Made by a program: the position numbers and the translations under genes. Below, one piece after another: positions 1 to 64,000 of a DNA stretch of 64,000 bases (positions within the stretch are counted from its first letter, which is position 1; each line of letters opens with the position of its first letter). The stretch covers positions 288,001 through 352,000 of the forward strand of contig JBGANV010000005.1 in assembly GCA_044222185.1 (NCBI GenBank), written 5' to 3'. The DNA comes from Planctomycetota bacterium. Lineage in GTDB: Bacteria > Planctomycetota > GCA-002687715 > CAIWVZ01. The notes below the pieces were generated by a model, which was not told the origin of the DNA, did not search any database, and was given only the letters and a program-made list of their open reading frames with translations.

Positions 1-340
1 GGCGGCGATCTTTACGAGACGTCGATGGTCGGACGGCATGGGGTCACCTCGGGGCAAAAGGTGCCGGAAGCGGGCGGATCATACCGGGCCGATCGTGGAC
101 TGTCGGCCGCTGCAAAAAAATCCGCGCCCGTGGTTCGGCAGGCCATCGAACGGCGCTCACGCGGCGATCGCGCCGATGCCTGAACTCCCGGAGCGAATGG
201 GTTCCCGCGAGCCTGTCCGCCATCGGCACCGTCGGTCATGGGCCACTGGCGCGAACCTCCTGTCCCGGTGTAGAAGGGTCGCGACATCGGCGAGCGCTGC
301 CCCCAGCCCAGGCGCGTTCCCGCAACCGGAGGAGTCCTCC

Positions 341-1468
341 ATGTCGCATTCATCGTCGCTTCGCGTTGCTCTCACGTTGGTTGCGGCGTCCGCGTCGCTT
401 CTGGCCCAGTCCTTCGACATCTGCGGGAACCCGACGGGCTCCGCAGGTCCTGGTGTCGACACGCCGGGAGCCACCGTGAGTTCGTTCACGGGAGTGAACC
501 CCCGCAGCTCGGATCTGGACACCTGGGGCGGCCTCCTGATCGCCACGAGCGCCTACGCCCCGTTGAGCGGAATCAGGGCCTACGATCCCTTCACCGGGAA
601 CCTCGTCCAGGCGATCCCCACGAGCTCGACGGCCGAGTTTGGTCTGGCGTTCGATTCCCTGCGAGCGCGCTTCGTGACGACGAACGTGAGCCTGAGCCTC
701 ATCAACCAGTTCGACGGCGTGAACCCGACGCCGATCGCGTCGCTGCCGGCGCCGGGGCCGGGCGCCACGGGGATCGGGTACGACTCCCTGCGCGACCTCT
801 ACTGGATCTGTCTGTGGCAGTCGAATTCCATCGTGGCCGTGAGCCCGAGCACGAACGGCGTCGTGTCGACCTACTCGACGGCAAGCTTCGGGTGCACGCG
901 TCCCGCAGGCGTGGCCTACGACGTCGGGAACGATCTGGTGCTGGTCGGTGGTCGCGATCAGGTCGCCACATTCGCGTTCCACCCGGCGACCGGAGCTCTC
1001 GCCTGGAGCGTCCCCGCGGCCGGGGGAAGCAGCAGTCCCCAGGGCGTCGCGATCTTCCAGAACGATGCGACGGTCTGGACGAGTGCGTTTTCAACCGCCG
1101 GCATCTTCCAGGTCGAGGGCGTCGCCATGCCCACGCTCGTCTTCGACGTCTCCACGCCAGGGGCACTGACGATCGTCATGACCCAGGTCGGCGCCGCGTC
1201 CGACCGGCGTCTCTTCGCGGACGTGATCCCGGGGCCCTACACCGCGAGCGGGCCGTTCGGCGGTGCCAGCGTCAGCTTCAGCCAGGTCCTCCTGACTCTG
1301 TCGTGGCCGGCGGGAGTTGGACCGTTCAGCAACTTCGGACCTGCGGCAACCGTCACCTACGGACCCTTCGCCCTGCCGCCAGGCCTCACTCTCAACGGCG
1401 TGACGGTCGACTTCGTGGGCGGCATCCCCATGCCCCCGTTCGTCGCCGCCGGCGGAACGATCTTCTGA
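341..1468 (+). CDS. Secreted beta-propeller protein (YncE/NHL-like) with C-terminal domain
   Basis: Within ORF 38..1468. ATG 341 follows GGAGGAG. Signal peptide MSHSSSLRVALTLVAASASLLAQ; repeated GLAFD/GIGYD/GVAYD blade motifs. Confidence 0.7.
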   Translation: MSHSSSLRVALTLVAASASLLAQSFDICGNPTGSAGPGVDTPGATVSSFTGVNPRSSDLDTWGGLLIATSAYAPLSGIRAYDPFTGNLVQAIPTSSTAEFGLAFDSLRARFVTTNVSLSLINQFDGVNPTPIASLPAPGPGATGIGYDSLRDLYWICLWQSNSIVAVSPSTNGVVSTYSTASFGCTRPAGVAYDVGNDLVLVGGRDQVATFAFHPATGALAWSVPAAGGSSSPQGVAIFQNDATVWTSAFSTAGIFQVEGVAMPTLVFDVSTPGALTIVMTQVGAASDRRLFADVIPGPYTASGPFGGASVSFSQVLLTLSWPAGVGPFSNFGPAATVTYGPFALPPGLTLNGVTVDFVGGIPMPPFVAAGGTIF

Positions 1469-1621
1469 TCCGAATCTGTCCGAGGTGGACGCCCGGGCCG
1501 ACCACGCTCCGATTTCGCCGGCGGCCAACGCAACCGATAGCGCAGGAGTCACTTGCGACGGCCCGACGGCGCGGTCGCGGCCGATCGTCCGTTGAAATCG
1601 CGACCCCGCCGCCGACAGTTG

Positions 1622-1765
1622 CCTTCGCCGAGTGGCTCGCCGCGCGAGTCAACGGGAGACCCACGGACGCGATGGTCGCGGCCAAATGGGGCTAACCGCT
1701 CACGAAAGCGGCGGAGACCTCCAGACTCCGAGCCCGTCAGCTAATCCCGTAGGCGTGTCGGAGGA
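1622..1765 (+). ncRNA. c-di-AMP riboswitch (ydaO/yuaA class)
   Basis: Consensus blocks in order: CGCCGA, ACGGGAGACCCA, TGGGGCTAA, GGCGGAG..CTCCGAGCCCGTCAGCTAATCCCGTAGGCG. CGCC 1626 pairs with GGCG 1752 and ACGGGA 1652 with TCCCGT 1745. Lies directly upstream of a KimA/YdaO homologue. Confidence 0.85.
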
Positions 1766-1814
1766 ACGGCGCGCATCGCAGTCGACGCAGTTCCCATTTC
1801 CTGGGATTCGCCTC

Positions 1815-3866
1815 ATGTCGCTTCGCTCTCGCGTCCGTCGCGCCCTCGTGGGCGCTCCGAAGGACGTCAAAGACCCTCATGCGTTCCACCGCCTGTCCCT
1901 CGTGGCCCTCCTCGCCTGGGTCGGACTCGGCGCGGACGGGCTCTCGTCGAGCGCCTACGGTCCCGCCGAGGCGTTCCAGGCGCTCGGCACCCACACCGGG
2001 CTCGCCGTGTTCCTCGCTCTCGCGACCGGGCTGACCGTTCTCGTCATCAGCTACGGGTACAGCCGGATCATCGAGCAGTTCCCGTCGGGCGGCGGCGGCT
2101 ACGTCGTGGCGAGCCGCCTTCTCGGACCGCGGGCCGGTGTCCTCTCGGGGTCGGCACTCCTCGTCGACTACGTTCTGACGATCGCAATCTCGTTGGCGTC
2201 CGGGGCCGACGCCATCCTGAGCTTCCTCCCGGACGAACTCCGAGGCTGGGGGTTCCGGCTTGCGGCCCTTGGCCTCGTGGTGCTGGCCGTCATGAACCTC
2301 CGTGGCGTGAAGGAATCGGTGACGGCCATCGCGCCGATCTTCGTCGTCTTCCTGCTGACTCACGCGACGCTCCTCGTGGCGGCGTTCGTCGGCCACGCGG
2401 GACAGATTCCGGCCGTCGTGCACGAGGTCCGAACGAACGTCGGTGAGAGCGTGGGCGCTCTCGGGCTCATGGGTGCTCTTGGGCTGTTCGTGCGCGCCTA
2501 TTCGCTCGGCGGCGGGACGTACACGGGGATCGAGGCGGTCTCGAACGGTGTGGCACTGATGCGCGAGCCGCGGGTCCAGACCGCCAAGCGGACCATGGGC
2601 CTCATGGGCGTCTCGCTCGCGCTGACGGCCGCGGGGATCCTCATCGCCTATCTGCTCTTCGAGGTGCGCCCCGACGGCACGAACCGGACGCTGAATGCGA
2701 TCCTGCTCGACGCCGTCGCCGGGAAGTGGCAGATCGCGGGGATCTCGGTCGGGAAGGCGTTCGTGATCACGGCGCTGATCAGCGAGGGCGCACTGCTGTT
2801 CGTGGCAGCGCAAGCGGGATTCATCGACGGGCCGCGCGTCATGGCGAACATGGCGAGCGACTCCTGGCTGCCGCACCGGTTCTCGGCTCTCTCCGACCGC
2901 CTCACGATGCAGAACGGCGTGCTCTTGATGGCTGCCGCTGCCGGCGCCGCACTCCTGTACACCGGGTCCAGCGTCTCCAAGCTGGTCGTCATGTACTCGA
3001 TCAACGTCTTCCTCACGTTCTCACTGTCGAACATCGCCATGATCCGATTCTGGCTGACTCGGCGTCAGGTGGAGGCGAAGTGGCGAAAGCACCTTGCGGT
3101 GCATGGACTCGGCGCGCTCTTGTGCATGACGATCCTCGCCGTGACGGTCGTGGAGAAATTCGCAGAGGGCGGCTGGGTCACGCTGGTGATCACGGCGGGT
3201 GTCGCGGCACTGTGCTTCACCGTCAAGCGGCACTACGTCGGCGTCGTGAAGGCGATACGCCAGCTCGATCTGGACCTGCCCGATTCCCTGCAGCGCACGC
3301 CGGTGCCGAGTCGCGACGACCTCGCGGACGTTCCGACGATCGGAGCTCCGGATCCGTCGCACCCGGTCATCATCCTCTTCGTCGGAGCCTATGGCGGACT
3401 TGGCCGGCACGCGCTGATGTCGTCCATGCGCATGTTCCCCGGGCACTTCAAAGGCGTGATCTTCGTCAGCGTCGCCGCCGTCGACTCGGATGCATTCAAG
3501 AGCCTGGACGAGCTGCATCAAGTGGAGAAGCGCACGCGCGACGCCCTGGATGCGTACGTGCATTACGCCGCGTCGCTCGGGTTGCCCGCCGAATCGACCT
3601 ACGCCATCGGCACCGATGTACCGCTGGAGGCGGAAGCCCTCGGACGCGCGCTCATCGCCCGGTATCGCCGGGGCCTGGCCGTCGCCGGCCAACTCGTGTT
3701 CGCCGAGGAAGGCGCGTGGAGTCGACTCCTCCACAACGAAACCGCGTTCGCGATCCAACGCCGCCTGCAACACGCCGGCGTTCCGATGATCGTGGTGCCG
3801 GTCCGGCTCGACCGCCGCGAGCGGCCGACGGCGGGCATCAACTCGCCGCTCGCGCCCGCAGTCTGA
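1815..3866 (+). CDS. kimA: KimA/YdaO-like APC-superfamily potassium transporter
   Basis: DGLSSSAYGP, YTGIEAVSNG and C-terminal LLHNETA motifs; about 12 hydrophobic segments plus a cytosolic domain. Start chosen at MSLRSRVRR because the longer ORF runs through the riboswitch. Confidence 0.8.
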   Translation: MSLRSRVRRALVGAPKDVKDPHAFHRLSLVALLAWVGLGADGLSSSAYGPAEAFQALGTHTGLAVFLALATGLTVLVISYGYSRIIEQFPSGGGGYVVASRLLGPRAGVLSGSALLVDYVLTIAISLASGADAILSFLPDELRGWGFRLAALGLVVLAVMNLRGVKESVTAIAPIFVVFLLTHATLLVAAFVGHAGQIPAVVHEVRTNVGESVGALGLMGALGLFVRAYSLGGGTYTGIEAVSNGVALMREPRVQTAKRTMGLMGVSLALTAAGILIAYLLFEVRPDGTNRTLNAILLDAVAGKWQIAGISVGKAFVITALISEGALLFVAAQAGFIDGPRVMANMASDSWLPHRFSALSDRLTMQNGVLLMAAAAGAALLYTGSSVSKLVVMYSINVFLTFSLSNIAMIRFWLTRRQVEAKWRKHLAVHGLGALLCMTILAVTVVEKFAEGGWVTLVITAGVAALCFTVKRHYVGVVKAIRQLDLDLPDSLQRTPVPSRDDLADVPTIGAPDPSHPVIILFVGAYGGLGRHALMSSMRMFPGHFKGVIFVSVAAVDSDAFKSLDELHQVEKRTRDALDAYVHYAASLGLPAESTYAIGTDVPLEAEALGRALIARYRRGLAVAGQLVFAEEGAWSRLLHNETAFAIQRRLQHAGVPMIVVPVRLDRRERPTAGINSPLAPAV

Positions 3867-3886
3867 TTGCGCTGGTCCGGCCGCGC

Positions 3887-4401
3887 GGAGCGCCAAGCTC
3901 CAGCTTGGCTGGACGGGCCGGGCTCCAGCCCGGCCCGGGTTCTCCAACACGCGTTTCGCGGTCGATGGCTGGCAGGGGCGCTGGCGGACGAATGACGGTT
4001 AGGCGCGTTCGCGGCCGGGCTGGAGCCCTGCCAACCGGCCAGGTGAAACCTGGCGCTCCTGGCCGGCCCGACTTCGTCGTCACGCGTTCGGCGCCGCGCA
4101 CTGCAACCGATGGCTGGCAGGGGCGCTGGCGGACGAACGACGGTCAGCGGCGTTCGCGGCAGGGCTGGAGCCCTGCCAACCGGCCAGGTGGAACCTGGCG
4201 CTCCGGCCGGCCGCGCGGAGCGCCAAGCTCCAGCTTGGCTGGATGGGCCGGGCTCCAGCCCGGCCCGGGATCTCCAACGCGCATTCGGCGCCGCACACCG
4301 CAGTCCATGGCTGGCAGTCGCGCCGCCGAACGAACGCGGGTCAGCCGGGTTCGCGGCAGGGCTGGAGCCCGGCGAGCCGGCGAGGTGGAAACTGCCGCGC
4401 C
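3887..4401. repeat. Cluster of REP-like palindromic units in inverted and direct arrangement
   Basis: Unit A (GGAGCGCCAAGCTCCAGCTTGGCTGGAYGGGCCGGGCTCCAGCCCGGCC) at ~3887 and ~4217. Its approximate reverse complement B (GGGCTGGAGCCCTGCCAACCGGCCAGGTGRAACCTGGCGCTCC) ends at ~4059 and ~4204, with a degenerate copy at ~4354-4401. Confidence 0.75.
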
Positions 4402-4411
4402 GAAAAAGCGG

Positions 4412-4439
4412 TGAACCGCGTGCGGCAAACGGCGTTCAT
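4412..4439 (+). promoter_or_regulatory. Putative ECF sigma factor promoter
   Basis: TGAACC-N15-CGTTCAT (AAC-N16-CGT pattern) about 55 nt before ATG 4495. Confidence 0.35.
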
Positions 4440-4494
4440 CAGGGCAGCCGTGCGCCAGCTCCGGGCGCGAGGCCCCAGAAGGAACAGCCAAAAC

Positions 4495-6369
4495 ATGCTC
4501 ACTCGCCAGCGTTTCGCAGCCGGTCTCGCAATCTGGCTCGGACTCCTCTCCGCCACACCGGTCGCCTCCGGGCAGACCGCCGGCGATGGACCGTACTGGA
4601 CCTCGATCCCAACCCCCGCCAACTTCGTGAGCCTGCAGGGACTCGGCTCGACGATCTACCTGCGAACGCTCACGGACGTGAGCTTCTACTCCGGCATCAC
4701 GCACAACTGGACGGTCATCCCGATCTCCAGCCCCACGGTGAGCGTGTTCAACGACTACGCCATCGTTCGCGACGGCAACACGATCTGGGGCTACTCGAAT
4801 CGCACGGGGCAGGCTCAAGCGATCACGGTCACCGCATCAGCCGTGATCACGAACGGCCCGGCCTCGTCGTCGTGGATCTGCGTGGTGCGTGACGGGGCGA
4901 CGCTGTATGGATTCGGCGCGTTCAATGGCACGTGGGCGCAGACCACGGCCGCGTCGAGCACGACGACGATCGCCGCCGGTTCGTATGTTGCCGTCGTCGA
5001 GGACGGCACGAACGCGTACGCGATCGGAGCCCACCAGGGGACCTGGGTCTCGACTCCCGCGCCCGGCGTCACGGTGTCGGCCGGTGGGCTCATGGGCGCG
5101 GCGCTCGACGGCGCCACGATGCAGTGCTTCTCGTCACGGTGGAACACCTGGGTCTCGCAGCCATTCACCGGGACCGGCGCGCCCACGTTCAAGGACGAGT
5201 TCTGCTTCGTGCAGAGCCCGGGCCAAACCGTGGCCTACAGCGCGTTGACCAACGGCTTCACGTCGATCACCTACCCGTCAGGTATTCCATCAGGCACGAT
5301 CCACAACCGCTGCGTCCTCGGAGTCATCAGCGCGAACACGATCACGCTGTACGCGCCCGGCACCGGTGTGACGGCGACGCTGACGACGCCCAACGCACCG
5401 CTGTCACAGATCAACGCCGAGTTCATCCTGGTCGACGACGGCGCCGGCATCACGGCGTTCTCCGGATTGACCGGTCACGTCTCGCCCTACCTCCCCGGAA
5501 CGTTCACGTTCACGTTGAACGAGGATGTGGCCTACGCCCAGGGCTCGAGCGGCTCGTTCGCCTACAGCGCGATCACGGGGAACTGGACGCCGGCGCCCGC
5601 GGTGACGCCGACGCAGGTCCAGACCGTCCGCAACGCGATCATCCTCGCGACGCCGACCGGATACGAAGCCTTCGCCGCACGCTACGACAGCTGGTCGTCA
5701 CTCGTGACCGCCACTCCGAACACGTTCGTCACGTCCTCCGTCGGCGCCACGTTCTGCGCCATCGACGGCTCGACTGTGGCCGCTTTCGACACGCGGCTCG
5801 GCCGTTGGAACTCCAAGACACTCGCCGCCCCGTTCGCCCAGGGAAGTGTCTGGCGCATGACGTTGATCGTTCAGGATGGCGTGAACCTCTACGGCTTCAG
5901 CCAGCTCAACGACGTGTGGGACCAGATCCCCTTCACCGGCCCCCTCTCCCAGTTCACGGCGAACGACTCCATCGCCTGGGCGCGAACCGCCACGGACATC
6001 CACGTCTATGCGCCCAACGGCTCCTTCTCGACGATCTCCCGGTTTGCCGAATTCACGCGCATGCAGTCGCGCGGGACGCCGCTCCGCCTCGTGCAGACGG
6101 GCCAGGTCGGCAGCCAGGTCGAGATGGCCCTTTCGCTCGGCCGGGCCTTCATCCCGCTCGGGTCACTCGGAACCGTCGTCGTCGATCCGAACCAGCTCGT
6201 CGGCATCCTCCCCCTCGGAACGATCGGTTCCAGCGGGGCGCTCGACGTCTCCATCCTCGTCCCGACCGACCCCTCGCTGAACGGGCTCCAGATCTTCCTG
6301 CAGAACGTCGTGACGCCGCCCACGGGTCCGATCTACGTCTCGAACGGGGTCGCTCCCGTGATCATCTGA
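4495..6369 (+). CDS. Secreted repeat protein (probable double beta-propeller) with C-terminal domain
   Basis: Signal peptide MLTRQRFAAGLAIWLGLLSATPVASGQ; about 13 repeats of ~38 aa with (A/G)(Y/F)SxxTGxW; ends ..LNGLQIFLQ..YVSNGVAPVII. Confidence 0.7.
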   Translation: MLTRQRFAAGLAIWLGLLSATPVASGQTAGDGPYWTSIPTPANFVSLQGLGSTIYLRTLTDVSFYSGITHNWTVIPISSPTVSVFNDYAIVRDGNTIWGYSNRTGQAQAITVTASAVITNGPASSSWICVVRDGATLYGFGAFNGTWAQTTAASSTTTIAAGSYVAVVEDGTNAYAIGAHQGTWVSTPAPGVTVSAGGLMGAALDGATMQCFSSRWNTWVSQPFTGTGAPTFKDEFCFVQSPGQTVAYSALTNGFTSITYPSGIPSGTIHNRCVLGVISANTITLYAPGTGVTATLTTPNAPLSQINAEFILVDDGAGITAFSGLTGHVSPYLPGTFTFTLNEDVAYAQGSSGSFAYSAITGNWTPAPAVTPTQVQTVRNAIILATPTGYEAFAARYDSWSSLVTATPNTFVTSSVGATFCAIDGSTVAAFDTRLGRWNSKTLAAPFAQGSVWRMTLIVQDGVNLYGFSQLNDVWDQIPFTGPLSQFTANDSIAWARTATDIHVYAPNGSFSTISRFAEFTRMQSRGTPLRLVQTGQVGSQVEMALSLGRAFIPLGSLGTVVVDPNQLVGILPLGTIGSSGALDVSILVPTDPSLNGLQIFLQNVVTPPTGPIYVSNGVAPVII

Positions 6370-6397
6370 CGTCGCTCGGATCACGCGTCGTTCTCGC

Positions 6398-6430
6398 GAA
6401 GGTGGGGGCCCGCCCGGGTCGCCCACCTTC
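6398..6430. other. Intergenic stem-loop
   Basis: GAAGGTGGG(6398)...CCCACCTTC(6430) inverted repeat with an inner stem and no U-tract, 18 nt before the next ATG. Confidence 0.45.
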
Positions 6431-6448
6431 TGCCGTCTCAGAGACTTC

Positions 6449-9400
6449 ATGAAACCGACCCCAATCGCCCGCGCAGTCCTGCTGCTGGGGCTCGCCGCGC
6501 TGACGGCGACGGCTCAAGACACGGAGCCAGGACGTCCCCTCGTGGCGCTGCTCGGCCTGCATGGGGGTGTCGCCGAGCGACTTCGTCCCGCGCTCGAATC
6601 CGTCGGGCTCGACGCCTGCGACCTGAACGAGGAGGGGCTCCTCGTCGACGCCGCGCCGCTTCGACGCACGGGCGTCGTCATTCTCCAGACGCTCCGCGGC
6701 GAGCGCGCCGCTGCCATGCAGCGCGTGTTCGACGCCGCGAAGGCCGCCAACCCGGCGATCCGTTTCCTGACCGTCTCTGCACCCGCGGCGGCGCAGGGAT
6801 CCGGGGCGCCGTCGAGTTCCCGACCCACGACACGGCGTTCCATCGTCGAGTCCGATCCCACGCTCTCCGCGTACTACGCCGGCGCGACCGAGGAGAACCT
6901 CCGACGGATGGCGGCGTACGTCGCCAGGTCGTACTTCGGTCGCCCCGTCGACGTCCAGCCGCCGGCCCCACGCACGACGGTCGGGCTCTGGCATCCGGAC
7001 CACGACGGGTTCTTCGCGGATGCACCAGCTTTCGAATCCTGGTCCGCATCTCGCCGCCTAACCGGAGCCTCGCCCCCACGCGTGGCGGTCGTCGTCCACG
7101 GCCTTCACCTCGAGTTCCAGGAACCGGAGGTGATTCGCGCGTTGATTCGCTCCCTCGAGGCCCGCGGAGCCGTCGCCGCCGCGATCGTCGACACGGCCGA
7201 AGGCCTCGCCAGCATGCGAGAGACGTACGAAGCCAACATCCTCGGCTTCGCGCCGGACGTCGTCGTGCATACCTGTCACGCGACGGACACGGTGTCCCTC
7301 CGAGAGAAACTCGACGTCGCCCACGTCCACTCGATCTTCTTCACCCGGGATTCCATCGACGAATGGCGAAAGAACCCGGTGGGCCTCGACCCGCACACCG
7401 TGGCATTCCAGATCCTCACGCAGGAGATCATCGGCGGGATCGAGCCGCTGATCGGCGGCGGAACGCGGCACGGTCACGGGTCTGGCGACGCCGTGGTGCC
7501 CATCCCCGACCGGATCGAGCACGTCACCGCCCGCGCCATGCGGTGGGCGACGCTGCATCGCAAGCCGAACGCAAAGAAGCGCGTGGCCCTCCTGTATTAC
7601 GACCGTGAGCTGGACCCCGCGGCCCTCATGCGCGGCTCGACGACCGGCATGTTCATGAACGCGCCGCGGTCGGTCGTCGCCCTCCTCCGGCGGCTCGCGC
7701 ACGAGGGCTACGCCGTGGATCCCATGCCTCGCGACGACTCCGAGTTGATCTCGTGGATGCAGCGCGGCGGGCGCCAGGTCGGGATGTGGGCGAAGGAGAC
7801 GCTCGCGCGCGAAGTCCGTGACGGGAACCCCGTGCTCATCCCCGTCGCCACCTACGCGCGATGGCTGAACGAGGATCTTCCGGCCGAGCGGCGCGCCGAG
7901 ATCCTCGCGCGCTGGGGACCGCCGCCGGGCGAGATCATGACGTGGACGGACGCACGCGGCAGCTTCATCGTCGTGCCGAGGATCGACCTGGGCGGCATCT
8001 CCCTCCTACCCCAGCCCCTCCGCGGCGAGGCGCAGGACCCCAGACTGCTCCACGACCAGTCGGTCCCACCGCCCCACAACTACCTCGCCACGTACCTCTG
8101 GCTCCGGCGCGAACTCGCGGCGGACGCGCTGATCCACTTCGGCACGCACGGCTCCGAGTTCTTCCTCCCCGGCAAGCGCGCCGGACTCGCGTCCGACGAC
8201 TGGTGCGAGATCCTACTCGGCGACCTTCCCAACATCTGCCCGTGGATCGTGAGCAACCTTGGTGAGGTGGGACCGGCAAAACGCCGCACGAACGCAGTCA
8301 TCGTGTCGCATGCGACGCCGCCCGTCGTCGAAGCCGGGTTGACGGACGCGGTGCAGAACCTGCATCAAGACCTGGAGAAGTTCCTCGGGCTCGAGGCTGG
8401 CGCGCTGAAGGAGGGCTTCCGCAAGTCGATCTCCGAGGCTGCGCGCGCTCAGCGGCTCACGACGGATCTCCACGTGCCACCTGGCGACGGGCTCCTCGAC
8501 GACGAGACGCTGAAGCGCCTCGACACGTACCTGCACGAGCTTCGCGAGGAGCGCACGCCCACGAGTCTGCACGTCCTCGGCACGTCGCCCTCGGACGACG
8601 TACTCGCAGCTTACGTCGTGTCGTGTCTGAAGCGAGCGTACCTGGATGCACTCGAGCCCTTGCTGCCGAAGGCTGGCGGTCACGAGAGCGGCGCGCTGGC
8701 ACCCAACGTCCAGAAGGCCGCCGTCCAGGTCGTCGACGGAGTCATCCGCCGCGGGCTCGATGCGGCCGCCGCGCTGAAGGCCGCGGGCATCGATCACGAC
8801 GGCCCGATTCCCGAGCGACTCGCGCGCTCGCTCGAACTGGCGAAGGATCTCGCGAGCCGGCTCTCCCGCGCATCCGAGGAGATCGACGGGATCGTCGCTG
8901 CGCTCAGCGGTCGCTTCGTACGTCCAGGGCCTGGCGGCAGCCCGGTTCGCAACCCGGCATCGGCGCCGGGCGGGCGCAATCTGTTCCTCGTCAACCCGGA
9001 GGAGATTCCAGCCCGTGCGAGCTTCGACCTCGGCCGCCGTCTTCTGGAAGACTTTCTACGCGAGTACCGCGCACGAACGGGCCACCATCCCACGCGCATC
9101 GCGTTCAGCCTCGCCGCGTCGTCCACGTTCCAGGACTACGGAGTTCTCGAATCGCAGGTGTTGGCCGCACTCGGCTGCGAGCCGATCTGGGACGAGAAGA
9201 ACGTGGTTTCCGACGTGCGCGTGATCCCGCGCCCGGAACTGGGTCGGCCCCGCATCGACGTCTTCCTTTCCGGCCAGCCGTTCTATCGCGACACGATGCT
9301 CTCTCGCATGACGCTTCTCGATCGCGCCGTGAGGAAGGTCGCCGATCTCGACGAGGCGGAGAACTTCGTCCGGAAGGAAACGGCGCGCATCGAGTCCGAT

Positions 9401-10495
9401 CTCGCCGAGCGGGGGGTGGACCCGACCCGCGCCAAGGTGCTCGCGCGTGCGAGGCTCTTCGGCGGCTCGCCCGACGGAACCAATGCCGGGTTCTCCTACT
9501 TCGTGGAGAAGTCCGGCGGATGGGACTCGCGGCAGGACGTCGCGAAGGCGTACATCGACGGCGTCCGTTTCGCCTACACCGACGGCGCGTTCGGCGTGGA
9601 GTCGCCCGAGGCGTTCGAAGCGGTCCTGAAGACGACGGACGTCGTCATGCGAACCTGGACCGATCCAGTCCGCAGCCCGCTCACCGACAAGTACGGCTGG
9701 CTGCGCGGCGGAGCGCTCGCACTCGCGGTCAAGCAGCTCTCCGGCCGGGAGCCCGAGTTCGTCCTCTCGGACGTGCGAGACGCGGATGCGGCTCGGACCA
9801 TCTCCGCGGAAGACGCGATCGCAGCCGACTTCCGCGTGCGTTTGTTCAACCGCAAATGGATCGAGGGAATGATGCGGGAGGGCTACGCCGGCGCCGATCA
9901 GATGTCGAATGCGACGTCGAACGCGTTCGGCTGGGCGACGATGCGTGAGGGCGCGATTCGCGCCGACGCCTGGGAAGAGCTGAAGAAGATCTACGTCGAC
10001 GACTCACTCGGGCTGCACATCCGCGAGTTCTTCGAGAAGGAGAACCCGCACGCGTTCCGGGAGACGCTCGAGATCCTGCTCGAGGCCGTGAACAAGGGTT
10101 ACTGGAACGCCAGCGCGGAAGTCACCGCCGACCTCGCACGAGCCCACCGCGAGAGCGTGGCTCGGCACGGCGAATCGAACGGGCTGCGCAGCGCGGGCAA
10201 CGACAAGCTCGACGCGTTCATCGCGCGGCATGCGGGCGCGCCTGGGAAGAATCCCGCTCCGACGACCGCGGCCCCGTCGCCGACGGCATCCGGGGCCCAC
10301 GCCCCGCCGAGCGCGCAGCCGGCACGGCCGATCGTCAGCGGGCCCAAGCTCGTCACGGCGCCGTCGCCGCCGCCCCGTTCCGAATCGGCCCGACCGCCGG
10401 GCGACTCGGACGGTTCTCCAAACCCATCCCTCGTCGTCGCGGGGGTCGCCATCGTCCTCTTGTTCGTCGCTGGGTTCCTGCTCGGAAGGCACTGA
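6449..10495 (+). CDS. Exported, membrane-anchored CobN/BchH-family chelatase-like protein (HmuS/BtuS-like)
   Basis: CobN-family motifs PPHNYLATYLW, IHFGTHGS, LGRPRIDV, FNRKWIEGMMREGYAGA. N-terminal signal peptide, Pro-rich linker and C-terminal TM helix. Confidence 0.85.
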   Translation: MKPTPIARAVLLLGLAALTATAQDTEPGRPLVALLGLHGGVAERLRPALESVGLDACDLNEEGLLVDAAPLRRTGVVILQTLRGERAAAMQRVFDAAKAANPAIRFLTVSAPAAAQGSGAPSSSRPTTRRSIVESDPTLSAYYAGATEENLRRMAAYVARSYFGRPVDVQPPAPRTTVGLWHPDHDGFFADAPAFESWSASRRLTGASPPRVAVVVHGLHLEFQEPEVIRALIRSLEARGAVAAAIVDTAEGLASMRETYEANILGFAPDVVVHTCHATDTVSLREKLDVAHVHSIFFTRDSIDEWRKNPVGLDPHTVAFQILTQEIIGGIEPLIGGGTRHGHGSGDAVVPIPDRIEHVTARAMRWATLHRKPNAKKRVALLYYDRELDPAALMRGSTTGMFMNAPRSVVALLRRLAHEGYAVDPMPRDDSELISWMQRGGRQVGMWAKETLAREVRDGNPVLIPVATYARWLNEDLPAERRAEILARWGPPPGEIMTWTDARGSFIVVPRIDLGGISLLPQPLRGEAQDPRLLHDQSVPPPHNYLATYLWLRRELAADALIHFGTHGSEFFLPGKRAGLASDDWCEILLGDLPNICPWIVSNLGEVGPAKRRTNAVIVSHATPPVVEAGLTDAVQNLHQDLEKFLGLEAGALKEGFRKSISEAARAQRLTTDLHVPPGDGLLDDETLKRLDTYLHELREERTPTSLHVLGTSPSDDVLAAYVVSCLKRAYLDALEPLLPKAGGHESGALAPNVQKAAVQVVDGVIRRGLDAAAALKAAGIDHDGPIPERLARSLELAKDLASRLSRASEEIDGIVAALSGRFVRPGPGGSPVRNPASAPGGRNLFLVNPEEIPARASFDLGRRLLEDFLREYRARTGHHPTRIAFSLAASSTFQDYGVLESQVLAALGCEPIWDEKNVVSDVRVIPRPELGRPRIDVFLSGQPFYRDTMLSRMTLLDRAVRKVADLDEAENFVRKETARIESDLAERGVDPTRAKVLARARLFGGSPDGTNAGFSYFVEKSGGWDSRQDVAKAYIDGVRFAYTDGAFGVESPEAFEAVLKTTDVVMRTWTDPVRSPLTDKYGWLRGGALALAVKQLSGREPEFVLSDVRDADAARTISAEDAIAADFRVRLFNRKWIEGMMREGYAGADQMSNATSNAFGWATMREGAIRADAWEELKKIYVDDSLGLHIREFFEKENPHAFRETLEILLEAVNKGYWNASAEVTADLARAHRESVARHGESNGLRSAGNDKLDAFIARHAGAPGKNPAPTTAAPSPTASGAHAPPSAQPARPIVSGPKLVTAPSPPPRSESARPPGDSDGSPNPSLVVAGVAIVLLFVAGFLLGRH

Positions 10496-10498
10496 TTC

Positions 10499-11083
10499 AT
10501 GTCTGGCATCGAGACCATCCTCTTCGGCATCGCGAACGCGCTGCTCTATCCGTGCCTCGTCGTCCTGCTCACGCTGTTCGCGTCCACGATCTTCTGGCTG
10601 GGCGGCTTCGCGCGCGAGGCTCTGGCTCGGCGGAGCACGGCGGCGGAGGTTCGTCGCATCGCAGAGGCCATTGCGCCTCCCACACGGCCCGCCCGCCTGC
10701 CGAAGAGGTGGAGCGCGTTGCTCGACGTCCTCGCTCGACCGGGCGTGAGTGCTCTCGATCTGGAGAAGTTCCTCGTCGACTCCGAGCACGACATGAGCCG
10801 CCGTGTGGAGCGCGTCTCCCTCGCCGCGAAAATCGGTCCCATGCTCGGGCTCGCCGGCACGCTGATTCCGCTCGGCCCCGCGCTGCGCGCCATGGGAGCG
10901 GGCTCGGTGTCGGAGCTCGCGCACGATCTCATCGTCGCGTTCGCGGCGACCGTCGTCGGCCTCGCCGTCGCCGGTCCCTGCTTCTGGATGGCCACGGCCC
11001 GCAAGCGCTGGTACGAGCAGGACCTGGCCCACATGGACCTGGTCGCACGTCGCGCCCTCGACGCACGGGAGGCCTCGCGATGA
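10499..11083 (+). CDS. MotA/TolQ/ExbB proton-channel family protein (HmuU-like)
   Basis: GPMLGLAGTLIPLGPAL and AFAATVVGL motifs; 3 TM segments; 3 bp after the chelatase. Confidence 0.85.
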   Translation: MSGIETILFGIANALLYPCLVVLLTLFASTIFWLGGFAREALARRSTAAEVRRIAEAIAPPTRPARLPKRWSALLDVLARPGVSALDLEKFLVDSEHDMSRRVERVSLAAKIGPMLGLAGTLIPLGPALRAMGAGSVSELAHDLIVAFAATVVGLAVAGPCFWMATARKRWYEQDLAHMDLVARRALDAREASR

Positions 11084-11403
11084 AAACCAGCCTGCGTGGA
11101 ACCAGGCGCCGAGTGGGCCGCGACCTCGGCGACGATCCGTTCGCCATGCTCGTGAATTTCTTCGACTGCTCGATCGTGTTCGCGCTCGGCTTCATCGTCG
11201 CGCTTCTGGCGCGAGCACCGTCGGCCATGTCCCCGTCGACACCGCCCGGGTCGACACAGGCAACGGCCGGCAACCTGGCCGACGCGCAGAAGGCTCCGCT
11301 GAAGCCCACCTCCGACACGGCCACCGGTCCCGGCCAGCGTCTCGGCGTCGCCTATCGCCTGGACAACGGCGACGTCGTCTACGTCCCGGACATCCCTCGC
11401 TGA
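11080..11403 (+). CDS. DUF2149 family membrane protein (HmuV-like)
   Basis: DDPFAMLVNFFD, a TM helix and GxGQRLGVAYRLDNGDVVYVP. ATGA overlap with the previous gene; C-terminal part of ORF 10552..11403. Confidence 0.8.
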   Translation: MKTSLRGTRRRVGRDLGDDPFAMLVNFFDCSIVFALGFIVALLARAPSAMSPSTPPGSTQATAGNLADAQKAPLKPTSDTATGPGQRLGVAYRLDNGDVVYVPDIPR

Positions 11404-11828
11404 CGGACGCGCGACCGGCGCGCCTTCGCGATCTTCGGAACGTCGAGGACCGTCGAGGACCGTCACAACGGCGGAACGCTACTGCCGTCTCGGGGCGGAG
11501 CGCCACGTCCACCGCCGTCTCGGCGGGGACTGGCGCGATCGCCGCGCGTCACGCGCGGGCCAGCTGGCGTGGCATGCGGCTCGATGCGAGATCCCCAACG
11601 CCCGTCTGATCACCGAATGCCCAACGGCCAAGCCACGTCGGCCGGCCCGGGCTCCTCGGCTGCGCCTCGGTAGCCCGGCGATCCTGCCGGTCGCGCCTCC
11701 GCTGTCGCGTCGGGTCGACAGGCGCCCCGTCGCGCCCACCTCGGTGGCGGCTGTCGAGGAGGAAACGCCTCACGGAATTCGCGGATGGGCCCGAGCCCGC
11801 GTGATCTGCCGTGAAGCAACGGAGCGCG

Positions 11829-14800
11829 TCATCGGACGCCTGATCGCGTGACGGGCGCGGGGAAGATGAGCAGACGCGGCGGGGAGTCGTCGGGCTGAGA
11901 CACGAGCTGTTCTGCGGCGCCGTCGCCGTCCAGGTCGCAGCGAAGGACCGCCGTGGCGCACTCGCCGGGAAGCTGGAGCGAGAAGATCTCCTGCCCGCTG
12001 CGGCCGGAGAGGACGCGCAGGGGGTGGACGCCGGGCGTCGGTGGGTCGTCGGGAATGGGGTCCTGCACGGCGACATCGACGAAGCCGTCGCCGTCCAGGT
12101 CTCCGGCGTTCAGGATGCGCCCCCGGCGATGCGGGAACCGGAACTCCCGGGTCCACAGCGGCTCGCTCGAAGCGGCGCCGATCAGCGCCACGCGGTGTTC
12201 GTGTTTCCCGGGCCCACCGCCGCTCGAGACCACGAACTCGGGGAAACCGTCACGGTCTCCGTCGCCGCTCGAAAGGACGCCTCGCCGGCCCGATTCGCCA
12301 GCCGGAAGAGGAATGCGGCGGAGCACGGTGCCGGCACCCGACGAGACGACCTCGATCCAGGACCCGACGGTGAGCGCGATGTCCCTCTTGCCGTCGCCGT
12401 CCGCGTCACCGACGGCCTGGACCGGTGGATCGGACCGCTCGGCGGAGAACGTCCGGAGTACAGCACCCATTCGGGGCGACACCACCCGGACCTCACATCC
12501 CCGCTCGGCCTCGGCAACGACCGCCAGCTCCGGAATCCGGTCGCCGTCGAGGTCATCGAGAGCGGCGACGTGGCGGCCGAACCGGCTCGATGCGACGGTC
12601 CCTTCGAGCGTTCGGAGGACGCGACCGTCAGCCCCGGAGACGATCATGACGGCACCGCAGTCGGTCCCTTCGCCGCCGTCGAAGCCCGGGGCGCCGACGG
12701 CGAGGTCCGGATGCCCGTCGGCGTCCACATCGCCGAGGACGACCATCGCTGAACCGAAACGGTCACCTGCGTGGCCCCCAGGGATCGTGAACCGACGCTC
12801 GAGCGTCGTCGCGTCGTAGACCTCGACCGCACCCGTCTGAAGCGGCGGCGTTTCCGGCGCCGCGGCGACGATCTCCGGACGTCCGTCTCCATCGAGGTCC
12901 ACGACGACCACCTGACGCCCGAACCCCGTGCCCACCCCGCCCGCAATCGATCGGAGCGGCGGCGAGGCGGCGCCATGCGCTTGCGCCTCCCGCTCGGTGC
13001 CGACGACCGGAGCGCTGACGGCCGCGGCCTCCGCTGCCGTCGCGGCGCTCGAAAACAGCATTCGCCGGGGCAGCGAGGACCAGATGCGGATCGTCTTGTC
13101 GGCCGATGCCGACGCGAGCCGGGTCCCATCAGGACTCCACGAGACCGAGCGGACGTCGCCAGTGTGGCCCAAAAGGACGGCGATCTCCTCCCAACTGGTG
13201 GTGCTCCAGAGGTGGATTTCCCCGGCCCGGTCTCCGCCCGCGAGCCGGGCGCCGTCCGGCGAGAAGGCCACGTCGAAAACGGGCTCCGCGAGGCCGCGGA
13301 GGTCGGCGATCTCCTCGAGGGTTGCGAGATCGATGATCCGTACCGAGGAGTCCTTGAACGCGATCGCGGCGCGGGACCCGGCGCGATCGATCGTGATCGC
13401 GACCGGTCCGGGTGCGATCGGGCGTGATCGCTCGTGCCCGGACGGCAGGTCGGTCACGATCAGCTCGCTTCGTGCCTTCGTTTCCTTGAACGCGATCTTC
13501 ACGCGGCCCGGCGCGACGGCAGCATCACCGACGCGGCCCGGCCACGCGACGTCGCCTGCCCACGACTCCGCGTCCCGCGGCTCTCGCGACACGGCTCCGC
13601 GGGCGACGTCGAACCTATGGACGTTGGGGATTCCGGCGATGATCGCGTTCCCGTCGAGGGACCATGCGATTCCTTCTGGCCTCTTCACGCCCCGGGTCAG
13701 GAGACCTCGTGGGCGCGCGGTCCACGGGCACCAGAGCCGGGCGGTGTCGTCCCACGCCAGTGTCACGAGACTGCGGCCGTCGGGAGCGAACTCGACGTCA
13801 TAGACGTAGGAGTCGTGGCCGCGTCCGACGCAGATGTCGTCGTCCTCGGCGAGGTCCCACACGCGGACCGACGTCTCCGTCGCCGCGGCGATCTTGCGGC
13901 CGTCCGGCGCGAGGACCAGCCGTCGGACCGGGGCCCCGAGGCCGAGCAACGAGCGAAGGTGGACGCCGCCGTCGACGCGCCAGAGATCCACACTGCCCGC
14001 GTCCGACCCCGTCGCGAGCTGGCGTCCGTCCGGAAACCACGTGATCGCGGTCACGGCCTGGTCGCGGCCGCGGAAGTACCTCTCCCGTTCCCCGGTCGTG
14101 CGCCGCAGGACGTGGATTCCCGGGTGCCTCGTCCCCACGGCGATGCGCTCGCCGTCCGGCGAGAAGGCGAAGGACCGCAGGGCCTCGGTGAAGGAGGCGA
14201 CGCGGCCGATCCTCTCCCCTGTGGCTGCATCGCTCATCGTGATGAAGCCGTTGATGTTCAGCGCCGGATCTCGGGCGGAATGGACGACCTGCGCTCCGTC
14301 CGGCGCAACGTCGGCGCAGTGATTCCCCTTCACGGCCAGACATGCGCCGGTGCCCACGCTCCAGATCCGCAGCTCGCGGGTCGTGGACAGCAACACGCGA
14401 TCGCCCGCAGGGAAGAACCGGACGGACCACGATGCCGTCGACTCGGGGACGTTGAAACTCTTCGTGACGTCGGTCTCGAGATCCCGAAGCTCGATGCTTC
14501 CACCGTCGTGCCCTGTGACGAGATATCGGCCGTCTCGGGACAGATCCAGGCTCGCGAGATGGGGGCCGGTTTCGATGGACTTCTGGATCCGGTACGTCTC
14601 GAGGTCGCGGAACTGGACGGAGCCGGAGCGGACTGCTGTGAGAACGAAGCGACCGTTCGCGGAGAACGTGACGTCGCCGCAGGCGTCGTCGCTTTCGCCG
14701 AGGACGAGATCGGCGGTATCGAGGCGACTCGCGAGGTGATCCCACTCCCAACCCCTGAGCACGGCCTCGGTCTGGGAGAGGAGCCGCGCCGCCTCCGCGC

Positions 14801-16175
14801 CCCTCCCGCGGTCGATCGCCGAGGACGCGGCTCGGATCTGCGCCGCATACGCCGCGCGCGCCGCCTGGTTCTTGTGGATGAGGGCCTCCTGCTCGGCGGC
14901 TCGCGCGCGGGCCGACTCCACCCGTTCACTCGCTGCGGCCTCCCTGGCGCGGACGGCGGCGCCGAGCGATATGGCGAGCGCGACCACGAAGATCACGAGG
15001 GTCGAAATGCCGGCGGTCACCGCGGCTTTCCTGCGAATCGCGAACAGCCGGAGCTGGTAGATCACGCTCGGCGGCCGGGCCAGGATCGGCTCCCTCGCGA
15101 GGTACCGCTCGAGGTCCGACGCGAGAGCTGCAGCGGTCTGGTAGCGCCGGTCCGGCACGGGATCGATCGCGGTCGAGATGATCGTGGCGACGTCTCGTGG
15201 GAGGTCCCTGCGGCGCCGCTCGGGCGGGACCGGAGGCGACTCTTGCACGCGAGCGAGCGCGACGGGGAGCGCGAGGCCGCGGAGGTCGTGAGGGAGGCTT
15301 CCCGTCAGGAGCTCATACCCGATCACGCCGAGAGCATGGACGTCCGTGCGGAAGTCGATCCGGGTCGGATCTCCGGCGGCCTGCTCGGGGCTCATGTAGG
15401 CGACGGTGCCGAGCACTTCCCCTGCGACCGTCTCGGCCCGGGGGGTGCTCGGGTCATCGCCGAGCGCGCGTGCCACTCCAAAGTCGAGGATCTTCGGCGA
15501 GCCGTCCGGCATCACGAGAACGTTGCCCGGCTTCAGGTCGCGGTGGATCACACCGCGGAGGTGTGCGTGGTGCGTGGCCTCGCACAGGCGGACGAGAAGG
15601 CGCAGGCGCGCCGCGAAGTCCGGCGTGGCGTCCTTTGCCCAGGTCGCGAGCGGGACGCCCTCGACGTACTCCATCGCGATGAACGGGACCGCTTCGCCGG
15701 ACCCGGCCCGTGCCTCGATGACTTGCGCGATCCCCGGGTGCTGGAGGCGGCCGAGGAGCTCGGCCTCGAGCTCGAAGCGGCGGGATGTGGACGAATCGAG
15801 GAGCACGCGCCGCAGCACCTTCACGGCCACGCGGCGTCGCGGTTGACTCTGTTCCGCTTCGTAGACGATGCCCATGCCGCCGCGGCCGATCGGTCGAACG
15901 ATGCGGTAGCCACCGACCGATGTCGGCATCTCCGTCGGCAACGAATCGCCGCAATCCGGCGCTTCGGCGACGGCGGAAGCGCTCATCACCCCGATTGCGT
16001 CGGCCGGCGTGCGCGGATCATCCTCATAAGCGAAGAGCCGCTCGACCTCGGCGAAGAGTTTCTGGTCTCCGCCGGCGGCGCGTTCCAGGAAGGCGCGCCG
16101 CTCGTTCCCGGCGAGGTCCCCGGCCTGGAGCCAGATCTCCTTGATCCGGGCATAGTCTTCCGGGCGCAGGTTCAT
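11829..16175 (-). CDS. Ser/Thr protein kinase with TM helix, WD40 repeats and C-terminal FG-GAP repeats
   Basis: IGRGGMGIVY, VAVK, HRDLKPGN, DFG; TM AVTAGISTLVIFVVALAISLGAA; many FSPDG/WD repeats; DLDGDG and FG..VAxxxD repeats. Start chosen at MNLRPEDY. Confidence 0.9.
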   Translation of the reverse strand: MNLRPEDYARIKEIWLQAGDLAGNERRAFLERAAGGDQKLFAEVERLFAYEDDPRTPADAIGVMSASAVAEAPDCGDSLPTEMPTSVGGYRIVRPIGRGGMGIVYEAEQSQPRRRVAVKVLRRVLLDSSTSRRFELEAELLGRLQHPGIAQVIEARAGSGEAVPFIAMEYVEGVPLATWAKDATPDFAARLRLLVRLCEATHHAHLRGVIHRDLKPGNVLVMPDGSPKILDFGVARALGDDPSTPRAETVAGEVLGTVAYMSPEQAAGDPTRIDFRTDVHALGVIGYELLTGSLPHDLRGLALPVALARVQESPPVPPERRRRDLPRDVATIISTAIDPVPDRRYQTAAALASDLERYLAREPILARPPSVIYQLRLFAIRRKAAVTAGISTLVIFVVALAISLGAAVRAREAAASERVESARARAAEQEALIHKNQAARAAYAAQIRAASSAIDRGRGAEAARLLSQTEAVLRGWEWDHLASRLDTADLVLGESDDACGDVTFSANGRFVLTAVRSGSVQFRDLETYRIQKSIETGPHLASLDLSRDGRYLVTGHDGGSIELRDLETDVTKSFNVPESTASWSVRFFPAGDRVLLSTTRELRIWSVGTGACLAVKGNHCADVAPDGAQVVHSARDPALNINGFITMSDAATGERIGRVASFTEALRSFAFSPDGERIAVGTRHPGIHVLRRTTGERERYFRGRDQAVTAITWFPDGRQLATGSDAGSVDLWRVDGGVHLRSLLGLGAPVRRLVLAPDGRKIAAATETSVRVWDLAEDDDICVGRGHDSYVYDVEFAPDGRSLVTLAWDDTARLWCPWTARPRGLLTRGVKRPEGIAWSLDGNAIIAGIPNVHRFDVARGAVSREPRDAESWAGDVAWPGRVGDAAVAPGRVKIAFKETKARSELIVTDLPSGHERSRPIAPGPVAITIDRAGSRAAIAFKDSSVRIIDLATLEEIADLRGLAEPVFDVAFSPDGARLAGGDRAGEIHLWSTTSWEEIAVLLGHTGDVRSVSWSPDGTRLASASADKTIRIWSSLPRRMLFSSAATAAEAAAVSAPVVGTEREAQAHGAASPPLRSIAGGVGTGFGRQVVVVDLDGDGRPEIVAAAPETPPLQTGAVEVYDATTLERRFTIPGGHAGDRFGSAMVVLGDVDADGHPDLAVGAPGFDGGEGTDCGAVMIVSGADGRVLRTLEGTVASSRFGRHVAALDDLDGDRIPELAVVAEAERGCEVRVVSPRMGAVLRTFSAERSDPPVQAVGDADGDGKRDIALTVGSWIEVVSSGAGTVLRRIPLPAGESGRRGVLSSGDGDRDGFPEFVVSSGGGPGKHEHRVALIGAASSEPLWTREFRFPHRRGRILNAGDLDGDGFVDVAVQDPIPDDPPTPGVHPLRVLSGRSGQEIFSLQLPGECATAVLRCDLDGDGAAEQLVSQPDDSPPRLLIFPAPVTRSGVR

Positions 16176-16257
16176 GTGGATGACGCGCGCCGAACCGCCG
16201 CTTCGAGGAGAGGCGCAACGCCCCTGCGGGTCTCCGAGCCGGGGGCGGCGCGCAGCA

Positions 16258-16860
16258 TCACGGCGTGTCCGCCTGGTGGCGATCGATCTCGGAGAGGAGG
16301 AGTGAGCGGGCGAGCCCGAGCTGCCGGGTGACGGTGGCGCGTGAGACGCCGAGCTGCAGCGCGATCTGGTCACCGGTCAGGCCGCCGAAATAATGCCACT
16401 CGGTGATGCGCACCAGCTCGGGATCGAGTTGTCCGAGCCACGTCAGCGCCTTGTCCAGCACGATGAGGTCGACGGCGGCGGAGGAGGCGCCGCTGACAGC
16501 GAGTCCGTTCAGGGTGACCCGGTCCCAGCCGCCGCCGCGCTTGTCGGCCGCGCGCCGGCGCGCGTGGTCCGTGAGGACCTGCCGCATCGCGTGAGCCCCG
16601 AATCCGAGGAGGCGGCCACGCGTCAGGTCGTCGGAACCGAGGCCCGGGAGGAGCCGAAGCACGGCCTCATTCACGACGTCGGTCGGAGCCAGCGTGTGCT
16701 CCCGCCGTTCGCGAGCGAGGTAGGCCCGCGCGATGATCCGAAGCTCGTCGTAGACGCGGGCGAGCACACGGTTGCGGGCGTCGGTGTCGTCGGAGGCGAG
16801 GTCGCGCGCGAGATCCGGGGATGCCCCGGATGGCGATGGCTGCGAGGCTGGTGGGCACAT
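16258..16860 (-). CDS. ECF sigma factor, kinase-associated type (Sig-70_X6-like)
   Basis: VYDELRIIA, HTLAPTDVVNEA, MRQVLTDHARRRAADKRGGG and a region-4 HTH. Confidence 0.88.
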   Translation of the reverse strand: MCPPASQPSPSGASPDLARDLASDDTDARNRVLARVYDELRIIARAYLARERREHTLAPTDVVNEAVLRLLPGLGSDDLTRGRLLGFGAHAMRQVLTDHARRRAADKRGGGWDRVTLNGLAVSGASSAAVDLIVLDKALTWLGQLDPELVRITEWHYFGGLTGDQIALQLGVSRATVTRQLGLARSLLLSEIDRHQADTP

Positions 16861-17128
16861 GCGAGGGATGGGCCCATCGTAACCGCGCCCCGCGCAGCGG
16901 GGCTCCGCCGGCCGACCGCGTCTGCCGGGCGCGAACGCCCGACGCGGTGCGCAGGGTGCCGCACGCCGAATGTGCCTGCGCAGGAAACTTCGTCTGCGGC
17001 CGGTCGCCGTCTCAGCCGTTTTCGAAGCGAAGTTGACGCAGCCGGGCGCGGGCTGCGCATTCGGGATGACGGGGTGGCGCGCGTGGCGCCCCCGACCCGA
17101 TCCAACTCAATCGACACAAGGTGACCTC

Positions 17129-19126
17129 ATGAGATCTCTCCGACGCACGATCGCGAATGCCCTGTGCCTGGCACTCGGACTTGCAGCCGTCAGCTCAGCC
17201 CAGACCCAGGTGTTCGCGTACACCGGCAGCCTCCAGTCATTGGTCGTTCCGCCCGGCGTTTTCCAGGCCTACGTCCTCGCGGACGGCGCGAAGGGCGGGA
17301 ACGCGCTGGGAACCGGGGCGGTCGGCGGTGCAGGCGGCCGCATCGAGGCGCTCTTCAACGTGACGCCCGGCACATCCCTTCAAATCGTCGTCGGCAGACG
17401 GGGCACGAACACGACGAACGACAACGGCGGTGGCGGGGGCGGAGCCTCGTACGTCACGGTCGGCGGCGGCTATCCGGACTTCGCGACGCCGCTCATCGTT
17501 GCCGGCGGCGGCGGTGGCGGAAGCCGGCCGATCTCCGCAGCGATCGGCCCCGGCGGAGCCGGCGGAGTTCTGCTCGGGGGCAGTGGCCTCGGCGGGAACG
17601 GCGGCGGCGGTGCGGGCGGGGGCGGCATCCTCGGTAACGGGCAGCTCAGTTTCTGGGGTGGCGGAGCTGGAAGCGCCGCGATCAACGGCGCCGCAGGCGG
17701 AGCCCCGCATTCCTTCGCGACTGGCGGAGCGGGTGGCTACGGAGGCGGGGCCGGCGCGGGCGGCCGCGAGGGCGGTGGCGGCGGCGGCTACACGGGCGGC
17801 CGAGGCGCGCCGAGCAACGGCAACGCGCACGGAGGGAGCTCCTTCGCGAGTTGCACGTCGGTCATGACGAATACGCCGGGCGGCTCGCCGGGCCCCGACG
17901 GGCAAGTGATCGTCTCGTTCATCGCGCCCGCGTCCTATGCGTTCACCGGTTCACTGCAGAGCTACGTCGTCCCACTCGGGGTCAATGAGGTGGCCATCAC
18001 GGCGGCCGGCGCGAAGGGTGGAAACGCCCAGGGGGCCGGTGCGGTGGGAGGTTTCGGGGCAACCGTCCAGGCGACCCTGCCGGTGGTCCCGGGAAGCGTC
18101 CTGCAGATCGTCGTCGGTCGTCATGGGAACAACACGACGAACAACAACGGCGGTGGCGGCGGCGGGGCCTCCTACGTTGCCGTCGGCGGCGGCTACCCTG
18201 CCTTCGCGACACCGCTCATCGTTGCCGGCGGTGGTGGCGGCGGCAGCCGGCCGCTCTTCGCCGGCGTCGGTCCTGGCGGAGTTGGCGGTGCACTGCTCGG
18301 CGGCACCGGGCTCGGAGGGATCGGCAGCGGCGGTGCGGGCGGCGGGGGCATCATCGGTAACGGGCAGCTCAGTTTCTGGGGTGGCGGGGCCGGAATCGCT
18401 GCGATCAACGGCGCCACAGGCGGAGCGGCCCACTCGTCCGCAACCGGCGGTGGTGGCGGCTACGGCGGTGGTGCAGGTGCTGGCGGCCGCGAAGGAGCGG
18501 GGGGCGGCGGCTACACCGGTGGCGACGGTGCGCCAGGCAACGGCAACGCGCTCGGAGGAACGTCATTCGCCGCACCCTCCGCGACGGACGTCGTCCACAC
18601 GCCCGGCGGCAACTCCAGCGTCGACGGATCGGTGACCATCGTCCCGGTGATTCCGAACGTGGCCGGCGTCCTGAGTCTGCTCACCGACGTCGTGCCCTCG
18701 ATCTCGGCGCCCACCAGCCTGACGTCGGTGACGCCCAAGGCCGTCACCGCGGGCGAGGTGATGCGCTGGGTCGTGAATCAGGGCACGAGCCCGTGCTCGG
18801 GAGTCCCGCTCATCCTCGTCGCGAACGCTGGCGCCGAGGCCGCCTCGGAGGCCACGACGGCTGGCGTGCCCGGGTTCAAGCGATTCAGCAACCTCTCCGT
18901 TCCGACCGGGACGGCACTGGTCCTGGGCGATGGCTTCGGCCTGGGGACCCTGATCGGCATCCCGCTCGGCCCGATCGGCCCCAACTTCGTCGGCGATGCG
19001 CCGGTCGGGATCTCGCTGCCGAGCGGACTTCCCCCCGGATTCGAGATCCGGCTCCAGGCGGTGTCGTACTGCCCATGCGCTGGCGGGATCACCGTCTCGA
19101 ACGAAGCATCCTTCATCACGCAGTGA
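17129..19126 (+). CDS. Secreted protein with two tandem glycine-rich (ALK/LTK-like) domains and a C-terminal domain
   Basis: Signal peptide MRSLRRTIANALCLALGLAAVSSAQ; two copies of FxYTGSLQ..GAKGG..GGGGGAS..LIVAGGGGGG..GGGGYTGG. Confidence 0.8.
   Translation: MRSLRRTIANALCLALGLAAVSSAQTQVFAYTGSLQSLVVPPGVFQAYVLADGAKGGNALGTGAVGGAGGRIEALFNVTPGTSLQIVVGRRGTNTTNDNGGGGGGASYVTVGGGYPDFATPLIVAGGGGGGSRPISAAIGPGGAGGVLLGGSGLGGNGGGGAGGGGILGNGQLSFWGGGAGSAAINGAAGGAPHSFATGGAGGYGGGAGAGGREGGGGGGYTGGRGAPSNGNAHGGSSFASCTSVMTNTPGGSPGPDGQVIVSFIAPASYAFTGSLQSYVVPLGVNEVAITAAGAKGGNAQGAGAVGGFGATVQATLPVVPGSVLQIVVGRHGNNTTNNNGGGGGGASYVAVGGGYPAFATPLIVAGGGGGGSRPLFAGVGPGGVGGALLGGTGLGGIGSGGAGGGGIIGNGQLSFWGGGAGIAAINGATGGAAHSSATGGGGGYGGGAGAGGREGAGGGGYTGGDGAPGNGNALGGTSFAAPSATDVVHTPGGNSSVDGSVTIVPVIPNVAGVLSLLTDVVPSISAPTSLTSVTPKAVTAGEVMRWVVNQGTSPCSGVPLILVANAGAEAASEATTAGVPGFKRFSNLSVPTGTALVLGDGFGLGTLIGIPLGPIGPNFVGDAPVGISLPSGLPPGFEIRLQAVSYCPCAGGITVSNEASFITQ
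17212..18645 (+). repeat. Intragenic tandem duplication, ~723-bp unit
   Basis: CTCAGTTTCTGGGGTGGCGG at 17645 and 18368; matching protein blocks throughout. Ends approximate. Confidence 0.85.
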
Positions 19127-19800
19127 CGCCGAGCGAGCCGTCGAGGCGGCTGCAATCTCGGTCCCCACCACCCCGCGAGTTTCTCCGGCAGTTGCACCGG
19201 GCCGACATTCGCGGGGTTCGCCGCCTCGAAATCGATTCTCTTTCAGCGGAGCGCCGGATGGACCTGGCCGCGGTCATCGTTGGCGGCCGGTGGTTGATGC
19301 GCCTGCCGAGGCTGCCGCACTCGAGCTTGCGGACGAGCCGGCCGCCGGCCATCGCGTGCGCAGCACGTTTGGGAGGGCGCGCGCACCGAGGTGCGGGCTC
19401 GGCATTCGACTTCTCGACGGCGCCCGGTACGCGTCGCCCCGAGGCCGCAAAGCCCGTCGAGGAGTCCTTCGACGAGCGGTTGCTCCGCCGGTCGCGGCGC
19501 GCACGTCGAAACGCGCCGCCGAACCAGTTCATCGGGGGGTACATTCGTCCGCGTTCGTTGCGGGGCACTCGGAGCCGGTCTCATTCACGCCGGGTTCGTT
19601 GCAACATTCGGAAGACTAAACCGATCCAGTTCACGTGCGGCGCGGTGACGACCACGAACGATGCACGACGAGCGAGGTCAAGCCGTTGGCCTGGCGTGAC
19701 CCGCGCCGAGAACCAGATGTCGGTGCCCGAATGGCGACTCACCGGTCATCGAAGCTCGATACAGACGGTTCGCCGGCGGGGTCGCGTTTGGGGGTGCCAC

Positions 19801-21312
19801 ATGCCGAGGTTCCGAACGATCGTAGGGATGTTTGCCGTCGGATGCCTGTTCGGAGGATCGGCGGCCGGTCAGGTGCTTCATTTCGGGGCCCCGATCCTCA
19901 ATCTCGATGTCAGCGCGTCGCCGCAGCCGGCGGCTCTGCGCGGGATGCGGGTCACGGTAACCTGGGTGAACCCATCGACGAGTGCGAGCTCGCTCCAGAT
20001 CGTCGAGACGAACTCCAGCGGTCAGATCCCCTTTCCCGCAGGCCTCACGCCCCAGACGGCAATCGTCCTCGGGCCGCGTTCGCCGCGGATCATGGTCAAG
20101 CGGCCGCTCAATCTGCCGACCATCAACCTCATCCCGGGGCCATGGACTGTCACTGCGGATTACACGACGCAGCCGCTGGCGGTCGACGTCACCACACTGC
20201 CTTCGTCCCTGGCGCCCGTGCTGCCCCAACTCCCACCGCATCTCACCATCGCCGAGTGCTCTGCATTCCAACATGTCTACGACGCGGATATCGCGCTCGC
20301 CCAGAAGACCGGGACCACGTTCACGACGCTCCTCGACGTTGGCTTCGTGGCTTCTCCGGGCAGCTCCGTGCCGCAGTTCATCCACGGAAGCGCCGGCGTG
20401 GGTGCGCAGAACGATCGCATCGAGATCTACACCGGCGGGTCGAGCAACCCCCTCGACCCGAACTCCGCGCCGGCCGGTTGTTCGCCGTCGATCCTGGCCC
20501 ACGAACTCGCCCATCGAACGATCCACTTCCGGTATGGGGCCGGGATCAACATCGGCGGACTGATCGATGAGGCCCTCGCGGACTTTCTCTCGAGTGTTGC
20601 CACCGGGTCTCCGGTGATCGGCTCAGGGGTGCTCGCCACCCCGAGGGACCTTCGGATCGTCACGATGCAGGGACAATCGGGCGGGTCGGTCGCGCACCAG
20701 GCACTGCCGCTTTCCAGCGCTCTGTATCGGACGCGCGAGGCATATGCGGCGCACGACGGAACGGCGGCCGCGTTCGACGCCATGATCCCCGGCCTGCTCT
20801 CGCTGCCCGTGCCGCCCGCGACTTTCGAGGAGGTCCTCTGCGGACTGCTCAACCTCGACCTCGCCCAGCAGGGCGGCGCCTACCGAAACCTCATCCTGAA
20901 CGTCTTCGTGCAGCACGGGATCATCGCGCCCCTATCGTGCTTTCCGCCGGTTTTGACGACCCCCGGCGGCTGGGGAGCAGGATCGAGCCCGCCGCCGCAG
21001 GCGGCGGGCACGGCGTCAATTTCGAATTCGACGATCGCGATCACGGCGACGACCTCCGCGCCGCGTCAGGGACTTGCGGTCGTCAGCAGCCTCCCGCAGT
21101 TTCCGACGCTCGTCGCGCCACAGCTCTACGTTGCGGTCGACCTTTCGACGCTCGTGATCGGACCCGCCGTCGCCACGAATGCGACAGGGCATTTCACGCT
21201 GACGTCCTACTTGCCGCCAGGACTGCCGCCATTCGTCTTGGAGTTCGTGTTTGCCAACCCTGCGGGACCGTTCGGAGTCGAAGTCTCGAACGGCCTGCTC
21301 ATCCACAGTTGA
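19801..21312 (+). CDS. Secreted zinc metallopeptidase-like protein (M4/M36 gluzincin-like) with C-terminal domain
   Basis: Signal peptide MPRFRTIVGMFAVGCLFGGSAAGQ; ILAHELAH followed by IDEALADF; ends VEVSNGLLIHS. Confidence 0.65.
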   Translation: MPRFRTIVGMFAVGCLFGGSAAGQVLHFGAPILNLDVSASPQPAALRGMRVTVTWVNPSTSASSLQIVETNSSGQIPFPAGLTPQTAIVLGPRSPRIMVKRPLNLPTINLIPGPWTVTADYTTQPLAVDVTTLPSSLAPVLPQLPPHLTIAECSAFQHVYDADIALAQKTGTTFTTLLDVGFVASPGSSVPQFIHGSAGVGAQNDRIEIYTGGSSNPLDPNSAPAGCSPSILAHELAHRTIHFRYGAGINIGGLIDEALADFLSSVATGSPVIGSGVLATPRDLRIVTMQGQSGGSVAHQALPLSSALYRTREAYAAHDGTAAAFDAMIPGLLSLPVPPATFEEVLCGLLNLDLAQQGGAYRNLILNVFVQHGIIAPLSCFPPVLTTPGGWGAGSSPPPQAAGTASISNSTIAITATTSAPRQGLAVVSSLPQFPTLVAPQLYVAVDLSTLVIGPAVATNATGHFTLTSYLPPGLPPFVLEFVFANPAGPFGVEVSNGLLIHS

Positions 21313-21432
21313 CGCCCGGCGTGCCTTCGCATTCGCGTCGGCGCTCACATGGGTGTCCCACGATCGTCGACGCAGAGGGCTCGTCATCGCCGCAATCGCG
21401 CGTGGCGTTCACCGTGTTTTCGACGAAGCCAG

Positions 21433-21771
21433 TCACCGCAGAGCGAATGCGATGGACAGGCCGATCCCGACGATCGCGAGGGTGATCCAGAGGGCCAGGA
21501 GGACGCGACGGCGTCGATGGCTCTGATATCGGCTCCACCCCTGGCCATCGAGGAAGTGCCGGTCGTTGGGGGCGACACGCACGGCTCCTCCTCGAACGAG
21601 AGCCTCGAGGCGCCGCCTGTCGAGCGAACGTTTGGGCGTCAAGGAAATGGCGGTTTCAGCCGTCACTGCGCCGGCATCCGTGAGCGATCTGTGGATTCGC
21701 GCCTCGGACCGCCGCATCGCAATGGCGACGACGAGCGGGATCATGGTCGGGATGAATGCGGCTGCGCTCAT
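21433..21771 (-). CDS. Small hypothetical membrane protein
   Basis: Hydrophobic N-terminus, basic RRRR then a C-terminal TM helix. Start uncertain (21771 or 21831). Confidence 0.5.
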   Translation of the reverse strand: MSAAAFIPTMIPLVVAIAMRRSEARIHRSLTDAGAVTAETAISLTPKRSLDRRRLEALVRGGAVRVAPNDRHFLDGQGWSRYQSHRRRRVLLALWITLAIVGIGLSIAFALR

Positions 21772-22358
21772 GAGAGGGCCCCCGTCGTCGGCACACCGGA
21801 CGATTCGGCTCACCCGCATCGCTGGCCGCACGCAGCCCGCGACGGGTGGAGCCGCATGCTACAGCGCTCGCCGGGCTCCGCGTGGAGGTTCCGGACTCGA
21901 GCACGAATTCCGGGCGAGCACCGCGACAGGCTGGCCGCCTCTCAGCGGGGCCGGTCGGCGGTGGAACTCGGGCCGCTGCATCGCAGCTCGGACGTACGTT
22001 CGACCCGTATCGCCGAAGAGTCCAGCGCTGACGTTCAACGTCAAACGGGAGGGCAGGAAGCCGATCTCGTTGACGACGTTCCGGCCGTTGAACCGGATCA
22101 GTGCTCCAATTCCCTCAGAGCGCGGTCACACCCGCGATCAGGCGCTGATCAAGGCCACGGACGCCTTGCTCGGAGCCTTCCAACAGCGCCCAAACGCCCC
22201 CGCGCGTGCGCGGCACGCGGCGCCGGACTACGCAGGCCGACTGAATGTCACGCTCACGCGCGTCGGCGACGAGGTCACCGCGCGTCATGCGGATCGGTCT
22301 GGCGAAACGATCCAGTCTTCCGCGACGACCACACTTGGGACCGCACCGGCCGCCGGGA

Positions 22359-22895
22359 TCAGCTCTTCGACGTTCTCCTCGGATGCGCGCTCGCACCGTC
22401 GGTGCACGATTTGGCGCGGTCTGCGACGCCAGTCAGGCGAAGCCGACTCCCATTCGGTGCGCAGTCGACGTTCGGATCTCCACGAGCGATCCCGGCCTCG
22501 CCGCCCTGCACCCGATGACGACGTCCTGGAAGGGTCAGCGCCTCGCGCACTTCGGTTGGACGTTCGGTCTCACTGATGGAAGGCCTGGAAACCGCCCCGA
22601 TCATGAAGGCCCATGCACCGCACCGTGCTCCGTCTTCGATGCTCGCCCCCGATGCCAAAGCGCAGGCCGAGAGCGTCAGGCATGAGTGGAACAACTGTTG
22701 GACGGCGATCGGTGCCCGCGCCGTCAACTACCTCCACACCGCGACATCTCTCCATGACCTGCCGGCGAGAGACGACAGCAGCACCAGCCCTGCCACGCCC
22801 GGCATCGCGACGAGCAGCCCCGCGGCGACCAACGCGCCCACCCCAACCCCAAGCGCGCCGGCCTTCCACCAATCCAGGTGATCGAACCGGCGCAT
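22359..22895 (-). pseudogene. Possible disrupted membrane protein gene
   Basis: MRRFDHLDWWKAGALGVGVGALVAAG.. stops at TAG 22728-22730, and hydrophobic sequence continues in the same frame (ORF 22359..22727). Confidence 0.25.
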
Positions 22896-23064
22896 CGTGG
22901 ATGCAGGACGTCTGAGTTGCACGGGGCAACTCATACAGCCGCGATCGGAGTTGGCACCGAACGCATGCCGCGCCGGGCTCTTGATCGGGTGCGCCGGCAA
23001 GCGCGTCGGTCGGCGCATGGCGCAGCGAACGAGGGTCTCTGGCCACCTACGCATGAGCCCGGCG

Positions 23065-23469
23065 TCACGCAACAGTCGGGGCCCTCCGCTCCGCCGAGCC
23101 CATCCCGCCGTCGCGCCGCCGCATGCGCGAGAAGACGTACAGGTTCCCGAAGTGCATCGCACCGAGCACGAGCAGCACGAGGCCGATCTTCGTCGAGAAG
23201 AACTCGATGGCGGTCACGGAGTCGGTCGGCTTGGCTCCGTAGCGCAGCGCCAGGGTCACGTATCCCGTGTTGATCAGGTAGAACCCGACGAGCAGCAGGT
23301 GATTGATCGAATCCGCCAGCTTCTCGTTGCCGTGGGTGGCGTCGACGAGGAAGATCCGCCCGTTCTTGTGCAGCGTCTGCGCGACCCAGACCGTGAGTCC
23401 GATGCTGGCGAGCAGGTAGGTCACGTAGGTCCAGACGACGACCGCGCCATGCGCTTGAGCGATTTCCAC
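23065..23469 (-). CDS. Conserved hypothetical 3-TM membrane protein
   Basis: GTG start after GGAGAA; LTVWVAQTLHKNGRIFL..LADSINHLLLVGFYLIN..KIGLVLLVLGAMHFGN. Confidence 0.7.
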   Translation of the reverse strand: MEIAQAHGAVVVWTYVTYLLASIGLTVWVAQTLHKNGRIFLVDATHGNEKLADSINHLLLVGFYLINTGYVTLALRYGAKPTDSVTAIEFFSTKIGLVLLVLGAMHFGNLYVFSRMRRRDGGMGSAERRAPTVA

Positions 23470-23581
23470 GAGGGTTCTCCGGTTTCGGGGACGGTCCAGG
23501 CCGACGGGACGACTTGCCCGAGGCGCGGATCCATGGAGCCCATACCGGATCGGGACCGACGCGTTGCGCGCCCGACGAAAT

Positions 23582-25045
23582 TCAGGGCTTCCAGGCGGCG
23601 AGGAAACGGATGAAGTCGATCGTCGGAGGAAGGACGGCCAGGCCGAGGCCGACCCAGATCCCGGGTTCGCGTCGGAGCGGTCGCCCGACTCTGAGCGCAT
23701 GGAGGACGGCGACCCAGAACACGTAGAGCACCACCAGTTCGATGATCCCGCCCACGATCGGTGCGAAGACCGCCACGCCTGGTGACGCGCCCACCCCCTG
23801 GAGCAGCACGTGCACGCCGTACACGGCGACGGAGAACGCGCCCCACCGCAGCACGGTCTTGGAGTGCACCATCGGCGCATCGGGGCGGACCTCGTCAAAC
23901 CCCGTTCGCCTCCAATGGCGCCGCAAGAGGGCGTACCCGGTGATCGCGACGCAGAACGCCAGGATGGCGAGCAGCGTCCACCAGAGCTCGAAGCGCGCCC
24001 GCGAGATGATGCGGCCGTCGGGAAGGCGCTCGGTCGCGAGCATCACCAACGGCATCACCTCGTCGGCCCGCATCACTCGTGGCGTGACCGACTGCATCGC
24101 CGCGAACACGGCGAGGGCCGTCGATACGGATTGGAGGCACGCAACGACCGAGATCCAGAGACCCTCGTCGGAGGGCAGCGCGTCATGCCCGGCGCGCGAC
24201 ACGCCGGCGATACTCCGAATCGCGGTCGCCATGTCGCCCGCCGTCTGGAACCGATCCGACGGCGACGCCGCGAGGGCCCGCGCCACGATCGCGTCGATGG
24301 GCGCGGGTGCGGGCTGGAACGTTCCCACGGGGAGGACGCCCGTCACGAGTTGGTGGAGGAGCACGCCGACGGACCAGATGTCCATCCTCGGATCCGGAGG
24401 CGCCCCACCCGCGAGCGCCTCTGGTGCGAGGTACTGCGGAGTACCGACCACCCCGGACGATCGGGTGACGGTCCACCCCGCGCCGCGGTCGCCGGCGAGC
24501 CGCGCGATGCCGAAGTCGGCGACCTTCGCGTGGCCGGCCCCATCGAGGAGGATGTTCGCCGGCTTGATGTCGCGATGGACGATGCCCTGCGCGTGCGCGT
24601 ATGCGAGGGCATCGCAAATCTCGGCGACGACGGCGAGCGCATGGTCGCGCGACAGCGGCATCCGCGTCGACAACGCATTGCCGTCGACGAACTCCATGGC
24701 GACCCACATCTGGCCGTCGTCCTCACCGGATGCCACCAACCCGACGATGTTGGGGTGCGAGAGCGCCGCGAGGGCGCGCACTTCGCGCTCGAACCGCGCG
24801 CGCGCGTCGGCCTCGCGACTCACGGCCGGGGGAAGGAACTTGATGGCGACGTCTCGATCCAGTCCGCGATGACGCCCACGGTGAACGACGCCCATTCCCC
24901 CGCGGCCGATCTCGTCACCGACTTCGATGAGGCCGCCCACCACGACGGGTTCGATCTCGACGGACAACAAGCACCGCGGACACGCCTCGAACCGTGAAGC
25001 GTTCCAGGAGAAGCCACAACGCGTGCACGTGGGAGCCGGTGTCAT
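23582..25045 (-). CDS. Ser/Thr protein kinase with N-terminal Cys zinc-ribbon and C-terminal multi-TM domain
   Basis: CTRCG..CPRCLL; IGRGGMGVV, HRDIKPAN, DFG, GTPQYLAPE; about 5 TM segments. Confidence 0.9.
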   Translation of the reverse strand: MTPAPTCTRCGFSWNASRFEACPRCLLSVEIEPVVVGGLIEVGDEIGRGGMGVVHRGRHRGLDRDVAIKFLPPAVSREADARARFEREVRALAALSHPNIVGLVASGEDDGQMWVAMEFVDGNALSTRMPLSRDHALAVVAEICDALAYAHAQGIVHRDIKPANILLDGAGHAKVADFGIARLAGDRGAGWTVTRSSGVVGTPQYLAPEALAGGAPPDPRMDIWSVGVLLHQLVTGVLPVGTFQPAPAPIDAIVARALAASPSDRFQTAGDMATAIRSIAGVSRAGHDALPSDEGLWISVVACLQSVSTALAVFAAMQSVTPRVMRADEVMPLVMLATERLPDGRIISRARFELWWTLLAILAFCVAITGYALLRRHWRRTGFDEVRPDAPMVHSKTVLRWGAFSVAVYGVHVLLQGVGASPGVAVFAPIVGGIIELVVLYVFWVAVLHALRVGRPLRREPGIWVGLGLAVLPPTIDFIRFLAAWKP

Positions 25046-25048
25046 GCG

Positions 25049-25774
25049 TCAGCCGCTCAAGGCGGTGATGAGGTCCGCGATCTCTCGGTCGATTTCGGCC
25101 GGATCGTCCAGTGTCTGGGTCACCAGATCCCGGACGATCTCGCGGAACCGGACCCGTGCCCGGTGGATGAACGCCTTGTACGTGGTCGGTGACAGGTGCC
25201 AGCGGTCCGCAGCCTCGGTGATCGACCCGGACTGGCCGCGAAAAAACTCGACGAACGCCTCGAACGGGCCGACCCGGATGCCGCTCGAGAACTCGGCACG
25301 AAGCTGGTCGAGGGCGCGCTCGATGCTCGTCAGTGCCCACTCGCGATCGAACCCGTCGACGGCGTGCCCCTGCGCGCCGGATGGGGCAAGTTGCTCGGCA
25401 TCCGAGTCATCGATGGAGAACGGGCTCACCCCTCCGCCACGCTTGGCGGCGCGGCGCCGCTCGTGGGCGTGCGCGAGGTGGTTCTCGAAGGCCGTCCGGA
25501 GGTAGCTGCGGAACCGACCGCGCGCGGAGTCCCCGCCCTCGACGAGCGCGGTCTCGACGGCATGCGCACAGAAGTCCTGGACGGCGTCCTTCGAGTCCTC
25601 GACACCGAGGCCGCGGCGGCGAGCGCAGACGAACAGCGGCTTCCAATAGGAGGCGAGGAGGAGCCCGAGCGCGTGCCGGCGCTCTTGTGGCGATCGCCGC
25701 GCTGACCGCACGAGGGTCCAGTGTGTCGAGGGGAAATCCGCACTTCCACCTCCGGTCAGGGTGTCCGGGTTCAT
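25049..25774 (-). CDS. ECF sigma factor (kinase-associated)
   Basis: FPSTHWTLV, YWKPL, GRFRSYL, AAKRGGG, FDREWA; 3 bp before the kinase gene. Confidence 0.85.
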   Translation of the reverse strand: MNPDTLTGGGSADFPSTHWTLVRSARRSPQERRHALGLLLASYWKPLFVCARRRGLGVEDSKDAVQDFCAHAVETALVEGGDSARGRFRSYLRTAFENHLAHAHERRRAAKRGGGVSPFSIDDSDAEQLAPSGAQGHAVDGFDREWALTSIERALDQLRAEFSSGIRVGPFEAFVEFFRGQSGSITEAADRWHLSPTTYKAFIHRARVRFREIVRDLVTQTLDDPAEIDREIADLITALSG

Positions 25775-25884
25775 GAATCGCCGAGTGGCGCCTCGGCCGG
25801 CGCTTCTAACACCGGTCGATCAGGGCCCGGAACGCGGCGCGGTCCGAGACCACGTGATGCGACGGCGCTCGATCGACCTTCACA

Positions 25885-26778
25885 TCACTTCCCGCCGCGC
25901 CCCTTCGGCCGCGCGCGGGGGGCGTGAATCGTGCGGGCGAAGGCAGCCAGGTGCTGGAGGCTGTCGCCGTACGCCGAGTAGGACAGCTCGCGCCGCAGGG
26001 ACTCGGAGAGGCCGCGACCGCCGACGACCATGGCCGTGCCCGCGTCCTCCGCGGCCTTGCGGAACAGGGCGAATCCTGCGGCGAAGCGTGACGGGTCAGC
26101 CACGGACGAAACGCTCAGCCACAAGAGTCGAGGCCGCTCCGCCGCAACCGCCGCCGCCGCCGTGGCCGGCGGGTGTGATGGCCCGTACCACTCGGCGCGC
26201 CAGCCGAGTTCCCGCAGAGTCAGTCCTCCGAGCACGGGAGCAACGGTGTACGGATCACCCTCGAGTGTGAGCCCTATGGCCAGCGGAGCGCCGTCGGGCG
26301 GCGGGCCGATGAGACGTTCGAGTTCGTGCAGCGTACCCATGCAGATCTCGACGGCGCGGTGCTCGACGTAGACCTCGATCGCGTTCTCCTCCCACCGTTT
26401 GCCCAGGTTCTGCATCGCTTCGCCGATGACGCGATCGCCAATCTCCGCCACGCTGCTCCCGCGGAGAAAGAGCCCCAGGATGAGCCGCTCGAAGCCACGG
26501 CGATCGCCAGCCTCCAATGCCAACGCCGCAGCCGGCGCGGCGTTGTCGATGTCGGCGCCGGCGTCGACGACGTCGGCCGTCAGCCCGAGAATCCCCGGAT
26601 CGGCGACCACGCTCCCGCTCGCGCGGATGAACCGGACGACCGCCGCCGGCGTCAGCCGCCGATGCCCGCCAGCCGTGCGCTCGGAGTCGAGGAACCCCTT
26701 GTCGCACCACCGCTTCACGGACGCCTCGCTCACCCCCAGGGCCGAGGCCACGTGCTTGGGAGAAAGTGTCTGACGCAT
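25885..26778 (-). CDS. MerR-type HTH regulator with cobalamin-binding-like domain (CarH/LitR-like)
   Basis: N-terminal HTH (VASALGVSEASVKRW..RTAGGHRR), W-x9-EH motif, and a Rossmann domain with LWLSVS and VVGGRG. Confidence 0.8.
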   Translation of the reverse strand: MRQTLSPKHVASALGVSEASVKRWCDKGFLDSERTAGGHRRLTPAAVVRFIRASGSVVADPGILGLTADVVDAGADIDNAAPAAALALEAGDRRGFERLILGLFLRGSSVAEIGDRVIGEAMQNLGKRWEENAIEVYVEHRAVEICMGTLHELERLIGPPPDGAPLAIGLTLEGDPYTVAPVLGGLTLRELGWRAEWYGPSHPPATAAAAVAAERPRLLWLSVSSVADPSRFAAGFALFRKAAEDAGTAMVVGGRGLSESLRRELSYSAYGDSLQHLAAFARTIHAPRARPKGRGGK

Positions 26779-26788
26779 GGAACCTCCA

Positions 26789-26900
26789 TGAACGAGTTGA
26801 ACGATTCTATTGGCGGCGCCGCGGACTCAAATGGCATTCTCGCGGGATTCTCAGGGGATGCCTGAGCACGGCGACGCCGGCCATGTGAACGTTTTGAACG
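26789..26900. promoter_or_regulatory. Two TGAACG-N3-TGAACG direct-repeat boxes, candidate operator
   Basis: Hexamer at 26789 and 26798, and again at 26886 and 26895, in the divergent intergenic region. Confidence 0.45.
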
Positions 26901-27048
26901 CAAGAATCGGGCCATGCGCGGCCTGGCGGAGCCCCTGACCGCCTCCGCCGTATGGCGCAGGTCGGTAAACCTTCCCGCCCGCAGTCCAACCGGCAGAATA
27001 CGCCCCGAACGGCTTCGTTCGTCAAGCACCGAAACCCAGGAACCTCAG

Positions 27049-29121
27049 ATGAGCAACCGTCGCAGACTTCCGATTGCCGCCTTGTTCGCATGTGTCGTGA
27101 CCGCACTGCCCGTGCTCGGTCAGGAGAACTTCGAGCTCGGCAAGATGTGGACGTTCGAGAACGCCCCGCTCGACTACTTCGAGAAGGAGCTCGGATTCCG
27201 ACCGACGCAGGAGTGGCTCGATCACGTCCGACTGTCTTCGATCCGCTTCGGGACAGGCTGTTCGTCGTCGTTCGTCTCGCCCCGCGGGCTCATCATGACC
27301 AACCATCACTGCGTACGGGATTACGTCGCGCAAGTGAGCCCGAAAGACAAAGACTGGGTGCGTGACGGCTTTTTTGCCCGATCGCTCGCCGACGAAGTGC
27401 GGGTCCCTGGACTGACGGTTCAACAGGTCGTCGCCATGGAAGACGTCACGGCGAAGATCAACGAAGGCATCAAGGCGGGAGATTCGGACGACGCAATCGC
27501 AGCCAGGCGGGCGAAGAACGAGGCTGCGGTGATGGAAGCGGCGACCAAGACCTACGCCGGCACCAAGCCTCAGATCGTCAAGCTCTACCAGGGCGGGATC
27601 TTCCAGCTCTACGCCTACAAGATCTTCGACGACATCCGGCTCGTGGGCGCGCCCAACCTGCAGACGGCTCACTTCGGCGGCGATCCCGACAACTTCACCT
27701 ACCCACGGTTCGGTATCGACTTCTCGTTCTGCCGCGCGTACGAGGACGGCAAGCCGGCCGACACGTCGAAGCACTTCTTCAAGTGGAGCGTGGAAGGGCC
27801 GTCGGAGGGTGAGCTGGTGTTCGTCACCGGCAACCCCGGATCGACGGATCGCAGTCGCACGATCGCTCAGCTCGAATACATGCGCGATGCGCAGCTCCCG
27901 ATCCGCCGCGCAGGCATCGACCGCCGCATCGAGATCCTCCAGGAGTGGGCAAAGAAGGGCGCCGACGAGGAGAAGGCCGTTCGCACGGAGATCCTGCGAA
28001 ACCAGAACGGACAGAAAGCCTTCCGTGGGTATCACGGCGGGTTGCTGGATCCGGAGCTGATGAAGCGCAAGCAGGTGGCGGAGGCCGCGTTCAAGGAGAA
28101 GGTCAATGCGAATCCCGATCTGAAGGCGCAATTCGGGAACGTCTGGGATCGACTCGAGGAGATCTGCAAGCAGAAGACGGCGCTCGAACCGGCACTTCGC
28201 TTCCAGACGCCCGAGGGATTCACGCTGCTGACCGTCGCATGCCAGATCGTGCGCGCCGCGGACGCGAGCGTGCCGGCCGAGCGGCGCGAGCAGAACAAGC
28301 GGAACGCCATGGCGGTCGACGTCAAACAGTCGCCCTACGACTACGAGACGTACGCGGACCTGCTGGCGCGCGCCGGCAAGTGGCTGCCGAAGGACGACCC
28401 CTTCCTGAAGGCCATCCTCGGCGGCAAGGAGCCCATGGCCGCCGTGAAGGCGATCCTCGATGGCTCGAAGCTCGGTGACAAGGCACAGGTGAAGGAGCTG
28501 CTCGACGGCGGCGCCGATGCCGTGGCGGCCTCCGGCGATCCCGCGATCGTCGTCGCCCGCGTGCTCGCTCCGCTCTTCGCTGCGAATCAGGCGCGCAACG
28601 CCAAGCTCGTGGCTGACGAGGGCGTCCAAGGCGCGCGCATCGGCCAGGCACTCTTCGCCGTGTACGGCAAGAAGATCGCCCCCGACGCAACGCTCACGCT
28701 CCGCCTCGCCGACGGCATCGTGAAGGGTTTCCCCATGAACGGGACCATCGCCCCGTGGCGTACGACGTTCTACGGGATGTATGGCCGCAACGTGGAGTTC
28801 GAGAACAAGCACCCCTTCGACCTGCCGCCCATCTGGCTCGAACGTCAGGCGAAGATCGACCTGAAGAAGAGCGTCGACTTCGTCAGCACCAACGACATCA
28901 TCGGCGGCAACTCGGGGAGCCCCGTGATCAACAAGAAGCACGAGGTCGTCGGACTCGTGTTCGATGGCAACATCGAGAGCCTCCCCAACCGCTACCTGTA
29001 CCGCGACGACGTCCCGCGCACCGTGTCCGTCCACACGGACGCGATCATGGAGGCGCTGCTGAAGGTCTACGATGCCTCGGCGCTCGCCGACGAGCTCATG
29101 GGCAAGGCCGGGTACAACTGA
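27049..29121 (+). CDS. S46 family dipeptidyl peptidase
   Basis: Signal peptide; GKMWT, TNHHC, FGGDPDNF, GNPGST, NDIIGGNSGSPV, GLVFDGN. Confidence 0.92.
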   Translation: MSNRRRLPIAALFACVVTALPVLGQENFELGKMWTFENAPLDYFEKELGFRPTQEWLDHVRLSSIRFGTGCSSSFVSPRGLIMTNHHCVRDYVAQVSPKDKDWVRDGFFARSLADEVRVPGLTVQQVVAMEDVTAKINEGIKAGDSDDAIAARRAKNEAAVMEAATKTYAGTKPQIVKLYQGGIFQLYAYKIFDDIRLVGAPNLQTAHFGGDPDNFTYPRFGIDFSFCRAYEDGKPADTSKHFFKWSVEGPSEGELVFVTGNPGSTDRSRTIAQLEYMRDAQLPIRRAGIDRRIEILQEWAKKGADEEKAVRTEILRNQNGQKAFRGYHGGLLDPELMKRKQVAEAAFKEKVNANPDLKAQFGNVWDRLEEICKQKTALEPALRFQTPEGFTLLTVACQIVRAADASVPAERREQNKRNAMAVDVKQSPYDYETYADLLARAGKWLPKDDPFLKAILGGKEPMAAVKAILDGSKLGDKAQVKELLDGGADAVAASGDPAIVVARVLAPLFAANQARNAKLVADEGVQGARIGQALFAVYGKKIAPDATLTLRLADGIVKGFPMNGTIAPWRTTFYGMYGRNVEFENKHPFDLPPIWLERQAKIDLKKSVDFVSTNDIIGGNSGSPVINKKHEVVGLVFDGNIESLPNRYLYRDDVPRTVSVHTDAIMEALLKVYDASALADELMGKAGYN

Positions 29122-29193
29122 CGCCGTGGGCGATCGCGCGCGTCGCCCGAAGGTGACGCGCGCGCGGCCCGCGTGCACGCGCGAGCGTCGACC

Positions 29194-30400
29194 TCAATAA
29201 CCGAAGATGAAGGTGCGCTCGGCGTTCGTGAGCCGCGGCCCGGGCGGCGTGTCGACGATGGCTTGCAGGTCCACTTCGAGTCCGGCGAGGGGCGCGAATG
29301 ACGCGGGCAGCGAACCGGCCACGTCCGCAGCACCCGCCGGATCGAAGCTTCCGCCGGCGAGCTGCACGAGCCCGCCGAGATTCAGGAAGATCGTGCCATA
29401 GGGCGGAGCCGGTACCGGATTCAGCGAGGTGGAGGCGAACAGCAGCCAGGCACCGTTCGGAGCCCCGCCCAATGCGATGTGCAGTGGCCTGCCGGGCCGC
29501 AACGGCTCCGTGACCGCGAGTCGCCGCGAGCGGTTGATGAGCAGGCTGTACCGTCCGCCGGACGGTGCAGTGCCGGAAACGTTCCGGAAAGACGTGAGCA
29601 GATCGACGTCGCCGTCGACGTCGACGTCCGCCAGCTGGAAGTGCGGCGCGTCGCTGACCGGCAGCGTGAACGTGCCGATGGTGGCCCCGCCCAGATCGGT
29701 CGTCGCGTAACCCGAGGCGGTGATCGTGTCGAGGTCGCCATCCAGGTCGAAGTCGAACGATCGGACTTCGGAGGCCGGATACCGTGCGGAGATTCCCGTG
29801 AGAACCTGCCCGACGAGCGCCCAGCTTCCAACCGGCGATTGCTGATAGAGGCGATCGTCGAGGTAGACATCCAGGATTCCGTCCCCCGACAAGTCGACGA
29901 GCGTCGGGGCCACGGCGCTGACCGACGGGAGGCCGGGAGCTGCGGTGAAGTTATTGATGCCGTCGTTCAGAAGGAGCTGCGACGTCGTGGCAGCGACGAC
30001 GAGATCCACGTCCCCGTCGTCGTCGACGTCGCCGGCAACGACGCCGAGCGGGTCCGGAAGGCTCGTCATCGACCACGAGGTCGTCGTCACCGTCCCCGTC
30101 CACATCGGCCGAGGTGAGCCGCAGCGGGAAGGCTCCGGGAGATGCTCCGAGCGGTGCGACCGAGGCTCGCCAGGTGAAATGGCCGAGGCCGTCATTGTCG
30201 GCAAGAAGGAGTCTGGCCGTTCCCCCGACGTCCTCGAACGCTGCGATCTCGAGACGTCCGTCGCCGTCGAAATCGTCGAGCAGGGGCCCGCCGAGCAACG
30301 GCCGACGTGCAAGTCGCCCGAGCGAGGTCACGAACCCACCGCCTCCGTCGTTGAAGCAACCGATGAAGTCGGGGCTGACCTCCTGGTCAGTGACGAGCGG
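29194..30400 (-). pseudogene. Frameshifted/truncated FG-GAP (VCBS)-repeat protein with C-terminal domain
   Basis: DxDGDG repeats are split between ORF 29951..30583 (DFDGDG, DVDGDG) and ORF 29194..30312 (four more), with a frame switch near 30060-30075. No signal peptide seen; 5' end approximate. Confidence 0.6.
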
Positions 30401-30640
30401 TCCCACCGGCGGCCACCCCTGTGCTCGCGCGGCAGCGAGCCCGCTGCAAACCGTTCCCGCGACACGCATGCTCCGCGCCAGCCGGGACCTTCCTTCGCAA
30501 GCCATGATCGTCACCGCAATTCGACGGCCCAGAGGCCGTCGGCGTCCTCGTTCCGCCATGCTGCAGAGCCGATCGAGCGGCACCCGTTTTCCTGAAACGA
30601 GTTTCTCGACCGCGATCGAGTTGGCGCGGTGCCTGGGGCG

Positions 30641-31375
30641 TCAGTTCCGAGTCGCCACGGGCGCGACGCGGCCGTCGACGGCCCCTGCCCGCTGGGCCGC
30701 GGACGATCGGGACGCTTCGGCGGCCTTGCTCAAAAGCATGCGTCGCCACGTCGCAGCGAGTTCGGGCACGCACGCGAGGTCGGCCGCGAGCAGCCACGCG
30801 TCGTTCGCCTGCTCCATCGTCCGCGCGCAACGCTCGATGGTCCAGAACGGGTGCGGTCGAGCCACGAGATCCACGGGCAGCCCGGCGACGAGATCACCGG
30901 GCGCGATCACGCGCGCGTACCAGCCGGGGCGACAGGCCTTCGCCACGCGCGCCACCATGTCGCCCATGCGGAACTTCCGCGCAAGCGTGTGACACGGCTG
31001 CCTCGGATGCGACACCTCCAGGAGCACCTCGCCGATCCGGTAGCGATCACCAAGGCAGACCGTACGCTCGATCAGTCCATCGACGACGAGGTTCTCGCCG
31101 AAGGACCCGTATTCGAGCGCCGGTATCCCAAGCTCGTCGCGCCAGGTCGTGTAGTGGGCCGCCGCGTACATGAGCACGGCCTTGTCCGGACCGCCGTGGC
31201 TCGCGCTCACGTGGCCGTCGCCTGCGAGCCCCGTCACCGAAAGATGCACGGCGCCGCTGACCGCCGTCTTGTGGATCCCGCTCGTCCACGGCTGGTCGAA
31301 CGGGTCGGACGCTCCCTCGAACCCGAGCCGGCGCGGTTGACCCACCTGGATGGAAAGGAGCGTCGCAGTCGTCAT
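30641..31375 (-). CDS. yiiM: MOSC domain protein with 3-alpha tail (YiiM-like)
   Basis: HGGPDKAV, GSFGENL, LEVSHPRQPC, GWYARVI. Start chosen at MTTATLLSIQVG after GGGGAG. Confidence 0.85.
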   Translation of the reverse strand: MTTATLLSIQVGQPRRLGFEGASDPFDQPWTSGIHKTAVSGAVHLSVTGLAGDGHVSASHGGPDKAVLMYAAAHYTTWRDELGIPALEYGSFGENLVVDGLIERTVCLGDRYRIGEVLLEVSHPRQPCHTLARKFRMGDMVARVAKACRPGWYARVIAPGDLVAGLPVDLVARPHPFWTIERCARTMEQANDAWLLAADLACVPELAATWRRMLLSKAAEASRSSAAQRAGAVDGRVAPVATRN

Positions 31376-31493
31376 CTTCTCCCCTATCGGCGCGGGACTG
31401 TAGCGCAGCGCACCCCGTCGTTTGCTTGCGGGCTTTCGGGCTTGGCCGTAAGAACGCAGGCCCCGCTGGTCGAAAACAGCGTCGAAGCCGATC

Positions 31494-33656
31494 GTGGCCG
31501 CCCGCGAGCCCCCGCCCACCGAGCCCATGCGAAAGCCCGAGAGAAACGCCCCGGCCGCACCGCCACCGGTGACACCGTCACCGGCTCCGCCGGCGCTCCC
31601 AGCCGACGGCCGGGTTCGAGGGCTCGTGTCCTGGTCGATGAGCGGACTCTTCGTCGCGTTCATCTTCGCCGTGGGGATCACCGACGTGGCTTCGCCCGTG
31701 GCTCTACCCAAGCTCGCCGGGGATGAGGCTGCACGAGAGGAGACGCGGCGCGAGGCCGCGCGGGGCTGGAACGGGTTCTTCGACGGCTCCATGGCGGATC
31801 TCTTCGGCCGCGACCGACGGATGATGTCGCGCGTGCGATCGATCGTGCTTCCGACGTACGCGGTCACGCTCTTCCGCTGGTTCGGCGAGACGAAGGGCGA
31901 GGCCGTCGTCGGAAGCGACGGCTGGATCTTCCTGCGGGACCGCATCGCGCCCCGCTCCGAGCCCCGCGACGTCCTCATCGGGTCGAGCGCAGCCGTCCTT
32001 TCCGCCATGGAACGGTGGCTCGCGGGACTGGGGATCCGGCTCGTGAACGCGCCCATTCCTCGCAAAGCCGTCGTGCACGAAGACGCGCTGCCGCGAGGAT
32101 ACGCTCCGGATGCGGGGATCGAGGCCGAGCTTGCGCGCACGCTCGCGGCGAAGGGCACTCCGCTCGTCGACCTCCTCACCGCGTTCCGCGCGGAGCCGCG
32201 CGCGCAGATCTACAACAAGGTCGACAGCCATTGGAACGACCGCGGCATGGCCATCGCCGCCGATGCCGTCGCCTCCTTCCTCGGCATGAAGAAGCCCGAG
32301 GCCGAGCGCAAGACGGTCATCACCAAGGTCGACGACCGCCCCGAGCCCGGCGACGTCTACAAGATGATCGGGCTGGAGACCGAGGGCGCATCGAAAGTCG
32401 ACGTCGGTCGCACGGAAGTCCTGGAGGTCCTCAACGTCTCCAACAAGCGGCCGGCCGCCCTCACCCAACCGAAGGAGCCCGGGCGCGTCTCGCTCGCCGG
32501 CACGAGTTTCACGGCGACGACTCGCTTCGTCCGATTCCTCGGACACTTCCTGGGCGAGCCCGTCTTCAACGGTGCCGTCCGTGCCATCGGCCCGGTGGAG
32601 CCGCTCCGGCGACTCCTGGCGCTGATGCGTGAGAAGCCGCGGCCCGGACGCGTCGTCGTCTGGGAGATCCCGGCGCACAACCTGTTCTGCACGCCGGCGC
32701 CGCTCGCCGGCGCAGGGCGCGTGTTCGACGAGAACGCGCCGGGGAACCTGTCGCCGTTCCCGTTGGGCCGCATTCACGACGCGCTCTGGACACCCGGCCT
32801 GCTCGGGCCCGGCAGTCACGCGTTGTCGACGGCGTCCGTTCGCCGCACGTCGGCGAACGGCGTCCTCATCCACCCCGGTGATGGCACGCTCGCCGTGCGA
32901 ATCACCGGCGACGTGTACTCGGGCACCGCCGAATTCGAGATCGAGACTCGCGACGTCTCCCTGAAATCCGAGTGGCGCGCCGGTGAGAGCGAGTGCGTCA
33001 TCCCGATCCTCTCGCGTGATGTCGTGTCGACGTTCCACCTGGCGCTACGTGCGGCGAAGGGGCGCGCCGACGTGGACGTGCGCTCCATCGAGATCGTCAC
33101 GGACCTCGACCTGGAACGCCATCGCACGGCGAGGCTCGCACCGCCGACCACGTCCGGCGCTGGCGTGGAACAGATCGCCACCCTGCATGCGCCGACGAAG
33201 ATCGCACGGTTCTCCGTCGCACGCTTTCAATTCGACCCTGGCGCGAAGCTCGACGGAACGCAGGTGACGTTCGAAGCGCGGTGCGCGAATGGCGACTCCC
33301 GTGCAGTGACGTTGCCCGTCCTGAGACCCGACGGCGGCACGGGAACGGCTGTCGGCGCGGGCGCGACGGTGATCCTGTCGCTCTCGACACTCGAAGGCGC
33401 CGAGCTGGTGTCCCTCGTCGTACGCACCGACGGCGGCGCGACTCCGAAACTGCTCGAGTCGGCGGACTACCTGCCGAAGGCCGGAGCCACGTCGGCGTCG
33501 TCGCGGCCGTCGTCCCGCCCCGGATCCCGTCCGGCGTCGCGGCCGGCGTCGCGACCAGCGTCTCGGCCGGACACGACGAAGAAGCCGGCCGCGTCGAAGC
33601 CAGCCGCGCAGCCGAAGGCGCCGGCGTCTCGACCCGCTCCTACGAAGCCCAAGTGA
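31494..33656 (+). CDS. AlgX/AlgJ-like SGNH O-acetyltransferase-family protein with C-terminal extension
   Basis: N-terminal TM; AVVGSDGWIFL, PIPRKA, YNKVDSHWN..G, LAGTSFT, VVVWEIP. Start may be 31527. Confidence 0.75.
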   Translation: MAAREPPPTEPMRKPERNAPAAPPPVTPSPAPPALPADGRVRGLVSWSMSGLFVAFIFAVGITDVASPVALPKLAGDEAAREETRREAARGWNGFFDGSMADLFGRDRRMMSRVRSIVLPTYAVTLFRWFGETKGEAVVGSDGWIFLRDRIAPRSEPRDVLIGSSAAVLSAMERWLAGLGIRLVNAPIPRKAVVHEDALPRGYAPDAGIEAELARTLAAKGTPLVDLLTAFRAEPRAQIYNKVDSHWNDRGMAIAADAVASFLGMKKPEAERKTVITKVDDRPEPGDVYKMIGLETEGASKVDVGRTEVLEVLNVSNKRPAALTQPKEPGRVSLAGTSFTATTRFVRFLGHFLGEPVFNGAVRAIGPVEPLRRLLALMREKPRPGRVVVWEIPAHNLFCTPAPLAGAGRVFDENAPGNLSPFPLGRIHDALWTPGLLGPGSHALSTASVRRTSANGVLIHPGDGTLAVRITGDVYSGTAEFEIETRDVSLKSEWRAGESECVIPILSRDVVSTFHLALRAAKGRADVDVRSIEIVTDLDLERHRTARLAPPTTSGAGVEQIATLHAPTKIARFSVARFQFDPGAKLDGTQVTFEARCANGDSRAVTLPVLRPDGGTGTAVGAGATVILSLSTLEGAELVSLVVRTDGGATPKLLESADYLPKAGATSASSRPSSRPGSRPASRPASRPASRPDTTKKPAASKPAAQPKAPASRPAPTKPK
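33498..33569 (+). repeat. Degenerate 12-bp coding tandem repeat (xSRP)6
   Basis: Encodes SSRP SSRP GSRP ASRP ASRP ASRP. Confidence 0.8.
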
Positions 33657-33681
33657 GTGCGGGAGGCGCGCGCCGCGCGGA

Positions 33682-34923
33682 TCACGGGACGATCGTCACG
33701 GACCAGGCATTCGACACGAAATCCTCCGGCGCGATCGTCAGGTACGCGAACTGGATCGTCGCGCCGATCGCGACCGACGGGATGAATCCCGGTGGCACGA
33801 GCAGGACTGCATTCGAGTCGCCGATGTCGCTGAAGAAGCTGTAGGAGTTCGGGAAGAACGCCGAGTCCGCCAACTCGACCGAAAGCTGGGTCACCGCATC
33901 GATGTTCAGCGGGAGCGTCAGGGAGCCGATGGGGGTTCCCGGAACGGAGCCCGAAGCGGACGCCGCCAGGATGTAGTTCTTGAATTGATTGGCCGTGCCG
34001 GCGCGGAGCGAGAAGAAGACCGACCCGCCGGATGCGGAAACCGTCGAGGCGTTCGCCACGAGCGGCAGCAGCGTGTTGAAGCCGCGGATCTGGAAGAGGG
34101 AGAACGTCAGCCAGTCCGTGATGAACAGGTCGCGGGTGATCGGGTCGAACGCCATGCCCACCTGCATGGGAAAGTTCGTGATCAGATCGTGCAACTGGGG
34201 CGTGCTCGCGCCGCCGAACGGTTGGCCGCTCGACGGATCGATGTCGATGCGACGCAGGACGGCGCCCGGCCAGGTGAAGTCCGCCACGAGCAGATCACCC
34301 TCGAACGGTCCCGACGGCACGTACTGGAGCGCTTCGATCGCGCTGGATGGCATCTGGGCGAACAAGCTCGCCGACGAGGGCGTGAACGTGCCGTTGGGGT
34401 TGGCCGTGAGCGTCACCGCGTAGATGCCACCGTTCGAGAACGAGCTCACGAGCATCGTGCCGGCGTTCGGCTGCGACGACGGGACGAACGTCATTCCGCC
34501 GGACGTGCCGACGGCGGCCGGCAGCGGAAACTCGTAGACGACACCGTTGACGATCTCACCGAGCTGATTCGTGGGGTACGTCGTGAAGAAGATCACGCCG
34601 TTCGGTCCCACCTCCAGGCCGGCGTCGATGTAGGAAACGACGGCGACGAGCGTCGCGGCCTGGAATCCGACGATCCGTCCCGTGACGTCGCGTATCACGG
34701 GCGCCGAGTACAGGAGGCTGCCCGGCTGATTCCCCGCGCCCGAGATGTAGAGCGTGGATCCGTCAGGGCTGAACTGCATGGCCGATGGCGCGGGCACGAT
34801 GCCCAGGTTCCACAGATGGAACTGGTTGGCGAGAACGAGGCCGGGGGGCAGCCCGAGCTGGGCGACGGCGAGCGATCCGGTGAGGACGGCGACGAGGGCG
34901 AGGCGGTTGGTGATCGAGCGCAT
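33682..34923 (-). CDS. Secreted beta-propeller protein with C-terminal domain
   Basis: ATG 34923 after AGGAG; signal peptide MRSITNRLALVAVLTGSLAVAQ; GMAFDPITRDLF blade; ends FVSNAWSVTIVP. Confidence 0.75.
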   Translation of the reverse strand: MRSITNRLALVAVLTGSLAVAQLGLPPGLVLANQFHLWNLGIVPAPSAMQFSPDGSTLYISGAGNQPGSLLYSAPVIRDVTGRIVGFQAATLVAVVSYIDAGLEVGPNGVIFFTTYPTNQLGEIVNGVVYEFPLPAAVGTSGGMTFVPSSQPNAGTMLVSSFSNGGIYAVTLTANPNGTFTPSSASLFAQMPSSAIEALQYVPSGPFEGDLLVADFTWPGAVLRRIDIDPSSGQPFGGASTPQLHDLITNFPMQVGMAFDPITRDLFITDWLTFSLFQIRGFNTLLPLVANASTVSASGGSVFFSLRAGTANQFKNYILAASASGSVPGTPIGSLTLPLNIDAVTQLSVELADSAFFPNSYSFFSDIGDSNAVLLVPPGFIPSVAIGATIQFAYLTIAPEDFVSNAWSVTIVP

Positions 34924-35155
34924 GGGACGGAATCTCCTGGTTCCTGAAAGCCGGGTTGGCGTCAGCGTGGCCGGATCGGTCGGCAGGGCGCGAGCCCTCG
35001 GGCCGTGACGCGCGGCGCAGGGCCTTCGAGGCTCATGCGCGGGATGTTCGACACTTGAAGCGTCGCAACGAATCGAAAAGTGACAGTCTGCGCCGCCTGC
35101 ATGCGGCGACGACGACCCTCGAAGGCCACGCCACGCGTCGTTAGCCTCGGCCCCC

Positions 35156-35863
35156 ATGTCGCTTCGAGACCGGTTCAAGACGCTGCGGATGTCGCTTGCG
35201 GCGCGAAGCCTCGTTCGCCGCGCCGATGCCACTCCGACTCTGGCGAATGCGATGGATCTCGTCATCGGCCGGAAGCCCTTCCAGGCCGCGCAGAACCGCG
35301 AAGAGATCGCGCCGCTGCTCGAACGGATCCGCGCCATCGAACCCAGACACGTCTGCGAGATCGGTTCCCGTCGAGGTGGCAACCTGTTCCTCTTCACGCG
35401 CGTCGCGCATGCGGAGGCTCGCCTCCTCTCCATCGACATCGGGCTCGACCCCATTCGCCAGCAGGCACACGCCAGGCTCGCGCGCGCGAAGCAGTCGATC
35501 ACGTGCCTGCGCGCCGATTCGCACGCCGACGCGACCCGCGAGGCCGTCGCCCGCTGGCTGGGCAGCGCCTTCCTCGACTTCCTCTTCATCGACGGCGACC
35601 ACAACTACGCCGGCGTGAAGCAGGACTTCGCCGTCTTCTCGCCGTTCGTGAGGCCTGGGGGTCTCATCGCGTTCCACGACATCGTCCCCGATGAACGTCT
35701 TCGCGGGCACACTCCGACGGGGAATTGGGTGGGAGAGGTTCCGGTCTTCTGGCGCGAGCTGTGCGCGGTGCATCCCCACTGCTGGGAGTTCGTCGCGAAT
35801 CCCGAACAGGACGGGTATGGCATCGGGCTCATCCAGGTCGAGGGCGCAGAGACTCGTGGCTGA
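35156..35863 (+). CDS. Class I SAM-dependent methyltransferase (Methyltransf_24-like)
   Basis: CEIGS..GG, LDFLFIDGDH, VRPGGLIAFHD. Confidence 0.85.
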   Translation: MSLRDRFKTLRMSLAARSLVRRADATPTLANAMDLVIGRKPFQAAQNREEIAPLLERIRAIEPRHVCEIGSRRGGNLFLFTRVAHAEARLLSIDIGLDPIRQQAHARLARAKQSITCLRADSHADATREAVARWLGSAFLDFLFIDGDHNYAGVKQDFAVFSPFVRPGGLIAFHDIVPDERLRGHTPTGNWVGEVPVFWRELCAVHPHCWEFVANPEQDGYGIGLIQVEGAETRG

Positions 35864-36521
35864 AGCGGGTGGGCGCCGGGCCACCTGGTCCGACTTCGCG
35901 AGGGCGGCCGCGTTCTCCTGGCTCTGCTTCGCCGTCATGACGTGCCTCGCCGTGCTGAACGAGGAGCGACCCGGGCGCCAGATCGACGACCCGATCCTCG
36001 ACGCGATCCCCTACGTCGCGCGCATCGACGCGTGGAACTACTGGATCTGGCTCCTCGCATGGCTCGGCGGCATCGGGGCCTTGCTTCGCGTGGACCGCCG
36101 CGCGTGTGCTCGCATGCTCCTGAGCTCCGGATTTGCGTCGCTCGCCCGCGGCGTCTGCGTCCTCACGACCGGGCTCGGCCCCGTGCGCGGCGAGGACGTC
36201 AACCTGCGGCATCCCTGGGACTGGAATCTGCGCGCGCACGTCGTCGGCCAGATCCTCGACCCGCTCTCGGTGTTCTTCGACGACTCCGCGCACATCTGGC
36301 TCACGAAGGACCTGTTCTTCTCGGGCCACGCCTGTTCCACGCTGCTTCTCGTGCTCTACGCGGGGCGCCGCAACGGCCTGCGAGCCGCCTTCCTGGCGCT
36401 CCACGGGATCGTCGTCGCCACGGTGCTGCTGGCACACCTCCACTACACCATCGACGTCGTCGGTGGGTGGGCCGCGGCGTCCGTGATCTGGTGGTGGCGC
36501 GACGGGCGCCGCGCGGCCTGA
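35856..36521 (+). CDS. Sphingomyelin-synthase-like (PAP2_C) membrane phosphotransferase
   Basis: TKDLFFSGH and HLHYTIDV catalytic motifs; about 6 TM; GTG start overlaps the methyltransferase 3' end. Confidence 0.75.
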   Translation: MAEAGGRRATWSDFARAAAFSWLCFAVMTCLAVLNEERPGRQIDDPILDAIPYVARIDAWNYWIWLLAWLGGIGALLRVDRRACARMLLSSGFASLARGVCVLTTGLGPVRGEDVNLRHPWDWNLRAHVVGQILDPLSVFFDDSAHIWLTKDLFFSGHACSTLLLVLYAGRRNGLRAAFLALHGIVVATVLLAHLHYTIDVVGGWAAASVIWWWRDGRRAA

Positions 36522-36533
36522 GACGGTCTCCCG

Positions 36534-37796
36534 TCACTCGCCGTCCCGCGGCTTGCGCGGCGGCTTCGCTTCGTCCCCGCGGATCGGTGCTGACTTCTCG
36601 AGAGCCGGAGACGGGGCCTTCTTCGTCGGCCGAGGCTGCGGCGCATCGCCAGCCGGCGCCCGCGGAGTGGGAGCCGACGGCACCACGTACTTGGGATCAC
36701 GCGCGTCGCTCCGCCGGACGTCAGGTATGCGATCGCGCCGCTGCGCGGCATCGAGCTGCTTGCGCTCACGCGTCATCTGCTGCTCGGCGAGGTCGCGTCG
36801 CTGCTGGGCCGCGCGGCGGCGGGCCTCCGCGTCCGCCGGGTTGGCGAGCGGCGGATTCGGCGTGCGGAGATCCTCCTCCACCTGGAGGCGAGTCTGGCGG
36901 TGGCGATCTTCGAGCGCCTGGCGCTCGATTTCGTGACGCCGCGTCAGGTCCGAGTCCTGCCGGGCCGCATGCGGCGTCGGCGCTGCGTGCGGCGGTCGCC
37001 CCTCCGAAAGCACGGGACGATAGGCGCGGAGCTCGTCCGGTCCGCCTTCGCGCGCTGCATCGGGCGAATCCACGTCTCGAATCGAGGCACGCGGGAGGGT
37101 CCGGCCGAGGTCGCGCTCGAGCGCCGGTGCGGCGAAGCTTCGGTTCTCAGCATGGCGCCCCTTCGGCGCATAGTCGGTCACGTCCCGCGACGACTGGATC
37201 AGTTCGTGGTTCCGCCACGCAGGCAGAACGTGCGTGTCGACGTCCCGAACGGTCAGACCGTCCGAATCGACGAACGTCCACGCGAGCGGATCCCCAGGGT
37301 CGCCGCCCCGCAGCCCGTCGTGCGGATTCCAGTGCGACTGGGGCGGCAACGGCGCCCAGCCGACATGACGCGGTCCGCGCCGCCAACAGACCCAGGCCGG
37401 CGACCACACGGTGCCGGGCACCCAGATCCAGCCGTGATCGTCGTGCAGCCTCCACGTCCCGTAGTGGAACGGGGCCCAGCCCCACGGCCAATCGGAAACC
37501 CACGTCATGCCGTAATCCGTCCAGACCCAGTGTCCGTGCGTGTAAGGCCGCCAGCCGATGTGCACGCCGTACGGCGTCCAACACCAGCCATGGGGATCGA
37601 CGAAGACCCATTCGCCGTACGGGGCGAGAGGCTCGTAGAACACGCTCACGTCGGTGACCGCGAGCGTCGTGCCCGCACTCGACGACTCGGTGACCACGAC
37701 GTCGGTCTCTCGCACGACCGGCTCGGTGCGACACGCGAATGACCCCGCGAGGACGATCGACATCAGCACCACATGCATCGTCGAGAGTCGGTTCAT
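36534..37796 (-). CDS. DUF6600-like Trp/Pro-rich lipoprotein
   Basis: Lipobox-like LAGSFAC; LAPYGEW, WRPYTHGHWVWT, WGWAPFHYG, WSPAWV, VGWAPL; charged tail. Confidence 0.7.
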   Translation of the reverse strand: MNRLSTMHVVLMSIVLAGSFACRTEPVVRETDVVVTESSSAGTTLAVTDVSVFYEPLAPYGEWVFVDPHGWCWTPYGVHIGWRPYTHGHWVWTDYGMTWVSDWPWGWAPFHYGTWRLHDDHGWIWVPGTVWSPAWVCWRRGPRHVGWAPLPPQSHWNPHDGLRGGDPGDPLAWTFVDSDGLTVRDVDTHVLPAWRNHELIQSSRDVTDYAPKGRHAENRSFAAPALERDLGRTLPRASIRDVDSPDAAREGGPDELRAYRPVLSEGRPPHAAPTPHAARQDSDLTRRHEIERQALEDRHRQTRLQVEEDLRTPNPPLANPADAEARRRAAQQRRDLAEQQMTRERKQLDAAQRRDRIPDVRRSDARDPKYVVPSAPTPRAPAGDAPQPRPTKKAPSPALEKSAPIRGDEAKPPRKPRDGE

Positions 37797-37900
37797 GATG
37801 CACCTCCGCTTCGCACGGTGATCTTCCGATGAGGCATGACGTGGGGAACAGTGGCCGCTGTTCGCAGCACCGCCTGAACCGCGGCGAAACCCGCGGATCG

Positions 37901-40900
37901 TCAGCGTCCGCCGCGGCGCAAGTCCGCCGAACGCTCGAAGAAGCGCCAGTATGTCGCGAGGAGCGACGCGTCGGGCGGCGGGCAGCGGATTCCAAGACGC
38001 GAGAGTTCAGCCGTCGTCCGAGGACAGGTGACCACGGGTGCATCGGCCGTCGCGTCGCCACCGTCCGCCTCCTCGAGCACGGCGAGAACGGAGTGGAGGT
38101 CGCTCGCTTCGTCCGCGGCCGCGCGCTCGCGCAGCCGTCGCCGCCAGACGTCGAGCGGGACCGCTCGAAGCACGACGCCCATCGCCGCCAGCTCCGCGAC
38201 GATCGCATTCGTCGAGACGGTGGCCGGGTTCATCAGGTGCCAGGGCCCGGACGAACCCGAACCCTCGCCGGCGATCCGCACGATGGCTTTGGCGACGAAG
38301 TCCACGGGCGTGAGATCCACGTCTGCCGGCACCTCGGGAGTGCACCCGAGCTCGACGCAAGCCGCGAACAGTCGATTGACGAAGTCCTCGCGGTTGCATG
38401 CGCCGGTGCGCGAACTTCCCGTGAGCCGCCCCACGCGGTGGATGGTCACGGGGAGGCCGCGCATCCCGGCCGCGCGCACCAGTTCCTCGGCGACCCACTT
38501 GGACTGCGCGTAGCTGCCGGTGACGTCGACGGCGTCCGACAGGGTTGCACCTTCGTCGACCCGGGTGCCTCGACGTGACGGGCAGTCGAAGACGCCGATG
38601 GACGAGACGTGGTGGAGCGGCTTCGCGCGGACGCGCGATGCAAACCGGAGAACCTCGATCGTGCCGCCGACGTTGGTCGGGGCGAGGACGGCGTACGGCG
38701 CGGCGAAGCTCGTGGAACCGCCCGCATGGATGATGGCGTCGCAGTCGGTCGAAAGGCGCTCGTGATGACGTTCATCCAACCCGAAGCGCGGCTCGTCGAG
38801 GCGTCCCACGACGACGTCCACCCGCTCCTCCAGGCCGCTGCAATCCAGCGCGAACCGCGCGAAGGCGGCGTGGAGGCGCGCGAGCCCATCGGCCTGCGAC
38901 GCCGCACGCACGAGACACGCGACACGCGCCGTCGTCGCTTCGAGCAGTTCGCGCAGCACGAATGCACCGAGGAAGCCCGTCGCGCCGGTGACGAACGGGA
39001 ACATGAGGCGAGGTCCGGCGTCAGTCCTCGGCGGCGCCGCCACGACGTCGTCCGGCAACACGACCGCGGCACGGAGGTCGACGCCGGGCGTCGGCGCGAC
39101 CGGCGTTCCGGTCACGCCACGCTCCAACAGCGAGGCGAGCCCCGAGACCGTCGGGTGATCGAACAGCTGGCGCAGGAGCACACGCGAACCCGTCGCTTCG
39201 CGGAGCGCTGCCACCACCCGAAGGGCTGCCAGCGAATGGCCTCCCAGCGAGAAGAAACTCTCGTGCCGCGCCGGCAACGCGCACCCCAGCGCCCGTGAGA
39301 ACGCCCGCGCCACGGTCCGCTCGACTTCGCTGAGCGAACCGTCGTCGTGCGTCGATCGCGAGAGTGCCGACGGGGCACGCGCCAACGCCCTCCGGTCGAT
39401 CTTGCCGGTGACCGTGATCGGAAAGGCGTCCAACACGAGGACCTCCGCGGGGACGGACGCGGCTGGAAGCTGCGCCGACAGTCGCCCGCGGATTCCGTCC
39501 GGCGTCGCCGGAACGCCCTCGCGCACGATGCAGCAGGCGCGCAAGGACACCTCGCGCTCCGCCGAAGCCACGGCGACCACGACCGCGTCCGCGATCGACG
39601 GATCCGTTCGCAGGAGCGCCTCGACCTCGCGCGGCTCCACGCGGTGACCACGGATCTTCACCTGGTCGTCGATGCGCCCGAGCCATTCCAGTTGGCCGTC
39701 GGGTCGCCAGCGCACGCGATCCCCCGTCTCGTACGCACGCGCGCCCGGCTCGCCGATGAAGGTGTCCGCAACGAATGACGTGGCCGTCGCGGCGGGGTCG
39801 TTCCAGTAGCCGCGCGCCACGCCGCGGCCGCCCAGATACAACTCGCCGACGGCGCCGACCGGTGCGGGTGATCCCACGTCATCCAACACCCAGGCGCGGA
39901 CGCCGGGGAGAGGCCGCCCGATGGGGATGGCGTCGTCCGGGACGTGCGGGCCGGCCGTCAGGTCGGAGAGCGTCGCCACGATCGTGCCCTCCGTGGGCCC
40001 GTACGTGTTGACGAGGCGCACGCGACTCCCGACGACGTCACGCCAGGCGCGGACGGCCTGCGGCGATGCCGCCTCGCCCCCGAGGATCACGAGGCGCACG
40101 GAATCGGGCACCGAGCAGTCCCCCAATGGCAGCGCGCGGACAAGCTCGTGCCAGTACGACGTGGGAAGGTCGAGCACGGTGATCCTCTCGGCCGCCACGC
40201 GAATCCAGAACTCGCACGGGTCGAGCGGCCATCCGTCGTCGCGGATCACGAGCGTCGCGCCGGCCACGAGCGTGCACCAGATCTCCTCGGCACTCGCATC
40301 GAACCCGGTGGACGCGAACTGGAGGACTCGGTCGCCGCCCTCCAACGCGAACGAGGCGCGCGCGGTCGCCACGTAGGAAGCGAGGCCGGCGTGCGTCAGC
40401 TCGACGCCCTTGGGTTCGCCCGTAGTCCCGGACGTGAAGTAGATGCACGCCGGTTCCGTGAGCCCGTCGGTTGCGCGGGGCACCGCTCGCACGACCGATG
40501 CGCCCGGGGGTGCATCCAGGTACGCCACGCGGAACTCGCCGCCGATCGCCCCGCGCGACGCCCTGGGCGCGAGGATCAACGCCGGCGCAAGACGCGCCAG
40601 CAAGACCTGCTGCCGCGCGAGCGGCCAGCTGGGATCGAGCGGGACCGCGACGCGTCCGACTTGCCAGACGGCCAGCATCGCCGCCGCGAAGTCGGCCGAC
40701 CGGCCCAGCGTCACCGCGACGGGTCCAGGCTCGGGCGACGCGACCTCGATCAGCCTCGTGATCTCGTCGACGCGGGCGAGGAACGCGCGTCCGCTCGTTC
40801 GCGAACCGCGATCCTCGACGATCGTCGCGTCGGGGGCCCGCGAGCACCGGCGCATCACGGCGGTCACGAGGTTCTCCCCCGGCAGAGCCGGCCCTCCGTC

Positions 40901-43900
40901 GGCGAGCGCACGCCACCGAGAAAGCCCATCGCCCGTCAACACCCCGATCGAGCCCACGCGGCGGGCTGGATCCGCGGCGAATGCCCGCAGGACCTCCTCC
41001 ACCTGCTCCAGCACGCCGTCCCCGATGCGCCCATCGACCCTGGCCGGATCGAACTGGACGCGGAGCTCCCACGCCTCGCCCGGGACGGCGACGAACGTGA
41101 CCGGATAGCTCGTCTGCTCCCGCGCGATCGTTCGCAGGACCGAGATCCCCTCCGGCGTCGTGCCGGCGGCGCGATCGATGGGGTAGTTCTCGATCACGAC
41201 GAGGCTGTCGAAGGGAGCCCGACCGAGCGGCATGCCAGCCGCTCGCTGGACGTCGCTCATCGGCGTCCAATCGAAGGGTCCAGCCTCCACCTGCTCGTCG
41301 TGGACCGCGCGGATCCAGGAGCCCGCGGGCTCGTCGGCATCGATCCGGACTCGGACGAGCCGCGTGTTGATGAACAACCCGACGCGTTCGTCGAAACCCT
41401 CCACCTCCGGGCTGCGTCCGGAGACGGTGGCGCCGAAGAGCACGTCACGACATCCCGTCCAGGCGGCGAGGACGCGCGCCCATGCCGCCAGGACGACGGA
41501 TGCAGGCGTCGCACGGACCTCCTGCGCGAGCCGCTCGAGCGATCGCGTGGCGTCTCGGTCCAGCCGCATCGTGCGCTCGACGACTCCGCGCGACGCATCC
41601 GCGGGCGCTCCGGCGGGAAGTCGCGGCGGAGGCTCGAATCCGTCGAAGCGCGAACGCCAGAAATCGTGGGCGCGGGCCGAGTCCTGGCGTCCGAGCCAGG
41701 CGATGTAATCACGCACCCGACGCATCGGCGTCGGTCGTGGCGCGCGCGCGAGGCGTCGCCCGTCGTACGTGCGGACGACGTCACGAAGGAGAATCGGCAT
41801 CGACCACCCGTCCAGGATGAGGTGATGCCAGGTGAACACGAGCACGTGCCGGACCTCGCTCGAACGGATCAGCGCGCACCGCAAGAGGGGCGCGCCGTCG
41901 AGCACGAAGCCACGCCGCCGGTCCTCCTCGAGGAAGGCGTCGAGCCGGCTCTCCCAATGGGCCTCCCCCCGCCAATCGAGCTCCACCCACGGGACGTCGG
42001 GCGTCCGGCGGATCAGAAGGCGCGGCTCGGCGAGGCCGTCCGCGATGACGGAGGCGCGCAACATCTCGTGCAAGGACGCCACGTGTTCGAAGCTCGCTCG
42101 GAACGCACCGGCGTCGAGCGGTCCCTCGAGCACGCTCGCGAGCTGTTGGAAGTAGGCGCGGGACTCGGGCTCGAGGAGCGCGTGGAAGTACATGCCCTGC
42201 TGCGTCGACGTGAGGGGCAGCACGTCGGTCAGATCCGGCGCCCTTTCACACACGACGCGCAGCTCGTCCTCGGTGAGTCGGGCCAGCGTGAAATCCGCGG
42301 GCACGAGACAGTCCTTCGGCCGAGTGGCCGCAACCTCGGCGAGCTCGCGCAGGCTCGCGAGCACGTGCTCGCGGAACGCGACCATCGACGAAGGGTCGGA
42401 GACGCCGCAATCGAGGCGCAGCTCGCGAGCCGTACGCCAGACGTTCACTTCCAGCGGATGCGTCGGCCGGTTCGTTGGCCCGCGTGCGACCCGCCCCAGG
42501 TCCAACCCGACGAGCGAAAGCTCCTTCACGTCGCCGGCGGGCGGCGCGACCTCGCCCAGGTCGTTGAAGAGGATTCTCGCCGGCGCGCCGGCGAGCACAC
42601 CGGTCGACGCCAACCCGCGACCGGCACCGCGCGCCGCCCGCAAGGCCGATTTCACCGCGCGCAGCGCCGCGCTTGCGGACGATACACCCGTCACCGAGAT
42701 GCGGTGCACGTCCGTGAGCCAGCCGACGACGTGCGAGAGATCCAGCCCCGTGCCTTCGCGTCCATGGTGCTCGACGTCGACGCTCACCGTCGACGTCGGG
42801 TCGGCGGACGCAAGCGCGTGAACGACGGCCGCGAGGATGACTTCCTCGATCGACGCGTGCGACGCCGCCCGGCCCGCACCTCGCAGCACGGATGCGACGT
42901 CAGCCGGGACGTCGATGCGCACGGGAATCGCGCGCGGCAGATCCAGCACGCGTGACGCGGGGGCGACGGCCGTCGAGGGCTCCGCCCGTTCCGCGAGGCG
43001 CCGCGCATGCTCGGCGTGGGTCGCCGGCCCGCCGGCGTCGAGGGCTCGGATGTCCGGAGATTCGCCACGGACGTCGGTCACGAGCTCGTCGAGGAGGAGT
43101 CTCCAGGAGACACCGTCGACGACCAGGTGATGAGCGATGCAGACGAGTCCGCACATCCGGAGGTCGACGGCGCGGAACCAGATCGCGTGGAGGAGCGGGC
43201 CGTTCTCCACGTCGAGCGACGCGTGGGCCGCATCGACCGCAGTCTGCACGACCCCGACGACGGATTCGACGCCACCCTGAAGCGACCCCAGGTCGCTCCA
43301 CGCGGGCGCGTCGCGATCGACGAACGATTGCGTGACCTCGCCTCCCCGTCGTCGGAAGCGCGCCCGAAGCTGCGGATGCCGTTGAACCAATCGACCGAGC
43401 GCATCGCGCCATCGCCCCGAGCGTGAATCGAACGGCACCTCGAGTCCGACGACCTGGTTCCATTGGTTCGGCTCCGCGAAGCCTTGCGCGAAGAACCAGC
43501 GTTGTATGGGAGTCAGGGGAACGTTCTCGCCGGGGCGTACGTCACGGATTTTCGGCGATGGTGTCTCCTCGCGGGCTGCGAGGGACAGACGAGCGAGTCC
43601 GGCGACGGTCGGATGCTCGAACACGTCGCGCGTCCCCAGAGCGATCCCCTCCGCCCGCGCTCGGCTCACGATGCGTAGACTCGAGATGGAGTCCGCACCG
43701 ATCGCGAACAAATCGTCCGTCACGCCCACGCGTGCGCGACCGAGGACCGCGCCCACGATCCGCGCGAGCTGCGCCTCGCGCGGTGTGCGGGGCTCGACGC
43801 CGTCTCCGACGACGCCGCCCGCGAGATCCATCGACGTCTCGCGCTCGATCCGTGCTCGATCCACCTTGCCGTGAGCCGTGAGCGGCAGCGTATCCACGTG

Positions 43901-46900
43901 CACCACTCGCCGCGGCAGCGCCACGGGCGGCAGCAGGCGCCGCAACCGATCCTGGATCGCCGCGGCATCGAGCCCATCTCCCCGCGTGACCCACGCGACG
44001 AGCTGCGCCTCGCCGTTCGGCGGCCGCGCGACGGCCACCGCGCACCCGCTGGCGCCCGTGGCGTCGCGAATCGCCGCCTCCACCTCGCCCAGCTCGATGC
44101 GATGTCCGCGGAGCTTCACTTGCTCGTCGCGACGTCCGAGAAACAGGAGCGAGCCATCGCGCCGCCAACGACAGACGTCGCCGGTGCGATACAGCCGTGC
44201 GTCTCTCGCCGTGGTGAACGGATCCGGCACGAAGCGGTCGGCCTCCGACGGCTGCGCGTGCAAGTAGCCCTCGGACAGCCCCGCGCCGCCGATCCACAAC
44301 TCGCCCGCGACCCCCATCGGCGCGAGGTGGCGGTCGTCGTCCAGCACCCAGGCGCTCACGCCTCGCATGGGGCGCCCGATCGGCACCGTGCCATCCGGTG
44401 CACAGTCCCCCCGCGAGACCTCGTGCGCGAGGCATCCGACCACGGCCTCCGTCGGGCCGTACTCGTTGAAGACCCGCGCGCCCGTCGCGTCCATCCACGA
44501 GATCGCGGAGGCGTGGGGCAGGGCTTCGCCGCCCACGACGAGCACGCGGGTCCAGTGGCGGCAGTCCTCGATTCCACGGATCGCCGCGAGCGCGTCCAGG
44601 TGGGACGGGGTGAGCTTCACGAACGACAGGTCGCGGTGACGACGCATGGAAACGATCAGCGGCTCGATCCCCTCGCCGTCGACGACGAACACGGTCCTGC
44701 CGCAGACGAGAGGTACGAAGAGACTCGTGATCGTGAGGTCGAAGCCCAGGGATGTCACGAGGGGCGCGCCCACCCCGTCCGCGCCGCCATAGAGGCGCGA
44801 GGCGTTCTCGACGTAACGAAGCAACCCGCGGTGGCCGACGACGACGCCCTTCGGCCGACCGGTCGACCCGGACGTGAACATCACGTAGGCCGCGTCGTCC
44901 GGCGCCACGGCCGGGAGCGGAGCGCCGAGGTCGGTGATCGGTTCGCCCACGCCGTGGACGCCTGCGAATGCTCCCAAGGCGAACTCGGCGCAGGTCGCGG
45001 GATCCGAGCCGATGACTGCCCTGGGCCCACTCGCGTTCGCGATGCGCGACCGCCGCTCCTGCGGATAGGAAGGGTCGAGAGGCACGAACGCAGCGCCGGC
45101 GCGCATCGCGGCGAGCACGGCAATGACACATTCGACCGACCGCGGCAGGTCGACCAGCACGCGATCGCCGCGGCAGACGCCGGCCTCGCCCAATCGACGC
45201 GCCAGTGCGCCCGAGCGTCGCCACAGTTCGTCGAACGTGACGTCACCCTGCGAAGACGAGATGGCTACCGCGCTCGCGCGTGACGCGCAGACGCGTCCGA
45301 TCACGTCCAGGATCGTCTCCGAGGAAACCGGCGCTTCCTCGCCTCGCGAGAACCCCACGAGTCGCCGTTGCTCATCAGCGCCCACGTGGCACGCGTCCTC
45401 CACGGCACGGTCCGGCGCCGCGAGCGCGGCCTCGATGAAGTGCACCCAGCGTGCCTGCCATGCGTGGATCGTGTCGTCGTCGAACAGGTCGGCGTTGAAG
45501 ACCCAGGTCGACGTCCCGGCGGCGTCGTCGGCGACGAACACGGTCAGATCGAATCGGGCGGGAACACGACCCGGCGACAGGACGCACACCTCGCATCCCT
45601 CGATGGTGAGCGCCCCGAGCGGCGCGGCCCATGCTTCGAACGCGACCTGGAAGATGGGCGTGCGAGTCAAATCGCGGGGCGGCTCGATCGCACGCACGAT
45701 GCGATCGAACGGCACGTTCCGATGATCGATCGCGAAGGCCAGCACGCGCATCGCCTCGCTCACGAGGTCGCGGAACGACCGGTCCGGCGCCGGCCGCAGG
45801 CGAAGCGGCAGCGTGTCGACGCAGAAGCCGACGAGGTCATCGTCATCGCCTGGCCGCCGGCTCGAAACGGACGTGCCCAGCACGAGATCGTCGACGCCGG
45901 CCGCCCGCCCCATGACGACCGCGAACGCGGCGAGGCCCAATGCGAACGGCGTCGCGCCGAGCTCGGCGGCGACCTCTTGCAACCGGGCCGCGACCACGGC
46001 TCCCAGCGCGACGCGGATCTCGCGCCCACGATCCGTCTGGAACGCCGGGCGCCGACGATCGAGGGGCAGATCGAGTTGCAACGGAGCACCGGCGAGTTCT
46101 CCGACCCACGGCGCGGGGTCGGCATCATCCGCGCCCATCGCGTGCCGCGCGAAGCTCGCGAACGATGGTGCGGGAGGCAAGTTTGGCACCTGCTTCGCGC
46201 GCATCGCCGCCGTGAGCGCGGCCAGCTCGCGCGCGAGCACGCCGATGGAGGTGCCGTCCGTGACGAGGTGATGCTGCGTCACGACGACCACGTGGTCATC
46301 CGCCGCGATGCGGAGGCACACGACCCGCAGCAGAGGTCCGGACTGCAGGTCGAATGGCCGCGACGCCTCGGCGGCGATCTCGTGGTCGAGCTGCGTCGGA
46401 TCGATCGCGGCCTCGCGCCACGAGCAACTTTCGCTGGCGTCGATCCGAGCTGCGAATTCGCCGTCGCGAGCCTCCACCCGGAGACGCAGGGCATCGTGGC
46501 GCACGACGAGAGCATCCCACGCACCATGCAGGATCGAGGTGTCCAGAACGCCGCGCACGCGGACGACCGACTGGACGCCATAGGTCGTCGAGCCCGGGTG
46601 CAGCCGGTCCAGGAACACGAGCCTGCGTTGCGCCGCGGTGAGGGGCACGATCGCCAGGTCCCCGCCCGACCCATCGGCGGCACGCGGCGTCGGCGTGCGA
46701 TCGCGCAGGCCTTCGATCAGCCGGGCCAACGCGCCGACGGTGGGCGCGGCGAAGAACGATCGCATGGGCAGATCGACACCGAATCGTTCGCGCGCGAGGT
46801 ACTTGATGCGGGTCGCGCCCAGCGAATGGCCTCCCAGCCGGAAGAAGTCGGCGTCGCGAGCGACGACCGCGTCTTTCGGGAGCACGGACTTCCACCAGCC

Positions 46901-49900
46901 GGCGAGCGTGGACTCCAACTCTCCGATCGGCGCCTCCGTCGCGAATGCGCCGGCTGCGGGCGGCGGCGGAAGTCTCGCCACGTCGACCTTGCCGCTCGAG
47001 GTCAGCGGAATGGACGCCATGAAGACGATCCGCCCGGGCACCATCACCGGAGGCAGCGAGGCCGTCAGCCACCGGAGGATCTCGTCTTCGCGGACGGCGG
47101 AGTCGTCGCCGTCCCTGGAGACGACCCACGCCAAGAGTCGCGGGTCCTCGCCCGCAAGAAGCCCGGCGACGGCGTCCGCGACCTGCGGATGCGCACGCAG
47201 CGACGCCTCGATCTCGGCGGGCTCGATCCGGTGACCGCGCAACTTCACCTGGCGGTCCATGCGTCCGAAGAAATCCAACGAGCCGTCGCTTCGCCACGCG
47301 ACGCGGTCGCCCGTGCGGAAGAACCGCACGCGATCGCCTTCTGCGGCCGTGCGGTCGACGGTGAACTTGCGCGACGTGAGTTCGGCGAGCCCGCGGTAGC
47401 CGGCAGCGACCTGCGGACCACCGATCCAGAGCTCGCCGGGAACACCGATCGGGGCCCGGCGCCCCGCCTCATCCATCACCCGAACGGTGGTGCCGGCCAG
47501 GGGACGGCCGATCGACACGACGGCGGGCGCGTCGGGCCGCAGGTCGGATTCCGTCACGCGGTGGATCGTCGACCAGATCGTCGCTTCGGTCGGGCCGTAG
47601 AGATTCCACGAACTCCGGCTGCGCACGACCAACTCCCGCGCCAGATCCTTCTGCAGCGCTTCTCCGCCGCACAGCGCCGTCAGGCTGCGATCGCCGCTCC
47701 ACCCTGCGAGCAACAGCGAGCGCCACGTGGACGGAGTCGCCTGCATGACGTCGATGCGATCCTGCTCGATCCGCCGGCGCAGGCGCGTTCCGTCGCGGGC
47801 GTCCTCGCGCGAGGCGATCACGACGGTCCCGCCTCCGAGGAGCGGTCCGAGCAGATCCAGCACCGCGATGTCGAACGTGGGATTCGTCGTCGCGAGCCAG
47901 CGTCCGCCCCGTGGACAACCGCTCACCTCCGCCATGGCGTCGAAGAAGGCGCGCACGCTGCCGTGAGTGACGACGACAGCCTTCGGCCGGCCCGTCGATC
48001 CCGAGGTGTAGATCAAATAGGCGGCGTCGGACGCGGCGTGCGAAAGGGCTGGGAGCGGGCGATCGGGCGCGGACAGGCGTTCACCCGGCCCGATCACGAT
48101 CGGCCTTCGAGACGTCAGGGATTCTTGGCCCGCGCGCCCCGCCGTCGTGATGACGACGGTGATCGCCGAATCGCGCAGCACGTGAGCCAGCCGCTCCTCC
48201 GGCCACTGCGGATCGAGCGGGACCCACGCCGCGTGAGCCCGATGGATCGCCAGGAACGCGGCGACGAGGTCCGGGCACGGCTCGAGAAGGACGCCCACGG
48301 ATTCCCCGCGGGCGACGGAGTGCGCCAACAACGCCGCAGTGAGGGCGTCGGCACGACGATCGAGGGTTGCGTGGTCGATCTTCGCCCCGTCGAACTCGAC
48401 CGCGACTCGATCGGGAGACTCGCGCAATGCGCGCGCGAGCCGCAACGGCAGGAATTCCCCCGACGCAACGCCGCAGGGAGTGGGCCGGGAGAAGCGCGCG
48501 AGCTCCGCCGCTTCGGCCTCGTCCGTCGACGGCAAGTCCGAAAGGCGCACGTCGCAATCCGCGAGCGCACGTTCCAGCATGGCGTCGAAGCGCCGCAGGA
48601 ATCGATCCAGATCCTCGCGGCAGAACGCCCGCGACGCCTCGACCGCAAGCTCGAGCCCCTCCTCGCGCGCCGTGATCTCGAACACGAGATCGAACGCGCT
48701 GCCCGCCGGGATGCGTCGCGCCTCGACGACGAGGCCGTCCACGGATCGCGACGGCGGCGCGAAGTCCACGTAGTTGAGCATCACCTGAACGAGGGGATGC
48801 CGGTCGACGGCGCGCTCGGGCGAGAGCGCCTCGATCAGAAGCTCGAACGGAAGCTCCTGGTGATCGAAGGCGTCGCGGACGATCGATGCGGAACAGGCGA
48901 GGTGCTCCGAGAATCGCAACGACGGATCGACCGTCGCGCGCAAGACGACGACGTTCAACAGCGCTCCGACGGTGCGCGACGTCCCGTCGGCCAATCGACC
49001 GGAGACGGGCGTTCCGATGGCTACGTCGGCGACACCCACGTGACCGTGGATCCAGTGCTGCAGGACGGCATATACGACCGTGAACGGACTGGCTCTGGCG
49101 GCCTTCGCCGCTTCGCGAAGGCGCGCGGGCGTCACGCGCGAGATGCGCTCGGAGCGGGTCGCCGAGCCCTCCGGCGCCGTCGGTTTCGCGCGAATCGACA
49201 GCTTCACGAGGTCGAGGGGCTGGAGACCGTCGAGCCGCGCCTTCCACCATGAGAGCGCTGCGGCGAATCCTCCGCCAGCCGCGTGGGCACGCTCCGCGAC
49301 GGCGAGGGCCCGAGCCGTCATCGCGGGAGGATGGGCGATCGTGTCGCCCCGGCTCGCGTAGGCGTCCCACATCTCGTCGAACGTGATGCGGAGCGAAAGC
49401 CCGTCGATGACCGCGTGGTGCGCAACGCAGACGAGTTCATGTCGCTGCGGGTCCGAGCGGAGGAGGAGGAACCGGAGCAGTGGTGCTTTCGCCAGATCGA
49501 AGCCGCGCGCGATCATCTCGTCGACGAGCTGCCGCCGCCGGCGCACGCGCTCGTCCTCCGAGCCGGCGAGCGTCACGGTCTGGAGGTCGACGTCGACGGA
49601 TGCCTCCACGACCTGTCGCAGGACGCCTCCCTCGAACGACAACGACGTTCGAAGGGCCTCGTGGCGCGCGACGACGCCCCGAAGCGCGACCACGAGCCGA
49701 TCCACTTCGAGCGGGCCGCGGATGGTGGTCGTCACGGCGAGCACGTGCGCCGGGTTGCGTGGCTCGATCTGCTCGAGGAGCCAGAAGCGCTCCTGCGCGA
49801 ACGATGGCGGCTGGGCGGCGTCCGGTGCCGCAGTCGCGCGCTCGTGCAACCGCCGCGCGAGGACCGCGCGCTGCGCCGGGGTCAGGTTCGCGATGCGGCG

Positions 49901-49915
49901 CTCGGCATCATCCAT
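37901..49915 (-). CDS. Three-module NRPS C-A-T-C-A-T-E-C-A-T-R (predicted Gly, D-Asn, Lys; terminal reductase)
   Basis: C motifs HHAVIDG, HHLVTDG, HHLILDG; E motif HHLVVDGVSW and EHHGRE; T motifs GGHSL, GADSI, GGHSL; R motifs TGATGFLG and YAQSK. Start MDDAERR overlaps the PKS2 stop. Confidence 0.93.
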   Translation of the reverse strand: MDDAERRIANLTPAQRAVLARRLHERATAAPDAAQPPSFAQERFWLLEQIEPRNPAHVLAVTTTIRGPLEVDRLVVALRGVVARHEALRTSLSFEGGVLRQVVEASVDVDLQTVTLAGSEDERVRRRRQLVDEMIARGFDLAKAPLLRFLLLRSDPQRHELVCVAHHAVIDGLSLRITFDEMWDAYASRGDTIAHPPAMTARALAVAERAHAAGGGFAAALSWWKARLDGLQPLDLVKLSIRAKPTAPEGSATRSERISRVTPARLREAAKAARASPFTVVYAVLQHWIHGHVGVADVAIGTPVSGRLADGTSRTVGALLNVVVLRATVDPSLRFSEHLACSASIVRDAFDHQELPFELLIEALSPERAVDRHPLVQVMLNYVDFAPPSRSVDGLVVEARRIPAGSAFDLVFEITAREEGLELAVEASRAFCREDLDRFLRRFDAMLERALADCDVRLSDLPSTDEAEAAELARFSRPTPCGVASGEFLPLRLARALRESPDRVAVEFDGAKIDHATLDRRADALTAALLAHSVARGESVGVLLEPCPDLVAAFLAIHRAHAAWVPLDPQWPEERLAHVLRDSAITVVITTAGRAGQESLTSRRPIVIGPGERLSAPDRPLPALSHAASDAAYLIYTSGSTGRPKAVVVTHGSVRAFFDAMAEVSGCPRGGRWLATTNPTFDIAVLDLLGPLLGGGTVVIASREDARDGTRLRRRIEQDRIDVMQATPSTWRSLLLAGWSGDRSLTALCGGEALQKDLARELVVRSRSSWNLYGPTEATIWSTIHRVTESDLRPDAPAVVSIGRPLAGTTVRVMDEAGRRAPIGVPGELWIGGPQVAAGYRGLAELTSRKFTVDRTAAEGDRVRFFRTGDRVAWRSDGSLDFFGRMDRQVKLRGHRIEPAEIEASLRAHPQVADAVAGLLAGEDPRLLAWVVSRDGDDSAVREDEILRWLTASLPPVMVPGRIVFMASIPLTSSGKVDVARLPPPPAAGAFATEAPIGELESTLAGWWKSVLPKDAVVARDADFFRLGGHSLGATRIKYLARERFGVDLPMRSFFAAPTVGALARLIEGLRDRTPTPRAADGSGGDLAIVPLTAAQRRLVFLDRLHPGSTTYGVQSVVRVRGVLDTSILHGAWDALVVRHDALRLRVEARDGEFAARIDASESCSWREAAIDPTQLDHEIAAEASRPFDLQSGPLLRVVCLRIAADDHVVVVTQHHLVTDGTSIGVLARELAALTAAMRAKQVPNLPPAPSFASFARHAMGADDADPAPWVGELAGAPLQLDLPLDRRRPAFQTDRGREIRVALGAVVAARLQEVAAELGATPFALGLAAFAVVMGRAAGVDDLVLGTSVSSRRPGDDDDLVGFCVDTLPLRLRPAPDRSFRDLVSEAMRVLAFAIDHRNVPFDRIVRAIEPPRDLTRTPIFQVAFEAWAAPLGALTIEGCEVCVLSPGRVPARFDLTVFVADDAAGTSTWVFNADLFDDDTIHAWQARWVHFIEAALAAPDRAVEDACHVGADEQRRLVGFSRGEEAPVSSETILDVIGRVCASRASAVAISSSQGDVTFDELWRRSGALARRLGEAGVCRGDRVLVDLPRSVECVIAVLAAMRAGAAFVPLDPSYPQERRSRIANASGPRAVIGSDPATCAEFALGAFAGVHGVGEPITDLGAPLPAVAPDDAAYVMFTSGSTGRPKGVVVGHRGLLRYVENASRLYGGADGVGAPLVTSLGFDLTITSLFVPLVCGRTVFVVDGEGIEPLIVSMRRHRDLSFVKLTPSHLDALAAIRGIEDCRHWTRVLVVGGEALPHASAISWMDATGARVFNEYGPTEAVVGCLAHEVSRGDCAPDGTVPIGRPMRGVSAWVLDDDRHLAPMGVAGELWIGGAGLSEGYLHAQPSEADRFVPDPFTTARDARLYRTGDVCRWRRDGSLLFLGRRDEQVKLRGHRIELGEVEAAIRDATGASGCAVAVARPPNGEAQLVAWVTRGDGLDAAAIQDRLRRLLPPVALPRRVVHVDTLPLTAHGKVDRARIERETSMDLAGGVVGDGVEPRTPREAQLARIVGAVLGRARVGVTDDLFAIGADSISSLRIVSRARAEGIALGTRDVFEHPTVAGLARLSLAAREETPSPKIRDVRPGENVPLTPIQRWFFAQGFAEPNQWNQVVGLEVPFDSRSGRWRDALGRLVQRHPQLRARFRRRGGEVTQSFVDRDAPAWSDLGSLQGGVESVVGVVQTAVDAAHASLDVENGPLLHAIWFRAVDLRMCGLVCIAHHLVVDGVSWRLLLDELVTDVRGESPDIRALDAGGPATHAEHARRLAERAEPSTAVAPASRVLDLPRAIPVRIDVPADVASVLRGAGRAASHASIEEVILAAVVHALASADPTSTVSVDVEHHGREGTGLDLSHVVGWLTDVHRISVTGVSSASAALRAVKSALRAARGAGRGLASTGVLAGAPARILFNDLGEVAPPAGDVKELSLVGLDLGRVARGPTNRPTHPLEVNVWRTARELRLDCGVSDPSSMVAFREHVLASLRELAEVAATRPKDCLVPADFTLARLTEDELRVVCERAPDLTDVLPLTSTQQGMYFHALLEPESRAYFQQLASVLEGPLDAGAFRASFEHVASLHEMLRASVIADGLAEPRLLIRRTPDVPWVELDWRGEAHWESRLDAFLEEDRRRGFVLDGAPLLRCALIRSSEVRHVLVFTWHHLILDGWSMPILLRDVVRTYDGRRLARAPRPTPMRRVRDYIAWLGRQDSARAHDFWRSRFDGFEPPPRLPAGAPADASRGVVERTMRLDRDATRSLERLAQEVRATPASVVLAAWARVLAAWTGCRDVLFGATVSGRSPEVEGFDERVGLFINTRLVRVRIDADEPAGSWIRAVHDEQVEAGPFDWTPMSDVQRAAGMPLGRAPFDSLVVIENYPIDRAAGTTPEGISVLRTIAREQTSYPVTFVAVPGEAWELRVQFDPARVDGRIGDGVLEQVEEVLRAFAADPARRVGSIGVLTGDGLSRWRALADGGPALPGENLVTAVMRRCSRAPDATIVEDRGSRTSGRAFLARVDEITRLIEVASPEPGPVAVTLGRSADFAAAMLAVWQVGRVAVPLDPSWPLARQQVLLARLAPALILAPRASRGAIGGEFRVAYLDAPPGASVVRAVPRATDGLTEPACIYFTSGTTGEPKGVELTHAGLASYVATARASFALEGGDRVLQFASTGFDASAEEIWCTLVAGATLVIRDDGWPLDPCEFWIRVAAERITVLDLPTSYWHELVRALPLGDCSVPDSVRLVILGGEAASPQAVRAWRDVVGSRVRLVNTYGPTEGTIVATLSDLTAGPHVPDDAIPIGRPLPGVRAWVLDDVGSPAPVGAVGELYLGGRGVARGYWNDPAATATSFVADTFIGEPGARAYETGDRVRWRPDGQLEWLGRIDDQVKIRGHRVEPREVEALLRTDPSIADAVVVAVASAEREVSLRACCIVREGVPATPDGIRGRLSAQLPAASVPAEVLVLDAFPITVTGKIDRRALARAPSALSRSTHDDGSLSEVERTVARAFSRALGCALPARHESFFSLGGHSLAALRVVAALREATGSRVLLRQLFDHPTVSGLASLLERGVTGTPVAPTPGVDLRAAVVLPDDVVAAPPRTDAGPRLMFPFVTGATGFLGAFVLRELLEATTARVACLVRAASQADGLARLHAAFARFALDCSGLEERVDVVVGRLDEPRFGLDERHHERLSTDCDAIIHAGGSTSFAAPYAVLAPTNVGGTIEVLRFASRVRAKPLHHVSSIGVFDCPSRRGTRVDEGATLSDAVDVTGSYAQSKWVAEELVRAAGMRGLPVTIHRVGRLTGSSRTGACNREDFVNRLFAACVELGCTPEVPADVDLTPVDFVAKAIVRIAGEGSGSSGPWHLMNPATVSTNAIVAELAAMGVVLRAVPLDVWRRRLRERAAADEASDLHSVLAVLEEADGGDATADAPVVTCPRTTAELSRLGIRCPPPDASLLATYWRFFERSADLRRGGR

Positions 49916-52900
49916 CGTCGGGTGGCGATTCGAGGAGTCGCCGCGCCTCGGCGTCGGTGAGGTTCTCGATCTCGCGAAGCAGCGCGTCATCGACCGTGGC
50001 CGGCAACGGCTGCGGCGCTCGAAGATTGGACAGCACGGCGTCGGACAGGCCCGCGATCGTGCGGTCGCCTGCGACGTCCGAGAGGGCGACGGACGCGCCG
50101 ATCGCCGAGCGGATGCGGTTCCGCAGCTCGACGGCGAGGAGGGAATCCAGCCCCAACTCACCCAGCGCCTGCTCGGGTCGGAGCGCGTGGGCCGGCGCGC
50201 GCAACACGTCGGCGACGAGTTCGCGGACACGCCCGCCCACGCGGACGCTCCGCGTGGCGTCAGGCAACCGCTCGATCTCGGCGAGGAAGTCCGCGGAGAC
50301 GTCCGTCGGGCGCGTGGCCGCGGACGGCGTGCACAGCCGGCGCAGGACGGGCATCCGCGCAGCGGACTGCCAGGAGCGCGCGAGCCGCGTCCAATCCACG
50401 CTCGTCACGGCGGCCTGCGGCAGGTCGAGTGCCAGAACGCGGTCGAGGGCGGCGCACATCTCCGCCGGATCTAGCGGTCGGATCCCCGAGTCCGAGAAAC
50501 GCTGTTTCGCCGCCAGGCTTCGCCCCGCCATTCCGCCACCGGCCCACGGGCCGAAGTCGACGACGACGCTGCGCAACCCCACGGAGCGCCGCGCGTGGAC
50601 GACCGCATGCATGAACGCGTTCGCGGCCGCGTAGTTGGCCTGCCCGGGGCTCCCGAGAAGGGCCGCCGTCGACGACACGCAGAGAAACATCCGGACGCCG
50701 GAGTCGGCTGCGTTCTCGTGAAGATTCCACGTGCCGGCCACCTTCGGCGCGAGTACCCGCTCGAATCGCTTCCAGGTCTGTTCACCGATCACGCCGTCGT
50801 CGAGGACTCCCGCGGCATGCACGACACCAGTGATGGCCCCCATCGCGGATCGAACCCATTCGAACAACGCGCGCACGGCCGCCGCATCCACCACGTCCGC
50901 CTGCCGGACCTCGACGCGGACTCCGCGGCCACGGAGCTCGGTCACGCGAACCTCGGCATCCGGCGCGAGCTTCGAGCGAGCGACGAGGACGAGCCGCTTG
51001 ACTCCCTGCGCGGCCAGGTGATCGGCCAGGTGCAGGCCCACCGCTCCAGTCCCGCCGGTGACGATCACGGGCCCGCGCCCGAACGGCCCGTCGTCGTCGT
51101 CGGCGCGTTCCGTCAGCCGATCCAACCGCGGCCCGAAGCGCTTCGTGCCCCGGATCGCCACCTCCGACTCCTGGCCGGAAGCGACGATCTCGTCCAGCAG
51201 CGCCGGCGTCGTGACGACGTCCACGTCCACGAGCCGGCAGTCGATCGTCGGGTACTCGGCGGCGGTCACCCGGCCCAGGCCCCAAGCCGTGGATCCCGCG
51301 ACGTCGATGCGATCACCGGCATCCGCGGCGACGGCCCGGTGCGTCACGAGGACCAGCCGGATTCCCTCGCCGCCGTCGGCGAGCTGTCGCATCACGGCGA
51401 GGAGGTCGCCGCAGATCAGGCTCTGCCGATCCATGTGCGCGTCGGCATCGACGCCCGTCGGCCCGTCGAGCGCCGAGCAGAACACGACGCCACGCACGGG
51501 AGCCTTGGGCCAGGGATCGCCGGCGGCGACGCGGACGGCTCTCGCGCCGCGTGCTCGCAGCCCGTCGGCGATGATCGCGCCTTCGTCCCCCATCCCACCG
51601 GCGACGACCCACAGGCCGTTCGCGGAGCCGCGTGTCACTGGCGGGAGGATCTCCCAACGCAACGTGTAGACGTGGTCCGACGGCGTGGCGGACGGCGCGT
51701 GGCGCGGCTTCACCACAGACGGCGCGAGGTCGAGCCAACACCGTTGGCGATCGAAGGGGTGATGCGGAAGCGAGACGACTCGGCCGCCGCCGCGCGGTGC
51801 GTCCGCAAGCGCAGGTGGCGGGAACTCGCCCCCCAGGGCGAGCGCCCGGAGCTTCGCGACCAGGTCCGATCGATCGACGACGGCGACGTCGACCCTCGCC
51901 TTGAACGCACCGGATCGGCGGCGCGCCGACGTGCACGCATCCGCCGTCGAGACGCCCGGGCTCGCCGTCAAATGGTCGGCGATCGCGCCGCACCAGCGCC
52001 GCAGTGCTTCGGGCGTGCGGGCCGCAAGCGTGAACACGTCCGGACCGTCAGCGGCGCCATCGACGTGCGCCGTCGCCGCTTCGCGCAGGACCACGTGGAC
52101 GTTCGTGCCCGAGAAGCTGAACGCGCAGACGCCGGCATGGCGCAGGCCCGGCGGTGCCTTCCACGGCTCGAGTGTCGCGGGCACGCGAAGCGGAAGCTCG
52201 TTCCAGTCGACGTGCGCCGTTGGCCTGGCGCAGTGGAGATGCGGCGCGATCTGCCGCTGCTCGAGTTGGAGCACGACCTTGATCAGGCCTGCGATCCCGG
52301 CGGCCGACTCGAGGTGGCCGACGTTCGTCTTGATGGATCCCACGACGACGCGGTCGGCCGGCGCACGCCCGCCGAAGACCTGGCCAAGCGCATTCAGCTC
52401 GATCGGGTCGCCGAGCGCCGTGCCCGTGCCGTGCGCCTCCACGTAGCTGATCCTCTCGGGTGGAACGTCTGCCGCGGCCAACGCCAGACGGATCACTTCG
52501 GCCTGCGCGGGTCCGCTCGGGACCGTGAGGCCGCTGCTCGCGCCGTCCTGGTTCGTCGCCGATCCCACGATCTCCGCGCGGATCCGATCGCCACCGGCAC
52601 GCGCATCCACCGCGCGGCGGAGCACGACGACGCCGCAACCCTCTCCCCGACCGTATCCGTCCGCATCCGCGGAGAAGGCCTTCGATCGGCCGTCCGGCGA
52701 GAGCATCTGCGCTTGCGAGAACACCAGGCTGGAAATGGGCGATGCGATGACGTTCGCCCCTCCGGCGATGGCGAGTTCGCATTCACCGCGTCGCAGGCTC
52801 TCACACGCGAGGTGAACGGCGAGGAGCGCGGACGAACACGCCGTGTCGACGGAGAGACACGGCCCCGTGAGTCCCAGCGTGAACGCGATCCGCCCCGAGG

Positions 52901-53462
52901 CCGCGCTGTGCGCGGTCCCCGTTCCCGAGAACCCCGAGATGCGTTCCTTGGGCAAGTGATCGATGATCAGGTTGGCGTAGTCGTGCGTGCTGATGCCGAC
53001 GAACACGCCGACCTTCCGGCCGCGCAGCGCCGTGGGGGCGATTCCTGCGTCCTCGATCGCCTCCCAGGACGCTTCGAGCAGAAGCCGCTGCTGCGGGTCG
53101 ATCCACGCGGCCTCGCGCGGCGAGATGCCGAAGAAGAGCGGATCGAACTGATCGATGGTCGAAAGGAACGCGCCGCGGCGAGTCGCGATGCGGCCGGGAG
53201 CCGCGGGATCGGGGTCGAAGTGAGCGTCCGGATCCCAACGATCGGAGGGGACGTCGCTCGTGGCGTCCCGGCCCGCGCGGAGGAGTTCCCAGCATGCTTC
53301 CGGGTCGCCGACGCCCCCGGGAAGGCGGCACGCCATGCCGACCACGGCGACGGGCGCGTGCGCGGCCGATTCCAACTCGCGAATGCGGCGCTCGGCGTCC
53401 TTCAGACGCTGGAGCGCACGCGTCATGAGTTCGCGAACGTCGTCGGGCGGGGTCGAGTTCAC
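49908..53462 (-). CDS. Type I PKS module KS-KR-ACP lacking an AT domain
   Basis: DTACSS, HGTGT, KTNVGHLE; no GHSxG; KR TGGTGAVG, VLDD, GQANYAAAN; ACP LGLDSL. GTG start overlaps the PKS1 stop (GTGA). Confidence 0.9.
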   Translation of the reverse strand: MNSTPPDDVRELMTRALQRLKDAERRIRELESAAHAPVAVVGMACRLPGGVGDPEACWELLRAGRDATSDVPSDRWDPDAHFDPDPAAPGRIATRRGAFLSTIDQFDPLFFGISPREAAWIDPQQRLLLEASWEAIEDAGIAPTALRGRKVGVFVGISTHDYANLIIDHLPKERISGFSGTGTAHSAASGRIAFTLGLTGPCLSVDTACSSALLAVHLACESLRRGECELAIAGGANVIASPISSLVFSQAQMLSPDGRSKAFSADADGYGRGEGCGVVVLRRAVDARAGGDRIRAEIVGSATNQDGASSGLTVPSGPAQAEVIRLALAAADVPPERISYVEAHGTGTALGDPIELNALGQVFGGRAPADRVVVGSIKTNVGHLESAAGIAGLIKVVLQLEQRQIAPHLHCARPTAHVDWNELPLRVPATLEPWKAPPGLRHAGVCAFSFSGTNVHVVLREAATAHVDGAADGPDVFTLAARTPEALRRWCGAIADHLTASPGVSTADACTSARRRSGAFKARVDVAVVDRSDLVAKLRALALGGEFPPPALADAPRGGGRVVSLPHHPFDRQRCWLDLAPSVVKPRHAPSATPSDHVYTLRWEILPPVTRGSANGLWVVAGGMGDEGAIIADGLRARGARAVRVAAGDPWPKAPVRGVVFCSALDGPTGVDADAHMDRQSLICGDLLAVMRQLADGGEGIRLVLVTHRAVAADAGDRIDVAGSTAWGLGRVTAAEYPTIDCRLVDVDVVTTPALLDEIVASGQESEVAIRGTKRFGPRLDRLTERADDDDGPFGRGPVIVTGGTGAVGLHLADHLAAQGVKRLVLVARSKLAPDAEVRVTELRGRGVRVEVRQADVVDAAAVRALFEWVRSAMGAITGVVHAAGVLDDGVIGEQTWKRFERVLAPKVAGTWNLHENAADSGVRMFLCVSSTAALLGSPGQANYAAANAFMHAVVHARRSVGLRSVVVDFGPWAGGGMAGRSLAAKQRFSDSGIRPLDPAEMCAALDRVLALDLPQAAVTSVDWTRLARSWQSAARMPVLRRLCTPSAATRPTDVSADFLAEIERLPDATRSVRVGGRVRELVADVLRAPAHALRPEQALGELGLDSLLAVELRNRIRSAIGASVALSDVAGDRTIAGLSDAVLSNLRAPQPLPATVDDALLREIENLTDAEARRLLESPPDDG

Positions 53463-56400
53463 GCAGGGCCTCCGGAGCGCGGCGCCGAGCCGCGATCGAG
53501 GAGAGCTTCTACCGCCGCCACCTGTGCGCGCAACGCGGCAGCGAGGTCGTCGATCGACGTGGACGCCGCGGGCGGCATCTCCGCCGGCTGCGCCACGGGG
53601 CGCGTCGCCGGAGCCGCCTGATCGATCCTGCGTTCGATGGCCTCGAGCAGGGACTCGACGTCCGGGTGGTCGAACAACAGCGTCGTTGCCAGGCGACAGC
53701 GCAGTTGGGATTCCAGCCGGTTGCGGAATTCGACGGCGAGAAGTGAGTCCACGCCCAGGTCCGCGAAACGCCGCGTGGGATCCAGCTCCAGCGGTTTCTG
53801 GAAACCGAGCACGCGACCGAGTTGCTCTCCGACGAAGCGATGGAGCAGTCGTCGACGATCGTCGCCGACGGCCGCGAGGACCTGCGCACCGAGCCCGTCG
53901 GCCGCAGGCGAGCCGCCCGCAGGCGCTCGCTCGCCGGCGACGGCGCCGTCGACGACCTCCAGGAGCGGCAGGATCGCGGGAGGCGCCGCGGAGCGCAGCC
54001 GGGTCCAATCGACGTCGAGCACGGCCACGTTCGCGGCATCGCCACCGATCACTCGAGCCATGGCGTCGAACGCCGCGGACGCGTCCAGCATCCCGATGCC
54101 GCTCGCCGAGAACCGGGCCCGGTTGCGATCGGCGACCGCGCTCGCCATTCCGCCGCCGCCGATGGGGCCGAACGCGACGGCCGTCGCCGGAAGCCCCGCG
54201 GTTGCGAACGCGGACGCCAGCGCATCGGCGGCAGTGTTCGCGCAGGCGTACGGCGCCTGGCCGGCCGAACCCAGGAGCCCGGACTGAGACGTGAAGACCA
54301 CGAGCGACTCCACCGGCTCGCCGCGAAGCGCGTCGCGCAGGTTCCAGAACCCGTCGATCTTCGAGGCGAGAACGGGGGGGAACCGCTCCGGGTCGAGCCC
54401 GACCAGCATGCCGTCGTCGACGACGCCGGCGAGGTGGAATGCGCCGACGATGGGGACGTCGCCCTTCAGCGCCGACATCTCCGTGATGAGTTTGCGGCGG
54501 TCGGCCACGTCGGCGACGACGACACGAACGACGACACCGCGGGCCCCGAGCGCGTCGATGAGAGCGCGGACCTCCGGCGCGGGTTCGCGACGCGCCACCA
54601 GCACGAGGCTCCGTGCGCCGCGATCGGCGAGCCACGTTGCGAGGCGCAGCCCCAGGCTGCCCGTCCCGCCGGTGATGACGTAGGCGCCGTCCGAACGTAC
54701 ATCACGCAGAGCGCCGGGCGACGACCCGGTCCGTTCGTCGAGCCGCAAGACCACCTTGCCCACCGAGCGACCGTGGGCAAACGCGCGCAGCACCTTCGGA
54801 GCGAGCGTCACGTCGCAAACCGTCACGCGCGGCGGAGCCCACTCTCCCCTCGCGAACCGATCGAGGAGCCGTTCGAGACGACGGCGCTGGAGGGCCGGAT
54901 CGCCCGCCGCGGCCTCCGCCTGCTCGACCACGTGGTAGGCGACGTCCGGGCGGACCTGCCTGGCCTTCTCGGGGCTCCAGATTCCGAGCTTGCCGATCTC
55001 GATGAACCGGCCCCGCGGTGCGAGGCAACGGAAGCTCGCATCGATCGCGTCCCCCGCGAGGCAGTTGAGCACGACGTTCACGCCGCGTCCGCCAGTGGCG
55101 GTGAGGATCCTCTGGCGGAAGGTCGTGTCGCGCGACGAGTAGACGTGTTCGATTCCCTGGCGGCGGAGAAGCGGGACCTTCGCCGCCGACGCCGTCGCGA
55201 GGACGATCGCGCCCGCGCGGCGCGCGACGGCGATGGCCGCCTGCCCGACGCCGCCGGCCGCCGCGTGGATCAAGACGGTCTCGCCCGATTTCAGCTGCGC
55301 CAACTCTTCCAACGCCACGACGGCCGTGAGGTACGTGGTCGGGATCGCCGCCGCGTCGGTGAACGACAACGCACCCGGAAGCGCGAACACCTGCGAACGG
55401 TCGACCGTCACTTCCGACGCCAGACATCCGACCGTCGACACCAGCACCCGGTCGCCGATCGCAACACCTGCGCATCCCGCGCCAACCTCGCTCACGACGC
55501 CCGCGGCCTCGTAACCAAGCGGTGCGCCCTCGGCTGACGCGATCCCGAGGGTTTCGTGGAATGGTCGCATGGACCCCAGCACCGTGAGGCCGTCGCGGAA
55601 GTTCAGACCAGCGGCCGCAAGCGTCACTCGGACCTCGCCGTCCCGCGGCGCTCGTCTGGGGACCGGCGCGAGGTGGAGGCCGTCGAAGTCACCGTAGGAC
55701 GAAAGTTGCAACCGCCATGGGCCGTCCGGCCGCTGGAGGCGGTCTCGGCCGGCCTTGGGAGCGCGCTCGAGACGAGGCGCGAAGCGCAGCCCGGCCCGAC
55801 GCGCGATCTGGCATCCGTCATCGGAGGCCAGCGCCTCGCGCAGCACGAGGCCAGCTTCGTCCTGTTCGACGAACGGATCCAGGTCCAGATGAAGGGGGAC
55901 GAGGTCCGGGTGCTCGTGGGCGACGACCGTCGTGAATCCCGCGAAGAGCGCGCCCTCGGGATCGACGACGGGCGTCACGTCGTCGACGGCCCTGGTGCCG
56001 CGTGTGACGAAGATCAGTCGTGCCGCGTCAGACCCCAGACGTGCGAGGGCACGCGTGGCGAGGGTCGCGATCGTGCAGAGCTCGCGACGGCGCGACGCAT
56101 CCGGCGCAGCGAAGGCGAACCCGCCGCCGTCGAGGCCCCGCAGGATCACGGCGCGCGCTCGCGGCGCCTGGATCGCGGCGAATTCTCCGATTGCCGAACC
56201 GATCCGCTCGAGATTCGCGCCCGCCGCGACCTCCGTGACGGCGGCGCCCCGCTCCCGTAGTTGCGTCGAAAGCCTGGTGCCCAGCCCGCTCGCATCGTCG
56301 ATCACGAGCCAGCTCTCGCCGTCGAGCTTCGCTTCGCCCGTCACCGCGGCGACTTCGTGCCAGCGGGTGAAGCGGACGAGATCCGTGTTTGCGGTCGCCG

Positions 56401-59400
56401 GCGGCTGGAAGCGCTCGCGCACCGCCGGCCGAAGCTTCAAGCCCGTCAGGGTGACGTCGCCGGAGCCGTCGCCCGCGACGAATGCGACGCGCGCCACGCG
56501 CACCGCCGAGTGAACCGTCGCCGAGTCCATGTCGACGCGGACGCGTGCACGCGATCCGAGATTGCCCCGCACCACGATGCTTCCGATCGAGATCGGCAGC
56601 CACGGCTGGGTCTCCTCCAGGCCCAACGCCGCGACGACGGTCTGCAAGCCGCCGTCCACGAGCGCCGGGTGAGCCGAAAACCCCGCCGGCGAGCCCGCCT
56701 CCGCGGGGAGTTCGAGGCGCGCATCGGAGGCATGCTGCGCCGTCGCGAGCTCGCGCACGGATCGGAAGGCCGGCCCGTACTCCAGTCCACGCGCCAGGAG
56801 CTCCCGGTCGAACGCCTCGAGATCACACGGAACGGCGTCCGTCAGACCGGTGAGTTCGGCGGTCCCCGCACCCACCGAACGGCTGATGCGTGCGCGCACG
56901 TGCGTCGTCCACGGCGATGGCTCGGAGCCTCCGATCGGCTGCGAGACGACGGCGACCTCGCGCTCGCCGCTCTCGAGGCGCCGCACGACGGTCTGTATCG
57001 TCGATTCGCCAGCGAGCCGAAGGGGTGCCTCGATGTTGAAGTCCTCGAGAACCACGTCGCCGGCACCATCGGTGCGACGCACGGCGGAGACGCACAGCTC
57101 GATGAATCCCGCGGCCGGAAACACCACCGCGCCGAAGACCCGGTGGTCGGCGAGCCAGCGCGGGCTCTCCCGCGAGACCGTGGTCGTGAACACGCGAACG
57201 TTCGCATCGATGGCGACGGATCGGATCTCGGTCCCGAGCAGATCCGCGGTCGCATCGGCCGCGGCGCCGCGAAGGGTCTGCCGTGGCGGGAACCAGAACC
57301 TCTCGCGCGCGAAGGGCGTCGTCGGCAGTGCGACGCGATGCCGCACCGGATCCCGGGCAACGCGCGCCCAGTCGACGGGCGCGCCTGCGAGGAACAGCCG
57401 CGCGCACGCATCCGCGACGTCGCCGCGATCGTCACCGGCGGTGCGGAGAGGCGAGATCCATCGGATGTGCGCGCCGCCGAGAAATGCCTTCGCCATGGAC
57501 GTGAGCGTGGGCTTCGGCCCGATCTCGACGGCCACCGTGGCACCCATCTCGGCCACCCGCTGCATGGCAGCATGGAAGCGCACGGCCGAACGGAGCTGCT
57601 CGAGCCAGTACTCGGGTGTCGCGAAGACCGACGCATCGGCGTCTGGCGCGGCGGTCGAGACGATGGGCGTCGTCGCGCGGCCAAACGAGACGGCTGACAG
57701 CTCGCGCCGGAACGGTTCGATCACCGGATCCATCAGCGGCGAGTGGAACGCATGCGAGACGTCGAGGCGGCGATTGGGCAGCCGGCGACGATCGAGCTCG
57801 AGAACGATCCGGTCGATCGCCTCGAGGCTTCCCGATACGACGACCGAGCGCGGGCCGTTCATCGCGGCGACGGCGGCGCGGTCGCGAAGCGGCTGAACGA
57901 GCGGGGCGACGTCCTCCAGGGCGGCCGACACGGCAACCATGGCGCCTTCAGGCGACAGCTGACGCATCAAGCGGCCACGCGCCGCCGCGAGTCGCAGCGC
58001 ATCCTCGATCGTGAAGACGCCGGCCCGCGCCGCCGCGGCGAATTCGCCGATGCTGTGCCCGAGCATCACCGAGGGCTCGATGCCGAAGCTCGCCAGCAGC
58101 TCGGCGAGTGACCACTCGAACGCGACGAGCGCCGGCTGGGTGATCTCGGTCGCGGATAGCTGGTCAGACCGGGCTCCCCACAGGAAATCCGTGAGTGGCG
58201 CCGGGATCTCGTTTCGAAGGATCCGGCTGCACCGCTCGATCGCGTCGCGAAACACCTCGAACGTTCGGTGAAGTTCGCGACCCATGGACGCGTACTGCGA
58301 CCCCTGCCCGGTGAAGAGCCATGCGACCTTGGGTGGCGTCGATGCCACGCACGCAGCGTCGTCGGATCCGGACGTGGAAGCCAGAGCCTGCATGAACGTC
58401 TGCAGATCGTGCTGGGACCGGACGACTCGCGCCGCTCGCACCGGCTGCGGGGCACGGCCTGCCGCGAGCGTGAAGCACGTCGCGCCGACGTCCACCGGGC
58501 CGCGACTCACGACTTCCAGGAGGTTCGATGCGGTGGTGCGGAGTCGATCGCGCGTGGGGGCGGAGACGACGGCGACGAACGGTCCCGCGTCGTCCGCCAC
58601 GGGCTGAGCCGCGGCGTCTGCCGGGGACTCACCGATGACGATGTGACAGTTCGTTCCGCTGAAACCGAACGAGCTGATGCCGGCGACGCGCGGCCCGCCG
58701 GACCCGGGCCAGGCGACTGTGGCGCGCGGGATCGCGATCGGCATGCGCGACCAGGCGATGTGCGGGCTGGGCTCTTCGCAATGGAGGTGCCCCGGGATGA
58801 CGCCATTTCCCACGACCTGGACCGCGCGTATGAACCCGGCGATCCCGGCGGCGGTCTCCAGGTGGCCCAGGTTCGTCTTCACGGACGCGACGAGGAGCGG
58901 CCGCCCCGGCGGGCGCGAATCCGAGAACACGGCGTCGAGCGCGTTGATCTCGATGGGATCGCCGAGCGCCGTCCCCGTGCCGTGGGCCTCGATGAATCCT
59001 ACGGCCGCCGGTGTCAGGCGCGCGTCCTCGAGGGCGGCGCGAATCAACCGTTCCTGGGCGATGCCGTTGGGCATCGTGAGTCCGCCGCTCGCTCCGTCCT
59101 GGTTGACGGCGGAACCGAGGATGACCGCGAGGACCGAATCGCCGTCGCGCCGCGCATCCGACAGGCGCTTCAAGTACACGAGGCCGCAGCCCTCGCCGCG
59201 ACCGTAGCCGTCGGCCGCGGCCGAAAACGTCTTGCACCGCCCGTCGGGCGCGAGCATGTTCGCTTGTGAAAGTGCGATCGACGACAGCGGGTCGAGCATC
59301 AAGCTGACGCCGCCCGCGAGCGCCGCGCGGCACTCGCCGGCGCGCAGGCTCCGCACCGCGAGATGGATGGCGACGAGTGAGCTCGAGCACGCGGTGTCGA

Positions 59401-60277
59401 GGGCGATCGCAGGACCCGTCAACCCGAGCGTGAACGCGATCCGGCCCGCGGCCGTCGAGAGTGCATTGCCCGTGGCGTAGTAGGTCGACACGTCCGGCGG
59501 CGCGCGGTTCGTCTGGGAATTGAAATACTCCGATTCGCGGAGTCCGATGAAGACGCCCGTCTCCGAGCCTGCGAGCGACGACGGGGCGTGACCCGAGCGC
59601 TCGATCGCTTCCCACGCGATCTCGAGGAGGAGGCGCTGCTGCGGATCGAGCTGCGACGCCTCGCGTGGGGAGATCTTGAAGAACGCGGCATCGAAGCGGT
59701 CGACACCGGCGATGAACCCGCCGGAGCGGCAGCAGGTCTTTCCGGGAGCGCCGCGGACGGGGTCGAAGATCGCCGCGACGTCCCAGCGGTCCGCGGGAAC
59801 GTCGACGATGCCGTCGCGCCCATCGAGCTGCATCTGCCAGAACGCCGACGGATCATCCGCGCCGCCGGGAAATCGGCACGCCATCCCGACGACGGCGACG
59901 GGATCGTCGACCAGTTGCGTGTTTGCGGGCGCGTCCTTCGCGGTCGACGGGTCCGGCGCGTTGCATCCCATGACGTCGGCGAGCGCGTCCGCGAGCTTCG
60001 CCGGAGTCGGGTAATCGAATACGAGCGTCGTGCGAAGCGCGGCGCCCGTGAGTGGCTCGAGGCGGGTCTTGAAGTCGACGGCTTGCGACGAGTCGAAGCC
60101 GAAGTCCTGGAACGTCCGCGCCGGATCGATGGCGTCCCCCTCGCGCATCCCGAGGAACGCCGTCATCTCGACGGCGAGCAGTCCCAGGATCCGCTCCCGT
60201 GCTGCGGCTGGCGCCAGTCCACGCAGAGACTCAGCCCACCGGGCTGCGGGGCTGGCGGATCCCGCTTCGTCCGTCAT
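53459..60277 (-). CDS. Type I PKS ACP-KS-AT-DH-ER-KR-ACP
   Basis: N-terminal ACP FGFDSS; KS DTACSS; AT GHSIGE/HAFHS (malonyl type); DH LADHRVFGAVVFP; ER IHAAAGGVG; KR TGGTGSLG, VVDD; ACP LGVDSL. Confidence 0.93.
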   Translation of the reverse strand: MTDEAGSASPAARWAESLRGLAPAAARERILGLLAVEMTAFLGMREGDAIDPARTFQDFGFDSSQAVDFKTRLEPLTGAALRTTLVFDYPTPAKLADALADVMGCNAPDPSTAKDAPANTQLVDDPVAVVGMACRFPGGADDPSAFWQMQLDGRDGIVDVPADRWDVAAIFDPVRGAPGKTCCRSGGFIAGVDRFDAAFFKISPREASQLDPQQRLLLEIAWEAIERSGHAPSSLAGSETGVFIGLRESEYFNSQTNRAPPDVSTYYATGNALSTAAGRIAFTLGLTGPAIALDTACSSSLVAIHLAVRSLRAGECRAALAGGVSLMLDPLSSIALSQANMLAPDGRCKTFSAAADGYGRGEGCGLVYLKRLSDARRDGDSVLAVILGSAVNQDGASGGLTMPNGIAQERLIRAALEDARLTPAAVGFIEAHGTGTALGDPIEINALDAVFSDSRPPGRPLLVASVKTNLGHLETAAGIAGFIRAVQVVGNGVIPGHLHCEEPSPHIAWSRMPIAIPRATVAWPGSGGPRVAGISSFGFSGTNCHIVIGESPADAAAQPVADDAGPFVAVVSAPTRDRLRTTASNLLEVVSRGPVDVGATCFTLAAGRAPQPVRAARVVRSQHDLQTFMQALASTSGSDDAACVASTPPKVAWLFTGQGSQYASMGRELHRTFEVFRDAIERCSRILRNEIPAPLTDFLWGARSDQLSATEITQPALVAFEWSLAELLASFGIEPSVMLGHSIGEFAAAARAGVFTIEDALRLAAARGRLMRQLSPEGAMVAVSAALEDVAPLVQPLRDRAAVAAMNGPRSVVVSGSLEAIDRIVLELDRRRLPNRRLDVSHAFHSPLMDPVIEPFRRELSAVSFGRATTPIVSTAAPDADASVFATPEYWLEQLRSAVRFHAAMQRVAEMGATVAVEIGPKPTLTSMAKAFLGGAHIRWISPLRTAGDDRGDVADACARLFLAGAPVDWARVARDPVRHRVALPTTPFARERFWFPPRQTLRGAAADATADLLGTEIRSVAIDANVRVFTTTVSRESPRWLADHRVFGAVVFPAAGFIELCVSAVRRTDGAGDVVLEDFNIEAPLRLAGESTIQTVVRRLESGEREVAVVSQPIGGSEPSPWTTHVRARISRSVGAGTAELTGLTDAVPCDLEAFDRELLARGLEYGPAFRSVRELATAQHASDARLELPAEAGSPAGFSAHPALVDGGLQTVVAALGLEETQPWLPISIGSIVVRGNLGSRARVRVDMDSATVHSAVRVARVAFVAGDGSGDVTLTGLKLRPAVRERFQPPATANTDLVRFTRWHEVAAVTGEAKLDGESWLVIDDASGLGTRLSTQLRERGAAVTEVAAGANLERIGSAIGEFAAIQAPRARAVILRGLDGGGFAFAAPDASRRRELCTIATLATRALARLGSDAARLIFVTRGTRAVDDVTPVVDPEGALFAGFTTVVAHEHPDLVPLHLDLDPFVEQDEAGLVLREALASDDGCQIARRAGLRFAPRLERAPKAGRDRLQRPDGPWRLQLSSYGDFDGLHLAPVPRRAPRDGEVRVTLAAAGLNFRDGLTVLGSMRPFHETLGIASAEGAPLGYEAAGVVSEVGAGCAGVAIGDRVLVSTVGCLASEVTVDRSQVFALPGALSFTDAAAIPTTYLTAVVALEELAQLKSGETVLIHAAAGGVGQAAIAVARRAGAIVLATASAAKVPLLRRQGIEHVYSSRDTTFRQRILTATGGRGVNVVLNCLAGDAIDASFRCLAPRGRFIEIGKLGIWSPEKARQVRPDVAYHVVEQAEAAAGDPALQRRRLERLLDRFARGEWAPPRVTVCDVTLAPKVLRAFAHGRSVGKVVLRLDERTGSSPGALRDVRSDGAYVITGGTGSLGLRLATWLADRGARSLVLVARREPAPEVRALIDALGARGVVVRVVVADVADRRKLITEMSALKGDVPIVGAFHLAGVVDDGMLVGLDPERFPPVLASKIDGFWNLRDALRGEPVESLVVFTSQSGLLGSAGQAPYACANTAADALASAFATAGLPATAVAFGPIGGGGMASAVADRNRARFSASGIGMLDASAAFDAMARVIGGDAANVAVLDVDWTRLRSAAPPAILPLLEVVDGAVAGERAPAGGSPAADGLGAQVLAAVGDDRRRLLHRFVGEQLGRVLGFQKPLELDPTRRFADLGVDSLLAVEFRNRLESQLRCRLATTLLFDHPDVESLLEAIERRIDQAAPATRPVAQPAEMPPAASTSIDDLAAALRAQVAAVEALLDRGSAPRSGGPA

Positions 60278-60873
60278 GTCGCCGCCGGTGCGTCGCTGCC
60301 GGATCGGCGAGCCGAGACGGCGCCCGTGGTCCTGCGATCGACGATCGCGAGCGTCACCTCGCCCTGCGCGAGTCCGCCCGCGTCATCGCGGAACCGGCAG
60401 CTGGTCCGCAGGAAGATGAAACGCCCGCGACTGGAGACGTGGTCGATTCGGACCTCGCCGACGAATCGGTCCGGCGAAAGTTGCCGCTTGAAGACGCTGG
60501 AGAACTCGTGGATCAGCACGTCGGGAAGTTGGCGGCGACGGTACTCGTCGATCGTCATGTCGCTGAGCGACGGGACGAGCTTGCTCACCACGCATTGCGC
60601 CATCAGCACGTAGACGAGCTGGTTGTAGCAGATGTTGAATTCGACGGAGTTGAAGTGCCCCGTGGCGTCGATGTAGCAGGACTCGGGGATCGAGAACTCT
60701 CCGGACGCGCGCGCCAGCGCCACGGGGTCGAGCGTGAAGTCGTCGGGCTGGACGTGCGGAACGTCGACGACGGCCGAGCGCAGGTAGCGACACTCCGGGC
60801 GATAGGGCGCGAGGATCGACGCGAGGAGGTCGGGTTCGACCACGATCCGCGGACCATTGGGGGGGAGCGACAC
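60274..60873 (-). CDS. fcoT: FcoT/ScoD-like thioesterase
   Basis: LAPYRPECRYL, GEFSIPESCYIDATGHFNSVEFNICYNQLVY, QLPDVLI: the FcoT (Rv0098) family signature. Confidence 0.88.
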   Translation of the reverse strand: MSLPPNGPRIVVEPDLLASILAPYRPECRYLRSAVVDVPHVQPDDFTLDPVALARASGEFSIPESCYIDATGHFNSVEFNICYNQLVYVLMAQCVVSKLVPSLSDMTIDEYRRRQLPDVLIHEFSSVFKRQLSPDRFVGEVRIDHVSSRGRFIFLRTSCRFRDDAGGLAQGEVTLAIVDRRTTGAVSARRSGSDAPAAT

Positions 60874-60881
60874 GGATCACC

Positions 60882-61739
60882 TCACTTCGGGTAGAACGGC
60901 AGGCCGTCGTAGATGCCGATGCGGAAGCTGACGCTGGGTTCTCCATGGAGGCTCGAGCCTGCCATGTGGAGAAGCGGGCGGTTGTCCCACAGGAGCACGT
61001 CGCCCGCACGCCACGTGTGCGTGTGCACGAACCGCGGCTGCTCCGCGAATGCCGTGAGCTGCGACAGGGCCTCCGTCGAGGCTTCGTGCGACAGCCCCGC
61101 GAAACCGACGGTGAATCCGGAACTGACGTAAAGACTCGGGGCGCCGGTGACGGGATGCCGGATGACCGTCGGGTGCGTCACGGGCGGAGCCATCTTCGTG
61201 AACTCCTCCATGAGTTCGAGGAGTGACTTGTCGACGTCACAGGGCTGAACCTTGTATCGCAGCTTGGCGTCGTGGATCGCCCGCGTGCCGTCGGCGAACG
61301 CGCGCAGCGCCGGTGGCAGTTCGCGATAGACGCGCGCCATGTCGATGTAACGGGTCTCGCGACGCGTTTCGGGCAGCGTGTGCGGATGCAGCATCGTCAG
61401 CGGCAGCGGGTCGTCGAAGAACTGGCAGTCGGTGTGCCAGTATCGGCCGGTGCCCGCAACGCCGATCTTCTTGCCGTCGAGCGGAACGTTGGCGGAGACG
61501 AAGACCTCGGGATGATCGGGGTGATGGTAGTTGGGCTGGAAGTAGATCTGCGGAGTCCCGAACTGCTTCGCGCAGGCGACGTACTCGGTCAGCGTCAGCG
61601 TCTGATCCCGAAAGACGATCAGCTTGTGCGCGTAGAGAGCGGCCTTCGCTTCCGCCAGCTCGGAGGCGGTCATCCGGCGGACGTCGACCCCGGTGATCTC
61701 GCTGCCGATGTCGTCTGGCGGTGGCGGTTGGATCCTCAT
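60882..61739 (-). CDS. scoE: ScoE/Rv0097-like Fe(II)/2-oxoglutarate dioxygenase (isonitrile synthase, TauD fold)
   Basis: YHHPDHPEVFVS, GVAGTGRYWHTDCQF, YKVQP, GDVLLWDNRPLLH; 8 bp upstream of the FcoT homologue. Confidence 0.85.
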   Translation of the reverse strand: MRIQPPPPDDIGSEITGVDVRRMTASELAEAKAALYAHKLIVFRDQTLTLTEYVACAKQFGTPQIYFQPNYHHPDHPEVFVSANVPLDGKKIGVAGTGRYWHTDCQFFDDPLPLTMLHPHTLPETRRETRYIDMARVYRELPPALRAFADGTRAIHDAKLRYKVQPCDVDKSLLELMEEFTKMAPPVTHPTVIRHPVTGAPSLYVSSGFTVGFAGLSHEASTEALSQLTAFAEQPRFVHTHTWRAGDVLLWDNRPLLHMAGSSLHGEPSVSFRIGIYDGLPFYPK

Positions 61740-61925
61740 GGACCTGTGCTTTCTCGTTGGTCTCGCGGGTCGGTCGATTGTAGGGGTTGGTCAGGGGCTC
61801 GGCGAGGGCCCGCGATGCGGTGGCCGAAGCGCGACGCATGCGCGTTCCACGGCGCCGTCGTGGTAGAACCCGCGCGCCGGCCCGGATTCGGGTGCGGCCG
61901 TCGTCGACCGCGCGGAGCCAGATCG

Positions 61926-63503
61926 GTGCCAACGGATCCATCCACCACGACCTTGTCCGAGCTGATCCGCGCGCAGGCGCAGGTTCGCGGAGACCGGATC
62001 GCGCTGATCGTCGGTGCGAGAACCGTGAGCTTCCGCGACCTGAACGCGTCGGCGGACCGCGTCGCGTCCGCCCTCACGAGATGTGGCTGCGGCAGAGGCA
62101 CGCGCGTGGCGGTCCTCGCCCGCGACTCGGAGATCACATTCGCGATCCTGTTCGGCGCAGCCCGCGTCGGCGCCGTGCTCGTGCCGATCAACTGGCGGCT
62201 GACGGCGCCGGAGATCGGGTTCATGCTCGAGGACTCGCAGGCACGGATTCTCTTTCTCGACGCGGAGTTTTCGGCGCGCGTTGCCGCGACCGTCGGGCCG
62301 ACGGCCGCGCCGATCCATCGTGTCGTCCTGTACGGAGCAACCGACGACGCCGCGAGTTTCGATGCGTGGGTCGCACGATCGGCGCCCCCGGCGAACGTGC
62401 CGGAACCCACGCCCGACGACGTGGCCGTGCAGATGTACACCTCGGGCACGACGGGGAACCCAAAAGGCGTCCTCCTTCCCCACCGGAGCCTGTTCGCCGT
62501 GATGCGCTCGCTGCACGCGCACGGGGATCCGTGGATCGGTTGGTCGGACCGCGACGTGGGACTGCAGGCACTCCCGTCGTTTCACATCGGCGGGCTGTGG
62601 TGGGCCGTGACGACGCTCTTCGTCGGCGCGACGAACGTCGTGCTGCCGGCGTTCGCCGGCTGGCAGGCCCTCGACCTCATCGCGCGCCACCGGGTGACGA
62701 AGACCTGCTTCGTCCCGTCGATGATCCAGTTGATGCTCGCGGAGCCGAACGCTGCCACGGCCGACGTCTCGTCGCTCGACACCGTCGTCTACGGAGGCTC
62801 GCCCATTCCGACGACGCTGCTCGAACGCGCGCTCGCACGATTCCGCTGTCGGTTCTTCCAGATCTACGGCCTGACGGAGACGGGCAACACGGCCGTGTGC
62901 CTGCGTCACGAGGATCACGTGGGGCCCGAGCCGAGCCGGCGACTGGCGGCGGGCCGCCCTTACCCCGGCGTCGACGTGAAGTGCGTAGATGCGAGCGGTG
63001 CGACTCTGCCGCCGGGCGCCATCGGCGAAATCTGCATCCGATCGCCGGCGAACATGATCGGCTACTGGAATCGCCCCGACGCCACGCGGGATACGCTGCG
63101 GGACGGGTTCGTCCACACGGGCGACGCCGGAACCATCGACGCCGACGGCTACGTGTTCATCTCGGACCGAGTGAAGGACATGATCATCCATGCCGGGGAG
63201 AACGTGTATCCAGCCGAGGTGGAGAACGCGCTGTCGAGTCATCCGGCAATCGCGGAAGTTGCGGTGATCGGGATTCCGGACGAGCGGTGGGGCGAGGCGG
63301 TGAAGGCCCTCGTCGTCCTCGTTCCCGGCGCATCCGTCACGCCGCAGGAACTCGCGCGTCATGCCCGCGCGAGGATCGCCGACTTCAAGGTTCCCAAGTC
63401 CGTGGACTTCGTCACCAGTCTGCCGCGGACTCCGAGCGGCAAGCTCCGCAAGGCGGAGCTGCGCGAACCGTACTGGCGCGGCCGCGAGCGCCGCGTCAAC
63501 TGA
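61926..63503 (+). CDS. ScoC/SfaB-like acyl adenylating ligase
   Basis: QMYTSGTTGNPKG, PSFHIGGLWWA, IYGLTETGNTAVCL, HTGDAG, PRTPSGK. Divergent from scoE; GTG start after GGAG is uncertain. Confidence 0.85.
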   Translation: MPTDPSTTTLSELIRAQAQVRGDRIALIVGARTVSFRDLNASADRVASALTRCGCGRGTRVAVLARDSEITFAILFGAARVGAVLVPINWRLTAPEIGFMLEDSQARILFLDAEFSARVAATVGPTAAPIHRVVLYGATDDAASFDAWVARSAPPANVPEPTPDDVAVQMYTSGTTGNPKGVLLPHRSLFAVMRSLHAHGDPWIGWSDRDVGLQALPSFHIGGLWWAVTTLFVGATNVVLPAFAGWQALDLIARHRVTKTCFVPSMIQLMLAEPNAATADVSSLDTVVYGGSPIPTTLLERALARFRCRFFQIYGLTETGNTAVCLRHEDHVGPEPSRRLAAGRPYPGVDVKCVDASGATLPPGAIGEICIRSPANMIGYWNRPDATRDTLRDGFVHTGDAGTIDADGYVFISDRVKDMIIHAGENVYPAEVENALSSHPAIAEVAVIGIPDERWGEAVKALVVLVPGASVTPQELARHARARIADFKVPKSVDFVTSLPRTPSGKLRKAELREPYWRGRERRVN

Positions 63504-63517
63504 GGACGTCAGAGGGG

Positions 63518-64000
63518 TCAGAAGTCGTACGTGACCCACGTCTCCGCCTGCGGGGTGTTGTTCGCGGACCAACCGCCGGCGAAGAGGAACGAGCCGTCAT
63601 ACAGGCGCGTGAACGTGTGCGCACCGCGCGGCCGGTCGACCATGTTTCCGAGTTCGGGATGCAATCCGATCCAGTACGTCTGCCAGATGGACGTGCCGCT
63701 GTGACGCTGGACGACGCTCGACGCCGTCGGCGCGGTCATGTCGCCGGTGAGACCACCCGCGATGATCACCGAGCCATCCGCCGCACGCTCTTGCGTATGG
63801 AACGCGACCGGCTGCGCCAGTGCGCCGACGTTCGTCCACGCGGTGCCGTTGATGAGTTCGCACGAGTCGATGGCGACTGTCGCCGTCGTGCTCCCGACGG
63901 TACCCAGCCCGAGTCCGCCCGAGACGAGGATTGAGAACCCCGTCCCGATCCAGCTCATCCCGTGGAACGCTCGCGCCGTGGCCATGGCCGGCATCGTGGA
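63518..64000 (-). CDS. Kelch-repeat protein, C-terminal part (runs off the window)
   Basis: MATARAFH..ILVSGG, VAFHT..VIIAGG, RGAHT..FLFAGG repeats. Confidence 0.7.
   Translation of the reverse strand, partial: STMPAMATARAFHGMSWIGTGFSILVSGGLGLGTVGSTTATVAIDSCELINGTAWTNVGALAQPVAFHTQERAADGSVIIAGGLTGDMTAPTASSVVQRHSGTSIWQTYWIGLHPELGNMVDRPRGAHTFTRLYDGSFLFAGGWSANNTPQAETWVTYDF

Follow-up and report, generated by a model that had tools for sequence, protein, structure and literature searches.

In one intact cluster of a Planctomycetota bacterium from wastewater sludge an isonitrile cassette lies together with PKS and NRPS genes, and this four-part cassette probably provides the unit with which a hybrid polyketide-peptide line starts. 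Its parts would be a ligase for the acyl group, a carrier protein, a thioesterase of the FcoT/ScoD type that adds glycine, and an Fe(II)/2-oxoglutarate oxidase/decarboxylase of the ScoE type. All positions below refer to the window, i.e. the whole stretch of 64,000 nucleotides that was analysed.

Five genes of the minus strand form a 23.8-kb operon running from 61739 to 37901: the ScoE-like gene (60882-61739, 285 aa), the FcoT-like gene (60274-60873, 199 aa), PKS1 (53459-60277, 2272 aa), PKS2 (49908-53462, 1184 aa) and the NRPS gene (37901-49915, 4004 aa). The ligase gene is divergent on the plus strand (61926-63503, 525 aa from the GTG at 61926, with an alternative start at the ATG at 61815), and the divergent intergenic region spans 61740-61925. 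Read in the sequence, the ScoE-like and FcoT-like genes are separated by an 8-bp gap (TGA GGTGATCC GTG), FcoT-like and PKS1 share an ATGA overlap, PKS1 and PKS2 a GTGA overlap, and PKS2 and NRPS an 8-bp overlap, ATGGATGA. The coupled five-gene operon of about 24 kb with its divergent ligase, as given in the preliminary description, was thus recovered with all its genes and junctions, and the planctomycete origin suggested there is supported at the level of Planctomycetota. Three of the four operon junctions are bridged by contigs from independent sludge metagenome studies, and an independent contig covers 50670-52291 of PKS2, across the site where an AT would be expected; the layout is therefore not an assembly artefact of a single data set. 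The Pfam assignments are strong for the TauD family (7.9e-48), FcoT (1.1e-54), AMP-binding (6.7e-90), the two KS domains (2e-92 and 5e-96) and Condensation (2.6e-236). A phosphopantetheinyl transferase gene is found on the same contig; in the cluster flanks no metal or transport genes, transporter, regulator or source of the 2-enoyl acid were seen.

The dioxygenase is matched in the PDB by the SfaA-type 6l86 (8.1e-65), ScoE (1.2e-63) and the Rv0097-type (about 1e-51), as against 1.7e-32 to 9e-30 for TauD structures. Its best NCBIfam model is that of ScoE (NF049937) with 267.8 bits, which is below the equivalog cut-off of 400, the TauD model giving 136.7 bits. In a tree built without ScoE itself, Rv0097 and SyrP, the enzyme falls within a clade (support 98/99, stem length 2.59) whose 31 rows are thioesterase-linked and include the member of a Streptomyces isonitrile-NRPS cluster; E. 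coli TauD and four thioesterase-less homologs fall outside. The phylogenetic comparison with TauD proposed earlier hence places TauD apart, and tree, PDB and model scores agree with the former naming of the enzyme as ScoE-like. Judged by its sequence, it belongs with the isonitrile synthases of the ScoE type, which are Fe(II)/2-oxoglutarate oxidase/decarboxylases, and not with TauD. We know of no assayed member of its clade. It is the only TauD-family gene of the genome, and the thioesterase gene starts 8 bp past its stop codon; co-occurrence with a PF10862 thioesterase is the filter used in PMC11811631.

The alignment revealed that the iron triad is kept (H102, D104 and H258, corresponding to H132, D134 and H295 of ScoE), together with the substrate-positioning residues Y66, K163 and R273 (ScoE Tyr96, Lys193 and Arg310), the latter three in all cassette-linked rows covering those columns. 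Y101 of ScoE is also kept, Arg157 is retained as R127, and at position P3 the enzyme shares with ScoE a Phe, a residue tied to short alkyl chains (PMC11811631); the roles of the substrate and cosubstrate residues of ScoE are those given in PMC7949033 and PMC11811631. His299, which lies on the mobile cosubstrate loop of ScoE, is on the other hand replaced by Ser262, and a His stands three positions further on. None of the 29 rows of the clade of the window dioxygenase has a His at this position; in the rows of Streptomyces and Halotia it is His and Tyr, respectively. According to PMC7949033, His299 is conserved in ScoE and Rv0097, forms with Arg157 a mobile pair that serves 2-oxoglutarate, and outweighs Arg157 for cosubstrate cleavage.

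The thioesterase scores 184.7 bits on Pfam FcoT (PF10862; cut-off 27) and matches 5wsy (2e-36) and Rv0098 (1.7e-23) in the PDB, and on the NCBIfam ScoD model (NF049938) it reaches 158.1 bits, below the equivalog cut-off of 250. The naming as FcoT-like, given beforehand, is borne out by these matches to the ScoD/FcoT family, and a FcoT/ScoD-type thioesterase that putatively adds glycine to an enoyl-ACP is supported. The ligase (AMP-binding as above, AMP-binding_C 3.3e-25; 571.6 bits on NCBIfam PRK06187 with a cut-off of 476) shares 48% identity (479 bits) with its counterpart in a canonical Streptomyces clavifer isonitrile-NRPS cluster and 47.7% with that of Halotia; paralogs in its own genome do not exceed 99.5 bits. 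In the PDB, FadD13 and feruloyl-CoA synthetase (294-297 bits) are placed ahead of FadD10 (235 bits). The ScoC/SfaB-like ligase of the preliminary description holds as a divergent gene conserved beside the cassette, although in these scores FadD10 is surpassed by CoA ligases of the FadD13 type. It is the conserved partner of the cassette and the predicted functional counterpart of ScoC: a ligase 44-58% identical to it adjoins the dioxygenase gene in 23 of 28 related loci. Furthermore, the thioesterase gene follows the dioxygenase gene in 26 of these loci, and the remaining two end inside the dioxygenase gene.

It might be supposed that the nitrogen function formed by the cassette is not an isonitrile, in that only the first oxidation takes place and hydrolysis of the imine yields a 3-amino acid and glyoxylate, so that a beta-amino-acyl lipopeptide is formed. 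The absence of a His299 that is conserved and important in ScoE and Rv0097 fits this possibility, as do the ScoE and ScoD model scores below their equivalog cut-offs and the division of the reaction into two half-reactions with fresh 2-oxoglutarate for each (PMC12946266 and PMC13733887). We consider it unlikely, since the other residues for substrate and metal are conserved, Arg157, Tyr96, Lys193 and Arg310 among them, and since non-actinobacterial members of the family, to which the likeness extends at family level, are isonitrilases, namely that of Halothiobacillus neapolitanus in vitro and, by implication, AecA for aerocyanidin (PMC11811631).

The assembly line reads ACP-KS-AT-DH-ER-KR-ACP, then KS-KR-ACP without AT, then C-A-T-C-A-T-E-C-A-T-R. 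Three of its features come in addition to the preliminary description, namely the AT-less PKS2, the E domain after the second NRPS module and the ACP leading PKS1. On the minus strand, the Pfam envelopes of PKS1 are ACP0 (about 59963-60190), KS (58778-59905), AT (57488-58321), DH (56411-57241), ER (54746-55642), KR (54161-54688) and ACP (53636-53827), with the motifs DTACSS, HGTGT, NLGH; GHSIG, HAFH; HRVFGAVVFP; LIHAAAGGVG; YACAN; GFDSS and GVDSL. PKS2, on the same strand, has a KS (52230-53354), a KS-AT-type linker (51849-52223), a KR (50541-51071) and an ACP (50034-50231). Pfam finds in the NRPS four Condensation, three AMP-binding and three PP-binding stretches and one NAD_binding_4. Its minus-strand domains, given here as working slices and not as HMM envelopes, are C1 (48506-49825), A1 (46976-48445), C2 (45356-46660), A2 (43886-45295), E (42326-43645), C3 (40916-42235), A3 (39416-40885) and R (37919-39025). 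Its motifs include HHAVIDG, HHLVTDG, HHLVVDGVSW and HHLILDG, and further motifs are three TSGxTGxPK, then GGHSL, GADSI, GGHSL, GATGFLG and YAQSK. The motifs of all KS, AT, DH, ER, KR, ACP, C, A, T and R domains are intact. The two ketide units, tripeptide and reductive release that had been predicted agree with this line of two KS modules and three A domains with a reductase at its end.

Genes, domain order, clade membership, synteny and the intactness of the catalytic motifs are observed; the route that follows is inferred in each of its reactions, in their sequence, in its substrate and in its product. The divergent ligase would put a short 2-enoyl fatty acid on ACP0, the domain with which PKS1 begins; the ScoD-like enzyme would add glycine to C3 and set free an N-carboxymethyl-3-amino acid, which the ScoE-like enzyme would convert to a 3-isocyano acid, and the ligase would return this to ACP0. 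PKS1 would then add one malonyl unit with full reduction (DH, ER, KR), and PKS2 a second unit on which the 3-hydroxyl is left, its carrier having to be charged in trans, by the PKS1 AT or by the FabD of the cell. The NRPS would attach three amino acids, the second of them epimerised, and the terminal reductase would release an aldehyde or alcohol. With a crotonate starter the acyl part would be 3-hydroxy-7-isocyano-octanoyl. Extension of isonitrile starters by PKSs has been proposed for amycomicin and aerocyanidin (10.1101/317362), and isonitrile peptides are described as arising from a cassette with an NRPS that ends in reductive release (PMC11811631). The absence of His299, the ScoE and ScoD scores below cut-off, the FadD13-leaning ligase, the AT-less PKS2 and the flanks in which no transporter, regulator or source of the 2-enoyl acid was seen speak against this route. 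Binding of copper or zinc by the product finds no support in the cluster and is unproven.

The order of events could also be altered: an ordinary fatty acid would be loaded, the PKS would act first, and glycine and isonitrile would be introduced on a late PKS-bound intermediate, bringing the isonitrile near the peptide. PKS2 does end at the 3-hydroxyl stage, and the carrier domain that the thioesterase serves is not fixed by sequence data. The thioesterase has a hotdog fold, which is also found in dehydratases, a further point that suits late action. There is, in our estimate, only a slim chance of this order. In six related Planctomycetota clusters without PKS2 the sole and last PKS module is fully reducing (DH-ER-KR), no enoyl thioester is left after the PKS, and the cassette must therefore precede the PKS. 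A carrier domain comes right after the thioesterase gene, before the KS, in most related loci, comparable to ScoB in canonical clusters, and the Phe at P3 predicts a short alkyl chain. Moreover, the ScoE-type enzyme takes a free acid in the described pathway (PMC11811631).

The whole cluster might also be decaying, the loss of the AT having broken the line so that no full-length product is made. No Acyl_transf_1 was found in PKS2 by Pfam, and in a BLAST alignment with PKS1 the KS and linker align, followed by a jump to the pre-KR region. At the expected AT site, just after the KS-AT-type linker, PKS2 has the minus-strand motif LPHHPFDRQRCW (51732-51779), which resembles the motif LPTTPFARERFW after the AT of PKS1; we take motifs of this type to be a post-AT linker mark. 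A close homolog with the same build was not found, the nearest relatives being cis-AT type I PKSs. No discrete trans-AT was detected in or near the cluster, thus PKS2 is unlike the trans-AT PKS definition, and apart from the AT of PKS1 the genome has only a single FabD-like gene (314 aa), situated on a different contig. Module 2 may accordingly work slowly, be bypassed or be inactive. Decay of the cluster is nevertheless improbable: all reading frames are open and translationally coupled, PKS2 retains intact motifs in its KS, KR and ACP, the AT was lost in frame with the flanking linker motifs still in place, and the same AT-less sequence recurs in other sludge studies with point differences only.

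A reading of the dioxygenase as a common hydroxylase of the TauD or SyrP type that tailors a plain lipopeptide, with the FcoT-like protein as a simple thioesterase, is scarcely credible in spite of its Pfam family (TauD) and the database name 'taurine dioxygenase' of most homologs. Tree and scores set the enzyme apart from TauD, and the dioxygenase-thioesterase-ligase linkage holds over five phyla. Moreover, it has conserved the residues for the N-carboxymethyl-amino acid, of which Y96, R157 or K193 is changed in E. coli TauD and in the homologs that lack a thioesterase.

The combined architecture had been put forward as new. No characterised hybrid or described product of the cassette-PKS-NRPS layout was found in the literature, but the layout itself is shared by at least six further genomes of Planctomycetota, and in one genome of the same order the succession of domains equals that of the window save for the AT-less module. 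The thioesterase family is present in 11 of 401 sampled Planctomycetota genomes, and none of these 11 matches reaches the 250-bit cut-off. More tentatively, it is quite possible, if short of probable, that a pathway family spread over several phyla uses His299-less isonitrile synthases to prime PKS-NRPS lines, that its products form a new chemotype of mono-isonitrile, hydroxylated acyl-peptide aldehydes or alcohols, and that the cosubstrate is bound unlike in ScoE and Rv0097. Cassettes of the clade of the window dioxygenase are also present in methanotrophs (Methylobacter, Methylocucumis), which raises the possibility of isonitrile copper carriers outside Actinobacteria. To our knowledge very few natural products have been described from Planctomycetota. 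The cluster is a genome-mining lead and in principle no surprise; if the proposed starter role is true, it offers a new scaffold with a clickable, metal-binding functional group, a natural test of the need for the His loop in the two-step oxidation, and an AT-less module within an otherwise cis-AT line.

The window dioxygenase shares with TauD the fold family, the iron triad and Arg270/Arg310, but identity is about 27%, TauD lies outside the clade of the window dioxygenase and differs at the R157 and K193 positions, and the genome context of the latter is not one of sulfonate use. The ScoE route is known to yield two types of isonitrile natural products: copper- or zinc-carrying small peptides in Streptomyces and mycobacteria, and two fatty-acid antibiotics. 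The actinobacterial ScoA-E, Sfa, Mma and Rv0096-0101 clusters, whose pathway is outlined in PMC11811631, have in common with the window a ligase, a carrier protein, a FcoT-type thioesterase, a ScoE-type oxidase/decarboxylase and a reductase-ended NRPS. In contrast to them, the window has two PKS modules between cassette and NRPS, its carrier protein is fused to PKS1, and the NRPS consists of three modules and an epimerase. A canonical example of an isonitrile lipopeptide cluster is located on a Streptomyces clavifer plasmid; the window dioxygenase is about 38% identical to the one encoded there and is without His299, and no copper or zinc transport genes lie near the window cluster, in contrast to the plasmid with its PCu(A)C chaperone and P-type ATPase. 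SF2768 and the mycobacterial kupyaphores are reported to be diisonitriles, whereas a colinear line in the window would install one isonitrile, that of the starter. The amycomicin (amc) and aerocyanidin (aec) clusters resemble the window in combining the cassette with PKSs and in the isonitrile at the far chain end (10.1101/317362); their products are fatty acids without peptide, unlike the window, where an NRPS with reductase follows, and they have P450s for the epoxide, whereas no P450 gene was found in the flanks of the present cluster. In the Halothiobacillus neapolitanus cluster a non-actinobacterial isonitrilase, active in vitro on methyl and propyl substrates, likewise stands beside a PKS (PMC11811631). 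Compared to these systems, the present cluster and its relatives couple, in Planctomycetota, a ScoE-route cassette to a hybrid line of polyketide and peptide assembly.

The preliminary description claimed a candidate new isocyanide system in which isonitrile-forming enzymes feed a PKS-NRPS line. This finding is real and was correctly read: its genes, junctions and domains were confirmed, and the cassette of acyl ligase, carrier protein, thioesterase and dioxygenase by clade, residues and synteny. ORF listing and translation gave, on the minus strand, a TauD-family dioxygenase gene (60882-61739, 285 aa), an FcoT-family thioesterase gene (60274-60873, 199 aa), PKS1 (53459-60277, 2272 aa), PKS2 (49908-53462, 1184 aa) and the NRPS gene (37901-49915, 4004 aa); the ligase gene lies on the plus strand, from a GTG at 61926 or an ATG at 61815 to 63503 (525 aa counted from 61926). 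A script bore out the four operon junctions, which are in order an 8-bp gap, ATGA and GTGA overlaps, and finally 8 overlapping bases (ATGGATGA), and the G+C content is about 70% all along the window.

The operon is covered by contigs of other sludge and wastewater studies at an identity of at least 95% with few differences. Independent contigs from the metagenome match sets bridge the thioesterase/PKS1 (X4, 60127-60639), PKS1/PKS2 (X3, 53172-53600; X7, 53106-53606) and PKS2/NRPS junctions (X9, 49869-50050); the many short joints in X7, with sides of 20-23 letters, were set aside as noise from other organisms. Within PKS2, three extra bases stand at 51088-51091 in contigs of other sludge studies, along with scattered point differences; these strain variants leave the frame intact. 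Additionally, DNA nearly identical to 58000-63500 was seen in bioreactor, activated-sludge and sludge metagenomes, with at least 0.42 of the sampled words in two studies besides the possible source.

The dioxygenase, the only TauD-family gene of the 7.08-Mb genome, matched the PDB entries 6l86 (SfaA-type, 8.1e-65) and ScoE (1.2e-63), then Rv0097-type entries (about 1e-51) and TauD entries (1.7e-32 to 9e-30). A tree of 36 rows was built from the window protein, its counterparts at 28 related loci (29 rows), members of a Streptomyces clavifer (L034) and a Halotia (L035) plasmid cluster, E. coli TauD (L036), and four homologs at about 30% identity that lack a neighbouring thioesterase. In this tree, which carries a long-branch warning, the 31 rows linked to a thioesterase formed one clade (support 98/99, stem 2.59); the window protein fell inside it, but without a settled position. 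The preliminary description had proposed a phylogeny against ScoE, TauD and SyrP, and of this the separation from E. coli TauD and the grouping with the Streptomyces cluster member could be established; that member is the actinobacterial reference in a tree without ScoE, Rv0097, AecA and SyrP.

Residues were compared by alignment columns in ScoE numbering, with roles taken from PMC7949033, PMC11811631 and PMC12946266. In the alignment H132, D134, R157, K193, H295 and R310 are kept in 31 of the 31 cassette-linked rows, and Y96 and Y101 in all 30 rows covering those columns. His299, which according to PMC7949033 and PMC12946266 is conserved between ScoE and Rv0097 and outweighs Arg157 for cosubstrate cleavage, is replaced by Ser in the window protein. 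None of the 29 rows of its clade has His there; of the two plasmid rows, the Streptomyces one has His and the Halotia one Tyr. At the chain-length positions P1-P3 the window protein has S-G-F, against E-G-F in ScoE, and PMC11811631, which comes with an alignment of 365 isonitrilases, associates Phe at P3 with short alkyl chains.

The thioesterase matched Pfam FcoT at 1.1e-54 and, in the PDB, 5wsy (2e-36) and Rv0098 (1.7e-23). The best PDB scores of the ligase were to FadD13 and feruloyl-CoA synthetase (294-297 bits), followed by FadD10 (235 bits), and its NCBIfam name, long-chain fatty-acid CoA ligase, is also that of the canonical Streptomyces cluster's ligase in the NCBI annotation. Its identity is 48% (479 bits) to the Streptomyces and 47.7% to the Halotia cassette ligase, and no paralog in the same genome exceeds 99.5 bits; the ligase can therefore be taken to travel with the cassette, as a putative loader of the carrier protein. 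Formally, the cassette scored below both NCBIfam equivalog cut-offs (267.8 bits for the dioxygenase against 400 for ScoE, the TauD model giving 136.7 bits; 158.1 bits for the thioesterase against 250 for ScoD) and lacks His299. Its position in the tree, its residues and its gene order place it within the known isonitrile kind.

With the dioxygenase as query, a protein search returned 506 proteins at E ≤1e-20 among 1793 candidates. Among the matches listed, 119 homologs besides the query are 52-63% identical, their named sources include Planctomycetota, Myxococcota, cyanobacteria and others, and one is named carboxymethylamino fatty acid dioxygenase/decarboxylase. Scanning species genomes turned up 32 loci, in 28 of which the identity is 49-61% and in the other 4 about 30%. 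Around the 28, tblastn with the window's domains detected a thioesterase beside the dioxygenase at 26 (the other two end inside the dioxygenase gene), a ligase beside it at 23, and downstream of it a KS at 23 and an A domain at 17. The PKS1 domain set was present at 7 loci (KS identity 54-62%), all in records labelled Planctomycetota or Engelhardtia; an Engelhardtia mirabilis (Planctomycetota) record carries a related locus. In L002 (from 9212) and L020 (from 7278) the thioesterase lies in an open frame that continues for 1838 and 2587 aa, respectively, pointing to a putative thioesterase-PKS fusion, in high-G+C DNA where open frames can mislead.

Within the phylum the thioesterase family occurred in 11 of 401 sampled genomes, the window's own included, and in 10 of 288 genera; in the window's own family, none of 4 further genomes has it. 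One of the genomes with the family, labelled as belonging to the window's phylum, has its locus at the same coordinates as the Engelhardtia mirabilis record; since that record is Planctomycetota, the assignment of the window to this phylum stands. A genome of the same order (G074) has ligase, dioxygenase, thioesterase, ACP-KS-AT-DH-ER-KR-ACP and C-A-C-A-E-C-A-R, that is, the window's layout without PKS2. Other genomes show forms with three NRPS modules and no E domain (G271), with two modules (G105), with NRPS only (G182) and with the cassette alone (G044). G389 (C2:1869000-1908999; L059, L060) has ligase, thioesterase, a two-module NRPS with reductase and, 8 kb downstream, a PKS1-like gene; no ScoE-like match was found within 40 kb. 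The NRPS ends in a reductase domain in all five genomes searched, in four of them on the cassette's contig.

Outside the phylum, Aquimarina, Pedobacter, Microscillaceae, Methylobacter and Methylocucumis (L009-L016, L018, L021, L024, L026, L027) carry the same ligase-dioxygenase-thioesterase-ACP cassette. Next to it comes a KS that shares only 25-32% identity with the PKS1 KS, then an A domain and in many cases a reductase, the proteins being about 2000-2100 aa long. This form of the Bacteroidota and Methylococcales is a different, compact KS-NRPS hybrid, and its occurrence in methanotrophs points to a possible copper carrier. One Methylococcales contig (L007:3065-4859) has the ScoE-like gene in two tandem copies, which share 51% and 54% identity with that of the window.

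PKS1 was read from Pfam and motifs as ACP-KS-AT-DH-ER-KR-ACP, with the Cys-His-His of the KS, the AT motifs GHSIG and HAFH, the DH motif HxxxGxxxxP, the NADPH motif of the ER and the catalytic Tyr of the KR; HAFH we take to be a mark of malonyl specificity. By the same reading the NRPS is C-A-T-C-A-T-E-C-A-T-R. The third of its four Condensation-family stretches has the HHxxxDGxSW form after a GADSI carrier motif, presumably the marks of an epimerase, and the NRPS closes with an NAD_binding_4 reductase that has the motifs GATGFLG and YAQSK.

PKS2 reads KS-KR-ACP, its motifs intact, and no acyltransferase was found in it by Pfam or by BLAST against PKS1. In the BLAST alignment KS and linker match PKS1 at 50% identity and then jump to the pre-KR region; between them stands only the short motif LPHHPFDRQRCW, whose like in PKS1 follows the AT. 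That the gap is an assembly error could be rejected, since a 1625-base contig of an independent study (50670-52291) spans the point. A trans-AT module was also rejected: apart from the AT of PKS1 the genome has a single AT domain, in a FabD-like gene of 314 aa on a different contig, and the nearest relatives of PKS2 are cis-AT type I PKSs. Both modular KS domains of the genome lie in this cluster. No close relative of PKS2 with the same build was found, the next best match covering 36% of the query at 57% identity; this inserted AT-less module is the cluster's own peculiarity.

The genes flanking the cluster are a DUF6600 gene (36534-37796), a PAP2-like gene, a methyltransferase and a 640-aa ORF; no cluster-linked transporter, metal, P450 or regulator genes were found in these flanks, nor any conservation of the flanking genes beside related clusters. 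A second NRPS region (G000:C15:251180-263829, 24-37 kb before the window start) has a 1716-aa frame with two adenylation matches, and beside it, 85-95 kb from the cluster on the same contig, are the genome's only MbtH-like and phosphopantetheinyl transferase matches. Elsewhere in the window, 11829-17106 and 23582-25819 each hold a PF07638-type ECF sigma factor paired with a serine/threonine kinase, one of the kinases with WD40 and FG-GAP repeats, and 6362-11083 holds a CobN/Mg-chelatase-like gene (1377 aa) directly followed by an ExbB/MotA-like gene.

In the isonitrile peptide route, as outlined in PMC11811631, the ligase puts an enoyl acid on the carrier protein, glycine is added, the thioesterase hydrolyses the thioester, the oxidase/decarboxylase makes the isonitrile, and uptake by the NRPS ends in reductive release. 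Here PKS1 opens with the cassette's carrier protein, and the cassette would make the starter unit, because the sole PKS module of related clusters is fully reducing and would leave no enoyl for a late glycine addition. PKS1 and PKS2 would add two units, the second remaining a 3-hydroxyl, the NRPS would add three residues with the middle one epimerised, and release by the terminal reductase would yield an aldehyde or alcohol; the chemistry is inferred throughout.

Of the combined architecture, an isonitrile PKS-NRPS hybrid called unfamiliar in the preliminary description, no characterised example was found in a survey that covered the literature, nor did this turn up any work on isonitrile clusters in Planctomycetota; the label 'isocyanide-nrp' is in use in the fungal literature. 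The layout is not singular, as it recurs in Planctomycetota. With this recurrence and the other KS form in Bacteroidota and Methylococcales, the cluster is therefore one member of an uncharacterised, widespread family, and a lead for genome mining and enzymology. A single starter would give one isonitrile, unlike SF2768 and the kupyaphores, which are described as diisonitriles, thus a metal-carrier role for the product is not supported. For amycomicin and aerocyanidin, 10.1101/317362 proposes that the same cassette acts as a PKS primer; in the present assembly line the cassette's two known uses come together.
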